64,000 bases of DNA from Candidatus Moraniibacteriota bacterium (GCA_037201605.1 JBBCGM010000002.1:208697-272696); one strand, 5' to 3'; shown: positions 1-64,000, counted from the first letter of the stretch. Notes: generated by a model not told the origin, from the sequence alone. Made by a program: numbers and translations.

Positions 1-1
1 C

Positions 2-634
2 GAACTGAAATTGGAGTACGAATGGGGTGATGATTCCGAAGATACGCGCACGTACAAGATCTTTATCGATGCCGAGAAGCCGGTTTTCGCCACCGCACCA
101 GCCAGTCTGACCAAGCGTCCCGGGGAGAGCATCTGGTGGAGCGCGACTGACAATGACCGCATCGATTACTACCGCTACGAACTAAACGGCCGTATTTACA
201 AGACCGAGAAGACTGACTTCCTTTTCCCCAAGGATCTCGGCCCCGGCCTCTATGGCCTCGTTATCAAAGCCTATGACCGAGCTGGCAACACAGCTACCCT
301 CCCCTTCTCTATCCGCGTGCCAGGGAGCGGTGGGACAAGTCAGGGCGATTCAAGCACTCCTGCGCCTGTCGCGGAAACGCCAGCCGAAACCACGCCAGAA
401 GCTCCTGTCGCGCCTGCCCCTCTAGTTCCAACCGCACCGACCCCTTCTACTCCTTCGCAAAATACGCCTATCCAGAGCGATGATGAGATCAGTGACACTC
501 CTCTGCAGCAAGAAACAGAAAATGCCGGCTGGCTCTTCTCGCTGCCGATCATGGCTGCCCTCGTAGGCGGGGCGGCCCTCCTCATCGGCGGGTTCTTCTA
601 CTGGCTGCGCTTCCTCCGCAAACGCCCCTTCTAA
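2..634 (+). CDS. Surface protein, 5'-truncated by the window edge (Ig-like domain, Pro/Thr/Ala-rich linker, C-terminal TM anchor)
   Basis: The frame is open from base 2 (ELKLEYEW...) to the stop at 632-634. It has a KAYDRAGNTATLPFSI motif typical of bacterial Ig-like adhesin domains and a PAPVAETPAETTPEAPVAPAP linker. A hydrophobic stretch LFSLPIMAALVGGAALLIGGFFYWL is followed by a basic tail RFLRKRPF. Confidence 0.6.
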   Translation, partial: ELKLEYEWGDDSEDTRTYKIFIDAEKPVFATAPASLTKRPGESIWWSATDNDRIDYYRYELNGRIYKTEKTDFLFPKDLGPGLYGLVIKAYDRAGNTATLPFSIRVPGSGGTSQGDSSTPAPVAETPAETTPEAPVAPAPLVPTAPTPSTPSQNTPIQSDDEISDTPLQQETENAGWLFSLPIMAALVGGAALLIGGFFYWLRFLRKRPF

Positions 635-662
635 AATACTCATTCCGAAAGCGGGCCTCCAA

Positions 663-1771
663 ATGGAAACTTTGGAACTTTCCTCCTTAAACGCGCTCCG
701 CAAATTGCCGCATGTCGGCAATCGGACGCTTGAAACGCTCCTTGAGTACTTCGGGAGCGCCGAAGCGGCCTGGGAAGCAGCTGATGGGGCTTTGAGCAGC
801 ATGCCAAAACTTTCCGAAGCTGCACGCCATGCACTGCTTCGGCGTTTTTCGCTCGTTCATCGCGAAGCCGCTGGGAAGCGCTTCTCGCCGAAGGCATCGA
901 ACTTATTCCAAAGAGCTCACCGCGCTTCCCCAAGCTTCTCTCCGAGATCCCGGACGCACCACCGCTTCTCTATGTACGCGGAAACTTTGATTTCACCAAA
1001 CCGCAAGCAATGCTCGCGGTCGTCGGCGCACGCAAACACTCAGCCTATGGAACACGCGTTACCGAGCGCCTCGTTTTTGATCTTGCCAAGCGCGGCGCTG
1101 TCATCGTTTCGGGACTGGCGTTCGGCATTGACCGGCTAGCGCACGAAGTCACCCTCACTGCCGAGGGCCAGACGCTCTCTGTTCTTCCGGGAGGGCTCGA
1201 TGATGCAGGTATTGCGCCCCGTACCCATCTTGCTCTCGCCCATGCCATTACCGAGCACGGAGCGCTCATAAGCGAATGGGCGCCGGGCACCGAGATTACG
1301 CCCGCTCATTTCCCCGTGCGAAACCGGCTCATCGCAGGCCTCTGTCTGGGAACCCTCATTATCGAAGCGGAAGAGGCGAGCGGCAGCCTGATCACCGCCT
1401 CCCTCGCTACTGACTACAATCGCGACGTCTTTGCTATTCCCGGGCCCATCTTTTCCTCAACGTCGGACGGTCCTAACCGATTGCTTCAGCGCGGCGCAAA
1501 AGCTATTCTCATGGCCGAGGATATTTTCTCCGAATACGCAGCCTTCTTCGAAAAAGTCGCGGGAGAAAAACAAGCAGCTTCAAACGCCGAGGCCTTCCTG
1601 ACAACTGAGGAAGAACGACTCGTAAACTGCCTCGGATCCGAACCAATGCATATCGATACAATCATCAAAATTTCCGGCCTGGAAACGGGCCAGGTGCAGT
1701 CGCTTTTGACCCTCCTCGAACTCAAGGGGGTTGCAAAAAACATTGGAAGTATGCATTATACTCGACAGTAA
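663..1771 (+). CDS. dprA: DNA-processing protein DprA/Smf, frameshifted in this assembly
   Basis: ORF 1010..1771 has the DprA Rossmann core (AVVGARKHSAYG, GLAFGIDRLAHE, FPVRNRLIAGL, EAEEASGSLITA) and a C-terminal winged helix. Its frame stays open upstream (GIELIPKSSPRFPKLLSEIPDAPPLLYVRGNFDF). The DprA N-terminal helical domain (LNALRKLPHVGNRTLETLLEYFGSAE) lies in ORF 663..1139 in another frame. The frames switch around 860-890. The dprA-topA order is a common synteny. Confidence 0.85.
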
Positions 1772-1786
1772 TCCCGCATCCTTTTC

Positions 1787-3969
1787 ATGAAACTTCTCAT
1801 TGTCGAGTCCCCTTCCAAGGCTAAAACCATCGAAAAATATCTGAAGCACGAATACAAAGTCGTTGCTTCCGTTGGACATATCCGCGACTTGCCGAAGTCG
1901 AATAAAAAAGCCATCGACATCGAGGGCGGCTTTGTGCCGCATTACGAGATTTCTGCGGGCAAGGAAGCCATCGTCAAGGAGCTCAAAAAACTGGCTGAAA
2001 AAAGCTCGGAAGTGCTTCTCGCCACCGACCCCGACCGCGAAGGCGAGGCCATTGCCTGGCACGTGGCAGAGACCTGCGGCCTGAAACACCCCCAGCGGGT
2101 ACTCTTCTATGAGATTACGCCCACCGCCGTCCAAGAAGCCCTAAAACACCCGCGGCCTCTTGATCAGAATTTGCGCCGTGCCCAGGAAGCGCGCCGGGTA
2201 CTGGATCGGCTCGTCGGCTACGACCTCTCCGGCCTTATCTGGAAAAAGGTACGCTATGGGCTCTCTGCCGGACGCGTTCAGTCGCCGGCGCTCCACATTC
2301 TCGTCATTCGAGAACAGGAAATCCGAGCCTTCGTACCGGAGGCCTATTTCGTCGTCTCTGCCGATCTGAAACTTCCCTCGGGAGAGACGATCACGTTCCT
2401 CGCAGGCGAAGAACCGCGCGATCGCAAAAAAGTCGAGGAGTGGCTGGCTCTGGGACAGAAGGGCAAGTGGCGTATCAAAGGCATCAAAGAAAGCGAGGTG
2501 GCTCGTCGGCCCAAACCGCCCTTTACTACTTCGACACTCCAACAAGCCGCTAGCTCCCGCCTCGGGTTTTCACCGAGCCGCACCATGCGGATAGCTCAAA
2601 AACTCTACGAGAAGGGCGCTATCACCTATATGCGCACCGACAGCCAAAACCTTTCTAAAGAGGCCCTCGGATCCATTTACCGCACCATTGAAGAGGAATT
2701 TGGCAAGAATGCCGTATCGCCACGCACCTACAAAACCCGCAGCAAGAATGCACAAGAAGCCCACGAGGCTATCCGTCCTACCAACGCCTCGCAAAAAAAT
2801 GCCGGGGTCACCGAGGAAGAAAAGAAGCTCTACACTCTGATCCGCAACCGAACGCTCGCATCCCAGATGACGGAAGCGAAAGTGCTGCGCACCAAAATCA
2901 CAGCCAACATCGACAGTCCCGGGCTGCCCGATTTTGGAGTCAACGGTTCACGTCTGCTGTCTCCCGGCTGGCTAGCCCTGGACGCGCGGGGCCTTGAGGA
3001 AGACACTCTTCTGCCGCAAGTAAGCGAAAACGATCCGCTTTCCCTGGTCCGCATGCAGGTCGAAGACAAGGAAACTCAGCCGCCGAGCCGTTACTCTGAG
3101 GCGGGACTGGTCAAAGAACTCGAGAAGCGCGGTATCGGAAGACCGAGTACGTATGCTTCGATCATCAAGACCATCCTGGACCGCGGCTACACCATAAAGG
3201 AAGGCAAGGCGCTCCAACCGACGGAAACCGGCGAAGTAGTCGATAACTTTCTCTCCAAATACTTCTCGGAGTTCGTTTCAGAGACTTTTACGGCCGGGAT
3301 GGAAGATGAGCTCGATGAGATTGCAGCGGGTACGCGGGACTACGAGAAAACGCTTCGTGATTTCTACGGCCCGTTTACCAAGGAGGTCAAATCAAAAGAA
3401 AAGCTAGAAAAAATGACGAATCTCGGCGACGCTCCCGAAGGTATGCGCTGCCCGGTGTGCGGCGGGCCGATGATTGTAAAGCTCTCCAAGAACGGTACTT
3501 TCCTTTCCTGTGCACGCTTCCCCGAGTGTACTGGCGCACGCACCATGGAAGGCGAAGCGCTCGAAGGCCCCAAGGAAACAGGCGAGCTGTGTCCCGACTG
3601 CAAAGACGGACGCCTCGTCGAACGCGATGGACGCTACGGACGCTTTATTTCGTGCTCCAACTACCCTAAGTGCAAGTACATCAAACGCGATCCGGAAAAC
3701 CAGAAAACCACCGGGTGAAGTGCCCGGTGTGTCAAAAAGGCGAAATGGTCGAGCGACGGGGCCGCTACGGCCTCTTCTACAGCTGTTCCAATTATCCGGA
3801 GTGCAAGAACGCTATTAAGGCCAAACCTACCGGCAATCTCTGTCCTCTGTGCGGTTCGCTTATGATGGAGGGTACCAAGACCATTCCCGAGCGCTGTTCC
3901 AACAAAGCCTGTCCGAACCACCGGCCCGATAAGCTCACGGAAAAACCGAAAACGAAGAAAAAGGCCTGA
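1787..3969 (+). CDS. topA: DNA topoisomerase I, frameshifted at a G-run near the 3' end
   Basis: The 643-aa ORF has Toprim and TopoIA core motifs (LIVESPSKAKTIEKYL, TDPDREGEAIAWH, RVQSPAL, ITYMRTDS) plus CxxC zinc ribbons. ORF 3670..3969 continues with two more ribbons (CPVCQKGEMVERRGRYGLFYSCSNYPEC, CPLCGS). Adding one G to GGG at 3713-3715 reads ...QKTTGVKCPVCQ... through the TGA at 3716-3718. Confidence 0.95.
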
Positions 3970-3978
3970 GACAAAAAA

Positions 3979-4010
3979 CCCCTCTCAAATAAATGAGAGG
4001 GGTTTTATTT
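3979..4010. terminator. Bidirectional rho-independent terminator between topA and the ZIP gene
   Basis: Stem cccctctca (3979-3987) pairs with tgagagggg (3994-4002) around loop aataaa. A T-run follows on the + strand and an A-run precedes it, giving a T-run on the - strand. Confidence 0.75.
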
Positions 4011-4022
4011 TCGAGCCGCCGT

Positions 4023-4771
4023 TTATTCCAGAAAACCGAGGAGGAACATTACCAGAACGCCGGCTACCAACGCCAGAAATTGGGCAAAGGATTCGCCTGC
4101 ATCCCGAGTACGCTGCAATTTCGGAATAAGATCGGACATGGCGATATAGATGAAACCACCGGCCACAATGGGAACAAAAAGGGCCGTTGCTGCTTCCGAA
4201 GACTGGCCAGCAAGAAGAAGATGAGGGCTCCGGCAAAAGCAGAGAGAGCAGTCAGGAAATTCACAAAGAGCGCCCTCTTGCGCGTAAAACCGGAATAGAT
4301 GAGTACCGCAAAATCGCCGATTTCTTGCGGAATTTCGTGCAGGATGACGGCAAACGTCGTGGCAATACCCACGGGCACGCTTGCCATGAACGCCGCCGCG
4401 ATAATGATGCCATCGAGAAGATTGTGGAACACGTCAGAGAGTAAGACGAGCTTGCCGACCGGGTGAATACCGCTCGCATCGGCATCTTCACCGTGGTGGT
4501 GCCAATGCAGGGCTTTCTCCAGAAGGAAGAAAAGGACAATACCCACGATAATGAGGAGACTTATCGTGGTAGGCTCAGTCGCTTCCTCGAAAGCCTCAGG
4601 AATGAGATGGATAAAGGCGTCTCCAAGAAGCGCTCCAGCGGCCAGACTGATGAGAAAGCCGATCCAGCGTTCCAGGTCAGTAACGCGCCAAAAGAAGGTA
4701 AAGATGCCGACGAGCGAAATGAGGCTGACCGCCAAAACGCTTAGAAACGTATAGAGATAGATAGAAGCCAT
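4023..4771 (-). CDS. ZIP-family divalent metal (zinc) transporter, frameshifted near the 3' end
   Basis: It has multiple TM segments and ZIP signature helices (HNLLDGIIIAAAF, HEIPQEIGDFAVL). After ...FFLLASL the listed ORF turns to nonsense. The -1 frame instead gives the canonical ZIP C-terminus ATALFVPIVAGGFIYIAMSDLIPKLQRTRDAGESFAQFLALVAGVLVMFLLGFLE, with a stop at 4025-4023. The switch is at about 4197-4201. Confidence 0.85.
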
Positions 4772-4787
4772 AGAAAGTCAAAAGGAA

Positions 4788-5210
4788 TTAGGTACGACAC
4801 TGGATGCACCAGCCGAAAAACTCAAGCGCGTGACGACTGACCAGAAAGCCCTGGCGGCCAAGCCGACGTTCCTCCCGGCGGATTGCTTGCTCGTCTAAAT
4901 GCACGTCCTCAACCCGCTCGCAGCCCAGACATACAAGGTGATGGTGATGCTCCTGAGCTAGGCGTTCATAGAATACCGCTCGCTCCCCAAGGGATACCGG
5001 CTGGATGACTCCAAGTTTCTGCAGGGTTTCCAACTCACGATACACGGTAGTTTTGTTCGGCTGTACTCCCCTGCGGCCCAGGCGCTCCAAAAGATCACTT
5101 ACCGAAAGCGGCTTGCTGGAGACGGAGAAGAGGCGCACGAGTTCACGGCGCACAGCGGTGAAGCGCAGGCCGGAATCACGGTAGAGGGCATGGAAATGCG
5201 AATCATTCAT
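4788..5210 (-). CDS. Fur-family metalloregulator, probably Zur
   Basis: The 140-aa protein has a winged-helix N-terminus (TTVYRELETLQKLGVI), an HHHH metal site and two CxxC pairs (CLGC, CIQC). It lies 17 bp upstream of the ZIP transporter on the same strand. Confidence 0.85.
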   Translation of the reverse strand: MNDSHFHALYRDSGLRFTAVRRELVRLFSVSSKPLSVSDLLERLGRRGVQPNKTTVYRELETLQKLGVIQPVSLGERAVFYERLAQEHHHHLVCLGCERVEDVHLDEQAIRREERRLGRQGFLVSRHALEFFGWCIQCRT

Positions 5211-5216
5211 AGCCCT

Positions 5217-5246
5217 ATCTTAATGCAACTTAGTTGCATTTGTCAA
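5217..5246 (-). promoter_or_regulatory. Promoter of the zur-ZIP operon with an embedded palindromic operator
   Basis: Read on the minus strand: TTGACA (5246-5241), an 18-nt spacer, TAAGAT (5222-5217), then 6 nt before the ATG (5210-5208). The spacer holds the perfect inverted repeat AATGCAAC-TAA-GTTGCATT (5222-5240). Confidence 0.5.
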
Positions 5247-5277
5247 GAGGAGGAAAACCTTTTAGGAAAGCCCTCAT

Positions 5278-5306
5278 TTGGAGAGCGGGCTCGCCTTGCC
5301 TATAAT
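5278..5306 (+). promoter_or_regulatory. Sigma70-like promoter for rel
   Basis: TTGGAG (5278-5283), a 17-nt spacer, then TATAAT (5301-5306). It lies inside the TTG-initiated ORF of the track, which argues for the ATG at 5332 as the true start. Confidence 0.45.
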
Positions 5307-5331
5307 AGGAGATGCCTCTTCTCCAAACCCT

Positions 5332-6840
5332 ATGTCCGAAGCACCGACCCTCCAAGACATCTTCAAAAGCGCTTCCGCCCCTCTCGGTACCGAGGGACGC
5401 GCTTTCGTGAAGCGCGCGTACGAAATGGCGCTCCGTGCCCACCATGGTCAGAAGCGCAAAAGCGGCGAGCCCTACGTCAACCATGCCCTGCATGCAGCCC
5501 AGATACTGGCCTCCATCGGCATGGACGAAAAAACCATCGCGGCCGGCCTGCTTCACGACGTACCGGAAGATACGGCCGTTACCCTCGAAGAGCTCCGGGA
5601 AGCGTTCGGGGATGAGGTTGCCTATCTGGTAGACGGGGTCACCAAACTCGGCAAGATTAAATTGCGCGGCAGCCAACAGGAATTCTTCCTGGAAAACCTA
5701 CGCAAGATGTTCCTCGCCATGGCCCAGGATATCCGCGTCGTTATCATCAAGCTGGCCGACCGGCTGCACAACATGCGCACTCTGGAGCATCTCGCCCCAG
5801 AAAAACGCGAGCGTATTGCCCGCGAAACAATGGAGATCTACGCCCCGATCGCCAATCGCCTCGGCATCGGCGAGATCAAAGGCGAGCTGGAAGACCTGTG
5901 CTTTGCCTACCTCGACCCGGAAAATTACGAGCAGACCCGGGAACTCGAAGAAACCTACCTCCACGACGGTAAGCGCTACATTGAGCATATCAAGCAGCTT
6001 TTCGCCAAAACCCTGCGCGAAGCCGAAATCTCTTTCCACGAAATCGACGGACGTACGAAACACCTGTATCGACTTTATCAAAAGCTCAAAACGCATGATA
6101 TGGACATCCGTCGTATCTACGACCTGGTCGCTCTTCGCATCATCGTGCCCGAAATCGCCGACTGCTACGAAGCGCTCGGCATCATTCATCGCGAATACCG
6201 TCCGATGGTCGGGCGCATCAAGGACTACATCTCACTCCCAAAACCAAACGGCTATCAGTCGCTTCACACGACTATTTTCGGGCCCGAAGGACGCATTATC
6301 GAGGTGCAGATCCGTACCGAACGCATGCACATCGAAAGCGAGTACGGTATTGCGGCACACTGGATGTATGCCGAAAAGGCGCGTCCGGGCTGGCGCTCTC
6401 TCTTTTCCCGCAAGTTCGGTACAACAAGAGATGATAAGGGTCCGGCGGAACTGGCCTGGGTGGCCCAGCTACGGGAATGGCAGAAAGAGATCGGCCGCGA
6501 CGACCAGGAATTCATCGAGGGGCTGCGCATCGAATTCTTTAAAAATCACATTTTCGCCTTTACGCCGAAAGGCGATATCATCGAACTACCCGAGGAGGCC
6601 ACCCCGATTGATTTCGCGTATGCCATCCATAGCGAGGTCGGCAATCGCGCTACCGGTGCCAAGGCAGACGGCAAGATGGTACCCCTCGATTACCACATCC
6701 AGAACGCCCAAGTGATCGAGATTCTCACCGTCAAGGATAATAAAAAGCCAAGCCGTGATTGGCTCCAATTCGTCAAAACTTCAAGTGCTAAATCGCATAT
6801 CCGACGCGAACTGCGAAACGACGAATTCGGCCAAAAGTAG
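5332..6840 (+). CDS. rel: Bifunctional (p)ppGpp synthetase/hydrolase (RelA/SpoT homologue: HD + synthetase + TGS, no ACT domain)
   Basis: HD hydrolase motif: HGQKRKSGEPYVNHALH...LLHDVPEDT. Synthetase core: YDLVALRIIV...YISLPKPNGYQSLHTTI...EVQIRTERMH. TGS domain: IFAFTPKGDIIELPEEATPIDFAYAIHSEVG. The track ORF starts at a TTG at 5278; the ATG at 5332 (MSEAPTL) is preferred. Confidence 0.9.
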   Translation: MSEAPTLQDIFKSASAPLGTEGRAFVKRAYEMALRAHHGQKRKSGEPYVNHALHAAQILASIGMDEKTIAAGLLHDVPEDTAVTLEELREAFGDEVAYLVDGVTKLGKIKLRGSQQEFFLENLRKMFLAMAQDIRVVIIKLADRLHNMRTLEHLAPEKRERIARETMEIYAPIANRLGIGEIKGELEDLCFAYLDPENYEQTRELEETYLHDGKRYIEHIKQLFAKTLREAEISFHEIDGRTKHLYRLYQKLKTHDMDIRRIYDLVALRIIVPEIADCYEALGIIHREYRPMVGRIKDYISLPKPNGYQSLHTTIFGPEGRIIEVQIRTERMHIESEYGIAAHWMYAEKARPGWRSLFSRKFGTTRDDKGPAELAWVAQLREWQKEIGRDDQEFIEGLRIEFFKNHIFAFTPKGDIIELPEEATPIDFAYAIHSEVGNRATGAKADGKMVPLDYHIQNAQVIEILTVKDNKKPSRDWLQFVKTSSAKSHIRRELRNDEFGQK

Positions 6841-6850
6841 TAAAAAGAAA

Positions 6851-6877
6851 AACGCCCGATAGGTTCGGGCGTTTTTT
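6851..6877. terminator. Bidirectional rho-independent terminator
   Basis: aacgcccga (6851-6859) pairs with tcgggcgtt (6863-6871). It is followed by TTTTTT and preceded by an A-run, and it sits between the convergent rel gene and surface-protein gene A. Confidence 0.75.
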
Positions 6878-6892
6878 GATTTCGCTCATCGC

Positions 6893-9800
6893 CTACTCCG
6901 GCGCCACTTCCCGCCAGTTAAAGTCACAGGAACGGCTGCCGTTACAGTTAAGATCATAGCCGCAGCCGGAAGGCATGGTGTAGGGCTGATCGGAGCAGTA
7001 GTCCCGGTAGCGAGCATCATTTTCACAACTCTGCGGGGTACAGGTGACTGTGATGTCACGGTTCAGGGTCGTACCCGAATAACTGGCCGTGATACGCTCG
7101 GTTCCCACGTTGTCGGCATTGATGCGCCGCGAGGATCCTACAGGCGCGGTACTGACAGCGCTGTTACCGGATTGTTCCCCCCAGCTAGTGCTCGGATTTG
7201 AAGTCACATTGCCGCTCGGATCTCCGCAGGCAGGATTAGGGTTCCAGCACGCAACCGCATTACGCGTCTCTCCGCGTATCATGGTAAAGGAAGGGTCTGG
7301 GAGTACCGCTCCAGAATTACAGGTTGTCCCCTGGCAGAGTTTGAGGGTGTTTTGAAGGGTGACGGAAACAGAAGAGGGAGGTCCTACCTCACCCTGGGAA
7401 TTCACACAGGTCAGGGTGTAAGAAGCTGCAGCTGTAGCAGTAACATTGTCATTGCCTCCCGATACGCTCTTCGCTCCGCCCCAGGGAACACCCGAACCGG
7501 TACAGCTGGCGGCATACTGAACAGGCGCCAGGTAATGTTGAGATTTGAACCGTAGGGAACCGTGAGAGGCCCAGCGGAATTGTTGATGCGGAGCACCGGT
7601 ACAGGAGCCGGCTGATCGTAGGGCGCCGTACAGGCAGCAGGTGCGCCGCCGTTGGTACCAGAGCAAGTCCACGTGTAGGGCTGCCCTGTTTCGCTTGCCG
7701 GAGTCACAGGAGAAGGGGTGCCGTAGCCAGGTCTACACAAACCAATAGTAGGCGGCTGTTGAGTCGGGAAGTTGGCGGCCGCACCGCACTGGCCGGGTAT
7801 GGGCGGCAGGACAGTCACCGAGACCGAGTCTGTACCGCTTACTCCGACGCTGTTAGTACAAGTAAGTGTGTACGTAGTAGTAGCGATAGCTTGGATGTTG
7901 TCACTGCCACCGGCTGGGCTCTTGTTTCCCGGCCAGCTGGCACCTGCTCCGGTGCATGAGACTGCGTTTGCGACAAGGCCCCAGGTGAGGTTGAGGTTTG
8001 TTCCCTGATTGACTGTGAGCGGGCCGTCACTCGCATTTACCTTGAGATCGGGAATGGGGGCACCGACGGTACTGACCGAGACCGAATCCGTACCCGTGCC
8101 TCCAGGGCCCGTGCAAGTAAGGGTGTAAGTGGTAGTCGCAGTTGCCTGGATGTTGTCACTACCGCCAGTAACTGCCTTAGCTCCGGGCCAGCCAGCTCCC
8201 GCACCGGTACACGAAGTAGCGCGGGCGACATTCCCCCACGTGATGTTGAGATTAGAGTTCAAAGCAACCGTAAGCGGTCCATTGGAATTGTTGATGCGCA
8301 GATCGGGAGCAGGTGGAGCAATAGGGTCAGCGATGGTGATGGTATGGGAAGTCCAACTGGAATTGGCTCCCTTGGAATCCTGGGTCAATACTTGAAAGGT
8401 GTAGGAACTTGCGGCAGCAAACAAGCGTCCCAACGACTGGCCCGTGCCAGACCCTACATACCCTGAGGCAGGTGCCCATTGATCAATAGAGCCGTTTCTG
8501 TCCCAATCGAACCCGTAGTGGATGGTATCGGAGTCCGGATCAGTTGCGGTTGCGGTGAAGGAGTAGGTCCCGCCTGTCGTGCCTGCAGTAGGACCAGTGA
8601 TAGCAGGCGGGTTGGGAGCGGTGTTATTGGAAACAGCGGTCAGGTTGAAAGAGATGGTTTGAGCGGGAACGTTCAGTTGGTAGGGAGACCCGATACCGAG
8701 ATTAGAACACTGATTATTTGCTCCATTCATATAGGAACAGGCAGATCCGCTACCGAAAAAGGCGCGTGCACGGAGCGGTGTATTATCTCCCGTACACTCG
8801 AATCTCACAAAGTCTCTACCACCGCGATCATACCTTCCCCTATAGCGATAGTAGAGCTTGCCAGAGGTATTATTAAAACTGACACTCCCCTGGATAGAGC
8901 CGGCAGACGTGACTCGGTACACCCCGCCGCCCTCGTTCACCAAGCCGGGGCCGCTTGCGCTTATACTGTTGGTAGGAGGAGCGATATTGAGAGGAATGTG
9001 CGCATGAAGCTCTGCAGCAGCACCCGCCCGCCAAGGTTCCAACATTGTCTGCTTGATCACACGTAGCCGGTGGAGGACCGGCATTCCAATGTCCATTCGG
9101 AGAATCATTGGAATAGCCTGCCCCAAACCAAGAGATGTCGCTATCGTCATACGCTTTTGCCTGAAAACGAATGCGCGTCCCGACCGGGATCTGTGCCCCA
9201 TCCGAAATCAGGGTATTCGTATCGGCATTGTAGACATTCGCCTCATAGGAAATATCGACATGTACACCTTTCAAAGCATTGGCCCAACCGGCTGTTTGCG
9301 GATATTGCGTCTGATTCGTACGATCGTCGGTGGCAACACCTTCAATATAATTCCACCGATAAATAAAGCTTTCTGATATGTCATTACTCCACACCGCACT
9401 CTTCGCCTCAGCTTTCTCCCCCCCTGCCATGAAGCCGGAAGCAACCGTCAGCATGAAGAGGATGGCTCCAAACCTGCGTATCCCCTTTCTGCCTCGCATC
9501 TTGACGATGGCGATAGCGGCGAGAGCGAGAGCGGTCAGAAGGCCGATGAGAAGGATGGCCGTACCTTTGGGTCCGGCAAGCCACTCTTTGGCGGCACCGC
9601 CCTTAGCCTCGCAGAGGTTGGGATCGATGTCGTTACAGGCATATTTGATACTCACTTCCTCTACCACCTGATTCTCTCTTTCCAAGGTAGCGGTCAGGGT
9701 GAAGTTCGAGAGATAGCTTGCGGGTGTGAAGTCGTCCTTCCAGCCACCCATAGCACCGGTGATATCGCCCTCGTATTTGTAGGTATGCAAGACATTCCCC

Positions 9801-10933
9801 TGCTCATCACGAAGAGCCAGGGTGAGGATGTTGCCTGGTACGACTGGTTCATTGGTGGAATGCGCGCAGGCAAAAAGGCTGTTCTGCTCGCCTGGCTTGA
9901 GCGGGTACTTGAGAATGCTCGGGAAGTTGATGCGCGTTTCCTGGATGCCGTCGCGTACGAAGCGGATGTCGAGGAGAGACTTGGCGCCCTGATCATCTGC
10001 TTCTACCACCAGGTAGGAAACGGCGTCGCTCTTGGACTCGAACTGATAGGCGAGCTCCTTGCTCTCATTGGGAGCAAGTTCGATGAGCTCGTATTCCTGA
10101 TTGCGCTGGTTTTCCGGCCGCAGCGCATCCCAGGCATATTCTTTCCAGGTGAGGCGGATGACTTTTGATTCGCTCGTCGGATTGACGAGCTTCATCTTGG
10201 CAGTGACCGTATCGCTTGCGGCAAAGTGCAGCGGGAAAGCAGCGAAGTGATGGTCTTGGTCGTTTAAGGTGACCGAGGTGCGGTCGAAAGAAGCAGCCAG
10301 AGCAGGAGTGTCACTCGTTACCGAAAATTGGGCCTGGTTCCCTACCACGTCATCGGTAAAGGAAAGACCGAGGAGATTGTAGCGTCCTTCGGTCGCAAAG
10401 AAGGCAGTTGCATAGTACTCGCCACCGAGAGCAAGCTCGGGTACGTGCCAGGTAAAGGTAAAGGGTTTTTCACCCTGGGCTGCGAGGGTAAAGGTATCGG
10501 GGAGGGTGAACTGATCAACCAGGACATTGCCATCGCCTTGGGAGAAACTCGCTTCATCCCGGCGGAAGATCTTGAAGTAGAGGGTGCCGTTAACGAGCGG
10601 GTAGTCGTTTTGGTTTTTCACCTGGCCAGTGAAAGCAATGTCGGCTCCCGGCACAGTTTGGGCAAGGGAGGATTCGAAGTCAGCCTGGACGGAACCGAAG
10701 CGGTAGTAGTCAAAGCAGGCGACATTGCCTGCGGGTTCCCCGCCGGGAGCGGAGGGGATGGGAGGGAGACCCTGATCTGCTTGGGATTGGGTGGGTAAGG
10801 CAGGGGCTGCGATGGTCTCGGGGGTGGTTGCCTGGGCCTCGGGAAGAACCTCCTGAGCTAAAGCGAGTTGCGGCAAGAAAACAAATACAATAAAGAGGAT
10901 TTTTCCGGTCTTGCCGAGATATTTCTTTAGCAT
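6893..10933 (-). CDS. Large surface protein, paralogue A (signal peptide, ~440-aa N-domain, TM hairpin, PKD-like domain, ~80-aa Ig-like repeats, Cys-rich Big_2-like C-terminus); at least 2 frameshifts
   Basis: ORFs 8873..10933, 7411..9201 and 6893..7672 overlap and continue one another. The joins are ...ATCDQADNVGTLAG / AAAELHAHIPLNIAPP near 9030 and ...SNLNITW / APVQYAASCTGSGVPWGG near 7545. The N-terminus MLKKYLGKTGKILFIVFVFLPQLALA is signal-like. A PKD-like segment (YSFTATATDPDSDTIHYGFDWDRNG) is present, along with repeats of the form DL[RK][IV]N..DGPLTV...NL.W....SCTGAG..WPG.K...G.D..QA.ATTTYTLTC. Confidence 0.8.
7762..8062. repeat. ~300-bp repeat (Ig-like repeat plus CGAAANFPT segment) shared with 11826..12126
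   Basis: Shadow ORFs 7772..8008 and 11836..12072 are identical, as are 7839..8036 and 11903..12100 (offset 4064). Confidence 0.85.
9415..10840. repeat. Direct repeat copy 1 (5' module of paralogue A), identical to 13565..14990
   Basis: All ORFs in the track recur with an offset of exactly 4150 bp and identical translations: 9694..9996 = 13844..14146, 9785..10168 = 13935..14318, and 10328..10798 = 14478..14948. Identity ends at 10840/14990 (...cctgggcctc then gggaag versus gactag) and at about 9415/13565. Confidence 0.9.
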
Positions 10934-10965
10934 AGAGATACTTCGAGTATATTACTCAGATTATA

Positions 10966-13900
10966 CTACTCCGGCGCCACTTCCCGCCAGTTAAAGTCAC
11001 AGGAACGGCTTGCCGTTACAGATCCGCTCGTAACCACAGCCTGTGTCCAGCGAGAAGGGTTGGTCAGAACAGTAGTCTCGATAGCGAGTGTCACTCTCAC
11101 AGCTTCGCGGCGTACAGGTGACTGTGATGTCGCGAAAGAGAGATATGGGCGCACTTGGATAACTGGCCTTGATACGCTCGGTTCCCACGTTGTCGGCATT
11201 AATGCGCCGAGTCGATCCCACAGGGGTTAGGCTAACAGCATTGTTACTGCCTTGTTCAGCCCAGTCAGTACTAGAAGTCACATTGCCGCTCGCATCTCCG
11301 CAGGCAGGATTAGGGTTCCAGCACGCAACCGCATTACGTGTCTCTCCGCGTATCATGGTAAAGGAAGGGTCTGGCAGCACCACTCCGGAATTGCATGTGG
11401 TCCCCTGGCAGAGCTTGAGGGTGTTCTGGATATTGACAGAGACGGTATCTCCTCCTGTAACACCCTGAGAATTCACACAGGTCAGCCTGTAGGAAGCGGG
11501 AGCAGTGGCTGTGACCATTGTCATTGCCACCAGATACGCTTTTGGCTCCGCCCCAAGAGCCGCCAGAACCAGTGCAATTTGCTGCATAGGGAATGGACGG
11601 CCCAGGTAATATTGAGATTCGAACCATACGTGACTGTCAGCGGTCCATCGGAACCATTGACCTTCAAATCAACGATAGGAGCAGGCTCTAAGTAAGGCGC
11701 CGTACAGGCAGCAGGTACGCCGCCATTGGTACCAGAGCAAGTCCACGTGTAGGGACCAGGCTCAAGGGCAGGAATTACAGCCGATGGATTTCCGACATTA
11801 CAAAGGCCGATAGTCGCGGAAAGCGAGTCGGAAAGTTGGCGGCCGCACCGCACTGGCCGGGTATGGGCGGCAGGACAGTCACCGAGACCGAGTCTGTACC
11901 GCTTACTCCGACGCTGTTAGTACAAGTAAGTGTGTACGTAGTAGTAGCGATAGCTTGGATGTTGTCACTGCCACCGGCTGGGCTCTTGTTTCCCGGCCAG
12001 CTGGCACCTGCTCCGGTGCATGAGACTGCGTTTGCGACAAGGCCCCAGGTGAGGTTGAGGTTTGTTCCCTGATTGACTGTGAGCGGGCCGTCACTCGCAT
12101 TTACCTTGAGATCGGGAATGGGGGCACTCAAGACATTGACTGTCACAGAGTCTGTTCCTGAAATACCGACGCTATTAGTACAGGTGAGTGTGTAGGTGGT
12201 GGTAGCGGTTGCCTGGAGAGTATCGTTGCCACCGGCTGGGCTCTTGTTTCCCGGCCAGCCAGCTCCCGCACCGGTACAGGAGATAGCATTGGAAATCGCA
12301 TTGTAACGTATGTTTAAATTTGATCCCATTGCGACCGTAAGCGGACCGTCGCTTCCGTTTACTTTGAGATCAACGACTGGAGCTCCGACCGTATTTACTA
12401 CTACGGAATCGCTCCCTGTCCCACCAGGGCCCGTGCACGTAAGCGTATAGGTAGTCGTCGTAGTCGCCTGGAGAGTATCGTTGCCACCGGCTGGGTTCTT
12501 GTTCCCCGGCCAGCTGGCACCTGCTCCGGTGCATGAGACTGCGTTTGCGACAAGGCCCCAGGTGAGGTTGAGGTTAGCACCTACGGCAACAGTAAGTGGG
12601 CCATCAGAGTTGTTGATGCGCAGGTCGGGAGCAGGGGCATTCACCGTATTAACCACCACCGAATCCGTACCCGTGCCTCCAGGACCGGTACAAGTAAGTG
12701 TGTACGTAGTAGTAGCGATAGCTTGGATGTTGTCACTGCCACCGGCTGGGTTCTTGTTCCCCGGCCAGCTGGCACCTGCTCCGGTGCATGAGACTGCGTT
12801 TGCGACAAGGCCCCAGGTGAGGTTGAGGTTAGCACCTACGGCAACAGTAAGTGGGCCATCAGAGTTGTTGATGCGCAGGTCGGGAGCAGGCGGGGCAATG
12901 GGATCAGCGATGGTGATGGTATGGGAAGTCCAACCGGAATTGGCGCCTTTAGAATCCTTGGTCTGTACTTTGAAGGTGTAGGAGCCGGGAGTAGGCCAGC
13001 TACGAGTAAGAGATTGGGATGTACCAGAGGAGACGTAGCTATTACAGTTCGTAGGAGCACAAGCATCAACCAAACTATCATTGTTCCAGTCGAAACCGTA
13101 GTTAATGGTATCGGAATCCGGATCAGTTGCGGTTGCGGTGAAGGAATAGCTTGTATTTCTCATGCCCGCAACGGGACCATCAATAACAGGAGCATTCGGA
13201 GGCCTATTGGACTGTCCGACGGTTACCGTTACGGATGAGGTACTGGTATAAGATTGCGATGGTGTGACAGACCCAAAATAAGCATACGTACCTGAACAGG
13301 TCAGCGTATACGTTGTAGTTTGTGTGGGAGATACTGTAAGCGAGCCAGGCGGCACCACAATGGAATCTCCATTGCCGCTGGGATAGCCCCGCAGAGAACC
13401 AACTCCGTTATCTATCTGGCAGCTGCTGTAGCTTCCAGGAAAATTAAATGCCACTCCCTGAGGGAGTATCCAATTCCAAGAGAGCGTAGTTGATCCTCCA
13501 GGCTGTATGGTATTTGGATTTGCTGTTAGCGTATAGCTCGGCGGCACGGGAGCAGCTCTTGCCACCTCCCCCCCTGCCATGAAGCCGGAAGCAACCGTCA
13601 GCATGAAGAGGATGGCTCCAAACCTGCGTATCCCCTTTCTGCCTCGCATCTTGACGATGGCGATAGCGGCGAGAGCGAGAGCGGTCAGAAGGCCGATGAG
13701 AAGGATGGCCGTACCTTTGGGTCCGGCAAGCCACTCTTTGGCGGCACCGCCCTTAGCCTCGCAGAGGTTGGGATCGATGTCGTTACAGGCATATTTGATA
13801 CTCACTTCCTCTACCACCTGATTCTCTCTTTCCAAGGTAGCGGTCAGGGTGAAGTTCGAGAGATAGCTTGCGGGTGTGAAGTCGTCCTTCCAGCCACCCA

Positions 13901-15047
13901 TAGCACCGGTGATATCGCCCTCGTATTTGTAGGTATGCAAGACATTCCCCTGCTCATCACGAAGAGCCAGGGTGAGGATGTTGCCTGGTACGACTGGTTC
14001 ATTGGTGGAATGCGCGCAGGCAAAAAGGCTGTTCTGCTCGCCTGGCTTGAGCGGGTACTTGAGAATGCTCGGGAAGTTGATGCGCGTTTCCTGGATGCCG
14101 TCGCGTACGAAGCGGATGTCGAGGAGAGACTTGGCGCCCTGATCATCTGCTTCTACCACCAGGTAGGAAACGGCGTCGCTCTTGGACTCGAACTGATAGG
14201 CGAGCTCCTTGCTCTCATTGGGAGCAAGTTCGATGAGCTCGTATTCCTGATTGCGCTGGTTTTCCGGCCGCAGCGCATCCCAGGCATATTCTTTCCAGGT
14301 GAGGCGGATGACTTTTGATTCGCTCGTCGGATTGACGAGCTTCATCTTGGCAGTGACCGTATCGCTTGCGGCAAAGTGCAGCGGGAAAGCAGCGAAGTGA
14401 TGGTCTTGGTCGTTTAAGGTGACCGAGGTGCGGTCGAAAGAAGCAGCCAGAGCAGGAGTGTCACTCGTTACCGAAAATTGGGCCTGGTTCCCTACCACGT
14501 CATCGGTAAAGGAAAGACCGAGGAGATTGTAGCGTCCTTCGGTCGCAAAGAAGGCAGTTGCATAGTACTCGCCACCGAGAGCAAGCTCGGGTACGTGCCA
14601 GGTAAAGGTAAAGGGTTTTTCACCCTGGGCTGCGAGGGTAAAGGTATCGGGGAGGGTGAACTGATCAACCAGGACATTGCCATCGCCTTGGGAGAAACTC
14701 GCTTCATCCCGGCGGAAGATCTTGAAGTAGAGGGTGCCGTTAACGAGCGGGTAGTCGTTTTGGTTTTTCACCTGGCCAGTGAAAGCAATGTCGGCTCCCG
14801 GCACAGTTTGGGCAAGGGAGGATTCGAAGTCAGCCTGGACGGAACCGAAGCGGTAGTAGTCAAAGCAGGCGACATTGCCTGCGGGTTCCCCGCCGGGAGC
14901 GGAGGGGATGGGAGGGAGACCCTGATCTGCTTGGGATTGGGTGGGTAAGGCAGGGGCTGCGATGGTCTCGGGGGTGGTTGCCTGGGCCTCGACTAGATAA
15001 GGAAAAAAGAGGCTAAACAAAAGGAAGAGAAGAAATGCTCTTTTCAT
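10966..15047 (-). CDS. Large surface protein, paralogue B (same architecture as A, more Ig-like repeats); at least 3 frameshifts at the 3' end
   Basis: ORF 11775..15047 (1090 aa) is followed by 11521..11853, 10997..11587 and 10966..11199, which continue the same protein. The fragments carry ...PYTWTCSGTNGGVPAACTAPY, a further Ig-like repeat, a Big_2-like segment RINADNVGTERIKASY and a C-terminal SRSCDFNWREVAPE identical to paralogue A. The signal peptide is MKRAFLLFLLFSLFFPYLVEA. The gene starts 41 nt after the pilB stop. Confidence 0.8.
11826..12126. repeat. Partner of 7762..8062
   Basis: See 7762..8062. In addition, 240-bp (80-aa) near-identical Ig-repeat units occur in tandem at about 12,480-12,900; shadow ORF 12481..12981 contains the same 53-aa string twice. 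Confidence 0.85.
13565..14990. repeat. Direct repeat copy 2 (5' module of paralogue B)
   Basis: See 9415..10840. The two copies show no indel across about 1.4 kb. Confidence 0.9.
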
Positions 15048-15088
15048 ATTTTTATTACAAGCCCCTTACCTTTAGTATACCCCATTTC

Positions 15089-16834
15089 TTATTCTTTGGT
15101 GACGCGGATGACTTCTTCAAGCGAGGTTACTCCCTGAATAACCTTCAGAATGCCATCCTCGGCCATGGTAAACATACCATTTTCTCTAGCCTTGGTTTCA
15201 ATCGCTTCCGTAGTACCGGATTGAGTAATGAGTTTGCGCACGTCGGTATCCATGGGAAGAATTTCGAAAATGCCCTGACGTCCTTTGTAGCCCTCTCCTC
15301 CGCATTGATCGCAACCCTTGGCCCGATAGAATTCGGCTTCCGCCAGGCTCGAAGTCTTTTCCAAGTACTTTTTACCAACGCTATCACTCTTGAGGCGCGT
15401 GAAGATATCGTCGATCGGGTAGAGCTTGGAGAGAGACTCGAGTTCTTTGGGTTCCAAATGGTATTTCTCTCGGCATTCGACGCACAGACGGCGCACCAAG
15501 CGCTGGGCCATAATCATGTTCACCGTCGAGGCAATAAGGAACGGCTCGGCACCCATATCAAGCATGCGCGGCAAGGCCGCCGCAGCAGAGTTGGTATGAA
15601 GCGTTGAGAGCACGAGGTGGCCAGTCATCGCAGCATTAAGGGCAATCTCGAGCGTTTCCTTGTCACGGATTTCACCCACCATGATGATATCAGGATCCTG
15701 ACGAAGGAGGGCGCGCAGGGCTGCCGCAAACGACATGCCGATCTTGCTCGAGATCTGCGTCTGGTTGACCCGAGGCATCCGGTATTCTACCGGATCTTCG
15801 ACAGTCGAGATGTTCACCTCGGGAGTATTCAATATGTCCATGACCGTGTAGAGCGTCGTGGTCTTACCGCTTCCGGTCGGACCCGTGACGAGGATCATCC
15901 CGTTAGGCTTGTTGATTTCGCGCTGCATAATCTCAAGCCCGTCCGGATGCATACCCATCTTTTCCAGGGTCAGGCCCTTGGAAGACTCGTCGAGCAAACG
16001 CATGACGATCTTTTCCCCGTCAAATACCGGTAAGATACTGACACGGAAAGAAATCTTGTACTCGTCACTCTCGATCTTGAAACGGCCGTCCTGCGGCAGA
16101 CGATGCTCGTCAAGCTTGAGGCTGGAGAGCACCTTGATGCGCGCCACCAGCCCGGAGGCGCTGGACTTCGGAAGCGTCATGGCATCATGGAGGATACCGT
16201 CAATACGGTAGCGCACGTGGATCTCGTTTTCTTCGGGTTCAATATGAATATCGCTTGCCTGCTCCAGGATGGCGTGCTTGAGAAGAGTGTCCACGATACG
16301 GATCACGGGCAATTCATTAGCGGCGGCGGCCAGATTTTCCTCCGGCTTGTCGCCTGGCGCCAGTACCTTGTCGGTCAAAAGATCACCGAACTCGGCTTTG
16401 AGACTCTTTTCATACTGGCGCAGGGCCGCCTGCACCGATTCGCGGCTCGTCAGACAAGGTACGATTTTAAGACCGGTTTTCTTCTTAATAAAGTCGATGG
16501 TCTGCAGGTCATCGGGGTTGAGCATGGCCACCTTCAAATCGCTCCCCGTTTTCTGGAAAGCGACGATGTTGTATTTCTTGGCAATCAGTTCCGGAACGAT
16601 CTGGAGGACATCCAGCGGAATAACCTCTTTGGTGAGATCCACATAGGGAAAACCAAGCATATAGGCATAGCTCTTCTGGAGCTGTACCTCATCCATGAGC
16701 TTGTCTTCCAAGAGCACTCCTCCGAGCTCTTTCTGATTTTCCTTGGCCTTCTGGAATGCCTGATCCACCTGCTCTTTGGGCAGAATATTCGAATCAATCA
16801 AAAACAGGCGAAGTTCCTCGGGATTAATGCGCAT
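15089..16834 (-). CDS. pilB: Type IV pilus assembly ATPase PilB (GspE/PilB family)
   Basis: The 581-aa protein has a T2SSE N-terminal domain, Walker A GPTGSGKTTTLY, Walker B/Asp box ILVGEIRD, His box, and the tetracysteine CVEC...CDQCGGEGYKGR typical of PilB. Confidence 0.92.
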   Translation of the reverse strand: MRINPEELRLFLIDSNILPKEQVDQAFQKAKENQKELGGVLLEDKLMDEVQLQKSYAYMLGFPYVDLTKEVIPLDVLQIVPELIAKKYNIVAFQKTGSDLKVAMLNPDDLQTIDFIKKKTGLKIVPCLTSRESVQAALRQYEKSLKAEFGDLLTDKVLAPGDKPEENLAAAANELPVIRIVDTLLKHAILEQASDIHIEPEENEIHVRYRIDGILHDAMTLPKSSASGLVARIKVLSSLKLDEHRLPQDGRFKIESDEYKISFRVSILPVFDGEKIVMRLLDESSKGLTLEKMGMHPDGLEIMQREINKPNGMILVTGPTGSGKTTTLYTVMDILNTPEVNISTVEDPVEYRMPRVNQTQISSKIGMSFAAALRALLRQDPDIIMVGEIRDKETLEIALNAAMTGHLVLSTLHTNSAAAALPRMLDMGAEPFLIASTVNMIMAQRLVRRLCVECREKYHLEPKELESLSKLYPIDDIFTRLKSDSVGKKYLEKTSSLAEAEFYRAKGCDQCGGEGYKGRQGIFEILPMDTDVRKLITQSGTTEAIETKARENGMFTMAEDGILKVIQGVTSLEEVIRVTKE

Positions 16835-16863
16835 AGATCGCGTTTTGTTTCGGTGTTTTTTCG

Positions 16864-16872
16864 ATTATACCA
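16864..16872 (-). promoter_or_regulatory. Extended -10 promoter element (TGgTATAAT) upstream of pilB
   Basis: The minus strand reads ttttttgTGgTATAATcgaaaa..., 29 nt before the pilB ATG (16834) and immediately after the groEL terminator. Confidence 0.4.
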
Positions 16873-16877
16873 CAAAA

Positions 16878-16900
16878 AAGAGGCGCATCGCGCCTCTTTT
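16878..16900 (-). terminator. Rho-independent terminator of groEL
   Basis: The minus strand reads aaaagaggcgcgatgcgcctcttttttgtgg: a GC-rich stem (gaggcgc/gcgcctc) followed by T6. Confidence 0.75.
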
Positions 16901-16924
16901 CCGTTTCTGATTCCAATAAAAACC

Positions 16925-18589
<1,665 letters not shown>

Positions 18590-18605
18590 TTAAGAATGAG
18601 GAGTA

Positions 18606-18632
18606 TTAGCACTCCGTATTATAGACTGCTAG
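18606..18632. promoter_or_regulatory. CIRCE-like inverted repeat (HrcA operator) in the groEL promoter
   Basis: TTAGCACTC (18606-18614), 9 nt, then GACTGCTAG (18624-32). Against the CIRCE consensus TTAGCACTC-N9-GAGTGCTAA the left arm matches 9/9 and the right arm 7/9. Confidence 0.6.
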
Positions 18633-18646
18633 ATTGGCCGCGTCAA
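18618..18646 (-). promoter_or_regulatory. Sigma70-like promoter of groEL
   Basis: Minus strand: TTGACG (18646-18641), a 17-nt spacer, then TATAAT (18623-18618). The -10 lies inside the CIRCE spacer. Confidence 0.6.
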
Positions 18647-18648
18647 CC

Positions 18649-19698
18649 TTAAATTTTGAAAACAATGACGTCTCCGTCAGCTACGATGTAGTCTTTGCCT
18701 TCTAAGCCCAAGGTCCCCTGCTCGCGCGCCTTCCCCCACGACCCCGCTTCGATGAGTTTCTCCCACGCAATCACTTCTGCTCGGATAAACTTCTCCTCGA
18801 AATCGCCATGAATAGCGGCCCCGGCCTGAGGCGCAGTCGAATGCTCCCGAATAGTCCAGGCCCGCGTCTCTTCAGGACCGGTCGTAAAATAGGTTATGAG
18901 CCCAAGCAGCCGATACGATGCCTGGATGAGCTCGGGAAGCAGACTGATCATGCCGAGTTCCGCTGCTTCTTCCGCCGTCATATGCGCAAGCTCTTCTTCA
19001 ATCTTGATATCGAGTTTGACGTGCGGCCGCGCCTCAAGCAAAGGCGCCAAGACTGCCTCCGTATCGGAAACGTTATACACGTAGAGAAACGGCTTGGCCG
19101 TGAGGAGTTGCAAACCACGCAGAATCTTGAGTTCATCTTCACTCGATGAAGCCAAAAGCCCTGATGCAGGTTTCCCATTTTCTAGAAGCGTTTCCAGCTT
19201 CGCGATAAGACCCAGTTCCGTAACTGCTTCCTTGTGGCCGGCGCGCGCTTCTTTTTCCGTTTTCACCTTGCGCTTCGCCACCGTTTCCAAGTCGGCAAGG
19301 GCAAGCTCCGTATTGATGACTTCGATATCGTTTTCCGGATCGACTTTTGTGTGTACGTGAATAATATTGGGATCCTGGAAAACCCGGGTCACCTCGATCA
19401 CCGCGTCTACCTCGCGAATGTTGGCCAGGAATTTATTGCCCAGTCCCTCCCCTTGGCTGGCACCCTTCACCAGTCCGGCGATATCAACAAACTCTATGAC
19501 TGCGGGAATGATTTTCTGGCTCTGGGAAAGCGTTGCGAGCTTCGCTAGCCGCTCGTCCGGCACCTCCACAATCCCGACGTTGGGTTCGATAGTGCAGAAA
19601 GGATAGTTATTGATATCGACCACCTTGCGCGTAAGAGCCGCAAAAAGGGTGGATTTCCCCACATTGGGCAGACCGACGATTCCGACTTTCAGTGACAT
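18649..19698 (-). CDS. ychF: Ribosome-binding ATPase YchF (Obg-like GTPase family)
   Basis: The 349-aa protein starts [23 protein letters not shown] (G1) and has [17 protein letters not shown], a coiled-coil insert and a C-terminal TGS-like domain (ETRAWTI...[15 protein letters not shown]). Confidence 0.93.
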
Positions 19699-19720
19699 AG
19701 CGTTTCAAAAAGATAGCCTA

Positions 19721-19749
19721 TTATGCGTCAAAAGGACACTACAGTCAAA
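19721..19749 (-). promoter_or_regulatory. Candidate promoter of ychF
   Basis: Minus strand: TTGACT (19749-19744), a 17-nt spacer, then CATAAT (19726-19721). Confidence 0.4.
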
Positions 19750-19764
19750 CCCTTCAAGACGCTC

Positions 19765-19800
19765 AGGATAAAGAAAAAGGAGTCCTGGAAGGACTCCTTG
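19765..19800 (-). terminator. Rho-independent terminator after the 176-aa hypothetical gene
   Basis: aaggagtcc (19778-86) pairs perfectly with ggactcctt (19792-800). On the minus strand the stem is followed by tttctttat. Confidence 0.65.
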
Positions 19801-19823
19801 AGTTACGGCTGGTTCAGCCGAAT

Positions 19824-20354
19824 TTAGGCCGCTTTGCGATGTTGCGAGGCTTGAAAGAATTCTTGAACGAAATCCTGCTTCAGCGCCGAGGTGGTAATCT
19901 CGTTGAGAAAAGCGCTTGCTCGCTGACGAAATAGCCAGTCCGGTTTCTGCCACTCTAGCGAATAAGGTAGATCAGGAAGCTGTTCAGCGAGATTAGCAAA
20001 ACGCTGATCCTGAGTGACCTCTACGAAGCCCACCGAGACATCCCATTCGCGATGAGAAAATTGGCCGATCTGCTTCCAAGGCCGCTTAAGGCCTACGTCG
20101 CTCCAGGGAAACTGACGGCGAATGGCATCACGAACCGTCTCGCCCAGTTCAAGCTCAATTTCAACGAAGCCGAAACGTTTAGCCAAGTTGTCGCGCGCCA
20201 CGAGAAACGTGAGACTTTCACGCGGTTTGATAAGCCTCTCAGGCTGGTTAGCAGGAACCCGCTTGTTGTTTTCCTTTTCCACTCCCGAGAGGGCGCGGTC
20301 TGGCATAACAAACGCCATAATGACCAGGGCTTTTTTGCGCCGACGCCTACCCAT
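19824..20354 (-). CDS. Hypothetical protein (no family recognised)
   Basis: The ORF looks coding. AAAGGAG sits 8 nt before the ATG at 20354 (MGRRRRKK...); the GTG at 20363 listed in the track lies inside the RBS. An extended -10 lies upstream and a terminator downstream. Confidence 0.55.
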   Translation of the reverse strand: MGRRRRKKALVIMAFVMPDRALSGVEKENNKRVPANQPERLIKPRESLTFLVARDNLAKRFGFVEIELELGETVRDAIRRQFPWSDVGLKRPWKQIGQFSHREWDVSVGFVEVTQDQRFANLAEQLPDLPYSLEWQKPDWLFRQRASAFLNEITTSALKQDFVQEFFQASQHRKAA

Positions 20355-20386
20355 TTTCCACACTCCTTTGTAATGAACGTGCCAAG

Positions 20387-20395
20387 ATTATACCA
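20387..20395 (-). promoter_or_regulatory. Extended -10 promoter element (TGgTATAAT) for the hypothetical gene
   Basis: The minus strand reads ttttcTGgTATAATcttggc. Confidence 0.45.
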
Positions 20396-20417
20396 GAAAA
20401 TACTTCCGAGTCAATGA

Positions 20418-20426
20418 TGATATAAT
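20418..20426 (+). promoter_or_regulatory. Extended -10 promoter element (TGaTATAAT) for the phosphomannomutase gene
   Basis: The + strand reads tcaaTGaTGaTATAATgaat, 27 nt before the ATG at 20454. It is divergent from the previous element. Confidence 0.45.
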
Positions 20427-20453
20427 GAATATATTACTCGTATCTCTCTTGCT

Positions 20454-21792
20454 ATGCAGCCTTCCATTTTCAAAGCCTACGATATCCGCGGTCTGTACCC
20501 GTCAGAAATAGACGAGGAGGCCGCTTATCTGATCGGCAGGGCTACCGTCGCCCAGTTTTCCCTTACCCGTCTTGCCGTTGGCCGGGATGCCCGCGCATCC
20601 AGCCCGGCGCTTTTTGAAGCTTTTGCCCGCGGGGCCTGCGAACAAGGTGCCGATGTTATCGACCTAGGCCTCCTTACCACGCCCATGGTCTACTTCGCCG
20701 CTTGGCGCTACCCCGAAATAGAGGCAGTCGCTTCCATCACGGCCTCGCACAATCCGCCCGAATACAACGGGATGAAAATAGCACTCAAAAATGCCGTACC
20801 GGTGGGGAGCGAGAGCGGCCTCGAAGACATCAAGCGCCGAGTCTTAGAAAAAGATTTTCCGGAAAGCGCGCGTACTGGTAGCCTTACCTCCAAAGAGATC
20901 AAAACCGATTACTACCGCTACTTCGGAGCCTTTGCCGATTTCGGCGACTGGCGCGCGCGTGTAGTTATCGATACCGCTAATGCCATGGGCGTTTTGGAAC
21001 TGCCCATTTTCCAAGAACGACATAAAAACCTGGAACTCGGACTCCTCTACGACGACCTGGAGCACCCCTTCAGCGCCCATGAAGCCAATCCGCTGAAAAC
21101 CGAAACGCTTGATGAATTGCGGACAGCCGTCACTAGCCACCAGGCGAGCTTAGGTATCGCTTTCGACGGGGATGCCGATCGCGTCGGCTTCGTGGATGAA
21201 AAAGGGATTCCCATTCCCATGGATCTCGTGACGGGACTAATTGCGGAAATTGTTTTGGAGCGCCATCCTGGAGCCACGATTCTTTACGATCTGCGCTCCT
21301 CACGCGCCGTCAAAGAAATAATCGAGGAGCGGGGAGGAAAAGCCCTTGAATGCAAAGTGGGCCACGCCAATATTAAGCGCCAGATGCGCGATACGGGCGC
21401 TCTTTTTGCCGGCGAACTCTCCGGCCACTACTATTTCGAGGAAAATTCGATGGCGGAAGCCGGCTCTTTGCCGGCTCTCATGCTCTTAAACCTCATGGCC
21501 AAAACGGGGGAAACCCATTTCGGAGCTGGTAAGTGGCCTGCAGCGCTATGCTCATTCGGGTGAGATCAATAGCGAGGTAGCCGACAAGGACGCGGTGCTT
21601 ACAAAACTGAAAGAACAATATGCCGACGGAGAACAAAGCGAGCTTGACGGCCTGAAAGTAAGCTACCCCGACTGGTGGTTTAACGTGCGCGCTTCCAATA
21701 CCGAACCCTTGCTTCGTCTCAACCTGGAAGCCGAGACTGTAGAGGCAATGGAAGCCAAAAAGAGCGAACTGCTTGCCATCATCCGCGGATAG
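20454..21792 (+). CDS. Phosphomannomutase/phosphoglucomutase (alpha-D-phosphohexomutase), frameshifted
   Basis: It has the catalytic loop SITASHNPPEYNGMK, the metal loop FDGDADR and the sugar loop GELSGHYYF. ORF 20454..21563 ends in nonsense (THFGAGKWPAALCSFG*). The next frame reads ISELVSGLQRYAHSGEINSEV... and continues into ORF 21595..21792 (domain 4, FNVRASNTEPLLRLNLEA). The switch is at the C-run 21514-21516. Confidence 0.9.
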
Positions 21793-21842
21793 GCTATACT
21801 AGTCTCTGATGAGCTACAAAAATCCATTCTTTCTGAATATCT

Positions 21843-21868
21843 AACCGCCCACGAGGGCGGTTTTTTTT
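21843..21868 (+). terminator. Rho-independent terminator of the phosphomannomutase gene
   Basis: aaccgccc (21843-50) pairs with gggcggtt (21855-62) around loop acga, followed by T8. Confidence 0.8.
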
Positions 21869-21902
21869 GTAGCCTGAAAAGCTCTTTAAAAAAGGAGGTG
21901 CT

Positions 21903-22205
21903 ATGAAAAAAGTTATTCCCATTCAAACGCCCGTAACCAATCTCTTGGGGCATCAAGAGTTACTGCGCTGGTACCGGGGCGCCCAGGGACTTGGAGAACA
22001 AGTGCTCTGCCCCCTGATGGATACGGTGCCCGGCCTGCACGTACCCCGTACGCTTCCTTGTGACTGCCCCGATGCGCGCAAACACTTCCTGATGCTCAGC
22101 TGGACATGCACTCGAGAAGGAGAATGTTTACCGCGTAAAGTCTGGTCTTGGCCGAATAGCCTCGTCGGTAATGAACTCTACGAATACTATCGACGAAACC
22201 CCTAA
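21903..22205 (+). CDS. Small Cys-rich hypothetical protein (100 aa)
   Basis: A strong SD AAGGAGGTG sits 5 nt before the ATG. The ORF is bracketed by terminators on both sides. It contains six Cys (CPLMD...CDCPD...CTREGEC). No family was recognised. Confidence 0.5.
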   Translation: MKKVIPIQTPVTNLLGHQELLRWYRGAQGLGEQVLCPLMDTVPGLHVPRTLPCDCPDARKHFLMLSWTCTREGECLPRKVWSWPNSLVGNELYEYYRRNP

Positions 22206-22210
22206 TAAAA

Positions 22211-22245
22211 ACCTCCCTTGGCAACGCTCGGGGAGGTCTTTTCTT
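22211..22245. terminator. Bidirectional terminator between the small ORF and trpS
   Basis: acctccc (22211-17) pairs with gggaggt (22231-37). T-rich runs follow on both strands. Confidence 0.5.
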
Positions 22246-22249
22246 GAGT

Positions 22250-23293
22250 TTATAGTCCGAGAAGACCGACTTTCTCTCTCACTACCTGCATTTTTTGCGA
22301 AGCAAGCTGTTTGGCTTTTTCGGCGCCGCTCTGGAGAGTCCTGAGTACCTCGTCGTCGGACAAGGCATTGAAACGGCCCTGGAACGGCGTAAGGAAGTGA
22401 ATAATGACATCGGCCAGTCCTTCTTTGAACTCGCCATAGCCCTTACCTGAATAGAGAGCCTCGACTGCTTGAGGCGTTTGGTCGGAAAGGAGACTGTAGA
22501 TATTAATGAGGTTTTTGAGCGCCGGCTTGTCCTCCGCGTAGACGACTTCGGAGCCGCTATCGGTAACGGCTTTCTTGATCTTCTTCTGTACTGTCTCAGC
22601 ATCATCGGTCAGTGCAATAAAGTTGTATTCGCTGGCAGCCGACTTGGACATTTTCTTGGTCGGATCATCGAGACCCATAATACGCGCGCCCTCTTGCTGA
22701 ATCTTAGGCTCCGGCACGACAAAGGTGTCGCCGAAGCGCTTATTGAAACGGCGTGCCAAAGTGCGCGCTAACTCAATGTGTTGTGACTGATCGTCCCCTA
22801 CTGGTACCACCTGGGTATCATAAAGTAGGATATCCGCTGCCATCAGTACAGGATAATCGAAAATTCCAACACTTACATTATCCTTAAATTTTTTCTTTTC
22901 AGACTCTGACATGGCCTGCCGAGTACCATCTTTTTTCTTCCATACATTCTTATTGGTTTTGTCTTTATACTGAGTCATCCGGCCCAGTTCGCCCATCATA
23001 GCAAGCGTATTGAGAATCCAGGCGAGTTCGGTATGCTGGGGGACGTGCGATTGAACAAAAAGTGTACATTTATTTGGATCGATCCCGGCAGCTAGATAGA
23101 TCTTGGCAATCTCAAGCGTTTTAGCTCGGAGAGTAGCGGGCTCTTGGGGAACGGTAATGGCATGCAAGTCAACCACACAGAAAAGTGCCTCGTAATCAGC
23201 CTGAAGTGCAAGCCATTGGTTGATAGCGCCCAAATAATTGCCTATGTGAAGATTACCTGATGGCTTGATTCCAGAAAAAATACCTTTTTTCAT
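22250..23293 (-). CDS. trpS: Tryptophan--tRNA ligase
   Basis: The 347-aa class I synthetase has GIKPSGNLHIGNYLGA (HIGH-type) and KMSKS motifs. It also carries a Lys-rich insertion (KDKTNKNVWKKKDGTRQAMSESEKKKFKDN). Confidence 0.9.
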   Translation of the reverse strand: MKKGIFSGIKPSGNLHIGNYLGAINQWLALQADYEALFCVVDLHAITVPQEPATLRAKTLEIAKIYLAAGIDPNKCTLFVQSHVPQHTELAWILNTLAMMGELGRMTQYKDKTNKNVWKKKDGTRQAMSESEKKKFKDNVSVGIFDYPVLMAADILLYDTQVVPVGDDQSQHIELARTLARRFNKRFGDTFVVPEPKIQQEGARIMGLDDPTKKMSKSAASEYNFIALTDDAETVQKKIKKAVTDSGSEVVYAEDKPALKNLINIYSLLSDQTPQAVEALYSGKGYGEFKEGLADVIIHFLTPFQGRFNALSDDEVLRTLQSGAEKAKQLASQKMQVVREKVGLLGL

Positions 23294-23305
23294 AATATAC
23301 TATCA

Positions 23306-23605
23306 CTACTGAATTTGAAGCAAAATGAGAATTAGTATACAAACCGTGCCGATGAGGGCCCACAAAATGAATCCTGAAATTAAGCTTCTTATAAATGAAG
23401 ATGCTATAAATCTCGGCAAAGAACCAGCTAATGGGTACAGCATTAATCCAGATAAAATACCTCCAATCAAGCCCACTACAGCCCCCAATAAGCCTCCGGT
23501 CTGAGACAAAAAAACAAATACAAAGATGGCTGTAAGAATGTAGCTCCCGATTCCCCATCTTTTAGCATTTTCCATAGATTTAAACGGATGCATTACTAAT
23601 AACAC
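23306..23605 (-). CDS. Small hypothetical membrane protein
   Basis: Three hydrophobic helices are visible (GSYILTAIFVFVFL, LLGAVVGLIGGILSGLMLYPLAG, GFILWALIGTVCILILILL). It lies 12 bp upstream of trpS in visibly AT-richer DNA. The start is uncertain (M1, M5 or M11). Confidence 0.5.
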   Translation of the reverse strand: MLLVMHPFKSMENAKRWGIGSYILTAIFVFVFLSQTGGLLGAVVGLIGGILSGLMLYPLAGSLPRFIASSFIRSLISGFILWALIGTVCILILILLQIQ

Positions 23606-23614
23606 TTATTTTAG

Positions 23615-23649
23615 CATATAAAAAAGAGCCCTGTTCAGGCTCTTTTTTG
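23615..23649. terminator. Terminator after RNase J (bidirectional hairpin)
   Basis: agagcc (23625-30) pairs with ggctct (23638-43), flanked by A5/T6 runs. Confidence 0.6.
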
Positions 23650-23651
23650 CT

Positions 23652-25703
23652 TTAGACTTCCACGACGACCGGCAGGATCATGGGCCGGCGTTCGGTTTTC
23701 TGGAAGAGGTACTGCCCTACCGACTCGCGGATCTGGTTTCTGACCAGGTCCCAGTCGAGAGAGCTGCCCTTAGAGGTATTGTCTTTGACCACTTTCTCCA
23801 CTCGGCGCTTGGTTTCGTTTACCAGTTCAAAGTTCTCTTTGACATGGATGAAACCGCGCGAGGTGATCTGGACGCTGCCCAGCACTTTCTTGGACTTTCC
23901 GTCGATGATGACAGTGACGGCTACCATGCCGTCAGCAGCCAGGATCTGACGATCTCGCAAGACGACGTGTCCGATGTCGCCCACTCCCAATCCGTCGATA
24001 AAGACGTAACTGGAGTCGGCTTTTTCCTTCAAGAGGTGCGGGAAACCTTTGTCCTCTCCAGGTACCTCCAAGACATGGCCGTTGTCCATGACAAAGACAT
24101 TCTTTTCGGGATACCCGAGGCGGAAAGCGATCTTGGCCGCTTCTTTGAGGAAGTAGTGGTTCGCATAGACTGGCAAGACGTAGGTCGCCTTGACCTGACG
24201 CAGGATCTCTTCGATCTCCCAGATCGTGCCGTGTCCGCCCACGTGGATCTCCATCATATCCGAATGGATAACATGATCGCACTTGCGATACAGGTTGTCC
24301 TTGAGACGCTGAATGGTGCGCTCATTGCCCGGAATAACCGAGCTGGAGAAGACGATCGTGTCGTTTTTTTGGAGCTTGATGAAGCGGTGGTTGTCGGTCA
24401 CGATGCGCGAAAGCGCCGCGTTCGACTCACCTTGGGCACCGGTACAGATGACTACGATCTGATTGTCCGGGTGCTTGTGGATGTCGTTTACAGGAATAAG
24501 CGTATCCTTCTTCACCTTGATGTAGCCGAGTTCCCTCGCTACTTCGATGTTCATCTTCATGCTGTAGCCTTCGAGCGCGATTTTCTTGCCCTGGCGTTCG
24601 GCATATTCGATGAGGTAGGCGATGCGGCGCACCTGGGAAGCGAATGTCCCGATGATAATACGGCCCGGTGCTTCGCGGATCAGATTCTGGAGATTGGTGT
24701 GCACTTCCGTTTCGGAAGGCGGCATGCCCTTTTTGAGCGCCCCGAGCGATTCGAGCATAAGGAAGGTCGGCTTCGGAAGCGAATCGAGGTGATTGTAGGC
24801 AATGTCATTCGAGCTCGGGTCGATAGGCTCGTTCGAAATCATCCAGTCTCCCAGATGGATAATCGAGCCGTTCGGAGTCACGAGCGCGATGCCCATGGCG
24901 TCCATAATGGAGTGTTCGACTTCGAAGAAACGGACTTCGAAAACGCCGAGCTTGATGCGGTCTTCGAGCGATTTTACGCGCACCGTCTTAAGACGCGCTG
25001 CCGCTCCCTTTTCCTGGTCGTCTACCTTGTGCTTGATGAGCGCCAGGGTAAAGTCACGGCCGATAATAGTCGGGTAGTTCAGCTGCTTGAGGAGGATCGG
25101 CGCGGCCCCGATATGGTCGAGGTGACCATGGGTAAAGATAACGCCGCGGATATTCTTCTCTTTGCCCTTCAGGTATGAGACATTGGGCACGATATAGTCG
25201 ATGCCGGGCATGTCTTCTTCAGGGAACTGGACGCCCATGTCGATGATGACGATGTCGTTTCCATATTCAAAGACGGTCATGTTGCGGCCGACTTCTTCCT
25301 GTCCGCCTAAGGGGATGATGCGCAGGGTTTCTGCGGGAATAGCCGGTACTGCCTGCATGCTCTTCTTGGGTTCAAGATGCGCTCGCACATTCTGAAAACG
25401 GCGATTGTCGCGCAGACGCGGCTTGCGAGCCTTCTTGCGCAGGACTGAACCCTGTTCGGCAGCCGGTTTGGCTTCCCTCGGGGTTCCGCCCTTAATACCG
25501 TCTAGGCTTTTCGCCGGTTTCTCACGGCGACCCTGATTATTGTGACGCGGCCGTTCGGCGCGCGTATTCTGTTCACGGGCTACGATACCTTCAAAGGCAC
25601 CGATAGCCGGTCTACTTGCTTCCGGTTTGAAAGCAGGTTTAGCGGCCGGTTTGGCCGGCCGAGTATGTTTTTCCATACGATAACTGATAACGCCTCCAGG
25701 CAT
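23652..25703 (-). CDS. rnj: Ribonuclease J (metallo-beta-lactamase/beta-CASP) with a basic low-complexity N-terminal extension
   Basis: FTHGHLDHIGAAP (HxHxDH) and beta-CASP motifs are present, and the C-terminal domain is conserved. The first ~120 aa are K/P/A/R-rich (PAKPAAKPAFKPEASRPA...). The true start may be the internal MEKHTRPAK. Confidence 0.9.
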   Translation of the reverse strand: MPGGVISYRMEKHTRPAKPAAKPAFKPEASRPAIGAFEGIVAREQNTRAERPRHNNQGRREKPAKSLDGIKGGTPREAKPAAEQGSVLRKKARKPRLRDNRRFQNVRAHLEPKKSMQAVPAIPAETLRIIPLGGQEEVGRNMTVFEYGNDIVIIDMGVQFPEEDMPGIDYIVPNVSYLKGKEKNIRGVIFTHGHLDHIGAAPILLKQLNYPTIIGRDFTLALIKHKVDDQEKGAAARLKTVRVKSLEDRIKLGVFEVRFFEVEHSIMDAMGIALVTPNGSIIHLGDWMISNEPIDPSSNDIAYNHLDSLPKPTFLMLESLGALKKGMPPSETEVHTNLQNLIREAPGRIIIGTFASQVRRIAYLIEYAERQGKKIALEGYSMKMNIEVARELGYIKVKKDTLIPVNDIHKHPDNQIVVICTGAQGESNAALSRIVTDNHRFIKLQKNDTIVFSSSVIPGNERTIQRLKDNLYRKCDHVIHSDMMEIHVGGHGTIWEIEEILRQVKATYVLPVYANHYFLKEAAKIAFRLGYPEKNVFVMDNGHVLEVPGEDKGFPHLLKEKADSSYVFIDGLGVGDIGHVVLRDRQILAADGMVAVTVIIDGKSKKVLGSVQITSRGFIHVKENFELVNETKRRVEKVVKDNTSKGSSLDWDLVRNQIRESVGQYLFQKTERRPMILPVVVEV

Positions 25704-25778
25704 CCGAAAACGGAAACCCGAGGCAAAAATAAAAATTTAGCGAAAGGCCAGCGGTAAGTCGCAAATGCCTATACGTTG

Positions 25779-25862
25779 TGCCGAGAAGAGGACTCGAACC
25801 TCCATGCCCTTGCGAGCGCTAGCACCTGAAGCTAGTGTGTCTACCAATTCCACCATCTCGGC
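25779..25862 (-). tRNA. tRNA-Leu (anticodon CAG)
   Basis: The reverse complement is GCCGAGATGGTGGAATTGGTAGACACACTAGCTTCAGGTGCTAGCGCTCGCAAGGGCATGGAGGTTCGAGTCCTCTTCTCGGCA. The acceptor stem is GCCGAGA/TCTCGGC, the anticodon loop is TTCAGGT, and there is a long variable arm and a GTTCGAGTC T-loop. CCA is not encoded. Confidence 0.93.
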
Positions 25863-25871
25863 GACGATGTT

Positions 25872-26903
25872 TTATGCTTTCAATTTTCCCTTCAAAGCCT
25901 CCACCATATCGACTGGTGTGGGATCCTGGCCGTAAGCCAGGGCTAAGTAATAGGAAGCGAAGTCCAGGAGACCCAGACTCATTAACACCTTATTATACAC
26001 GCTCTCCCCTTCCATGTCAAGCACCTCGCCTGTCAGTCCCTTTTCCTGAAGCAGTTCGAGCGTCAATTCGTAGCGCTTGCGGTTGCGGGGATGATCGGCA
26101 GGATCACGCAGCATGAGGACGAAAAACGGGCCCTGCGGGAGGCTGAAACCGACCATTTCATTGTGATTGAGCTCCGGGAAGACATTATAGAAAGCCGGAG
26201 TCTTGGCGTTCTCATTGATCTTGATCTTGCCGATCATGGCAACGGAACGGAATTTCTCGGAAGCATAGAGGATGGGAGTACTTCCCTTCATTTTCTCGGC
26301 CAGGAGCTTTCCCGCTTCTTCCAGGCGCGGGAGAGCTTCTTTGAGCTCCTCGGCAGCCGCGACTACCTGCGAACGCACGTCGGGAATAAGCCCGGCGCGT
26401 CCGAGGATACCGAGAAGTACTCCCAAGAAATAGCCGGTGCCCATGCGCGGTTGGAAATGCTCGTCCGGCATCGGGAGCGTGATGTGCGCGATGCCGTTTG
26501 CCTCAGACAGTTCTTTCAATGTTCCGCCAGCCGAAAGGGCGAGAGCCGGAAGCTTGCGTTCAATAACCACTTCTTGAAAGGTTTCCAGCGTCTCTTCGGT
26601 ATTGCCGGAATACGAAGACAGAACATGAAGCGTCCCGGGTACGAGCGCGCCGGCCTGGATAGCGTACCCGCGATTCTGATACACCGGCACGACACTCTCG
26701 CCTGAAGCCTCGGCAATGTCGAAGAGAAACGTGCGCAGAACATCTGCCGGAAGCGCCGATCCCCCCATACCGGAAATGGTGAGCGAGGTAAAGCCCTCGG
26801 GGAGCGAGACGCTTTCCGCCAGGTCAAAACCCGCCGCCAGCTGATCAGGCGTACCGAGAATCACTTCACGAAAATGGCTTTTGTCGAGAGTTATTTCTTC
26901 CAC
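25872..26903 (-). CDS. Bifunctional phosphoglucose/phosphomannose isomerase (SIS-domain PGI/PMI family)
   Basis: The 343-aa protein has SIS motifs ISGMGGSALPADV and LSSYSGNTEETL, and a C-terminal HNEMVGF segment typical of the archaeal-type PGI/PMI family. Confidence 0.8.
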   Translation of the reverse strand: MEEITLDKSHFREVILGTPDQLAAGFDLAESVSLPEGFTSLTISGMGGSALPADVLRTFLFDIAEASGESVVPVYQNRGYAIQAGALVPGTLHVLSSYSGNTEETLETFQEVVIERKLPALALSAGGTLKELSEANGIAHITLPMPDEHFQPRMGTGYFLGVLLGILGRAGLIPDVRSQVVAAAEELKEALPRLEEAGKLLAEKMKGSTPILYASEKFRSVAMIGKIKINENAKTPAFYNVFPELNHNEMVGFSLPQGPFFVLMLRDPADHPRNRKRYELTLELLQEKGLTGEVLDMEGESVYNKVLMSLGLLDFASYYLALAYGQDPTPVDMVEALKGKLKA

Positions 26904-28456
26904 ACTCTATCGGTATAAATATACCACTTGTTGGCATTGGTAAAGCGGTTCTCAGGATTGTCGAGACGGGTCACGCCGACTCCCTTGATCTGGTCGCTTG
27001 CCACGAACAGATACTTGGGACTGTAGAGAAAGACGGTCGGATTCTCCTCGATAAGGATTTCCTGGAACTGCCGGTACAGATCGCGGCGCTTGTTTTCATC
27101 TCGTTCCTCGCGCAAACTCTCAAGCACCCCATCCGCATCACCTGACTCGAAAAGAGAGAGATTGAGGCCAGGATCCTCGCGCTGGCTGGAGTGCCAGAAC
27201 GAATAGGGATCGCTCTCGAGCATCGAAGCTTGGCCGTAGAGGAGCGCCTGGTAGTCGCGGGTGCGCAAGACGTTCTTCTGCAAATCAAGCGGCTCGAGCA
27301 CATTGATGCTGACGCGGGCGCCAAGCGCTTCCCACTGGCCTTTTACGATATCGGCGCTCCTGACCAGTTCCGGCCAATTGGGCACGTCAATGGCAAATTC
27401 CAAGGGCGTATCGCGGTCCTTTTGGCGGATCCCGTCATCCTCCTTTTTCCAACCGGCATCATCGAGAATCTTGTTGGCGCGCGCTTGGTCAAATCCGGGA
27501 AAGGGCAGGTCCGAAGCAAAACCCGCCATAAACGGCATGAAGGCAGTCTGTGCCGGCGCGGCCTTGCCTGCCAGGGCCTCGCGCACCACGGCATCACGGT
27601 CGGTCGCAAAGGCGAGAGCCTGACGTACCTCTGCGTACGCGAGCGCCTTGGACTTGGTGCGGTTGAGGAACACCTCGAAAATACGCGGCATATCGATCTC
27701 ATAGAGACGCGAACTCTTGCGTTCCATAACGGCTTCTATTTGGCCGGGGTGAATGCTGTTGAGTGCCAAGACTTCCTTGCGCCGATAGGCCTCGAGCAGC
27801 GACTCGTCATCCGGATAGAAACGGAAGACAAAGGTCGAGATATAGGGAGCGCCCTCGAAATATTCCTTGTTGGCTTTGAGATCGATCGAGAGGATATTGC
27901 CGCTCGAATCCTTAGTCGCATCATCATAGATGTACGGACCGCTGCCGATAGGAGCGAGGTTATAGTCGGTCAGTAAAAAGCGGTCGGCAGGGATGCTCTG
28001 CCAGATGTGCTTGGGCAGAATGCCTACGGAGAGATTCTGTAAAAAGCCGGCGTAGGCGCGCTTGAGGGTAAACTGCACGGTATAGCGATCAATCACCGCG
28101 GTTTCTACGGAGAGCCAGTTCGGCCGGAGCGGACTCTTATAGCCAGGGTCCTGAATGGTTTGGACGGTATAGAGCACGTCATCGGCCGTGAGTTCCTCGC
28201 CATCGTGCCAGCTGACGCCCTGCCGGAGCGTCACCGTATAGACTTTTCCGTCCTCTGAAACTTCGTACTTCTCAGCCACGCGAGGGACGAGCTTGCCCTG
28301 CTCGTCAGGGGCGAACAAACCGCTATAAATAAGCTGCACGAGATCCGCATCGGCTTCGCTGGTCTGGGACAGAAGCGGGTTGAGGTAGCGAGGCTGGGCG
28401 ACGATGCCTTCACTGTACTCGCCGCCGTAGTCAGGCGTGGGGGTGGTAGAAGCCAC
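26891..28456 (-). CDS. ABC transporter substrate-binding protein, family 5 (peptide/nickel type); the true 5' end is probably further upstream
   Basis: The 521-aa protein has the family-5 layout (LNPLL..., WHDGEELTADDVLYT, GSGPY, ...). The track start is a GTG. The same frame stays open to 28628 and encodes a basic stretch plus a TM anchor (see findings). Confidence 0.8.
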   Translation of the reverse strand: MASTTPTPDYGGEYSEGIVAQPRYLNPLLSQTSEADADLVQLIYSGLFAPDEQGKLVPRVAEKYEVSEDGKVYTVTLRQGVSWHDGEELTADDVLYTVQTIQDPGYKSPLRPNWLSVETAVIDRYTVQFTLKRAYAGFLQNLSVGILPKHIWQSIPADRFLLTDYNLAPIGSGPYIYDDATKDSSGNILSIDLKANKEYFEGAPYISTFVFRFYPDDESLLEAYRRKEVLALNSIHPGQIEAVMERKSSRLYEIDMPRIFEVFLNRTKSKALAYAEVRQALAFATDRDAVVREALAGKAAPAQTAFMPFMAGFASDLPFPGFDQARANKILDDAGWKKEDDGIRQKDRDTPLEFAIDVPNWPELVRSADIVKGQWEALGARVSINVLEPLDLQKNVLRTRDYQALLYGQASMLESDPYSFWHSSQREDPGLNLSLFESGDADGVLESLREERDENKRRDLYRQFQEILIEENPTVFLYSPKYLFVASDQIKGVGVTRLDNPENRFTNANKWYIYTDRVWKK

Positions 28457-28641
28457 ATACAGAGCGGAAACCCAGAAGAGAAGCGCCCCAAAAGCAAGTG
28501 CAAAAAGGATGGAACTTACTAAGCGGTCACGGTAGGAAAGAGCGCGAAAGACCCTGAGGAAACGCCGCGAGGGACGCTTGCCGGATTGCGAGAAAGATTT
28601 CGGAAACGAAAATTTGATACGCTTGGATTACGGTTTAGCCT

Positions 28642-28878
28642 CTAAGCCGCTACGATAGAAAGCCGCACATTGACGATAGCGAGAATAAAAAAGAGCGCAG
28701 CCAACACGACGGTGGCCCACACGAGAAAGCGCTCAATGCCGCGCTTGGTATAGTAACCGCCGAAGTCGCCGCCGAAAGTGGCGCCCAGTCCTGAGCCACG
28801 ATTCTGAAGGAGAATAGAGACCGCAAGCAGCACGGCAACCACCGCCTGGGCCATCAGGGTAAATTGCATATTAAACAA
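28642..28878 (-). CDS. secG: Preprotein translocase subunit SecG
   Basis: The 78-aa protein has two TM helices flanking the conserved LLQNRGSGLGATFGG loop. Confidence 0.85.
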   Translation of the reverse strand: MFNMQFTLMAQAVVAVLLAVSILLQNRGSGLGATFGGDFGGYYTKRGIERFLVWATVVLAALFFILAIVNVRLSIVAA

Positions 28879-28949
28879 TCAAAAAAGGCTTTTTCAAGCC
28901 CTCGTATACTAGCAAAATCGGTGCACTGCGTCAAAGCGCTTACTTTTCA

Positions 28950-30991
28950 TTATAGCACATTTTTTACTTTTTGCAATAGAGTAATTTTGGCTCTACAAAG
29001 CGCTTTGTTCGAGAGTAAAGACGCTTCCGAAGGGACGTTGCGGTGCTGGTAAATGCTCTCCAGCATACCGAAAGCGAGGAACAACGAGAGGAGAGAACTC
29101 CCCCCGTATGAGAGAAGCGGCGCCGGAATACCCGTCACCGGGAGCAGCCCCAGATTCATGCCGATATTGATAGCGATTTGGGTAAAGAGCATGATAGTCA
29201 CTCCTACGGCAAAAAGGTAGCCGAAATTATCGCTCGCTTCCGCACCGATGCGCCGGAGACGGTAAAGAGTACTCCGTAGGCCGCCAGAATAAGGGAGGCC
29301 CCGAGGAGTCCCATCTCTTCGCTCGCGGCCGCAAAGATGAAGTCCGTATGCTTTTCAGGAAGGAAGTTGAGCTGCGACTGCGTCCCCTGCCCGATGCCCT
29401 TGCCGGTTACACCTCCGCTCCCGACGGCAACGATAGACTGAATGACGTTATAGCCTGACCCGCGTGGGTCAGACTGGGGATGGAGAAACGTATTGATACG
29501 ATCCTTTTGGTATTGGCCGAGGAAAAACCAGCTGGACGCGCACAGGAGAGTGCCGAGGAGCGCTAACACGAGGAACTGGCGCAAGCGGATGCCAGAAGCC
29601 AGAATCATGCCGCCCCAGATAGCCATAAGTACCAAACTAGAACCGAGGTCCGGCTGGCGCAGCACGAGAAAGATGAGCACTGCTGAAAGGAGAAGCGAGG
29701 CGATAATACGCGTCCACTCTCCCAGTTCGGATTTCTTCTGTGAAATGAAACTGGCGAGAAAAATAATAAGCGAAAGTTTGGCGAGCTCAACCGGCTGGAT
29801 CTGAAAAATACCAAGGGAGAGCCAGCCCGCCGTACCGCGTACCGTCGCCCCGAAAAAAAGAACTGCGAGAAGTACAAGGATGGTCAGAAAATAGATGCCG
29901 GTGCTATAGCGGGCAATGTGCCGGTAATCAAGACGAGCCGCCAGAAAAAAAATGGTGAATCCTAAGCCGAGGAAAATAGCTTGGCGCAGAAAGTAATTGC
30001 TGCCGCCCCCGGAAGAAAGCCCGAACAGGATAAGCAGGCTCGTGAGGGCGAGAAAGAGAATAGCGATGAGGAGCGCCCAATCGAGCTTGAAGAAGAAACG
30101 CATGGCTAGTAGGGAGTACCGGGAGCGATTTCTTGGAAGCGTCCCCCCAGGCAAGTACTGTTTCACAAAATTATCCGAATGATAGGCATCGGCATCGATC
30201 GTCATGTCGACCGCCGTGACCGCCCCCGGAAACGCTTCCGGCCAGACTAAGCGGAAATCGCGCTGCTCGCCTGATGCTACCGTATTCATCTGCGTGCTGT
30301 TGGCTGCAAGCGGTTTTCCATTCGTGTCGCGGAGCACCACCACGACCGTTAGCACTCGGAAATCGTAGGGGCTTTCGTTTGAGACCAGGCCGACCGCTTC
30401 ACTGAAGCCGGGACCCGAGCCGGGACCAAGCTCCGTATAGCGGCGATTGTAGATATTGAGATTGGGGCGAGACTGATAGCCGGAGAACTGTTCCCATTCA
30501 GGATTCCCTACACGAAGCGTTCCCGAAAGTCCGCTCGCTTGAGGAGTCATCAAGCCGATGGCAAGAAGCGTTTTGCGCTCCTGCGGCAGGATGGTGTTCG
30601 TCCCCGTCTGGGTCGCCACGACTTGGCCGCTCGCGTCTTTGATTTCAAAAGTATATGAGAAACGCGAAGCGCCGCTCGTATCGTTGGGGTTGTAGATTAC
30701 TCCGAGAGCGTCGGTCTTGCCGGTGCCGCCCGGCATAAGCGCTACCTCTGTAATTTGAAGATCCTGGATGGCGATCGGAGCCATACACGCATTACTGCAT
30801 ACGCCGCCGCAATCCACCCCGGTCTCCCGACCATTCTGCTTGCCGTCCATACAGGTGGGAGCGGTGTGCAGGAACGACCAATAGACGCCAAATCCAAGAG
30901 CGCCGAGGATAGCAATAAGGAGAAAAACGATAAACGCCCTTTTGAGCGAACGGTGGCCTTGAAACATAGATATGTTCCTAGTATACACCAC
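28950..30991 (-). CDS. FtsW/RodA (SEDS) peptidoglycan polymerase with an apparent ~295-aa N-terminal TM + extracellular domain; frameshifted near the 3' end
   Basis: The SEDS core runs from MRFFFKLDWALLIAILF (ATG 30103). ORF 29204..30991 ends in nonsense after ...AAYGVLF. Adding one A to AAA at 29264-29266 (+ strand) reads YRLRRIGAEASDNFGYLFAVGVTIMLFTQIAINIGMNLGLLPVTGIPAPLLSYGGSS, which is ORF 28950..29201. The N-terminal part has a TM helix and a CMDGKQNGRETGVDCGGVCSNAC motif. The fusion may be an artefact (see findings). Confidence 0.85.
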
Positions 30992-31002
30992 TCCGGGCCG
31001 CC

Positions 31003-31035
31003 AAAAAACGCCCTTACGAGGGCGTTTTTCTTCTT
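31003..31035. terminator. Terminator downstream of 5S rRNA (bidirectional hairpin)
   Basis: aacgccc (31007-13) pairs with gggcgtt (31020-26). An A6 run precedes it and a T-rich run follows. Confidence 0.75.
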
Positions 31036-31059
31036 TTTCATTTCTATTGAAAACAGGGT

Positions 31060-31167
31060 ACCCGGCACTGACCTACTCTTGCCGTGAGGCTACCATCGGC
31101 GCTGCTAGGCTTAACTGCCGAGTTCGGAATGGGATCGGGTGTTTCCCTAACGCTAGAAGCACCGGAT
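31060..31167 (-). rRNA. rrf: 5S ribosomal RNA
   Basis: The reverse complement reads TCCGGTGCTTCTAGCGTTAGGGAAACACCCGATCCCATTCCGAACTCGGCAGTTAAGCCTAGCAGCGCCGATGGTAGCCTCACGGCAAGAGTAGGTCAGTGCCGGG. It contains the universal CCGAACTC, GCGCCGATGGTAG and AGAGTAGG blocks. Helix I closes CCGGTGC with GTGCCGG. Confidence 0.93.
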
Positions 31168-31242
31168 ACTCTGCCTTCAATACTTGTGTCTTTTGGAATA
31201 GTCGCATGGAACAAACATTCTTCACTGCTAACCGCAGGGAAA

Positions 31243-34487
<3,245 letters not shown>

Positions 34488-34851
34488 TTTCAGTTGTCCG
34501 CAAACACTCCAGAGAATCCAGCCTTCACTCTTGCGAGCTTTGGAAGAATAAACGAAGTACTTACGGACAATCGGTTAACAGTGAAGAACATTCATTCTCC
34601 ACCGTTGTTTGTTGTCATTGCTTGACCTAACTAACATTTGACTATTCCGAGCATAACCGATTCGCTTTCCGCTGGCGTGCGAAGAGCGGCGTACCCAGAA
34701 AGACACAAATTGTTAAGGCGCACATTACGCGGAAACAAAAATCTCCCATCGGGAGAGATTCTTATCTCCTCACAATAATTCAGAATCTTCAGATTTTGGA
34801 CGCAATATTCATCAGATGAATACTCCAAAAAAGGTTTTCACTTGCCTGTGC

Positions 34852-34880
34852 ATAGTACGCAAGTCCGCGAAGTCTGTCAA
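34852..34880 (-). promoter_or_regulatory. Sigma70 consensus-like promoter of the 23S-5S unit
   Basis: Minus strand: TTGACA (34880-34875), a 17-nt spacer, then TACTAT (34857-34852). It lies about 360 nt upstream of the mature 23S 5' end and directly downstream of the terminator of the preceding gene. Confidence 0.6.
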
Positions 34881-34908
34881 CCCCTGGCTTCTTTCGGGAA
34901 AAGGGTAT

Positions 34909-34938
34909 GAAAAAAGAGGCCATTTGGCCTCTTTTTTG
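34909..34938. terminator. Rho-independent terminator ending the giant surface-protein cluster
   Basis: agaggcc (34915-21) pairs with ggcctct (34926-32) around loop attt, flanked by A6 and T6. It lies 15 nt after the stop of the Wzy_C/TPR gene. Confidence 0.8.
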
Positions 34939-34952
34939 CCTTTGGAAAAGCG

Positions 34953-37580
34953 CTAGGGAGTCTCCGGAACCAGAGGCGATTGGTTCGGATTCTGAGGCCC
35001 CGTTTGAACCGGCGGAGCAGTCGTTTCCACTACCGGCGTTTCGGTTGGAGTCGGAGGAGGTGTTTGAGCTTGAGGAGAGGTGCCTGATTGGCTGGCTCCG
35101 GGCGTGCCCAAGTTACCAGTCCCGTTCTGGACATTGGTGATGAGCTGCTGGACCTGTTCACGCGTCCGGGCAATATTGTCGCCTCCGTCACGCGGCAGGT
35201 AGTCGAGAATCTTGCGATACTCGGCAATGGCAGCATCGTCCTTGTTCTCGCGTTCGTAGAGGAGCGCAAGCGAGAGACGCACGTCGATCAGTCGTTCATT
35301 CTTATCTAGGATACCCTTGAAAACGCTTTCAGCTTGGGTAAAGTTCTCATTGCCACCCTTCAATTGGTAGACCACGCCGAGGTTGTACTGGTAATTCACG
35401 TTGTTCGGATCGTACTTGATAGCAGCACGGATCTCGTCCATAGCAGCATCATAGTTCTGCTGGCGCGAGAGGGTGAGAGCTAATTGGTAGTGGGCAAGCG
35501 CCAGATTTTCCTTTTTCTCAATTGCCTTGCGCAAAGCAGCCTCAGATTCATCCAGAAGGGGCAGCTTAGCAGCAGCTTCGGCTGCATCAGCCTGAGCGCG
35601 CTTGATCTGTCCGATCTTCACATCGTAGAGCGGATTCTGGGGTTCCAGTTCCTGGGCGCGCTGGTATTGCTCGAGTGCCTTCGGAAGGGCGTCGCTTGCA
35701 TACAATCCAGCGTTCTCATAGATCAGTGCGAGTGATTCAACAGCCAAGGCATCATTGGGCATGCGGTTGCGGCCCGTCTCGCCGGCGGCTACAGCCGTGC
35801 GAATGTTGGAAACAATCTGATCCTCATTCTGCTGGTCTGCAGGCAAGGACACGGCCTGATTGGCAAGCGCCATGTATTCCTGGCCCAAACGGGTAAAGTA
35901 GCGGCCCTCCTGCGGATAACGGTTAATGGCACGCGTCAAAAGCGATGCCGAATCCTGCGAAGGTGCCTGAGCCGAAAGGCGAACGGCGCGACCTGCCTCG
36001 ATATCGGCTACCAAGACTTTTCCCATGAAGACAAAGAGGAAAGCAACGCCTGCCGAGACCACCATGAAGATAAAGGCAAGAGCCAGGGCGAACTTGGGCG
36101 AAGCCTTGAGCGAGAGCTGCAGGTACTTTTCTTCCAAGCCACTCTCCCAGAGAAGCGCACCCAGGGCAAGCGCTGAAATGAGTCCCCACAGGATCAAGAG
36201 TGTCCCGTTAAACGGTGTCGACACACCAGCCAAAAGCAGCATAAGGGCAGCAGTCAGGAGACCGAGTGAGGTAATTTTGTTACGGCTTTTCTCGAGTGAA
36301 AGCAGGTAGACTCCGACAGAGAGATACGAGAGGAGAGCAATGACGAAGAGAATCGTACCGATGCCGCCGAGGGTTGCCAGGGATTCAAAGAACAGTCCCT
36401 TGCTCTGGTAAAAGCGGAGTGTGTAGAGCTGATTCTGATTGTATTCGGCCGGATGGTAGAGAGAAAAAGCATATCCGTAATCAGCCGGACCCACCCCTAC
36501 CAGGAAATGCTCACTCAGACTCTCCTTGGCTACGACCCATGACAATTTGAGCGAGGGCGAGACTTCGACGGGCAGATTGGCGCGTGCCAAGCTGTTCGTC
36601 CCGATCATGAGAAACACCAAAACCACCACGAACACCGCCATGGGAAGCCAGGCCAGTCCTTCGTGCGGCCGGACGATCTGGGCCAGAATATAAATGAGGA
36701 AAAAGGCGAGACCGGCAAGGATCACGAGCCATGCGGCGTACTGATAGAGTGCCAAGAGGAGAAACAGCGAGAGGAGTATGCCGAGTCCGAGGGCAACCGT
36801 GGCAGCGGTGCGGCGTGCTTTCTGTATGCCGTCACTCTGCCAGAGCAGAAAGAGAGAAGCCATGAAGAGCGGCAAGAGAACGCCAAGGTATGTGGTAAGC
36901 GTACCTACCGAACCCGTAAGAGAAAGTGGGGCGTACGTCTGGAGGGTAGCCGGCAGAAACGGAATCTTTAGTACTACGAGCGTGCTCCAGAGAGAGACCA
37001 GAATACCGGAAGCGGTCAGCGCTCCGAGCATCCATTGGAGGCGCTTCGGGGTGAAATGCGAAAGAAGAAGGTAATAGAAAAGGACGAGGGCGGTGATCGA
37101 TACGACACCGCGCGACGGATCACCGAAAAATCCCCAGAAACTGTGCCAGCGATCTACGGCAAAAACGGCAGAGACAATAGAGAAGAGCCAAAAGGCGATA
37201 ATAGGAATATCCAGAGGCGTACGACGGATGCGCATCTCGCCGGTCATAACAGCGCGAGATACCCAAGCGATCAGACCCAGCAAAAGCCAGAAGTAGAAGT
37301 AAAGCTGCTTCTCAAAGGTAATCCCCTGATAGGTCAGGCCCAGGAAAAAGATCGGGAAACCGAAGAACAGCGCTACCAGGCTAAACGTCAGCAGTCCATC
37401 AAAGAAGCGCGCTGCGCGTTTGCCCCCTTCGGGCGAGAGAGGTGTGTGATGGCGTGCCTCGGTATGAGAAGGAGTCGTAACAGTCGGCCGCTCAAAAGTA
37501 TTAGGCCGCATGAAGTTATGCGTCGGACGGACGGTTTGGGAGCGCTCCGTATCGAGAAACTCGGGTTTTTCGCTAGCCAT
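34953..37580 (-). CDS. Polytopic membrane protein of the O-antigen ligase/polymerase (Wzy_C) type with C-terminal TPR repeats
   Basis: About 12 hydrophobic helices are followed by a periplasmic TPR region (ALAHYQLALTLSRQQNYDAAMDEIRAAIKYDPNNVNYQYNLGVVYQ..., LSLALLYERENKDDAAIAEYRKIL) and a Pro/Thr/Gln-rich tail. The ATG at 37580 (MASEKPEF) is preferred over the TTG at 37658 given in the track. A TATAAT lies at 37622-37617. The Wzy_C assignment rests on architecture only. Confidence 0.65.
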   Translation of the reverse strand: MASEKPEFLDTERSQTVRPTHNFMRPNTFERPTVTTPSHTEARHHTPLSPEGGKRAARFFDGLLTFSLVALFFGFPIFFLGLTYQGITFEKQLYFYFWLLLGLIAWVSRAVMTGEMRIRRTPLDIPIIAFWLFSIVSAVFAVDRWHSFWGFFGDPSRGVVSITALVLFYYLLLSHFTPKRLQWMLGALTASGILVSLWSTLVVLKIPFLPATLQTYAPLSLTGSVGTLTTYLGVLLPLFMASLFLLWQSDGIQKARRTAATVALGLGILLSLFLLLALYQYAAWLVILAGLAFFLIYILAQIVRPHEGLAWLPMAVFVVVLVFLMIGTNSLARANLPVEVSPSLKLSWVVAKESLSEHFLVGVGPADYGYAFSLYHPAEYNQNQLYTLRFYQSKGLFFESLATLGGIGTILFVIALLSYLSVGVYLLSLEKSRNKITSLGLLTAALMLLLAGVSTPFNGTLLILWGLISALALGALLWESGLEEKYLQLSLKASPKFALALAFIFMVVSAGVAFLFVFMGKVLVADIEAGRAVRLSAQAPSQDSASLLTRAINRYPQEGRYFTRLGQEYMALANQAVSLPADQQNEDQIVSNIRTAVAAGETGRNRMPNDALAVESLALIYENAGLYASDALPKALEQYQRAQELEPQNPLYDVKIGQIKRAQADAAEAAAKLPLLDESEAALRKAIEKKENLALAHYQLALTLSRQQNYDAAMDEIRAAIKYDPNNVNYQYNLGVVYQLKGGNENFTQAESVFKGILDKNERLIDVRLSLALLYERENKDDAAIAEYRKILDYLPRDGGDNIARTREQVQQLITNVQNGTGNLGTPGASQSGTSPQAQTPPPTPTETPVVETTAPPVQTGPQNPNQSPLVPETP

Positions 37581-37681
37581 AGCAGAATAAAGATAAAAAG
37601 GTAGAAACTTAGGCTTATTATATCCTTTTTCACTGCTCCCGTCCAAAACACTTGTCAAGGCAGGAAAGTCTCTCTTTTTGC

Positions 37682-40600
37682 CTATTTTATGAGAAGATTC
37701 CCCTTGATATCGAGTCCCCCTTTGACACTCGCTCCTAACAGCTGCTCGGCACCCGTTTTAATTTCCGTGATAATGATATAGATGCGGCCGGTGGAGGAAG
37801 AGTAAGCTGTCGCCCCAACCGCAAGGTCCGTTTTGCCGTCGGCGTTGAAGTCGCCTGAAGAAAGAGAGGCCCCAAAAGCATTACTCGTACTTTCTCCGGT
37901 GATGATAGTGTCTGCGCTACTTGCTCCACTCGGATAACTGCCATCGTTGTAGAAGATATAGACGCGGCCAGTGGAAGAAATATAGCCCGTTGCACCCACC
38001 ACAAGGTCCATTTTTCCGTCGGAGTTGAAGTCCCCTGAGGTGAGAGAGTTGCCGAATTGATTAGAAGTCGTTTCACCAGTAATCGTTACATCAGCAGTGG
38101 CGGCCGTTGTCGGGATGGAACCGTCGTTGTAGAAGATGTAGGCGCGGCCGGTGTTAGAGGAATAGCTCGTTGCTCCCACTGCCAGGTCCGTTTTGCCGTC
38201 GGCGTTGAAGTCGCCTGAGGTAAGCTTACTTCCAAAAAGACTCGGGCTTTCACCAGTAATAGCGACATCCGCAGTGGCAGCGGTGGTCGGGATGGAGCCG
38301 TCGTTGTAGAAGATGTAGGCGCGGCCGGCGTTAGAGGAATAGCCGTAGGCACCTACAACTAAATCGGTCCGGCTATCAGTATTAAAATCACCAGTTGTAA
38401 GGGAAAGTCCGAAGAAATTACCTCCCACTTCGCCGGTAATAGTAATATCGGCGGTGGCAGCGGTGGTCGGGATGGAGCCGTCGTTGTAGAAGATGTAGGC
38501 GCGGCCGGCAAAGGCAGAATACCCAATAGCCCCAACCGCGAGGTCTGTTTTGCCATCGGCGTTGAAGTCGCCAGAAGTAAGAGCGTAGCCAAAGAAAGTA
38601 GATCCGTCGCCGGTGATAGCGACATCAGCAGTGTCCGCGGTCGTCGGGATGGAACCATCGTTGTAGAAGATATAGGTGCGGCCGCTATTAAAAGCAGCTA
38701 GGTAGGCTCCAACCGCGAGATCCGCTTTGCCATCGGAGTTGAAGTCGCCTGTGGCGAGGGATAATCCAAAGCGGAAGAAGCTTCACCAGTAATAGCGACA
38801 TCCGCAGTGGCGGCCGTGGTGGGGATGGAGCCGTCGTTGTAGAAGATATAGACGCGGCCGGTATTAGTGGAATAGCCGTAGGCTCCAACCGCGAGGTCGG
38901 TTTTGCCGTCTGAGTTGAAGTCGCCTGAGATAAGCGAAATACCTAACTGATTAGAACTGCTCTCACCCGTGATACCTGCATCATTGAAAGTGTATATATA
39001 AGCGGTACCTGCTCCTCCTACGAGCAGATCGGTTTTGCCGTCGGCGTTGAAGTCGCCTGAAGAAAGAGAACTCCCGGCTGACGTTCCTACTTCACCAGTA
39101 ATAATAACATCGGCGGTCGCGGCCGTGGTGGGGATGGAGCCGTCATTGTAGAAGATATAAGTACGACCTGCAAAACTAGAGGCTTGAGAAGCCCCAGCCG
39201 CAAGGTCTGGGCGGCCGTCAGAGTTGAAGTCGCCTGAGGTAAGGGAGGTACCAAAAGCAGAACTGGCTTCGCCGGTGATAATAACATCCGCTGTGGCGGC
39301 CGTAGTAGGTATGGAACCGTCGTTGTAGAAGATGTAGGCACGGCCGGTGGAGGAAGAATAAGCATAGGCCCCTACTGCCAGGTCCGTCTTGCCGTCTGAG
39401 TTGAAGTCCCCGACCTCGAAAGTATAACTAAAATTATCTCCCGGAGTCTCTCCGGTGATGATGACATCGGCGGTCGCAGCGTCTGAAGGATAGCTGCCAT
39501 CGTTGTAAAAGATATAGGTGCGGCCGGTGAAGGAAGAATAGCGATTTGCTCCCACGACCAAATCCGTCTTGCCGTCGGCATTGAAGTCACCTGAGGTAAG
39601 AGTCCTGCCAAACTGATTGTTCGTGGTTTCCCCCGTAATGGTAACATCGGCGCTCGCAGCATCGGTCGGATAGCTGCCGTCATTGTAGAAGATATAGGTG
39701 CGGCCGCTGAAGGAAGAATAATTCTGAGACCCCGCGGCGAGATCCGTCTTCCCATCTGAGTTGAAATCACCTGCCGTGAGCGCTATGGAAAAGAAATTAC
39801 TGGTAGCTTCGCCAGTGATCATGACATCTGCACCGGAAGCTTCCGATGGATAGCTGCCGTCGTTGTAGAAGAGGTAGGCCCGACCACGGCCGGAAGAATA
39901 ACTGGATGCTCCAACCGCCAGATCGGTTTTGCCGTCGGCGTTGAAGTCGCCTGAAGCAAAAGTCTGGCCAAAGAAACTATTCGTCGCTTCGCCAGCAATC
40001 ACCACATCGGCGCTTGCGGCATTCGAGGCATACGAACCATCATTATAGAAAAGGTAGACGCGGCCGACATAAAAAGAGGTAACGCTGAAGGTGTAATCGT
40101 ATGTGCCTATAGCCAAGTCCTTCTTGCCGTCGGAATTGAAGTCACCAGAAGTAAGCGTATAGCCAAAACTCGAGGCGATGAGCCCTGGCTGGCCGACGAT
40201 TTTCATTTCCTGGCCGCTGCCAGCCGGACTGATGCGCGTTCGGCCCAGCGGCTGCGGCTGCAGTTCCCACGCGAAGTTGTCTCGCGTTTCATACAAATAC
40301 ACCCGGCCAGTGGTAGAAGAATAGCCCTTGGCCCCGACCACAAGATCAACTTTGCCGTCGGCGTTGAAGTCGCCTGAAGCCAATGCGAGACCGAAATAAT
40401 CATCAGTATTTTCACCAGTAATAGCAACATCAGCAGTGGCGGCGGTGGTCGGGATGGAGCCGCTCTGGTAGAAGATATAGACACGGCCGGTAACGGAAGA
40501 AAAGGTATACGCTCCCACTGCTAAGTCTGTCTTGCCGTCAGCATTGAAATCACCTGCGGTGAACGAGGAGCCAAAAGCGGAATCTGTTTCGCCGGTGATG

Positions 40601-43600
40601 GTAACGTCGGCATTCTCAGCATCGCTAGGATAACTGCCGTCGTTGTAGAAAATGTAAGTGCGCCCAGTGTTTGCGGAATAGTCATTCGCTCCTACCACGA
40701 GATCCGTCTTGCCGTCTGAGTTGAAATCGCCCGAAGTGAGTGAGTTACCGAATTGAGAAGAATCCTCACCGGTGATAGCAACATCAGCGGTCGCGGCGGT
40801 GGTCGGGATGGAGCCGTCGTTTAGGAAGATGTAGGCGCGGCCGGTGTTGGAAGAATAGGTATTAGCACCTACTGCGAGATCTATTCGGCCGTCGGAGTTG
40901 AAGTCGCCGGCAGCAAGGGAGATACCGAAATTGTTACTCGTCGTTTCACCAGTAATAATGACATCGGCAGTCGCGGCGGTCGTCGGGATGGAGCCATCGT
41001 TTAGGAAGATATAGGCGCGGCCGGTGAAAGAGGAATAGAGAGAAGTGCTGACAGCTATATCGGTACGGCCATCTGCGTTGAAGTCGCCGGAAGCAAGTAC
41101 AAGACCAAAATAATTCTCTAACCCTTCGCCAGTGATAATGACATCAGCGGTCGCAGCAGTGGTCGGGATGGAGCCGTCGCTTAAGAAGATGTAGGTGCGG
41201 CCGGTGCCCGAAGAGTAATCGGGGGCGCCCACGCCGAGATCCGTCTTGCTGTCTGCGTTGAAGTCACCGGCTGTAACAGAATAACCGAAATTGTTACTCG
41301 TGGTTTCGCCGGTGATCGTGACGTCGGCACCGGAAGCCCCGGAGGGATAACTACTGTCATTGTAAAAGATGTAAACACGACCAGTATTGGAAGAATAAGC
41401 ATTCGCTCCCACCGCCAAGTCCATACGGCCATCAGCATTAAAATCGCCAGCCGCTAAAGACCAGCCAAAAGAGTCACCTGCTTCGCCGGTAATGCTTTTA
41501 TTCGTATTCACCTGGCCATTCTGGGAATAGAAAAGGTAGGTGCGACCACGGCTACCAACGGCGCCTACCGCAAGGTCCGTTTTACCGTCAGAGTTAAAGT
41601 CGCCTGCAGCAAGAGAAGCGCCGAAACCGCTGCTAACTTCTCCCGTAATAATGACATCAGCCGTGGCAGCCGTCGTCGGGATGGAGCCGCTCTGGTAGAA
41701 AATGTAGGTGCGGCCGGAGGAAGAAGAAGGAAAGCTGGTTCCCACAGCCAAGTCTGTTTTGCCATCCCCATTGAAGTCGCCTGCCACGAGGGAGAGGCCA
41801 AAAAAAGTCACTACGCTTTCGCCCGTAATAGCAACATCAGCGCTCCCGGCATCGGTCGGGATGGAGCCGTCGTTGTAGAAGAGATAGGCGCGGCCGGTAA
41901 AAGCACCAGAAGAATAGCCTTGAGCGCTAGCAGCAAGATCTGTGCGGCCGTCTGCGTTGAAATCGCCGGATGTAAGCGCCGTTCCGAAGTAACTCCCTGT
42001 TTCACCGGTGATCGTAACGTCAGCGGTCGCAGCAGTGGTCGGGATGGAGCCGTCGTTGTAGAAGAGGTAGGCGCGGCCGGTGTTGGAGGAATAACCGAGA
42101 GCACCAATAGTGAGGTCCGTTTTACCGTCTGCGTTGAAGTCGCCGGAAGTGAGAGTCTGGCCAAAGAAGTTACTTGCAGCTTCCCCTGTGATCGTCACAT
42201 CAGCCGTGGCAGCCGTCGTCGGGATAGAGCCGTCGTTTAGGAAGATGTAGGCGCGGCCGGTGTTGGAAGAATAGGTATTAGCACCTACTGTCAGGTCCGT
42301 TTTACCGTCTCCATTGAAGTCGCCGGTGGCCAGAGAGATACCGAATTGGGACGAGGCTTCGCCGGTGATGGTGACGTCAGCGGTCGCAGCGGTCGTCGGG
42401 ATGGAGCCGTCGTTGTAGAAAATGTAGGTGCGGCCGGCAGAGGAAGAGTAGGTATTGGCACCAGCAGCTAAATCAGTCTTGCCATCTGAGTTGAAGTCGC
42501 CTGCGGTGAGAGAGTTACCGAAATTGCTCGATGATTCGCCGGTGATGGTGACGTCGGCATTCGTGGCATCACTGGCATAGACCCCATCATTGTAGAAGAG
42601 GTAGGTACGGCCGGTGTTAGCAAGGTAGCCGGATGACCCGACCGCTAGGTCGATTTTCCCATCGGCGTTGAAGTCTCCTGAAGCAAGAGAGGTGCCAAAA
42701 CTACTGCTCGTCGCCTCCCCCGTTATCGCCACTCCCCCATTCGCCACGCCGGGAGCGGTGAAGGCAAGGGTCGGATCAAGAGCAATGGGGTAGAGGTTCT
42801 GGTCTATCTGGAACTCTAAAGAGAGGGTGGTATCTTGTACCTGCCACTTTGCTTCATGGTAGTTGCCGTCCTTGTCGTAGTAGTAGGGAGCCGGGATGAG
42901 AAGGTCGGGAGCTTGATTACCGCTCATGATGTCCTGGCCCAGCTCTTTCTGAAGGGTTCTTTGGGCACGTTCCATGAGGTCCTGAGGGACATCCTTTTGG
43001 GCTTCTTGGTTTTTGAGGTCTTGGTCGCCGAAGTAGTAGACCTCTACCGCTCCTTCTTCATTGAGGCGGAGCTTGGCATTGGTGAATTGGTAGCTTTCCT
43101 TTTCCTGTCCGGTACCCTCGCTCATAGAGGATCCAGTTCTTGAGGGTTCTTTCTCCTGAAGCCTGGTCCTTTTGGTAGCTGTAGAGGACGGTCTTGCGGC
43201 CGGATTGGTAGCGGAGGTATTGCAGAGACGAGGCATCCTGTTTCGGAAAGAGGCGGGAGAAAAAGGAGGAAGCAGCTTCACGTACAAGTGTCTCTCGGGA
43301 AAGAAGGCTGGCCTTGCCTTCTTCGGCGTTTTGATCCTGAACAGTCAGAGTTCTTTGTTCATCCAGCTTTACTTCCAGAGGGTCTTTTTGGCTTTCAGGA
43401 AAGGTGAGTTCGAAACCAGTTTTGTCTTCTGGTTCTTCCCCTGCCCTGGTAATCTGAATGCCGGAATTCTGGGTATCCTTGATACGGTATTTACCCTCCT
43501 CTTGAGTAATAGGCAGAGAAGCTGTGGACTCAAGGTCGGAAAGAGCCTGGACCCCCGCCTGTTGGAGAGGAGCGACTTGGTCAGCAAGCGTCGGAGCCTG

Positions 43601-43699
43601 TGAGAAAAAACGATACGCCCAAAAAATCCCGAGAAAAAGCACTGCAGCACCGAGCACTGCAGCAAGTCCCCAAAGAATTTTGCTTTTCGCTCTTCGCAT
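37682..43699 (-). CDS. Giant FG-GAP (integrin-alpha-like beta-propeller) repeat protein, ~2000 aa, 28 repeats, N-terminal signal anchor; 2 frameshifts
   Basis: ORFs 43058..43717, 38698..43287 and 37682..38428 join into one frame, with switches near 43118-43130 and at the AAA run 38768-38770. The N-terminus MRRAKSKILWGLAAVLGAAVLFLGIFWAY starts at ATG 43699. The ~58-aa unit FG.SL..GDFN.DGKTDL.VGA..YSS.TGR.YIFYNDGSIPTTAATADV.ITGE occurs 28 times. Confidence 0.85.
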
Positions 43700-43700
43700 G

Positions 43701-45887
43701 TTACTTCTGCTCGACAATCCACCAGTCTACCTTGACCGCCTTGTCCGTCGGCTCAGCCAGATGGACTGTGAAACCGTCATACTCGCCCTCTTCCTTATGC
43801 TTTTCAACCCAGGTAGATGCTCCCGGGTCCGAAGCAAAGCTCGTAAAGATCTTACTATCGTCCGTTACTGCCTTCGTCTCGACAAAAACCTTCTTCCCGT
43901 CAGCTTGGGTATCATCATCTTCGCCGTCTTCATCATCATCGTTAATAAGCGGCAAGATAGTGTCGCTTCCGATCGTCGGAGCATCGATATCCTCTACATT
44001 GATAGCAAGTGCCCCGGTCTCAAGGACTGCCGCTCGCAAACGGCCCTGGAGCAGGTCAACATCCCCTTCCGCATTCGCCGCGACGAACGTGCCGAGCTCA
44101 AACGTCGTGTAGAAGTCAGAGAGGATCGAAACCCGATCATTAAGACTTTCCATCTGGCTTTCGAGTGTCGTAATGTCAGAGGTGTTCGTAGTCACCTGCG
44201 TATTCAGTTGATCTAACAGCGCCTGAGCGCCCGCCAATTGATCGGCAAAGGTCGCTTGGCCAGACTTGAGCGTATTGATTTCGGCAGCTGCCAGCCCGAG
44301 CTGGGTATCGACTGAACCCTGGAGACCCGAGAGGCTCTGGATATTGCGGTTGGTTTTGAGTTCCACCCGGCCGATTTGGGCAGCATTGTCTTCGATCGCA
44401 AGCTGCTGATCCTGGATGGATTTGATGATAAGCGGCGTAAGCTTGGAGTAGTCCACCATCCAGTAATCAGTCGGGTTACGCGGGACGGTCACGGCTTGCG
44501 GGTAAATCTGCGCCAACTCCTGAGCGATAACACCGTGGATAGTCTGTCCGCTCGCATCGGCCTTCCAAGCATAGTCCCGGATCTGGATGCTCTTCAGCAT
44601 ATCAATGCCGATTCCGGTATTGCGGATGTTCGTCTTCAAACGCTCGTCTGAGGTCGTGTTGTAAGAAGTCACGCCGGAACCGAAAGTAATGGAACCCACA
44701 GGGTTATCCCCGCCATCGAAGAAGTCGATAAGCGTGCTGGTCGTCGCGTTCGTACCGTCATGATCGCCAGCGGTAATAGAAAGGCCCAGCTTGTCCGTTC
44801 CATCACCCGGTTCAAGGGGATCAAAATTTTTGAACCAACCACTGTACCCAGACACACTACTAGATTCTACCGTTAACTGAGAACCGCCGCCCGTGCCCAC
44901 CCCCAAGAAAAGTCCAAAGTCACTCAAAGTATAGTTGGAAGATTCAGTAGTTACGGTGCCGGCAATGTCTCCGATCCTGGTGTCTGGAGTATTCTTGCCA
45001 AGTAAAAGTATACTGCTTGAGTCTAGGCGCAGGCCAGCTGGCTGAGACGGGCCACCAGAGTCTTTTCCAAAGCTTATTGTCCCTAAATCACCCCCGTCAC
45101 CGTCATAAAATTGGATGAGCTTGCTATTGTTAGTGGTCGCGGCATTATCAAGACCGGCTTGGATAGAAATGCCGTAACGATTGGCATCGTTGCCGTCATT
45201 AAAGAATGAGGCGGCATAGGCCGAAGCGAGATTCGTCTCGACATCCAGCGCGTTTTCAGGCGTATTGTCGCCAATTCCCAGTCGATTGTTACTGTCATCC
45301 CAGAAGAAGTTAGCATTGTCTTGAGAGTAGACCCCTGAAGCTCCGGCAAAGACGATGGAACCGGCGGTAAAGGCAGTGCCAGTACCAGTGCCGCCTAAAG
45401 TAACCCCGAGAGTATTCGTCGTACCCAATACGCCGCCAGAAGTATTGGTCACGATTCCTGCCGTAGAAAGCCCTGAGAAGGTAATGGTACCTGAAGAGGT
45501 GATGCCAGCGGCTGCCGCGATAGCACCGGAGGAATTGACTTGGAAAAGATCACCGCTTCCAACAGTAAGAAGAGCCGTGGGGGTAGCATCGTTAATACCT
45601 ACGTTGCCTCCGCTAAAAATACCCGCGTAGTTGGTATCAGCGCCGGATACGGCAACATATAAACCGTAGTGAGCGCTTGTACCAGTAGTATTGCCCGAAA
45701 CGCTTATATACTGGCCATAGTTGGAGATGAACCCAGAAGCGCCTGTTGTAGCGCTAAGGCTTACGTAGTTACCGTAGTTGGCTTGGGTACCTCCTGTGGC
45801 CCCTGAACGGTCCACCGAAGTATACGTACCGTAAGTGTAATCAATGCCGCTGGTCACCACTCCCGTATCACTAAACACGTTCCGCAA
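43701..45887 (-). CDS. Giant tail-fibre-like surface protein, C-terminal fragment (Peptidase_S74 intramolecular chaperone domain, coiled coil, acidic tail)
   Basis: The 728-aa ORF has a Gly/Ser/Thr-rich beta-helix-like region, an NFFWDDSNNRLGIGDNTP motif, and then TTSDERLKTNIRNTGIGIDMLKSIQIRDYAWK...HGVIAQELAQIYPQAV...VDYSKLTPLIIKSIQDQQ. That last stretch is the S74 signature, with a Ser and a Lys at +5. The upstream frame continues into 45854..46240 and 46092..48878. Confidence 0.85.
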   Translation of the reverse strand: MRNVFSDTGVVTSGIDYTYGTYTSVDRSGATGGTQANYGNYVSLSATTGASGFISNYGQYISVSGNTTGTSAHYGLYVAVSGADTNYAGIFSGGNVGINDATPTALLTVGSGDLFQVNSSGAIAAAAGITSSGTITFSGLSTAGIVTNTSGGVLGTTNTLGVTLGGTGTGTAFTAGSIVFAGASGVYSQDNANFFWDDSNNRLGIGDNTPENALDVETNLASAYAASFFNDGNDANRYGISIQAGLDNAATTNNSKLIQFYDGDGGDLGTISFGKDSGGPSQPAGLRLDSSSILLLGKNTPDTRIGDIAGTVTTESSNYTLSDFGLFLGVGTGGGSQLTVESSSVSGYSGWFKNFDPLEPGDGTDKLGLSITAGDHDGTNATTSTLIDFFDGGDNPVGSITFGSGVTSYNTTSDERLKTNIRNTGIGIDMLKSIQIRDYAWKADASGQTIHGVIAQELAQIYPQAVTVPRNPTDYWMVDYSKLTPLIIKSIQDQQLAIEDNAAQIGRVELKTNRNIQSLSGLQGSVDTQLGLAAAEINTLKSGQATFADQLAGAQALLDQLNTQVTTNTSDITTLESQMESLNDRVSILSDFYTTFELGTFVAANAEGDVDLLQGRLRAAVLETGALAINVEDIDAPTIGSDTILPLINDDDEDGEDDDTQADGKKVFVETKAVTDDSKIFTSFASDPGASTWVEKHKEEGEYDGFTVHLAEPTDKAVKVDWWIVEQK

Positions 45888-46091
45888 GCCATACTCCGTT
45901 CCCGCTGAAGTGCTGGTCGAGGTTTTGGAATATCTAACCTGGCTCCCGGGGCTGTGACCCCCGTGCCGATACCCACATTGCCGGTTGAATCTATAGCAAG
46001 GAGAGCTGAAGAGCCGACGGTGAAGCCGGAACCGATGAGGTAGTAGCCGGTGGTCTGATCAACGCCGGAGTAGTAGTCCTGGGCAGAGCCA

Positions 46092-48878
46092 TCAAAGGCG
46101 ATGGAGGCGTCGACGCTGCCGCCCGAGCCCACCACTACCTGTGACTCGGTCACGTTGGAAACTGTTGATAGCGATGTTGCCGTTTGAAGCTGCAGAAAGC
46201 GTGCCGTAATTCGATCCGTCATAGGAAAGGCGGAGAGCATTAGAGGTCCCGTAGATGTCTACTTGACTGCCAGGGGTAGCGGTACCGATACCTAACCGAT
46301 TAGTAGAATCATTCCAGAAGAAGTTAGCGTTGTCTTGGGTGTAGACCCCTGATGCTCCGGCAAAGACGATGGAACCGGTGGTAAAGGCGGTGCTCGTGCC
46401 AGTGCCGCCGTTTGCTACGGGCAATACACCCGTCACTTCACTCGTCAGGTCAACAGAGGTACCGAGGGTTGAAGCAATGGTGATGGTGCCGGAACCGTTG
46501 GTGATCGTAATACCAGAGCCTTGGGTAAGAGTAGCCAGGGTATAGCCAGAGCCATTGCCGATGAGGAGGGTACCGTTCCCGGCAGAAGAGCCGTTGACGC
46601 CGGTACCGCCGCGGGAGACGTTGAGCTGGGCTTCGGAAGCGAGGGTACCGGAAGTGTTGTAGACCACGCCAGTTGAGAGGCCTGAGAAGGTAATGGTGCC
46701 GGAGGAGACGATGCCGGTGGCGCCAGAGATAGCCCCTGTCGCATCGATACTGATCGAATCTGTCGTGAGGTAGTCTATAAAGCCAGCGCCACCAGAATTG
46801 GTAATCTTGATAGCGCTATCCACTAGGGTAGTGCCGAGAGTCGTGGTGTCAGCATTATCCAAATGAAGCAGAGCATCCACACTCATTCCACCAGGTGCTA
46901 CAAGATTCGTCTCTTGATTCGTGAGTTTGAGGAGCGTGGCACCGCCAAAACCGGTGTTTTGAGTGTCGTTGTTTGTGAGATTAAACTCCACACCGGTATA
47001 TCCAGTGAAGTCAGGGTCGGAGGGATCAAAAGTGAGATTGTAAATGAGCGCTGAAGCACTTTCAGAGAGTCCAGGAGCGTTTTCTACATTCAGGATAAAG
47101 GCGCTCCCGGTCGTCAACGAATTGGCATTGTAGGTCAGACCTGTACCGGTTGTACCGGTGTAATTCTGCGTCCAAGTATTCGTACTCTGGTTGAGAGTCA
47201 GAGCTGCATCCAGATCCAATGTGTCCTGGAATTCGGTAAAGTCAAGCGAATCTGCGGTGATGGCACTCGCGCCGATCGTGCCGACGGAAAGGGCTCCTGT
47301 ACCGCTTGCGGCCTGCACTACCCCCCCTGCGGACAGTCCCGAGAAGGTGATAGCGCCAGAAGAGACGATACCGGTGGCCGCGGCAATAGCACCGGAGGAA
47401 TTGACTTGGAAAGCATCACCTGATCCGACGGTTAAGGGTGCCGCAGGGGTGGTGTCGCCGATACCTAATCTTCCAGCGAAATAGTTATCATCATTGCTCC
47501 CGGCCTGGTAAAACGCATAGTCAGTGGTACCTGCTATGTCAGCAACATACACGCCATAGCCAGTGGTTACGGTGCCATCTCCCCCAAAGGAACTGATATT
47601 CAACCCATAGGCAGTAGTAACATTCGAATCAAATCCCAAACTAGCATAAAAAGCACTTATCTCAGAAGAAGGGCTACCCCCATTGTTACCAACGTTCGCT
47701 GTTACTCCTTTAATAGTGTCTCCTCCGAATACATTATAAAGACCTCCATACGTTATTCCGGTACCACTTCCCGCATTTGTTCCTGCAGCATTGACATAGG
47801 TTCCATAGGTGGTAATGGTTCCCCCTGTTGCTCCAAAACGAGTTACATCAATATATTGTCCATAATTTGTATCTGAGCCCGTAGTTACTACTCCTGTATC
47901 ATTGATAGTGAAGTAACCACCATATGCCGTAGCAGCCGTCGTGCTCGTAGAGGAAAGGTCGAAATCAATCACACCGTCAGGCGTCGCATCTCCAATTCCC
48001 AAGCGATTGTTTGTATCATCCCAGAAGAAATTCGCATTGTCCTGAGCCAGAACCCCTGAAGTTCCGGCAAACAACACCGATCCAGCTGTCGGAGCAAACC
48101 AGGTGGGAGCACCGGCACCCCCTGAGATGAGCGCTTGCCCGGAAGTGCCGACTGATGAGAGTTCAAAGGAATCGGCATCTGAATAGACGATTGCTCCGTT
48201 GGAAGCCGTGAGATTCTTGTTGGTACCGCCATTTGCAAGCGGCAATACGCCAGTCACTTCACTGGTCAGGTCAACAGAAGTGCCAAGCGTTGAAGCAATG
48301 GTGATCGTCCCGCTGCCTTCGGTAATGGTAATGCCCGTGCCGTCAGTAAGGGTTGCCAGAGTATACCCCGAGCCGTTGCCGATGAGGAGTGTGCCGTTTC
48401 CGGCAGAAGAGCCGTTGACGCCGGTACCGCCTCGGGAAACGTTGAGCTGGGCTTCGGCTGCGATACTTGAAGTTCCGGTCCAGTAAGTAGCATAACCATT
48501 AGTACCAGTCCCGGTCACACCTCCCACTCCAGATACGCTGGCACAGCTCCACTCTTCAGTCGTAGTGTTGTAAGCCAAAACATCGTTGTTGGCACAGCCC
48601 TGGAGAAGCGTGAGTTCGTTGTTTCCGGTTCCTGCGAATTCGAGACCTGAGTTGGAACTTGTGAGACCAGTGCCGTCATCGCTGTCCAAAAGATCAATGG
48701 CAATCGTCGGCGTGCCGCCTTCGCTTGCGCTTGAGCCACTGATACCGTTGCCGCTTGTGATGCTGGCTACGTAGTTGCCGGTGGTGTCGGTGGTGAGGGC
48801 AACGGCATTGGCACTGATGGTCAGTGCTCCGTTTGCCGCTAAGGTAGCGTCCGTTCCGAGAGTGACGAAGGTAGGCAC
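46092..48878 (-). CDS. Giant tail-fibre-like surface protein, fragment (928 aa)
   Basis: It contains repeated modules: ISANAVALTTDTTGNYVASI.SGNGISGSSASEGGTPTIAIDLLDS.DGTG.TSSNSGLEF.G.G.NELT.LQGC.N...L.WN.....W.CASVSGVGG; AEAQLNVSRGGTGVNGSSAGNG.LLIGNGSGYTLATLT.G.GITI; and LPVANGGTG. The GGTG motifs resemble phage tail-fibre repeats. Confidence 0.75.
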   Translation of the reverse strand: MPTFVTLGTDATLAANGALTISANAVALTTDTTGNYVASITSGNGISGSSASEGGTPTIAIDLLDSDDGTGLTSSNSGLEFAGTGNNELTLLQGCANNDVLAYNTTTEEWSCASVSGVGGVTGTGTNGYATYWTGTSSIAAEAQLNVSRGGTGVNGSSAGNGTLLIGNGSGYTLATLTDGTGITITEGSGTITIASTLGTSVDLTSEVTGVLPLANGGTNKNLTASNGAIVYSDADSFELSSVGTSGQALISGGAGAPTWFAPTAGSVLFAGTSGVLAQDNANFFWDDTNNRLGIGDATPDGVIDFDLSSTSTTAATAYGGYFTINDTGVVTTGSDTNYGQYIDVTRFGATGGTITTYGTYVNAAGTNAGSGTGITYGGLYNVFGGDTIKGVTANVGNNGGSPSSEISAFYASLGFDSNVTTAYGLNISSFGGDGTVTTGYGVYVADIAGTTDYAFYQAGSNDDNYFAGRLGIGDTTPAAPLTVGSGDAFQVNSSGAIAAATGIVSSGAITFSGLSAGGVVQAASGTGALSVGTIGASAITADSLDFTEFQDTLDLDAALTLNQSTNTWTQNYTGTTGTGLTYNANSLTTGSAFILNVENAPGLSESASALIYNLTFDPSDPDFTGYTGVEFNLTNNDTQNTGFGGATLLKLTNQETNLVAPGGMSVDALLHLDNADTTTLGTTLVDSAIKITNSGGAGFIDYLTTDSISIDATGAISGATGIVSSGTITFSGLSTGVVYNTSGTLASEAQLNVSRGGTGVNGSSAGNGTLLIGNGSGYTLATLTQGSGITITNGSGTITIASTLGTSVDLTSEVTGVLPVANGGTGTSTAFTTGSIVFAGASGVYTQDNANFFWNDSTNRLGIGTATPGSQVDIYGTSNALRLSYDGSNYGTLSAASNGNIAINSFQRDRVTGSGGLGRQRRRLHRL

Positions 48879-48892
48879 GCCTGAGCCGTTAG

Positions 48893-51800
48893 CTACGAGG
48901 AGCTGACCGGAAGTACCAGCGCTGGTGACTTGGACCGGGCTCGTGCCGTTGCCGTAGAGAACACCGTTGGTGGCGAAGGTAGTTGCCCCCGTGCCGCCGT
49001 TTCCAACGGGGAGGGTACCGGTGACTTCGGAAGTAAGGTCAATGCTTGTTCCAAGGTACTCGCAACGGTGATAGTGCCGGAACCGTTGGTGACGGTGATA
49101 CCGGAGCCCTGAGTAAGGGTTGCCAGTGTGTAGCCAGTGCCATTGCCGATGAGGAGGTTACCGTTCCCGGCAGAAGAGCCGTTGACGCCGGTGCCGCCTC
49201 GGGAGACGTTGAGCTGGGCTTCGGCAGCCAAGCTGCTGGTACCTGTCCAGTAGGCCACATAGCCATTGGTGCCGGAGCCGGTAAGACCGGCGGAGAAGCT
49301 CGCACATTCCCAAACATTGGTCGAATCATTCCAAGAAAGACCCTGGCCATTAGAACACCCTTGTAACAATCCAAGCTCATTGGAACCACTGCCCTGGAAT
49401 TCCAGGCCAGAGTTGGAAGAGGTGGAGCCGGTGCCGTCGGCAGAGTCTAAGAGATCAATGGCAATCGTCGGCGTGCCTCCTTCGCTTGCGCTTGAGCCAC
49501 TGATACCGTTGCCATTGGTGATGCTCGCCACGTAGTTGCCGGTGGTGTGAGTGCTAAGCGTGATGAGATTGTTCAAGCTGGTTGCGCCTGTGCCGCCGTT
49601 TCCAACAGGGAGGGTACCCGTCACTTCAGTCGTAAGATCAATGGAGGTGCCCAAGGTTGAGGCGATGGTGATGGTGCCGGAACCGTTGGTAATAGTGATG
49701 CCGGAGCCTTGGGTAAGAGTAGCCAATGTATAGCCAGTGCCATTGCCAATGAGAAGTTGTCCATTAGAAGCAGAGGAGCCGTTCACGCCGGTGCCTCCAC
49801 GGGAAACGTTGAGCTGATTCTCACCCTGAAGCGAGGAAGATCCGCTAAAGTACGCTGCCTGACCAGAGGAACCAGAGGCCGTGGCTCCACCGACACCCGA
49901 CACGGAAGCACAGCTCCACTCTTCAGTCGTAGTGTTGTAAGCCAAAACATCGTTGTTGGCACATCCTTGAAGAAGGGTAAGTTCGTTGTTACCCGTTCCT
50001 GCAAATTCCAGACCTGAGTTGGAGCTTGTGAGGCCGGTGCCGTCATCGCTGTCCAAAAGATCAATGGAGAGTGTAAGAGTCGCGCCTTCAGAGCCAGCGG
50101 CTCCGCCTGTAATACCGTTGCCACTGGCAAGGGACTGGACGTAGTTACCCGTTGTGTCTGTTGTCAGTGCCACGGAGTTGGCAGCAATGGTCAGCGCGCC
50201 AGTATTTGAAAGAGTCGCATCACTTGAAAGGGAGACAAAAGTAGGCACGCCTGAGCCGTTAGCTACGAGGAGCTGACCGGAAGTACCGGCGCTGGTGACT
50301 TGGACCGGGCTCGTGCCGTTGCCATAGAGGACGCCGTTCGGGGTAAGCGTCGTTGCCCCCGTGCCGCCGTAGGCAACCGCGACTGCTGTCCCCTGCCAAG
50401 TAGCGCTGGTGAATGTTTGGCCGCCATCGATGAGTGCCACCGTGCCTCCGACATTCGGGAAGGTGTAGGTACGGTCAGCACTGAGGTCCGCAACATCCAG
50501 CGTCCCGTAGAAAGTAGCTCCGGCTGATTCCAGAATACGGAGTTCTGAGGAAGCATTGTTGAGCACGATATCGAAAGCGCCTGTCTGATTCCAGTCAGAT
50601 GTAAGAACACCGAGGGCAATCGTCGGCGTGCCGCCTTCGCTTGCGCTTGAGCCACTGATACCGTTGCCGTTGGTGATGCTGGCTACGTAGTTGCCGGTGG
50701 TGTGTGTTCCTAAAGTAATGAGATCGTTCAAACTCGTCGCTCCCGTTCCGCCATTGGCAACCGGGAGGGTACCGCTGACAGCCGTGGCCAGGTTCACCTT
50801 GCCCCAAGCAGGGGCGACACCGACACCGCCTGAAAGGAGGACGTTGCCGGTAGCCACGTCAGCCAGAGCTGCGAGCGTGGTAGTGCCGCTCGCGTAGAGG
50901 ATATCGCCGATGGTGTAAGAACCGATGCCGGTGCCGCCTCGGGAAACAGAAAGCTGAGCTTCTCCGGAAAGGGTGCTGGTGCCGTTCCAGTAGGCAACGT
51001 AGCCGTTGGTGCTGGAGCCGGTGACACCACCGACACCAGACACACTGGCACACTGCCAGACGTTGGTGGAGTCATTCCAAGAAAGGACCTCGTTGTTGGC
51101 ACAGCCCTGGAGGACGGTCAGTTCGTTACTGCCGCTCCCCTGGAATTCCAGGCCAGAGTTGGAAGAGGTGGAGCCGGTGCCATCAGCTGAGTCAAGAAGA
51201 TCAATGGCAATCGTCGGCGTACCGCCTTCGCTTGCGCTTGAGCCACTGATACCGTTGCCGCTTGCGATGCTGGCTACGTAGTTGCCGGTGGTGTCGGTGG
51301 TGAGGGCAACGGCGTTAGCGCTGATGGTGAGGACACCAGCATTGGTGATGGTGGCATCGCTGCTCAGGGTAGCGAAAGTAGGGGCACCGCTGGAAACACC
51401 GAGAAGGAGCTGGCCATTCGTACCAGCGCTCGTGACCTGGACAGCGCCGGTGCCGTTGCCGTAGAGCACGGCGTTTGCGGTAAAGGTGGTCGCTCCCGTT
51501 CCGCCATTGGCAACCGGGAGGGTACCGCTGACAGCCGTGGCCAGGTTCACCTTGCCCCAAGCAGGGGCGACACCGACACCGCCTGAAAGGAGGACGTTGC
51601 CGGTAGCCACGTCAGCCAGAGCTGCGAGCGTGGTAGTGCCGCTCGCGTAGAGGATATCGCCGATGGTGTAAGAACCGATGCCGGTGCCGCCTCGGGAAAC
51701 AGAAAGCTGAGCTTCTCCGGAAAGGGTGCTGGTGCCGTTCCAGTAGGCAACGTAGCCGTTGGTGCTGGAGCCGGTGACACCACCGACACCAGACACACTG

Positions 51801-52000
51801 GCACACTGCCAGACGTTGGTGGAGTCATTCCAAGAAAGGACCTCGTTGTTGGCACAGCCCTGGAGGACGGTCAGTTCGTTACTGCCGCTCCCCTGGAATT
51901 CCAGGCCAGAGTTGGAAGAGGTGGAGCCGGTGCCATCAGCTGAGTTCAAGAAGATCAATGGCAATCGTCGGCGTACCGCCTTCGCTTGCGCTTGAGCCAC
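48893..52000 (-). CDS. Giant tail-fibre-like surface protein, fragment (1035 aa)
   Basis: It has the same modules. The last ~60 aa are out of frame (TLEQALTLLPKSPVPS...). The correct frame from about 49060 reads TLGTSIDLTSEVTGTLPVGNGGTGATTFATNGVLYGNGTSPVQV...VPTFVTLGTDATLAANG and runs straight into ORF 46092..48878. Confidence 0.75.
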   Translation of the reverse strand: MAQAQAKAVRRRLPLIFLNSADGTGSTSSNSGLEFQGSGSNELTVLQGCANNEVLSWNDSTNVWQCASVSGVGGVTGSSTNGYVAYWNGTSTLSGEAQLSVSRGGTGIGSYTIGDILYASGTTTLAALADVATGNVLLSGGVGVAPAWGKVNLATAVSGTLPVANGGTGATTFTANAVLYGNGTGAVQVTSAGTNGQLLLGVSSGAPTFATLSSDATITNAGVLTISANAVALTTDTTGNYVASIASGNGISGSSASEGGTPTIAIDLLDSADGTGSTSSNSGLEFQGSGSNELTVLQGCANNEVLSWNDSTNVWQCASVSGVGGVTGSSTNGYVAYWNGTSTLSGEAQLSVSRGGTGIGSYTIGDILYASGTTTLAALADVATGNVLLSGGVGVAPAWGKVNLATAVSGTLPVANGGTGATSLNDLITLGTHTTGNYVASITNGNGISGSSASEGGTPTIALGVLTSDWNQTGAFDIVLNNASSELRILESAGATFYGTLDVADLSADRTYTFPNVGGTVALIDGGQTFTSATWQGTAVAVAYGGTGATTLTPNGVLYGNGTSPVQVTSAGTSGQLLVANGSGVPTFVSLSSDATLSNTGALTIAANSVALTTDTTGNYVQSLASGNGITGGAAGSEGATLTLSIDLLDSDDGTGLTSSNSGLEFAGTGNNELTLLQGCANNDVLAYNTTTEEWSCASVSGVGGATASGSSGQAAYFSGSSSLQGENQLNVSRGGTGVNGSSASNGQLLIGNGTGYTLATLTQGSGITITNGSGTITIASTLGTSIDLTTEVTGTLPVGNGGTGATSLNNLITLSTHTTGNYVASITNGNGISGSSASEGGTPTIAIDLLDSADGTGSTSSNSGLEFQGSGSNELGLLQGCSNGQGLSWNDSTNVWECASFSAGLTGSGTNGYVAYWTGTSSLAAEAQLNVSRGGTGVNGSSAGNGNLLIGNGTGYTLATLTQGSGITVTNGSGTITVASTLEQALTLLPKSPVPSPLETAARGQLPSPPTVFSTATARARSKSPALVLPVSSS

Positions 52001-52062
52001 TGATACCGTTGCCGCTTGCGATGCTGGCTACGTAGTTGCCGGTGGTGTCGGTGGTGAGGGCA
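50737..52062. repeat. Tandem 753-bp (251-codon) near-identical repeat, block I (1.76 copies), inside the giant gene
   Basis: Shadow ORFs 50794..51102 and 51547..51855 are identical, as are 50859..51053 and 51612..51806 (offset 753). Identity begins at gtcgctcccgttccgcc (50737/51490). Confidence 0.9.
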
Positions 52063-53936
52063 ACGGCATTGGCACTGATGGTGAGCGTGCCATCGGCGGC
52101 TAGAGTAGCATCGCCCGAGAGCGTAGCAAAGACCGGTATGCCTGAACCGTCAGCCAGAAGAAGTTGCGCGCTTGTCCCAGCTGTCGTTGCCTGTATCACG
52201 CCCGTTCCGTTGCCGTAGAGGACACCGTTCGAGGTAAGCGTGGTCGCGCCGGTGCCACCATACGGTACGGTAATCGTAGAGCCGTTCCAAGTAGCGCTCG
52301 TGAAGGTTTGTCCACCGTCCAACAGCGCGAGGGTGCCGGAAGCATTAGGAAGTGTCCAGGCACGAGCGGTACTCAAATTCGCGAGCGAGAGAGTGCCATC
52401 GCCGTCCGGATCATTGAAAATGAGCTGCGTACCTTGCGTACCGTCAAAGGCAGCGCCGCTCGTCACGTCACCGACCGCCGAAATGTCACCGATACCGGAA
52501 GATCCAGCGGAAGTCCAAGCAAGAAGTCCATTGCCATCAGTAGTAAGGATTTGATTAGACGACCCGTCATCATTCGGCAGTGTGTAGGTTACATTCTGGG
52601 TTTGCGTACCGGGCTGGAAGACGGTTGTGTAATCCGTTCCGCCTTGTTCGGAAAAAATGGTCAGGCTGCCATCCGTGCCATTGGCACCGAGCTGAACGGC
52701 ATTCACGGTGATCGAAGAGGCTAAATCAAAAGTAGTACCGGAGATGGCAAGGTTGGCAGCAAGCGTCAGCCAGTCCACCGTGCTATTGGAATCGTCCCAA
52801 AACAACATGCGGTCGGCGCCCGGATCACTGAGGGATGCGCCGGTGCCGCCGCGTGAAAGAGCGAGCTGGGCTTCTGCCGCTATAGAACTGGTGCTGTCCC
52901 AATACGCCGCGTACCCGGCGGTTCCTGTACCGGTTACGCCACCGGCTCCCGAAACACTTGACCAAGCGAGCGTGCCGCTTCCATTGGTCACCAGCACTTG
53001 TCCGCTCGACCCGTCATCATTCGGCAGTGTGTAGGTTACATTCTGGGTTTGCGTACCGGGCTGGAAGACGGTTGTGTAATCCGTTCCGCCTTGTTCGGAA
53101 AAAATGGTCAGGCTGCCATCCGTGCCATTGGCACCGAGCTGAACGTTAGGTGCAAGGTCAAGCGTCGTGGTATTGATAACAAGATTGGAAGAGACCGATA
53201 GCCACGTATTTGCCCCTGCCGAATCATCCCAAAACAGAATACTATCCGCGCCCGGATCACTGAGGGATGCGCCGGTGCCGCCGCGTGAAAGAGCGAGCTG
53301 GGCTTCCGAACCCAGAGTATTGGCGCCTGTCCAAATCGTGACATGACCGTTCGTACCAGAACCTGAAAGTCCTCCGACTCCCGCTACAGTACTACATTCC
53401 CACTGATCATTTCCTTCATCCCAAGCAAGAATCTCCGTATTGGCGCAGCCCTGGAGAAGAGTCAAACCGGAAGCAGTAAGTTCCAAACCAGAACCGGAAG
53501 CAGTTGTCGTAGAAAGACCTTCAGTAGACGATGGGAGAAGAACACCCAGCGTTCCCGCTTCTGTACCCGTAAGCGCGAGTCCCCCGCTCGCCGTTGCACC
53601 GGCCACATAATTGCCGGTGGTGTCGGTGCCCAGCGCTACAGCATTGGCCCCTACCGCTAAACCTCCGCTGAAAGAACCGGTGATGTCTCCAGAGGATGGC
53701 GACTCGCCGACATTTACGTAGGCGGCATCAAGCGTACTGGCATAGTTGGCACTCGTAAGAAGGGTACCGGAAGCGCCACTCAGCGTATACGTAGCATTCG
53801 CCGACAGATCGTCAACATCCAACGTCCCATAGAAAGCACCTCCGGCTGATTCAAGGATGCGTAGTTCTGAAGACGCGTTATTGAGGACAATGTCGAAAGC
53901 GCCTGTCTGGCTCCAGTCGCTAGTGAGGTTGCCCAA
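51936..53936 (-). CDS. Giant tail-fibre-like surface protein, fragment (666 aa)
   Basis: It joins ORF 48893..52000 across a single extra T (TT at 51945-46 versus T at the same place in the sister repeat at 51194). It contains duplicated ~125-aa units (LALSRGGTGASLSDPGAD..LFWDDS...GANGTDGSLTIFSEQGGTDYTTVFQPGTQTQNVTYTLPNDDGSS.Q.L). Confidence 0.75.
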   Translation of the reverse strand: MGNLTSDWSQTGAFDIVLNNASSELRILESAGGAFYGTLDVDDLSANATYTLSGASGTLLTSANYASTLDAAYVNVGESPSSGDITGSFSGGLAVGANAVALGTDTTGNYVAGATASGGLALTGTEAGTLGVLLPSSTEGLSTTTASGSGLELTASGLTLLQGCANTEILAWDEGNDQWECSTVAGVGGLSGSGTNGHVTIWTGANTLGSEAQLALSRGGTGASLSDPGADSILFWDDSAGANTWLSVSSNLVINTTTLDLAPNVQLGANGTDGSLTIFSEQGGTDYTTVFQPGTQTQNVTYTLPNDDGSSGQVLVTNGSGTLAWSSVSGAGGVTGTGTAGYAAYWDSTSSIAAEAQLALSRGGTGASLSDPGADRMLFWDDSNSTVDWLTLAANLAISGTTFDLASSITVNAVQLGANGTDGSLTIFSEQGGTDYTTVFQPGTQTQNVTYTLPNDDGSSNQILTTDGNGLLAWTSAGSSGIGDISAVGDVTSGAAFDGTQGTQLIFNDPDGDGTLSLANLSTARAWTLPNASGTLALLDGGQTFTSATWNGSTITVPYGGTGATTLTSNGVLYGNGTGVIQATTAGTSAQLLLADGSGIPVFATLSGDATLAADGTLTISANAVALTTDTTGNYVASIASGNGISGSSASEGGTPTIAIDLLELS

Positions 53937-55545
53937 GGCAATCGTCGGCGTACCGCCTTCGCTTGCGCTTGAGCCACTGATACCGTTGCCGCTTGCGATG
54001 CTGGCTACGTAGTTGCCGGTGGTGTCGGTGGTGAGGGCAACGGCGTTAGGGCAACGGCGTTAGCGCTGATGGTGAGGACACCAGCATTGGTGATGGTGGC
54101 ATCGCTGCTCAGGGTAGCGAAAGTAGGGGCACCGCTGGAAACACCGAGAAGGAGCTGGCCATTCGTACCAGCGCTCGTGACCTGGACAGCGCCGGTGCCG
54201 TTGCCGTAGAGCACGGCGTTTGCGGTAAAGGTGGTCGCTCCCGTTCCGCCATTGGCAACCGGGAGGGTACCGCTGACAGCCGTGGCCAGGTTCACCTTGC
54301 CCCAAGCAGGGGCGACACCGACACCGCCTGAAAGGAGGACGTTGCGGTAGCCACGTCAGCCAGAGCTGCGAGCGTGGTAGTGCCGCCTCGCGTAGAGGAT
54401 ATCGCCGATGGTGTAAGAACCGATGCCGGTGCCGCCTCGGGAAACAGAAAGCTGAGCTTCTCCGGAAAGGGTGCTGGTGCCGTTCCAGTAGGCAACGTAG
54501 CCGTTGGTGCTGGAGCCGGTGACACCACCGACACCAGACACACTGGCACACTGCCAGACGTTTGGTGGAGTCATTCCAAGAAAGGACCTCGTTGTTGGCA
54601 CAGCCCTGGAGGACGGTCAGTTCGTTACTGCCGCTCCCCTGGAATTCCAGGCCAGAGTTGGAAGAGGTGGAGCCGGTGCCATCAGCTGAGTCAAGAAGAT
54701 CAATGGCAATCGTCGGCGTACCGCCTTCGCTTGCGCTTGAGCCACTGATACCGTTGCCGCTTGCGATGCTGGCTACGTAGTTGCCGGTGGTGTCGGTGGT
54801 GAGGGCAACGGCGTTAGCGCTGATGGTGAGGACACCAGCATTGGTGATGGTGGGCATCGCTGCTCAGGGTAGCGAAAGTAGGGGCACCGCTGGAAACACC
54901 GAGAAGGAGCTGGCCATTCGTACCAGCGCTCGTGACCTGGACAGCGCCGGTGCCGTTGCCGTAGAGCACGGCGTTTGCGGTAAAGGTGGTCGCTCCCGTT
55001 CCGCCATTGGCAACCGGAGGGTACCGCTGACAGCCGTGGCCAGGTTCACCTTGCCCCCAAGCAGGGGCGACACCGACACCGCCTGAAAGGAGGACGTTGC
55101 CGGTAGCCACGTCAGCCAGAGCTGCGAGCGTGGTAGTGCCGCTCGCGTAGAGGATATCGCCGATGGTGTAAGAACCGATGCCGGTGCCGCCTCGGGAAAC
55201 AGAAAGCTGAGCTTCTCCGGAAAGGGTGCTGGTGCCGTTCCAGTAGGCAACGTAGCCGTTGGTGCTGGAGCCGGTGACACCACCGACACCAGACACACTG
55301 CACACTGCCAGACGTTGGTGGAGTCATTCCAAGAAAGGACCTCGTTGTTGGCACAGCCCTGGAGGACGGTCAGTTCGTTACTGCCGCTCCCCTGGAATTC
55401 CAGGCCAGAGTTGGAAGAGGTGGAGCCGGTGCCATCAGCTGAGTCAAGAAGATCAATGGCAATCGTCGGCGTACCGCCTTCGCTTGCGCTTGAGCCACTG
55501 ATACCGTTGCCGCTTGCGATGCTGGCTACGTAGTTGCCGGTGGTG
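53937..55545. repeat. Tandem 753-bp repeat, block II (~2.1 copies), same unit as block I but with many 1-nt indels
   Basis: Shadow ORFs 54562..54780 and 55315..55533 are identical. The unit matches block I except for homopolymer-length differences (for example 54340, 54378, 54556, 54850, 55015, 55050, 55296) and a 14-bp duplication at 54036-54063. Confidence 0.85.
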
Positions 55546-57298
55546 TGAGTGCTAAGCGTGATGAGATTGTTCAAGCTGGTTGCGCCTGTGCCGCCGTTCG
55601 CTACGGCTATCGTCGTGCCATTCCAAACGCCACTGGTAATAGTGCCGACCGTTGTGATATCGGTGAGATTGCCGCTTGTGATAATCGTTCCGGAAACATT
55701 CGGGAAATTGATAGCCCGATCAGCCGTTGGGTCCACGACGCCAAGAGTAGTTTTCAAAACCGTTCGCCGTCGCTCCCTCAAAGGCAACTGTCGAGGCAGA
55801 GACATCGAAAAAGAAACCGGTATCGGTGGTTGATCCACCGACGACCAAGTCGTCGGCCGTGTCGGTCAGATACGTGTATGATCCGGCGCTGGTCCAGTCG
55901 CTGGTGCCGCAGTTTTATTGGAACAGACCAGGTTTCCGATGTAGCATTCCACGCAAGCACCTGATCATTACTGCAGCCACCGATCAGACGGAGTCCGCTC
56001 GGCGTCGTTTCGAGACCGGAATTGGAAGCAGCAGTAGCGGTCGTACCGGTCGTAGTGACATCAAGACCAATAGTGATGAGGCCGGGACTATTGGTAATGT
56101 CGATACCGTCAGCGGGATCAAGCGTATTGAGCGTAAAGCCGCTGCCGTTGCCAATAGGGATCGAGCCATTGCTCGCCGATGAAGCATCTAGGCCAGTGCC
56201 ACCGCGCACCGGACTGAGCTGGGCTTCACTGCCGAGCGAGCTGGTTCCGCTCCAGTACGTCACATACCCAGTCGTACCCGTACCAGTGAGTCCTGCTGAA
56301 AAGCTCGCGCATTCCAGATATTGCTCGCATCATTCCATGCCAATCCCTGGCCGTTTGTACAGCCCTGGAGCAATGCTAATTGGTCCCCGTCCGGCCCGGC
56401 CAATTCGAAGCCGGAATACGAAGACGTAACGCCAGCACCGTCAGCAGTTTCCAAGAAGTCCACGCTGCCCGTTGAAATATCGCTAAAGGTGCTGCCATCG
56501 TTTGAAAACTGCCAGCTGCCGGTAGCGCCATTGTAACGGAGTGCCGGCGGATTATTCGCTGAAGAAACTGCCAAATCGAACGTACTATTCACGCCCGTAC
56601 CGTTGCCGATGGTAAATATTTCCGAATCTGTTCCGGTATCCGTGTTCTGCTCGTGTGCAAGACCCAGACGATCATCATTCCCCAGTACCAGTTCATCATC
56701 ACCATCTCCGGTCGGCAGCTGGTCGATCTCGATCTTACCGCCATTGCCGAGAATAACCAGATCACCTTCATTGGTACCGACGCTGCGTCCGTCAAGCGTC
56801 TGAGCGCTTTGTGCTGTTACCGCTGTCTGTGCAGTTCCAGCACTTATGGCACGGGGTACGGCACCCAGGTGCTTGCGAGGGACGATTTCCGAATCCGTTC
56901 CGATGCGCAAACCGATGTAGTAATTCCCCGTTGTGAAATCGATGCTCGCCGGAAGCGGATTGGCCGTCCCGAGCGAAACGCGAAAAATACCGTTCTGAAC
57001 CGTAATCGTTTGGTTTCCTCCCACAAACTGGCATCAGCGTTTGAAGGATAAGGGTCAGCCGTAGTGCGGTCGGTAGCGTAGAGTGCAAAGCGAACTTCAT
57101 AATCACCATTGGGGATAAGATGATTTTCTTTATCAAAAGGCTTGCAGAGAGAGAAATTTGGTTAATTGAGTTCTCGGCAGACTGAGCAAAAACAGGTCGC
57201 AGGCTATATTGCCACCCCATGAGCATCCCCATCACCAGAGTGATTATCAGGGAAGTGTATGCTGTTTTTCGATTTTTGTTTTTTACATATTCCGGCAT
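53937..57298 (-). CDS. Giant tail-fibre-like surface protein, 5' third including the signal peptide; heavily frameshifted (more than 10 indels)
   Basis: ATG 57298 gives MPEYVKNKNRKTAYTSLIITLVMGMLMGWQYSLRPVFAQSAENS (signal peptide). Fragments 56792..57298, 56260..57024, 55778..56263, 54864..55838, 54060..54857 and 54005..54295 continue one another in shifting frames. One example is KPFDKENHLIPNGDYEVRFALYATDRTTADPYPSNADASLWEET then TITVQNGIFRVSLGTANPLP. Confidence 0.7.
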
Positions 57299-57324
57299 CT
57301 CAGTTCAGACGGATTTGTACTTAA

Positions 57325-57350
57325 ATTATAGCACGTTTCCTCTCTGTCAA
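57325..57350 (-). promoter_or_regulatory. Candidate promoter of the giant gene (extended -10)
   Basis: The minus strand reads TTGACA (57350-45), 14 nt, then TGcTATAAT (57333-25), 26 nt before ATG 57298. The -35 spacing is short, so the extended -10 is the likely functional element. Confidence 0.5.
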
Positions 57351-57354
57351 ACAG

Positions 57355-58097
57355 CTAATTTTTGGCTATAGCCCAACCAAAAACCTGACCAATGGCATCC
57401 GCAATCAAATCGAAAAGTGAAACCGATTTGGTGCCTGTGTAAACGGCATAACTGTCGCTCGTACTTTGCCCTCCCGACCGGTCTTCGGAGGTAATCGCAT
57501 AGACGTAGGTAGAGGCCACATCCAGATCGGACAGGACGACCGTGTGATTGAAGGAGTAGTCGCTTTCCGAAAGACTTTTATCCAGATTGGCGCGGGTTTT
57601 TTCCATAGCGTACCTGGGACTTAGCGAGCTTGTTGGTATTCCAGGTGATCACCACCTTGACGCTCCCATCCTTTTCGCTAAAGGCTTCGCCGCGCACCAG
57701 TGAAAGCGCGAGTGGGAGCGGCTGTTCATCGGAAACAAGGAACATACCTTCCCCGCGATAGCGATATCGGCCATACGAAAATTCTCACTTTTGTAGGCAA
57801 GGTCCGGCACGTTTTTCGTTTGGGATTCAGCAGTCAGATTTGCTGAAGCGTCTGTAGTAAAATTCGGCAGTTCTCCTGCCGGCGCAGGAGCAGCGGAATC
57901 AACCAGATCATCGGGTGCAGCCGGAGTTTCGACCGGGCGCCAGAAGTACCAAGCGAAACCGCCGCCCAAAAGGAGGAGAAGTAGCAAAATAGGAATCCAG
58001 AGAAGACGCCGGCGGAAAGGTCGGTTTTGGCTTGGTTGAAAGGGCGGAACGGCAATTGAGATTCCGCAGTAGAGGGCGAATTTGAATCCGAAGCCAT
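57355..58097 (-). CDS. Membrane-anchored protein with an Fn3/Ig-like C-terminal domain; at least 3 frameshifts, start uncertain
   Basis: Fragments 57834..58124, 57649..58254 and 57355..57606 chain together: RRRLLWIPILLLLLLLGGGFAWYFW (TM), PDLAYKSENFRMADIAIAG, (shift) EGMFLVSDEQPLPLALSLVRGEAFSEKDGSVKVVITWNTNKLAKSQVRYG, then (shift at an A-run) ...ANLDKSLSESDYSFNHTVVLSDLDVASTYVYAITSEDRSGG. Confidence 0.4.
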
Positions 58098-58235
58098 AGG
58101 GCGAGGGAAGCCGGGAAAAAGCAATAAAAAGCATTGCGTACAAAAGTAATTTTACCATAAAAAGGCTTCCTCCGAAACTTTTTTTCGGGTTTGCTGAAAG
58201 AGAAGCTTCGCGTATACTGCAAGCAACTTCCTCGT

Positions 58236-59335
58236 ATGCCAAACCACGACGCACATCGCTTCATCGTCATCATGGCCGCGGCTCCGGTACCCGTTTATGG
58301 CCACTTTCGAGACGCACCAAACCTAAGCAGTTTCAAAAACTGATAAGCGACAAAACACTTTTGCGGGAAACATTTGAACGCGCTCTACGCGTTGTCTCCA
58401 CAGAACAGATCTTCGTCTCCACAACGCGTGCCTATGCCACCGAAGTGCTTCAGGAATTACCGGAGATAAGCCAAAATCAGCTTATCCTGGAACCCGAAGC
58501 CCGCAACACGGCCGCCGCTATCGGCCTCGTCGCTACCTGTCTTTTGGCAAGAGATCCAGAAGCGCTGGTAGCGACCATTGCATCCGACCATGCCATTCAT
58601 AATCCAGAAATGTTCGTCTCCGCGCTCGAAAGCGCTTTTTCTGCGGTCACTGCTCGTCCGGAAGCACTCGCCACCGTCGGCATCAATCCAACCAAACCCG
58701 ACACGGGACTGGGCTACATCAAGATGGGCCAAGAACAAGGCGTCGCTTCCGGCGCGCGCATTTTTTCTGTCGAAGAGTTCAAAGAAAAACCGGACCGAGA
58801 GACAGCCGAGAGCTACATCGCCGACTGGGCGCTATCTGTGGAATGCCGGCTACTTTATCTTTTTCGCCAAAACCTTTGCTCTCTGGACGAAAAACTTCGC
58901 TCCGGACCTCGCTCAAACACTTCAAGCTATTGTGGCCCTGCCCGAAGACGCTTCGGAAAAAATTCTCACGCTCTATAAGACGCTTCCTAAAGAAGCAATC
59001 GAGCCGCTCATCATCGAACGGCTTTCTGAAAACGAGAGACTCGTTATACCAAGCGCGCTACGCTGGAGCGACGTCGGCAATTGGAATACGCTCCATGAAT
59101 TCTTGAAGGCGGAAAAAAACCTTTCGGTCATTCTACCGAAAGGTGCAGTGGACCTGGGGAGTGAGAATATCCTGGTACAAAGCAACAAAAAATCGTCGCT
59201 ACTCTGGGACTGAAAGATGTGGTTATCATCGACACGCCTGACGCACTCTTGATAGCCGACAAGCACCTGTCGGAATCAGAAATGAAAAAACTCCTCGAAA
59301 AAATCGAGGAGGAACGTCCTGGAGAATTTCTCTGA
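58236..59335 (+). CDS. manC: Mannose-1-phosphate guanylyltransferase (GDP-mannose pyrophosphorylase); 3 frameshifts
   Basis: MPNHDAHRFIVIMA is followed, after a shift at ~58278, by GSGTRLWPLSRRTKPKQFQKLISDKTLLRETFERA. Further motifs are EPEARNTAAAIGL, SDHAI, GINPTKPDTGLGYIK and EKPDRETAESYIA. After a shift at ~58830 it reads YLWNAGYFIFFAKTF...RWSDVGNW. After a shift at the A6 run 59187-92 it reads IVATLGLKDVVIIDTPDALLIADKH. The stop is at 59333-35. Confidence 0.85.
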
Positions 59336-59344
59336 TCACCACCT

Positions 59345-60310
59345 TTACGAAGAGGGAGAAAAACGCTTGAAAAACGCTTGGAGCTCTTCCTCTGAATAGT
59401 ATTCGATGCTGATTTTACCGCCCTTGCCCGAGGGCGTTATTTTGACTTTGGTACCCAGAAGCTGTCCCAGCTCATCAGCCTGGCGCAACAGCGCCGCTGC
59501 TTCGGGACGCAGCGTCCGCGTGTGTGAAGAAACGGCGACGCTCTTCACCCGGCTCTCGGTCTCACGTACCGTCAGCTCTTCTTTAATAATGAGATCGAAC
59601 ACGGCGCGCTGCTTCTCAGGATTCTCAATGGCAAGCAACGCCTTGGCATGACCTTCGGAAATACGCCCGTCGCCTACGGCGCGCTGAATCTCAACGGGCA
59701 ACTGCAACAGACGGATGGTATTAGCGATGGCGCTCCGGCTCCGGCCCATTTTTTTGGCGACCGCTGCCTGATCCAATCCGAACTCATGGCTCAAGCGCTG
59801 GTAGGCTTTGGCCTCCTCGATAGGGTTCAGATTATGGCGCTGAATGTTCTCGATGATGGCAAGCTCCAACTTCTCGCGACCGGAAGCATTGCGCACGATG
59901 ACCGGTACGCTTTCCAGCCCCAGTTTTTTCGCAGCCTGAAAACGGCGCTCGCCGGCGATCAGTTCATATTGGCTCCCCGACTGGGTAACGACAAGCGGCT
60001 GCAGAATGCCGTGCTCACGGATAGAGTCGGCAAGTTCTGTGAGTTTGGCATCGTCGAAATGAAGGCGCGGCTGCTCGGGATTGGGAACGATCGCGCTTAC
60101 TGGCACTTGCTGGACCGTCGTGCCCGAATCAGCGGGCGCCTCAGATGCTTTCGGGACCTGCAGAGCGGCATCTTTTTTCTCGTAGATAAAAGTTTCCCGA
60201 GGCACCTCGCGCTCTGCCGTCATTTCGGCATCAGTAGGAGCGGCGCTCTCCGATTTTTTGGGCGGAATAAGAGAAGCGAGTCCCCTGCCCAGTCCGTATT
60301 GCTGTGCCAT
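59345..60310 (-). CDS. parB: Chromosome partitioning protein ParB/Spo0J
   Basis: MAQQYGLGRGLASLIP, the ParB box GILQPLVV...YELIAGERRFQAAKKLGL and an HTH (QAAVAKKMGRSRSAIANTIRLL) are present. The ORF is intact at 321 aa. Confidence 0.92.
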   Translation of the reverse strand: MAQQYGLGRGLASLIPPKKSESAAPTDAEMTAEREVPRETFIYEKKDAALQVPKASEAPADSGTTVQQVPVSAIVPNPEQPRLHFDDAKLTELADSIREHGILQPLVVTQSGSQYELIAGERRFQAAKKLGLESVPVIVRNASGREKLELAIIENIQRHNLNPIEEAKAYQRLSHEFGLDQAAVAKKMGRSRSAIANTIRLLQLPVEIQRAVGDGRISEGHAKALLAIENPEKQRAVFDLIIKEELTVRETESRVKSVAVSSHTRTLRPEAAALLRQADELGQLLGTKVKITPSGKGGKISIEYYSEEELQAFFKRFSPSS

Positions 60311-60315
60311 ACCGT

Positions 60316-61113
60316 TTAGATAATTTTTCGTTTCTTTTCTTCTTGCTGTTCCTCTGCCTCGCGAGCGATAATTTCGCGCGCGACGCCTTTATAGGCGCGG
60401 GCACCCTTGGAGAGTGCGTCGAAATCAAGAATGGATTTGCCGAAACTCGGCGCTTCTGCCAGGCGCACCGAGCGCGGGATGAGGCTTTCGAAGACCGGTC
60501 CGGAAAATGCGTGCGCACTTCGGATACCACTTGGCGGGCCAGCCGATTGCGCCGATCGTAGAGCGTAGGAGGGCGCCCATGATTTTCAGGTTCGGCTGTA
60601 AATGTTCGCGCACCAATTCGATGGTACCCAAAAGTTGTGACAGTCCCTCAAGAGCATAATACTCGGTCTGTACCGGAATGACTACTTCATCGGAGCCACC
60701 AGTCCGTTATAGTCAGGAGTCCCAAAGAAGGCGGGGCTATCTATCAGAATGTAGTCGTAGTACGGTCGGATCTGGCGCAGCACGCTGTGCAGACGGAACT
60801 CGCGATTTTCCAAATGTACCATCTCGATTTCGGCGCCAGCCAAATCCTGAGCCGCAGGGATGATATGAAAATTTTCCGGATCGGTACGCAGAATAATCTC
60901 CTGGGGCGCGAGCCCTAGAATCATAGCGTGGTAGAGATTCTTTTCAATCCGGCGCGCATCGATACCGATGCCGCTTGATGCATTGCCCTGCGGATCAAGA
61001 TCAACGAGAAGCACCTTGCGCCCCATTTCCGCCAAAAAACGGGCCACATTGATAGTGGAGGTAGTCTTGCCGACACCGCCTTTTTGATTTACAAAACCGA
61101 TAATTTTAGCCAT
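60316..61113 (-). CDS. parA: Chromosome partitioning ATPase ParA/Soj; at least 5 frameshifts
   Basis: [24 protein letters not shown] (deviant Walker A) and [14 protein letters not shown] are present. After ...YILIDSP the frame must shift repeatedly to read [80 protein letters not shown] and [26 protein letters not shown]...KKRKII. The stop is at 60318-16. Every shift is at a short homopolymer. Confidence 0.85.
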
Positions 61114-61121
61114 GTACACGC

Positions 61122-61150
61122 AGTATATTGCATTGACACAGAGGAATCAA
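61122..61150 (-). promoter_or_regulatory. Candidate parAB promoter giving a leaderless or near-leaderless mRNA
   Basis: Minus strand: TTGATT (61150-45), a 17-nt spacer, TATACT (61127-22), then 8 nt to the ATG (61113). Confidence 0.4.
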
Positions 61151-61202
61151 TTGCGTATCCTACTCCCATATTCTTGGCTTAGGAAAAGCAATTTTACTCC
61201 AC

Positions 61203-61285
61203 GCCGGGGTGGTGGAATGGTAGACACAGAAGACTCAAAATCTTCCGAGAGCAATCTCATGAGGGTTCAAGTCCCTCCCCCGGCA
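61203..61285 (+). tRNA. tRNA-Leu (anticodon CAA)
   Basis: The sequence is GCCGGGGTGGTGGAATGGTAGACACAGAAGACTCAAAATCTTCCGAGAGCAATCTCATGAGGGTTCAAGTCCCTCCCCCGGCA. The acceptor stem is GCCGGGG/CCCCGGC, the anticodon stem GAAGA/TCTTC with loop CTCAAAA, and there is a long variable arm. A possible promoter is TTGACA (61133-38), 17 nt, then TATCCT. Confidence 0.93.
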
Positions 61286-61294
61286 CATTTTGAA

Positions 61295-61320
61295 GAATTA
61301 CGTAATAAATTACGTAATTC
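61295..61320. terminator. Perfect 12-bp inverted repeat between tRNA-Leu and folD (possible bidirectional terminator)
   Basis: gaattacgtaat (61295-306), aa, then attacgtaattc (61309-320). It overlaps the folD stop codon (61312-10). The stem is AT-rich, so its function is uncertain. Confidence 0.35.
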
Positions 61321-62167
61321 GATATGCCGCTTCACGAGCAGCGGCTTCCGTTACACGGGCCAAAAGAAGGGCCACCGTGACCGGGCCGACGCCGCCAGGC
61401 ACGGGCGTGTTAAAAACCCTTCTTCTCAGCGAGTCCCACGGGGTCTACATCGCCCTGTACTCCGCTTTTGGTAGATACGATGCCGCCATCGATCACGATG
61501 GCGCCTTCTTTGAACATCTCCCCCTTGAGAAGATGCGGCTCTCCCAACGCCGTGACAATGACATCCGCCTGAGTCAAAAACGGGAGCGGGAGTTCGCGCA
61601 CGCTCTCCAGGACAGCCACATGAGTCTCCAGTCCGAGATGTTCCAACACTGCGCGCATCACATCTCCTAGAAGCGTTGATTTGGCGAGTACTAGTCCTCT
61701 TTTGCCGGTAAGTTCCTCTTCGTCTGCAGCTGATACGATCAATTCCCGCACGGCGCGCGGAAAGACCGGGAGAGAACGCTCGTCGCCTCCCAGAAAATTT
61801 TGGGAGCGTGGCCGGATGGAAACCGTCCGTATCTTTTTCCGGCAGAATAGCATCCACGAAACGGTCGGGGTCAAGCTGACGGGGCAACGGCAACTGCAGC
61901 ACGATGCCATGAATGTCCTCGCGATCATTGAGCGCATGAATGGCAAAAAGGAGCTCGCTTGCCGAAACATTTTCGGGAAAAAGCTGTTTCTCAACGCAAT
62001 GCCGACGCTTTTTGCCTGGCGCTCTTTGAGATTCACGTAGAGATGCGAGGGCGCATCAGTGCCCACCAAAAGCACGGCCAGTCCCGGTTGGATACCCTGA
62101 GCATGAGTATCTTCTTCGATTCTTCGGAGAATTTTTTCGCGAGCGGCTGGCCGAAGATTTTTTGCAT
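61310..62167 (-). CDS. folD: Bifunctional methylenetetrahydrofolate dehydrogenase/cyclohydrolase FolD; at least 4 frameshifts
   Basis: Frame-corrected, the gene reads MQKIFGQPLAKKILRRIEEDTHAQGIQPGLAVLLVGTDAPSHLYVNLKERQAKSVGI...ENVSASELLFAIHALNDREDIHGIVLQLPLPRQLDPDRFVDAILPEKDTDGFHP...GKRGLVLAKSTLLG...ADVIVTALGEPHLLKGEMFKEGAIVIDGG...GDVDP...TPVPGGVGPVTVALLL. The last shift is at the A5 run 61412-16. Confidence 0.85.
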
Positions 62168-62173
62168 ACTTTC

Positions 62174-62939
62174 TTAGAGGAAAAAGAGGAAGAACACGAT
62201 AGCTACCAGCATCCGGTAAATACCAAAGGAGACAAAAGTGTGTTTTTTGGAAAAGCTGATGAGAAAGCGCACGGCAAGGAGCGGGCGATCAGGAAAGCGG
62301 CGACAAATCCCGTAGCGAGAAGCAGGACTTCTTGGGACGTCCAGACAAACGTACTTGAGAAAGGTCGAAGACCGACGCGGCCAAGCATGGTCGGGACGCC
62401 AGAAGAAACGAGAATTCCACAATCACGGAGCGCTCAAAACCAAAGGCGAGTCCGCCTAAGATCGTAGCGGCGGCGCGGGGAAACGCCGGGGATAACGGCA
62501 AAGGCCTGGCAAATACCTACCAGGAAAGCCTGTCGGTAGCTCACGCCTTCGAGGGTGCGTACGCTTTTCGGCTTCCCCTGCTGAAACGTTCCAGCCCGAT
62601 CATCAGGATACCGCCCACAAAGAGCGCAACAACGACTACGAGCGGTGAGCGAAAAGGCTTTTGATGAAGCGGGTAGAAGAGACTTCCGACGATAAGCGAT
62701 GGGACAAGCGCTACTACCAGCGCTTATTGAGCTGCAATCGCGAGTTAAGCGGCGGAAGTAGAGCGCTACTACCGCCAGAATAGCTCCCAGCTGGATCACC
62801 ACTTCGAAAGTCGAAGGAAAGCGGAACCGGTAAGCCCCAGGATTTCCGATACCAAAATCAAGTGGCCGGTCGAAGAGACGGGCAGGAATTCCGTCAGGCC
62901 TTCGACGATACCGAGAATGAGGGCATCGAGAAAATGCAT
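62174..62939 (-). CDS. uppP: Undecaprenyl-diphosphate phosphatase (UppP/BacA); multiple frameshifts
   Basis: ATG 62939 gives [36 protein letters not shown]. Other frames then give [66 protein letters not shown] and a C-terminal [18 protein letters not shown]. Confidence 0.8.
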
Positions 62940-62942
62940 AGG

Positions 62943-63620
62943 CTAGAAGAGGCTTTGCGGCGAGCGCACGTCCGGACCCGGAAGCGGAGCGTGTTCGGTC
63001 TTGGCAGATTCCAAAAGCTTTTTATTCTCGTTGAGCTCGGCAAGGGTGTCCCAATCGCGGAATTCCGGATACGTTTCCAAGAGCTTTTCCAAAACCTCGA
63101 CCGTGACGCGCACATCGCCAGCGCCCGTATGCGCCGAGGCGTTGCTCCTTGCCAACGTAACGCTTGTAGGCAGCGGAGAGGTTGCGCGGCGCAAACATAT
63201 TGCGCGGTTCCTTGGCATGGTAAAGGATCTTGGCATCAAGGATCCTCTTGGCGAAAAATTGAAGCTTTTGCCCACGCTTGCGAATTCCCCGGTAAGAAAC
63301 GGCAGGTCGAAACCGATGATGTTAAAGCCCCCCACATCTGCTCCGTCGAACATATTCCAAAGAGTATAGGCATGCACGGCAAAACGCGGCTCATCGGCTA
63401 TATCGGCATCAAAGATATGATGGATGCGGCTCGCCTCCTCCGGAATAGGCATGCCGGGATTGAAGCGCTGGACGGCAGCTACTATCTGCCCGTCCGGCAT
63501 GATCTTCTCATAGGCAAGCTCGATGATGCGATCTTCGCCAATGCCGAGACCTGTTGTTTCAAGGTCGAAAATAATAAGCGGCCGCTCGAGCGGCAGATAG
63601 TCTGGGATGGAAGAGCGCAT
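62943..63620 (-). CDS. DEDD-family 3'-5' exonuclease (DNA polymerase III epsilon-like) with two compensating internal frameshifts
   Basis: Exo I is LIIFDLETTGL and Exo II is GFNIIGFDLPFL. The segment FSPRGSLMPRSFTMPRNRAICLRRATSPLPTSVTLARSNAS is out of frame; the alternative frame reads AKRILDAKILYHAKEPRNMFAPRNLSAAYKRYVGKEQRLG. The sequence then returns to AHTGAGDVRVTVEVL (Exo III H...D). Confidence 0.8.
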   Translation of the reverse strand: MRSSIPDYLPLERPLIIFDLETTGLGIGEDRIIELAYEKIMPDGQIVAAVQRFNPGMPIPEEASRIHHIFDADIADEPRFAVHAYTLWNMFDGADVGGFNIIGFDLPFLTGEFASVGKSFNFSPRGSLMPRSFTMPRNRAICLRRATSPLPTSVTLARSNASAHTGAGDVRVTVEVLEKLLETYPEFRDWDTLAELNENKKLLESAKTEHAPLPGPDVRSPQSLF

Positions 63621-63650
63621 GGCAGGAATGTTACAGACAGAATAGGGGCA

Positions 63651-64000
63651 TTATACCACGAGGCTCACCAGCTTTCCGGGTACGACAATCACTTTTCGGG
63701 GTGCATTCCCGCCGAGCAAAGCTTGGATTTTCGGCTGCCGGAGCGCTGCTTCTTCCAGTGCTTCACGTGACACATCAGGAGAAGCTTCAAATTGTGCACG
63801 GACCTTGCCATTCACCTGCACAACGATCGTCACTATTTCCTCTTGAATCTTGGAAGCGTCGTACTTGAAGGAAGATAGACTCTTTGTTACCGAGTCCTTC
63901 CCAAAGTTCCTCCGCTATATGCGGCGCGAACGGCGAGAGAAGAATAAGAAACGTCCTGAATATTTCCTGAGAAACATCCGGCTTCTTTTCCATTTCATTG
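63651..64000 (-). CDS. leuS: Leucine--tRNA ligase, 3' end (continues beyond the window); 1 frameshift
   Basis: ORF 63651..63833 ([29 protein letters not shown]...[14 protein letters not shown]) is the typical LeuRS C-terminal domain. ORF 63787..63993 ([27 protein letters not shown]) is the preceding anticodon-binding region in another frame. Confidence 0.85.

Follow-up and report, generated by a model that had tools for sequence, protein, structure and literature searches.

The window, the whole stretch of 64,000 nucleotides analysed here, is a segment of a metagenome contig from a Moranbacteria (CPR) bacterium (GenBank contig JBBCBH010011046.1, positions 35,522-99,521). It carries at least 45 verified frame-breaking indels. 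The long genes rel, pilB, groEL, ychF, trpS, rnj, the SBP gene and the Wzy_C/TPR gene are intact, as a first-pass annotation of the stretch had stated, and a giant gene (about 4,500 codons) is cut into roughly ten hypothetical proteins. An alternative genetic code is ruled out, since the breaks are changes of frame and not in-frame stops.

The source data, according to passages of the source study, are a co-assembly of four samples (n=4) made with hifiasm-meta at default settings from PacBio HiFi reads (accuracy >99%, mean length 18.3 kb); the study's methods passages name no polishing step, and it gives the share of reads mapping to contigs as only 41%. The raw reads are represented here by Logan, the de Bruijn assemblies built from the k-mers of a single raw HiFi run (SRR28211700), from which 31-mers seen once are dropped (at least two occurrences required). 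Logan derives from the same raw data as the contig and is not another platform. About 20 kb of the 64-kb window are represented in it, where each 31-mer needed at least 2x; one Logan contig of 13.9 kb was viewed at the DNA level over 964 nt only, its remainder being deduced from identical proteins. Orthologue references come from 80 Moranbacteria loci of relatives, obtained by a scan of genome contigs. Plain tblastn passed straight over the compensated shifts in parA, and a protein-to-DNA aligner that tolerates frameshifts was therefore written and used to place the shifts. A codon-usage Viterbi path, which calls too few shifts where they stand close together and cannot be relied on in repeat-rich genes, served as a guide only.

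The first 54 kb contain the following sites:

870..871, plus strand: dprA frameshift, C in the window and CC in Logan
3713..3715, plus strand: topA frameshift, GGG in the window and GGGG in Logan
4197..4201, minus strand: ZIP transporter frameshift, one base missing (Pfam and Logan)
21503..21516, plus strand: phosphomannomutase (PMM) frameshift, one surplus base in ACGGGGGAAACCC (Pfam, ORF repair and Logan)
28890..28894, unstranded: intergenic run contraction between secG and ftsW, T5 in the window and six in Logan
29264..29266, minus strand: ftsW frameshift, one base missing at AAA (Pfam frames)
38768..38770, minus strand: FG-GAP gene frameshift, one base missing at AAA (ORF repair)
45950..46135, minus strand: probable compensating pair in the giant gene, a base extra at ~46130 and missing at ~45975 (Viterbi path and frameshift-aware alignment)
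49034..49055, minus strand: giant-gene frameshift (tblastn frame switch)
51945..51946, minus strand: giant-gene frameshift, TT versus T (repeat alignment and tblastn frame switch)

Comparison with the raw-read k-mers restores some of these genes. Three Logan contigs align with the window over 4,923 columns with no mismatch and three one-base gaps, each gap being a shorter run in the window, and the Logan versions restore intact dprA and topA. Logan contig L006 differs from window positions 1-2050 by one gap (0 mismatches) and encodes an intact DprA of 369 aa, whose Pfam domains DprA_N and DNA_processg_A fall in different frames in the window. The third Zn ribbon of topA carries on in the next frame at 3700-3715; contig L090, aligned to 3465-5371 with 0 mismatches, has its single gap at the topA G run, where topA continues. 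Repaired TopA has 727 aa, and homologues in relatives have 717-739 aa. Contig L088 matches 27942-28904 with 0 mismatches and one gap.

The five sites that Logan can test do not all behave alike: three breaks are absent from it (dprA, topA and the intergenic run at 28890) and two are present (ZIP and PMM). The Pfam Zip model matches in two frames, at model positions 164-263 and 265-322, which join at 4190-4205. L090 is identical to the window at this site, and Logan holds the same 235-aa product. PMM domains I-III and domain IV likewise lie in different frames, with the III/IV switch at 21515-21562, and both fragments (369 aa and 65 aa) occur in Logan. Removal of one G from ACGGGGGAAACCC gives a clean PMM of 445 aa; to judge from the reading frame, the surplus base most plausibly belongs to the G run, G5 becoming G4. 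No intact ZIP or PMM allele was found in the 90% identity clusters of the two proteins. Since Logan reproduces both breaks, the breaks cannot all be artefacts of the hifiasm contig, and the ZIP and PMM frameshifts may be genuine features of the DNA. The first-pass annotation had reasoned that high-accuracy reads at good depth reproducing the indels would point to real pseudogenisation or heterogeneity; the ZIP and PMM indels recur in at least two raw reads, a minimal depth, and those in dprA and topA do not. The chances that these two frameshifts, and only these, are genuine and recent inactivations in this population are about even.

For the ftsW site, the FG-GAP site and 54-64 kb, Logan yielded no contig. 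In ftsW, positions 8-280 and 279-354 of the FTSW_RODA_SPOVE model match in two frames that meet at 29261-29267, and repair gives 672 aa. One A added at 38768-70 joins the 1475-aa and 248-aa calls of the FG-GAP gene into a single ORF of 1814 aa in which the FG-GAP repeat pattern is unbroken. In the giant gene, tblastn matches to P0166, P0168 and P0171 with contiguous query coordinates change frame at 49034..49055, where the two ORFs overlap by 262 nt. The pair at ~46130 and ~45975 is a probable one, suggested by alignments to P0170 and P0176 (of low identity) and by a repeat motif readable in the bridging frame. All of the break sites named in the first-pass annotation are present, exactly or within a few bases of its coordinates. 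This holds for topA (GGG 3713-15), ZIP (~4197-4201), ftsW (AAA 29264-66), the FG-GAP gene (AAA 38768-70) and the TT at 51945-46, where it had compared one sister repeat with T and three sister copies turn out to have T. At PMM, the frameshift near 21514-16 stands, but the missing base proposed at CCC is instead a surplus base in ACGGGGGAAACCC.

The density of breaks changes abruptly along the contig. Positions 1-54,033 hold 9 verified sites (0.17 per kb) and positions 54,034-64,000 hold 36 (3.6 per kb), a 22-fold difference (binomial p = 1.7e-21) that three further probable sites (~43118, ~45975 and ~46130) leave unchanged. The sharp rise claimed beyond ~54 kb is thus a step at 54,034. The dense zone had been given as 54-64 kb; its start holds, but the block runs on beyond the window's end and reaches 70.3 kb or more, a length of at least 16.3 kb against a mean read of 18.3 kb. 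Gaps between sites within the block are near exponential (coefficient of variation 1.09), which is what random errors would give. parB is intact within the dense zone, the exception already picked out in the first-pass annotation. The sites of the block that lie inside the window are these:

54034..54061, minus strand: 14-nt tandem duplication, AGGGCAACGGCGTT twice, frame-shifting, at the start of the dense block
54344..55300, minus strand: repeat copies V2 and V3 of the giant gene, seven one-base indels (deletions at 54344, 55015 and 55299; insertions at 54386, 54561, 54852 and 55054)
55752..57138, minus strand: giant gene, N-terminal part, six shifts (insertion at 55752; deletions at 55909, 55926, 56312, ~57010 and 57138)
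58279..59191, plus strand: manC, three shifts (deletion at 58279, insertion at 58823, deletion at 59191 in an A6 run)
60499..60735, minus strand: parA, five shifts (insertion at 60735; deletions at 60709, 60695, 60567 and 60499)
61415..62103, minus strand: folD, four shifts (deletions at 62103 and 61996; insertions at ~61803 and, in an A5 run, ~61415)
62177..62939, minus strand: uppP (BacA), seven shifts, the gene missed entirely by gene callers
63140..63250, minus strand: 3'-5' exonuclease gene, compensating pair of shifts on which four orthologues agree
63867..63885, minus strand: leuS shift inside the window (frameshift-aware alignment)

The repeats of the giant gene supply an internal control. 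Two 754-nt repeat copies (54234-55546) differ from their sister unit at 50736-51489 by seven one-base indels and no substitution in 1,315 nt, and a duplicate of 1,426 nt in the clean zone shows 100% identity. Alignment to the orthologue P0163 independently gives seven shifts of matching types, each within about 20 nt of a V2 or V3 indel. The 14-nt duplication is lacking in two sister copies, and the orthologue alignment puts the shift at 54048. Positions of the shifts in the N-terminal part are concordant across P0162, P0163, P0165 and P0167. A query with fragments from 55.8-58.3 kb returned orthologues of the giant gene and no near-identical independent copy. No usable homologue was found for 57.3-58.3 kb (minus strand), and the tally omits two shifts that the Viterbi path suggests there.

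Breaks also fall in genes other than the giant gene. In manC, NTP_transferase matches at Pfam positions 8-174 and 173-240 and the ManC_GMP_beta-helix match alternate between frames, and the frameshift-aware alignment concurs. Four different orthologues place the parA shifts at identical positions, the AAA_31 model is split at 139/140, and repaired ParA is 91% identical to the ParA of L024. The repaired uppP product spans positions 1-257 of the 257 of PF02673 (E = 2e-63). In the exonuclease gene, the RNase_T match ends at ~63258 in the called frame. Six additional leuS shifts lie beyond 64 kb. The frameshift-aware comparison with orthologues that the first-pass annotation had proposed repairs 46 shifts in ten genes, loci beyond 64 kb included, and meets no in-frame stop in about 4,250 codons; the repaired genes include parA, folD, uppP, the exonuclease gene, leuS, atpD and atpG, and repaired AtpD is 87% identical to the proteins of relatives. 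The individual predictions hold up here as well, sometimes as undercounts: the manC breaks put at ~58278 and in the A6 run 59187-92 lie at 58279 and 59191 with an unlisted third at 58823, all five parA sites recur, the folD break in the A5 run 61412-16 (~61415) is joined by those at 61803, 61996 and 62103, and the compensating exonuclease shifts expected at ~63255 and ~63125 are found at 63250 and ~63140. Eight products of the 54-64 kb stretch were looked up in Logan, namely two fragments of the giant gene (265 aa and 254 aa), manC, parB, parA, folD, the exonuclease and a fragment of leuS, and none is there; two products from past 64 kb, another leuS fragment and one of ATP synthase, are absent from it too.

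The lesions are of few kinds: indels of plus or minus one base and the one 14-nt duplication, and nothing else. Each of the single-base indels verified at the DNA level (11/11) alters the length of a run, with a chance expectation of about 2e-4 by arithmetic from the window's run table; the true runs are of 1-6 bases only, and the longest mononucleotide run in the window is 8. Among sites located by protein alignment, 45% have a run of at least 4 within 5 nt, and for random positions the figure is 21% (Mann-Whitney p = 0.002). The link to homopolymers drawn in the first-pass annotation is therefore real but modest, and the word is loose, as many sites fall in runs of 1-3 bases. Its statement that most breaks need an added base is right for the window, where 30 bases are missing and 15 extra (~2:1), but fails beyond 63.9 kb, where 11 are extra and 2 missing.

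The provenance of the contig, the indel-only signature, the intact dprA and topA of the raw reads and the step in density are matters of direct observation. They are best read as meaning that the frame breaks are almost all single-base sequencing errors in a low-coverage, unpolished HiFi contig and not genome decay, a reading with a probability of about 0.9. The inference of long-read error with uneven coverage and no effective correction, made at the outset from the window alone, is borne out by the intact Logan alleles, the indel-only repeats and the absence of nonsense codons. The platform had been guessed as long-read or flow-based; it is long-read (PacBio HiFi), and the flow-based option falls away.

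Contigs made by hifiasm are spelled from corrected reads, without a consensus step. The window would be a stretch of hifiasm-meta contig from a rare Moranbacteria population present at roughly 1-3x HiFi, a depth indirectly suggested by the sparse k-mer coverage. At 1-3x the assembler would probably be unable to correct reads mutually, and the contig would be spelled from the reads and not from a polished consensus, so that the residual CCS errors of each read would persist. Such errors would be almost wholly one-base insertions or deletions that change mononucleotide runs. The first 54 kb, where there is about 1 indel per 5 kb, would then come from reads that were good or had been partly corrected, and the stretch of at least 16 kb from 54,034, where there is 1 indel per 190-340 nt, would follow a low-pass read or two of ~Q23-Q25; the 14-nt duplication at its start may be the scar of a read junction. 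Aligned to its Illumina amplicon OTU, the 16S sequence of the only Moranbacterales MAG in the study shows 0 mismatches and 2 gaps, and the abundance of the Moranbacterales amplicon OTU is 0.03. The 14-nt duplication, being atypical of CCS error, speaks against the error reading, and the switch from missing to extra indels at ~63.9 kb is not obviously explained by a single-read origin. The dense block, whose >16 kb approach the mean read length, may come from more than one read.

Real heterogeneity of the population, with the contig following minor-strain molecules that carry true indel variants, is improbable. The data are a co-assembly of four samples, and the dprA and topA alleles of the contig differ from the k-mer majority of one run, as a minor variant would; but 36 frame breaks within 10 kb of essential genes would leave a cell inviable, and no SNP accompanies the indels in the 4.9 kb and 1.3 kb compared, which argues against strain divergence. 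Genuine massive pseudogenisation, in which the organism or the segment is decaying and the genes are dead, is very unlikely. CPR genomes are reduced, and the recurrence of the ZIP and PMM breaks in raw reads would suit such decay. A mixed lesion spectrum (nonsense codons, larger deletions, substitutions) and relaxed constraint were looked for, but the 46 repaired shifts come with 0 nonsense codons and the 1.3 kb of repeat controls with 0 substitutions, and the repaired proteins are still 87-91% identical to orthologues. The broken set includes leuS, folD, parA, uppP, ftsW, topA and ATP synthase, dprA and topA are intact in raw reads, and decay is not expected to start abruptly at a single coordinate. 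It is scarcely credible that the dense block is true sequence, from a single molecule of a dead or hypermutating CPR cell with high run slippage and about 50 real indels, and genuine inactivation of ZIP and PMM alone is far more likely. Rescue by programmed ribosomal frameshifting or transcriptional slippage can be dismissed, for although A5 or A6 runs hold a few of the sites (59187-92, 61412-16), orthologues in the 80 Moranbacteria loci are single-frame, the runs at the sites are of 1-6 bases and the window's longest is 8, single genes carry up to 7 shifts of both signs, and elsewhere in the giant gene the same repeat unit carries no shift.

Sequencing error as the source of nearly all breaks has a practical and not a biological value. 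Gene calls, pseudogene counts, completeness and repeat counts of this contig are unreliable, and other low-depth contigs of the same HiFi co-assembly are probably equally so. The deposited annotation misses uppP and presents leuS, parA, folD and ATP synthase genes as fragments; the label 'HiFi' is no guarantee of frame accuracy at ~1-3x depth. Only the ZIP and phosphomannomutase breaks merit biological follow-up.

Reductive pseudogenes, as in Mycobacterium leprae and recent insect symbionts, mix nonsense codons, larger deletions and substitutions and spare core essential genes. The many split genes of the window recall them, but neither the mixed lesions nor the sparing of core genes is seen here. 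Nanopore, 454 and Ion Torrent artefacts, which show as fragmented gene calls and low IDEEL scores, belong to other platforms and favour longer runs and, strongly, deletions, whereas both signs occur here. Residual CCS/HiFi errors differ from the present pattern in that many runs here are of 1-3 bases, one lesion is a 14-nt duplication and two sites recur in at least two reads. They resemble it in being indel-only, in changing run length and in a density that changes stepwise along the contig, and an error rate of 0.3-0.5% accords with reads just over the Q20 cut-off. The likeness extends to the errors of low-depth, unpolished hifiasm and hifiasm-meta assemblies of CCS reads, the platform and assembler that the source study's passages document for this record.

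By exact protein matches, the window corresponds, in unchanged orientation, to positions 35,522-99,521 of JBBCBH010011046.1. This contig belongs to assembly GCA_037975565.1 and spans 346,371 bp; its proteins are labelled 'MAG: Candidatus Moraniibacteriota bacterium' at NCBI. The accession comes from a deadwood metagenome study in which four samples (16.1 Gb altogether) were sequenced as PacBio Sequel II HiFi reads (mean length 18.3 kb, CCS accuracy >99%) and co-assembled by hifiasm-meta r058 with default settings (PMC11613949). Mapping places just 41% of the reads on contigs, and the study's single Moranbacterales MAG derives from the co-assembly; the assembly methods, as excerpted, describe no polishing step (PMC11613949). 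The 16S of this MAG aligns to the matching Illumina amplicon OTU, of abundance 0.03, with 0 mismatches and 2 gap openings across 255 columns. The organism is rare, and the HiFi assembly that yielded the sequence is unpolished. The first-pass annotation had suspected long-read or flow-based sequencing; the platform is long-read, namely PacBio HiFi, but not flow-based.

Break density steps up 22-fold at 54,034, from 0.17 to 3.6 per kb (9 verified breaks in 1-54,033 vs 36 in 54,034-64,000; binomial p = 1.7e-21), and three further probable breaks in the first zone leave this result unaltered. The rise noted from the sequence past ~54 kb is real, but the dense stretch continues past the window's end, with 1.9 breaks per kb still present up to 70.3 kb, the limit of the DNA examined.

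Pfam model coordinates cross frames in dprA, topA, the ZIP transporter gene, phosphomannomutase, ftsW, manC, parA, and folD, confirming that the named breaks exist. When one base is edited at the run concerned, TopA reads as a clean, full-length protein of 727 aa (homologues span 717-739 aa), FtsW as a clean 672 aa, the FG-GAP protein as a clean 1814 aa, phosphomannomutase as a clean 445 aa, and ZIP as an unbroken frame of ~250 aa. The base addition proposed at CCC in phosphomannomutase is not borne out; the frames need one base taken out of ACGGGGGAAACCC, and deleting one G from it appears to read best.

Raw reads contradict some of these breaks. In Logan, each run is assembled separately as a de Bruijn graph (k = 31) from which singleton k-mers are dropped (PMC12424806). 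SRR28211700 is among the HiFi runs of the study, and three of its Logan contigs align to the window across 2,051, 1,908, and 964 columns. They show 0 mismatches and precisely three gaps of a single base each, and at every gap the window carries the shorter run:

871: dprA run, C in the window vs CC in Logan
3713-15: topA run, GGG in the window vs GGGG in Logan
28890-94: intergenic run, 5-mer in the window vs 6-mer in Logan

With the longer dprA and topA runs, DprA is therefore intact at 369 aa, and so is the C-terminus of TopA. Logan covers only ~20 of the 64 kb, which fits a read depth of roughly 1-3x; counterparts are found for 0/8 products looked up from 54-64 kb and 0/2 fragments from beyond 64 kb.

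The ZIP frameshift (4197-4201) is also present in Logan contigs at the DNA level, as are, at the protein level, both fragments left by the phosphomannomutase frameshift (21503-21516); no other break recurs in the raw-read k-mer assembly. The 90% identity clusters of the two proteins contain no intact allele. With at least two reads each, the two breaks are either real mutations or systematic consensus error. In this population they are candidate inactivating mutations. The attribution of the breaks to error is thus supported overall, but these two may be genuine.

The repeats of the giant gene, together with a duplicate elsewhere in the window, provide an internal control:

43701-57298, minus strand: giant gene, after frame repair one gene of ~13.6 kb and ~4,500 aa
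50736-51489: reference copy of its 754-nt tandem unit
54234-54989 and 54989-55546: dense-zone copies
9416-10841 and 13566-14991: 1,426-nt duplicate used as control
54034-54061: 14-nt tandem duplication (AGGGCAACGGCGTT x2)

The dense-zone copies differ from the reference unit by seven one-base indels and 0 substitutions over 1,315 nt. Four of the indels add a base and three remove one, in true runs of 1-4 bases, and orthologue-guided alignment that makes no use of the repeats places same-type shifts within ~20 nt of all seven. The T to TT change claimed at 51945 is seen in the clean-zone copy next to the reference unit. The 1,426-nt duplicate is perfectly identical; it sits within two hypothetical genes that are paralogues (686 aa and 1090 aa) and could be a recent gene conversion, a duplication, or an assembly duplication. 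The 14-nt duplication is missing from sister repeat copies and coincides exactly with the start of the error-dense block within the tandem repeat. It may be the scar of a read join, so repeat copy number there is uncertain.

Comparison with homologues shows that the hypothetical fragments at 55.8-57.3 kb form the N-terminal part of a single large gene, which starts at 57298 and has 14 shifts down to 54048 by orthologue alignment. As deposited, the giant gene is split into roughly ten hypothetical proteins. It contains a Peptidase_S74 (endosialidase chaperone) domain, placed ~260 residues short of the C-terminus, and adjoins the gene for the 1814-aa FG-GAP protein.

For 58-70 kb, 80 Moranbacteria loci were retrieved and their proteins aligned to the DNA by frameshift-aware dynamic programming. 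The five shifts claimed in parA recur at identical positions with four orthologues, and repaired ParA is 91% identical to one relative's protein. The compensating pair in the exonuclease gene is likewise recovered, and its RNase_T match ends early. Other genes are broken as described, but more often than listed: folD has four shifts, manC a third at 58823 besides the two claimed, and uppP/BacA (62177-62939, minus strand) seven. Once repaired, uppP/BacA matches the BacA/UppP model end to end; because of its seven frameshifts it is absent from the gene calls, the sole call there being a 74-aa ORF on the opposite strand. Seven shifts fall in leuS (one within the window), two in a response-regulator gene, three in atpD, and one in atpG; alignment to Moranbacteria orthologues finds none in atpC or in parB, which is unbroken as claimed. 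The precomputed Pfam list gives a NUDIX match in a 619-aa leuS fragment (window-equivalent 64329-66188; 4123-5982 of L002, the sequence running past the window end), either a real insertion or a frameshift by-product; LeuRS of relatives spans 844-976 aa.

The breaks bear the indel-only, run-length signature of CCS errors. Over the ~4,250 codons repaired, shifts number 46 and in-frame stops 0. All 11 single-base indels verified at the DNA level change a run's length (chance expectation ~2e-4, by arithmetic from the window's run table), and runs of at least 4 bases lie near protein-located sites at about twice the rate seen for random positions (p = 0.002). The proposed homopolymer link holds for run-length changes, but many affected runs are very short. 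Spacing within the block is approximately exponential (coefficient of variation 1.09), making the intact parB an unremarkable long gap. Missing bases outnumber extra ones 23:12 in 54-64 kb and prevail up to 63.3 kb; extra bases prevail from 63.9 kb on (11:2 in 63.9-70.3 kb). Different underlying reads tiling the two stretches may account for this flip.

Together, the three independent tests (raw reads, repeat control, and lesion spectrum) support sequencing error over genome decay, which fails them. Strain heterogeneity fails the same tests, and programmed frameshifting or slippage is dismissed by them as well. As for how such errors would persist, hifiasm-meta contig sequence is spelled from reads, and at 1-3x depth the assembler was probably unable to correct them. 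One or two reads of ~Q23-Q25 (0.3-0.5% indels) would then underlie the block, which runs from 54,034 to 70,310 or beyond; reads of this quality pass the Q20 HiFi filter.

Elsewhere in the window, the rRNA genes appear unlinked, since a TPR protein gene (beginning at 34953), and no 16S gene, adjoins the 23S/5S pair at 31060-34485:

31243-34485, minus strand: 23S rRNA gene, with a group I intron at 31560-31783
31060-31166, minus strand: 5S rRNA gene, following the 23S rRNA gene

The window's frame breaks are an instance of the familiar problem of fragmented gene calls from homopolymer indels (e.g., PMC9262707), in this case on HiFi data.
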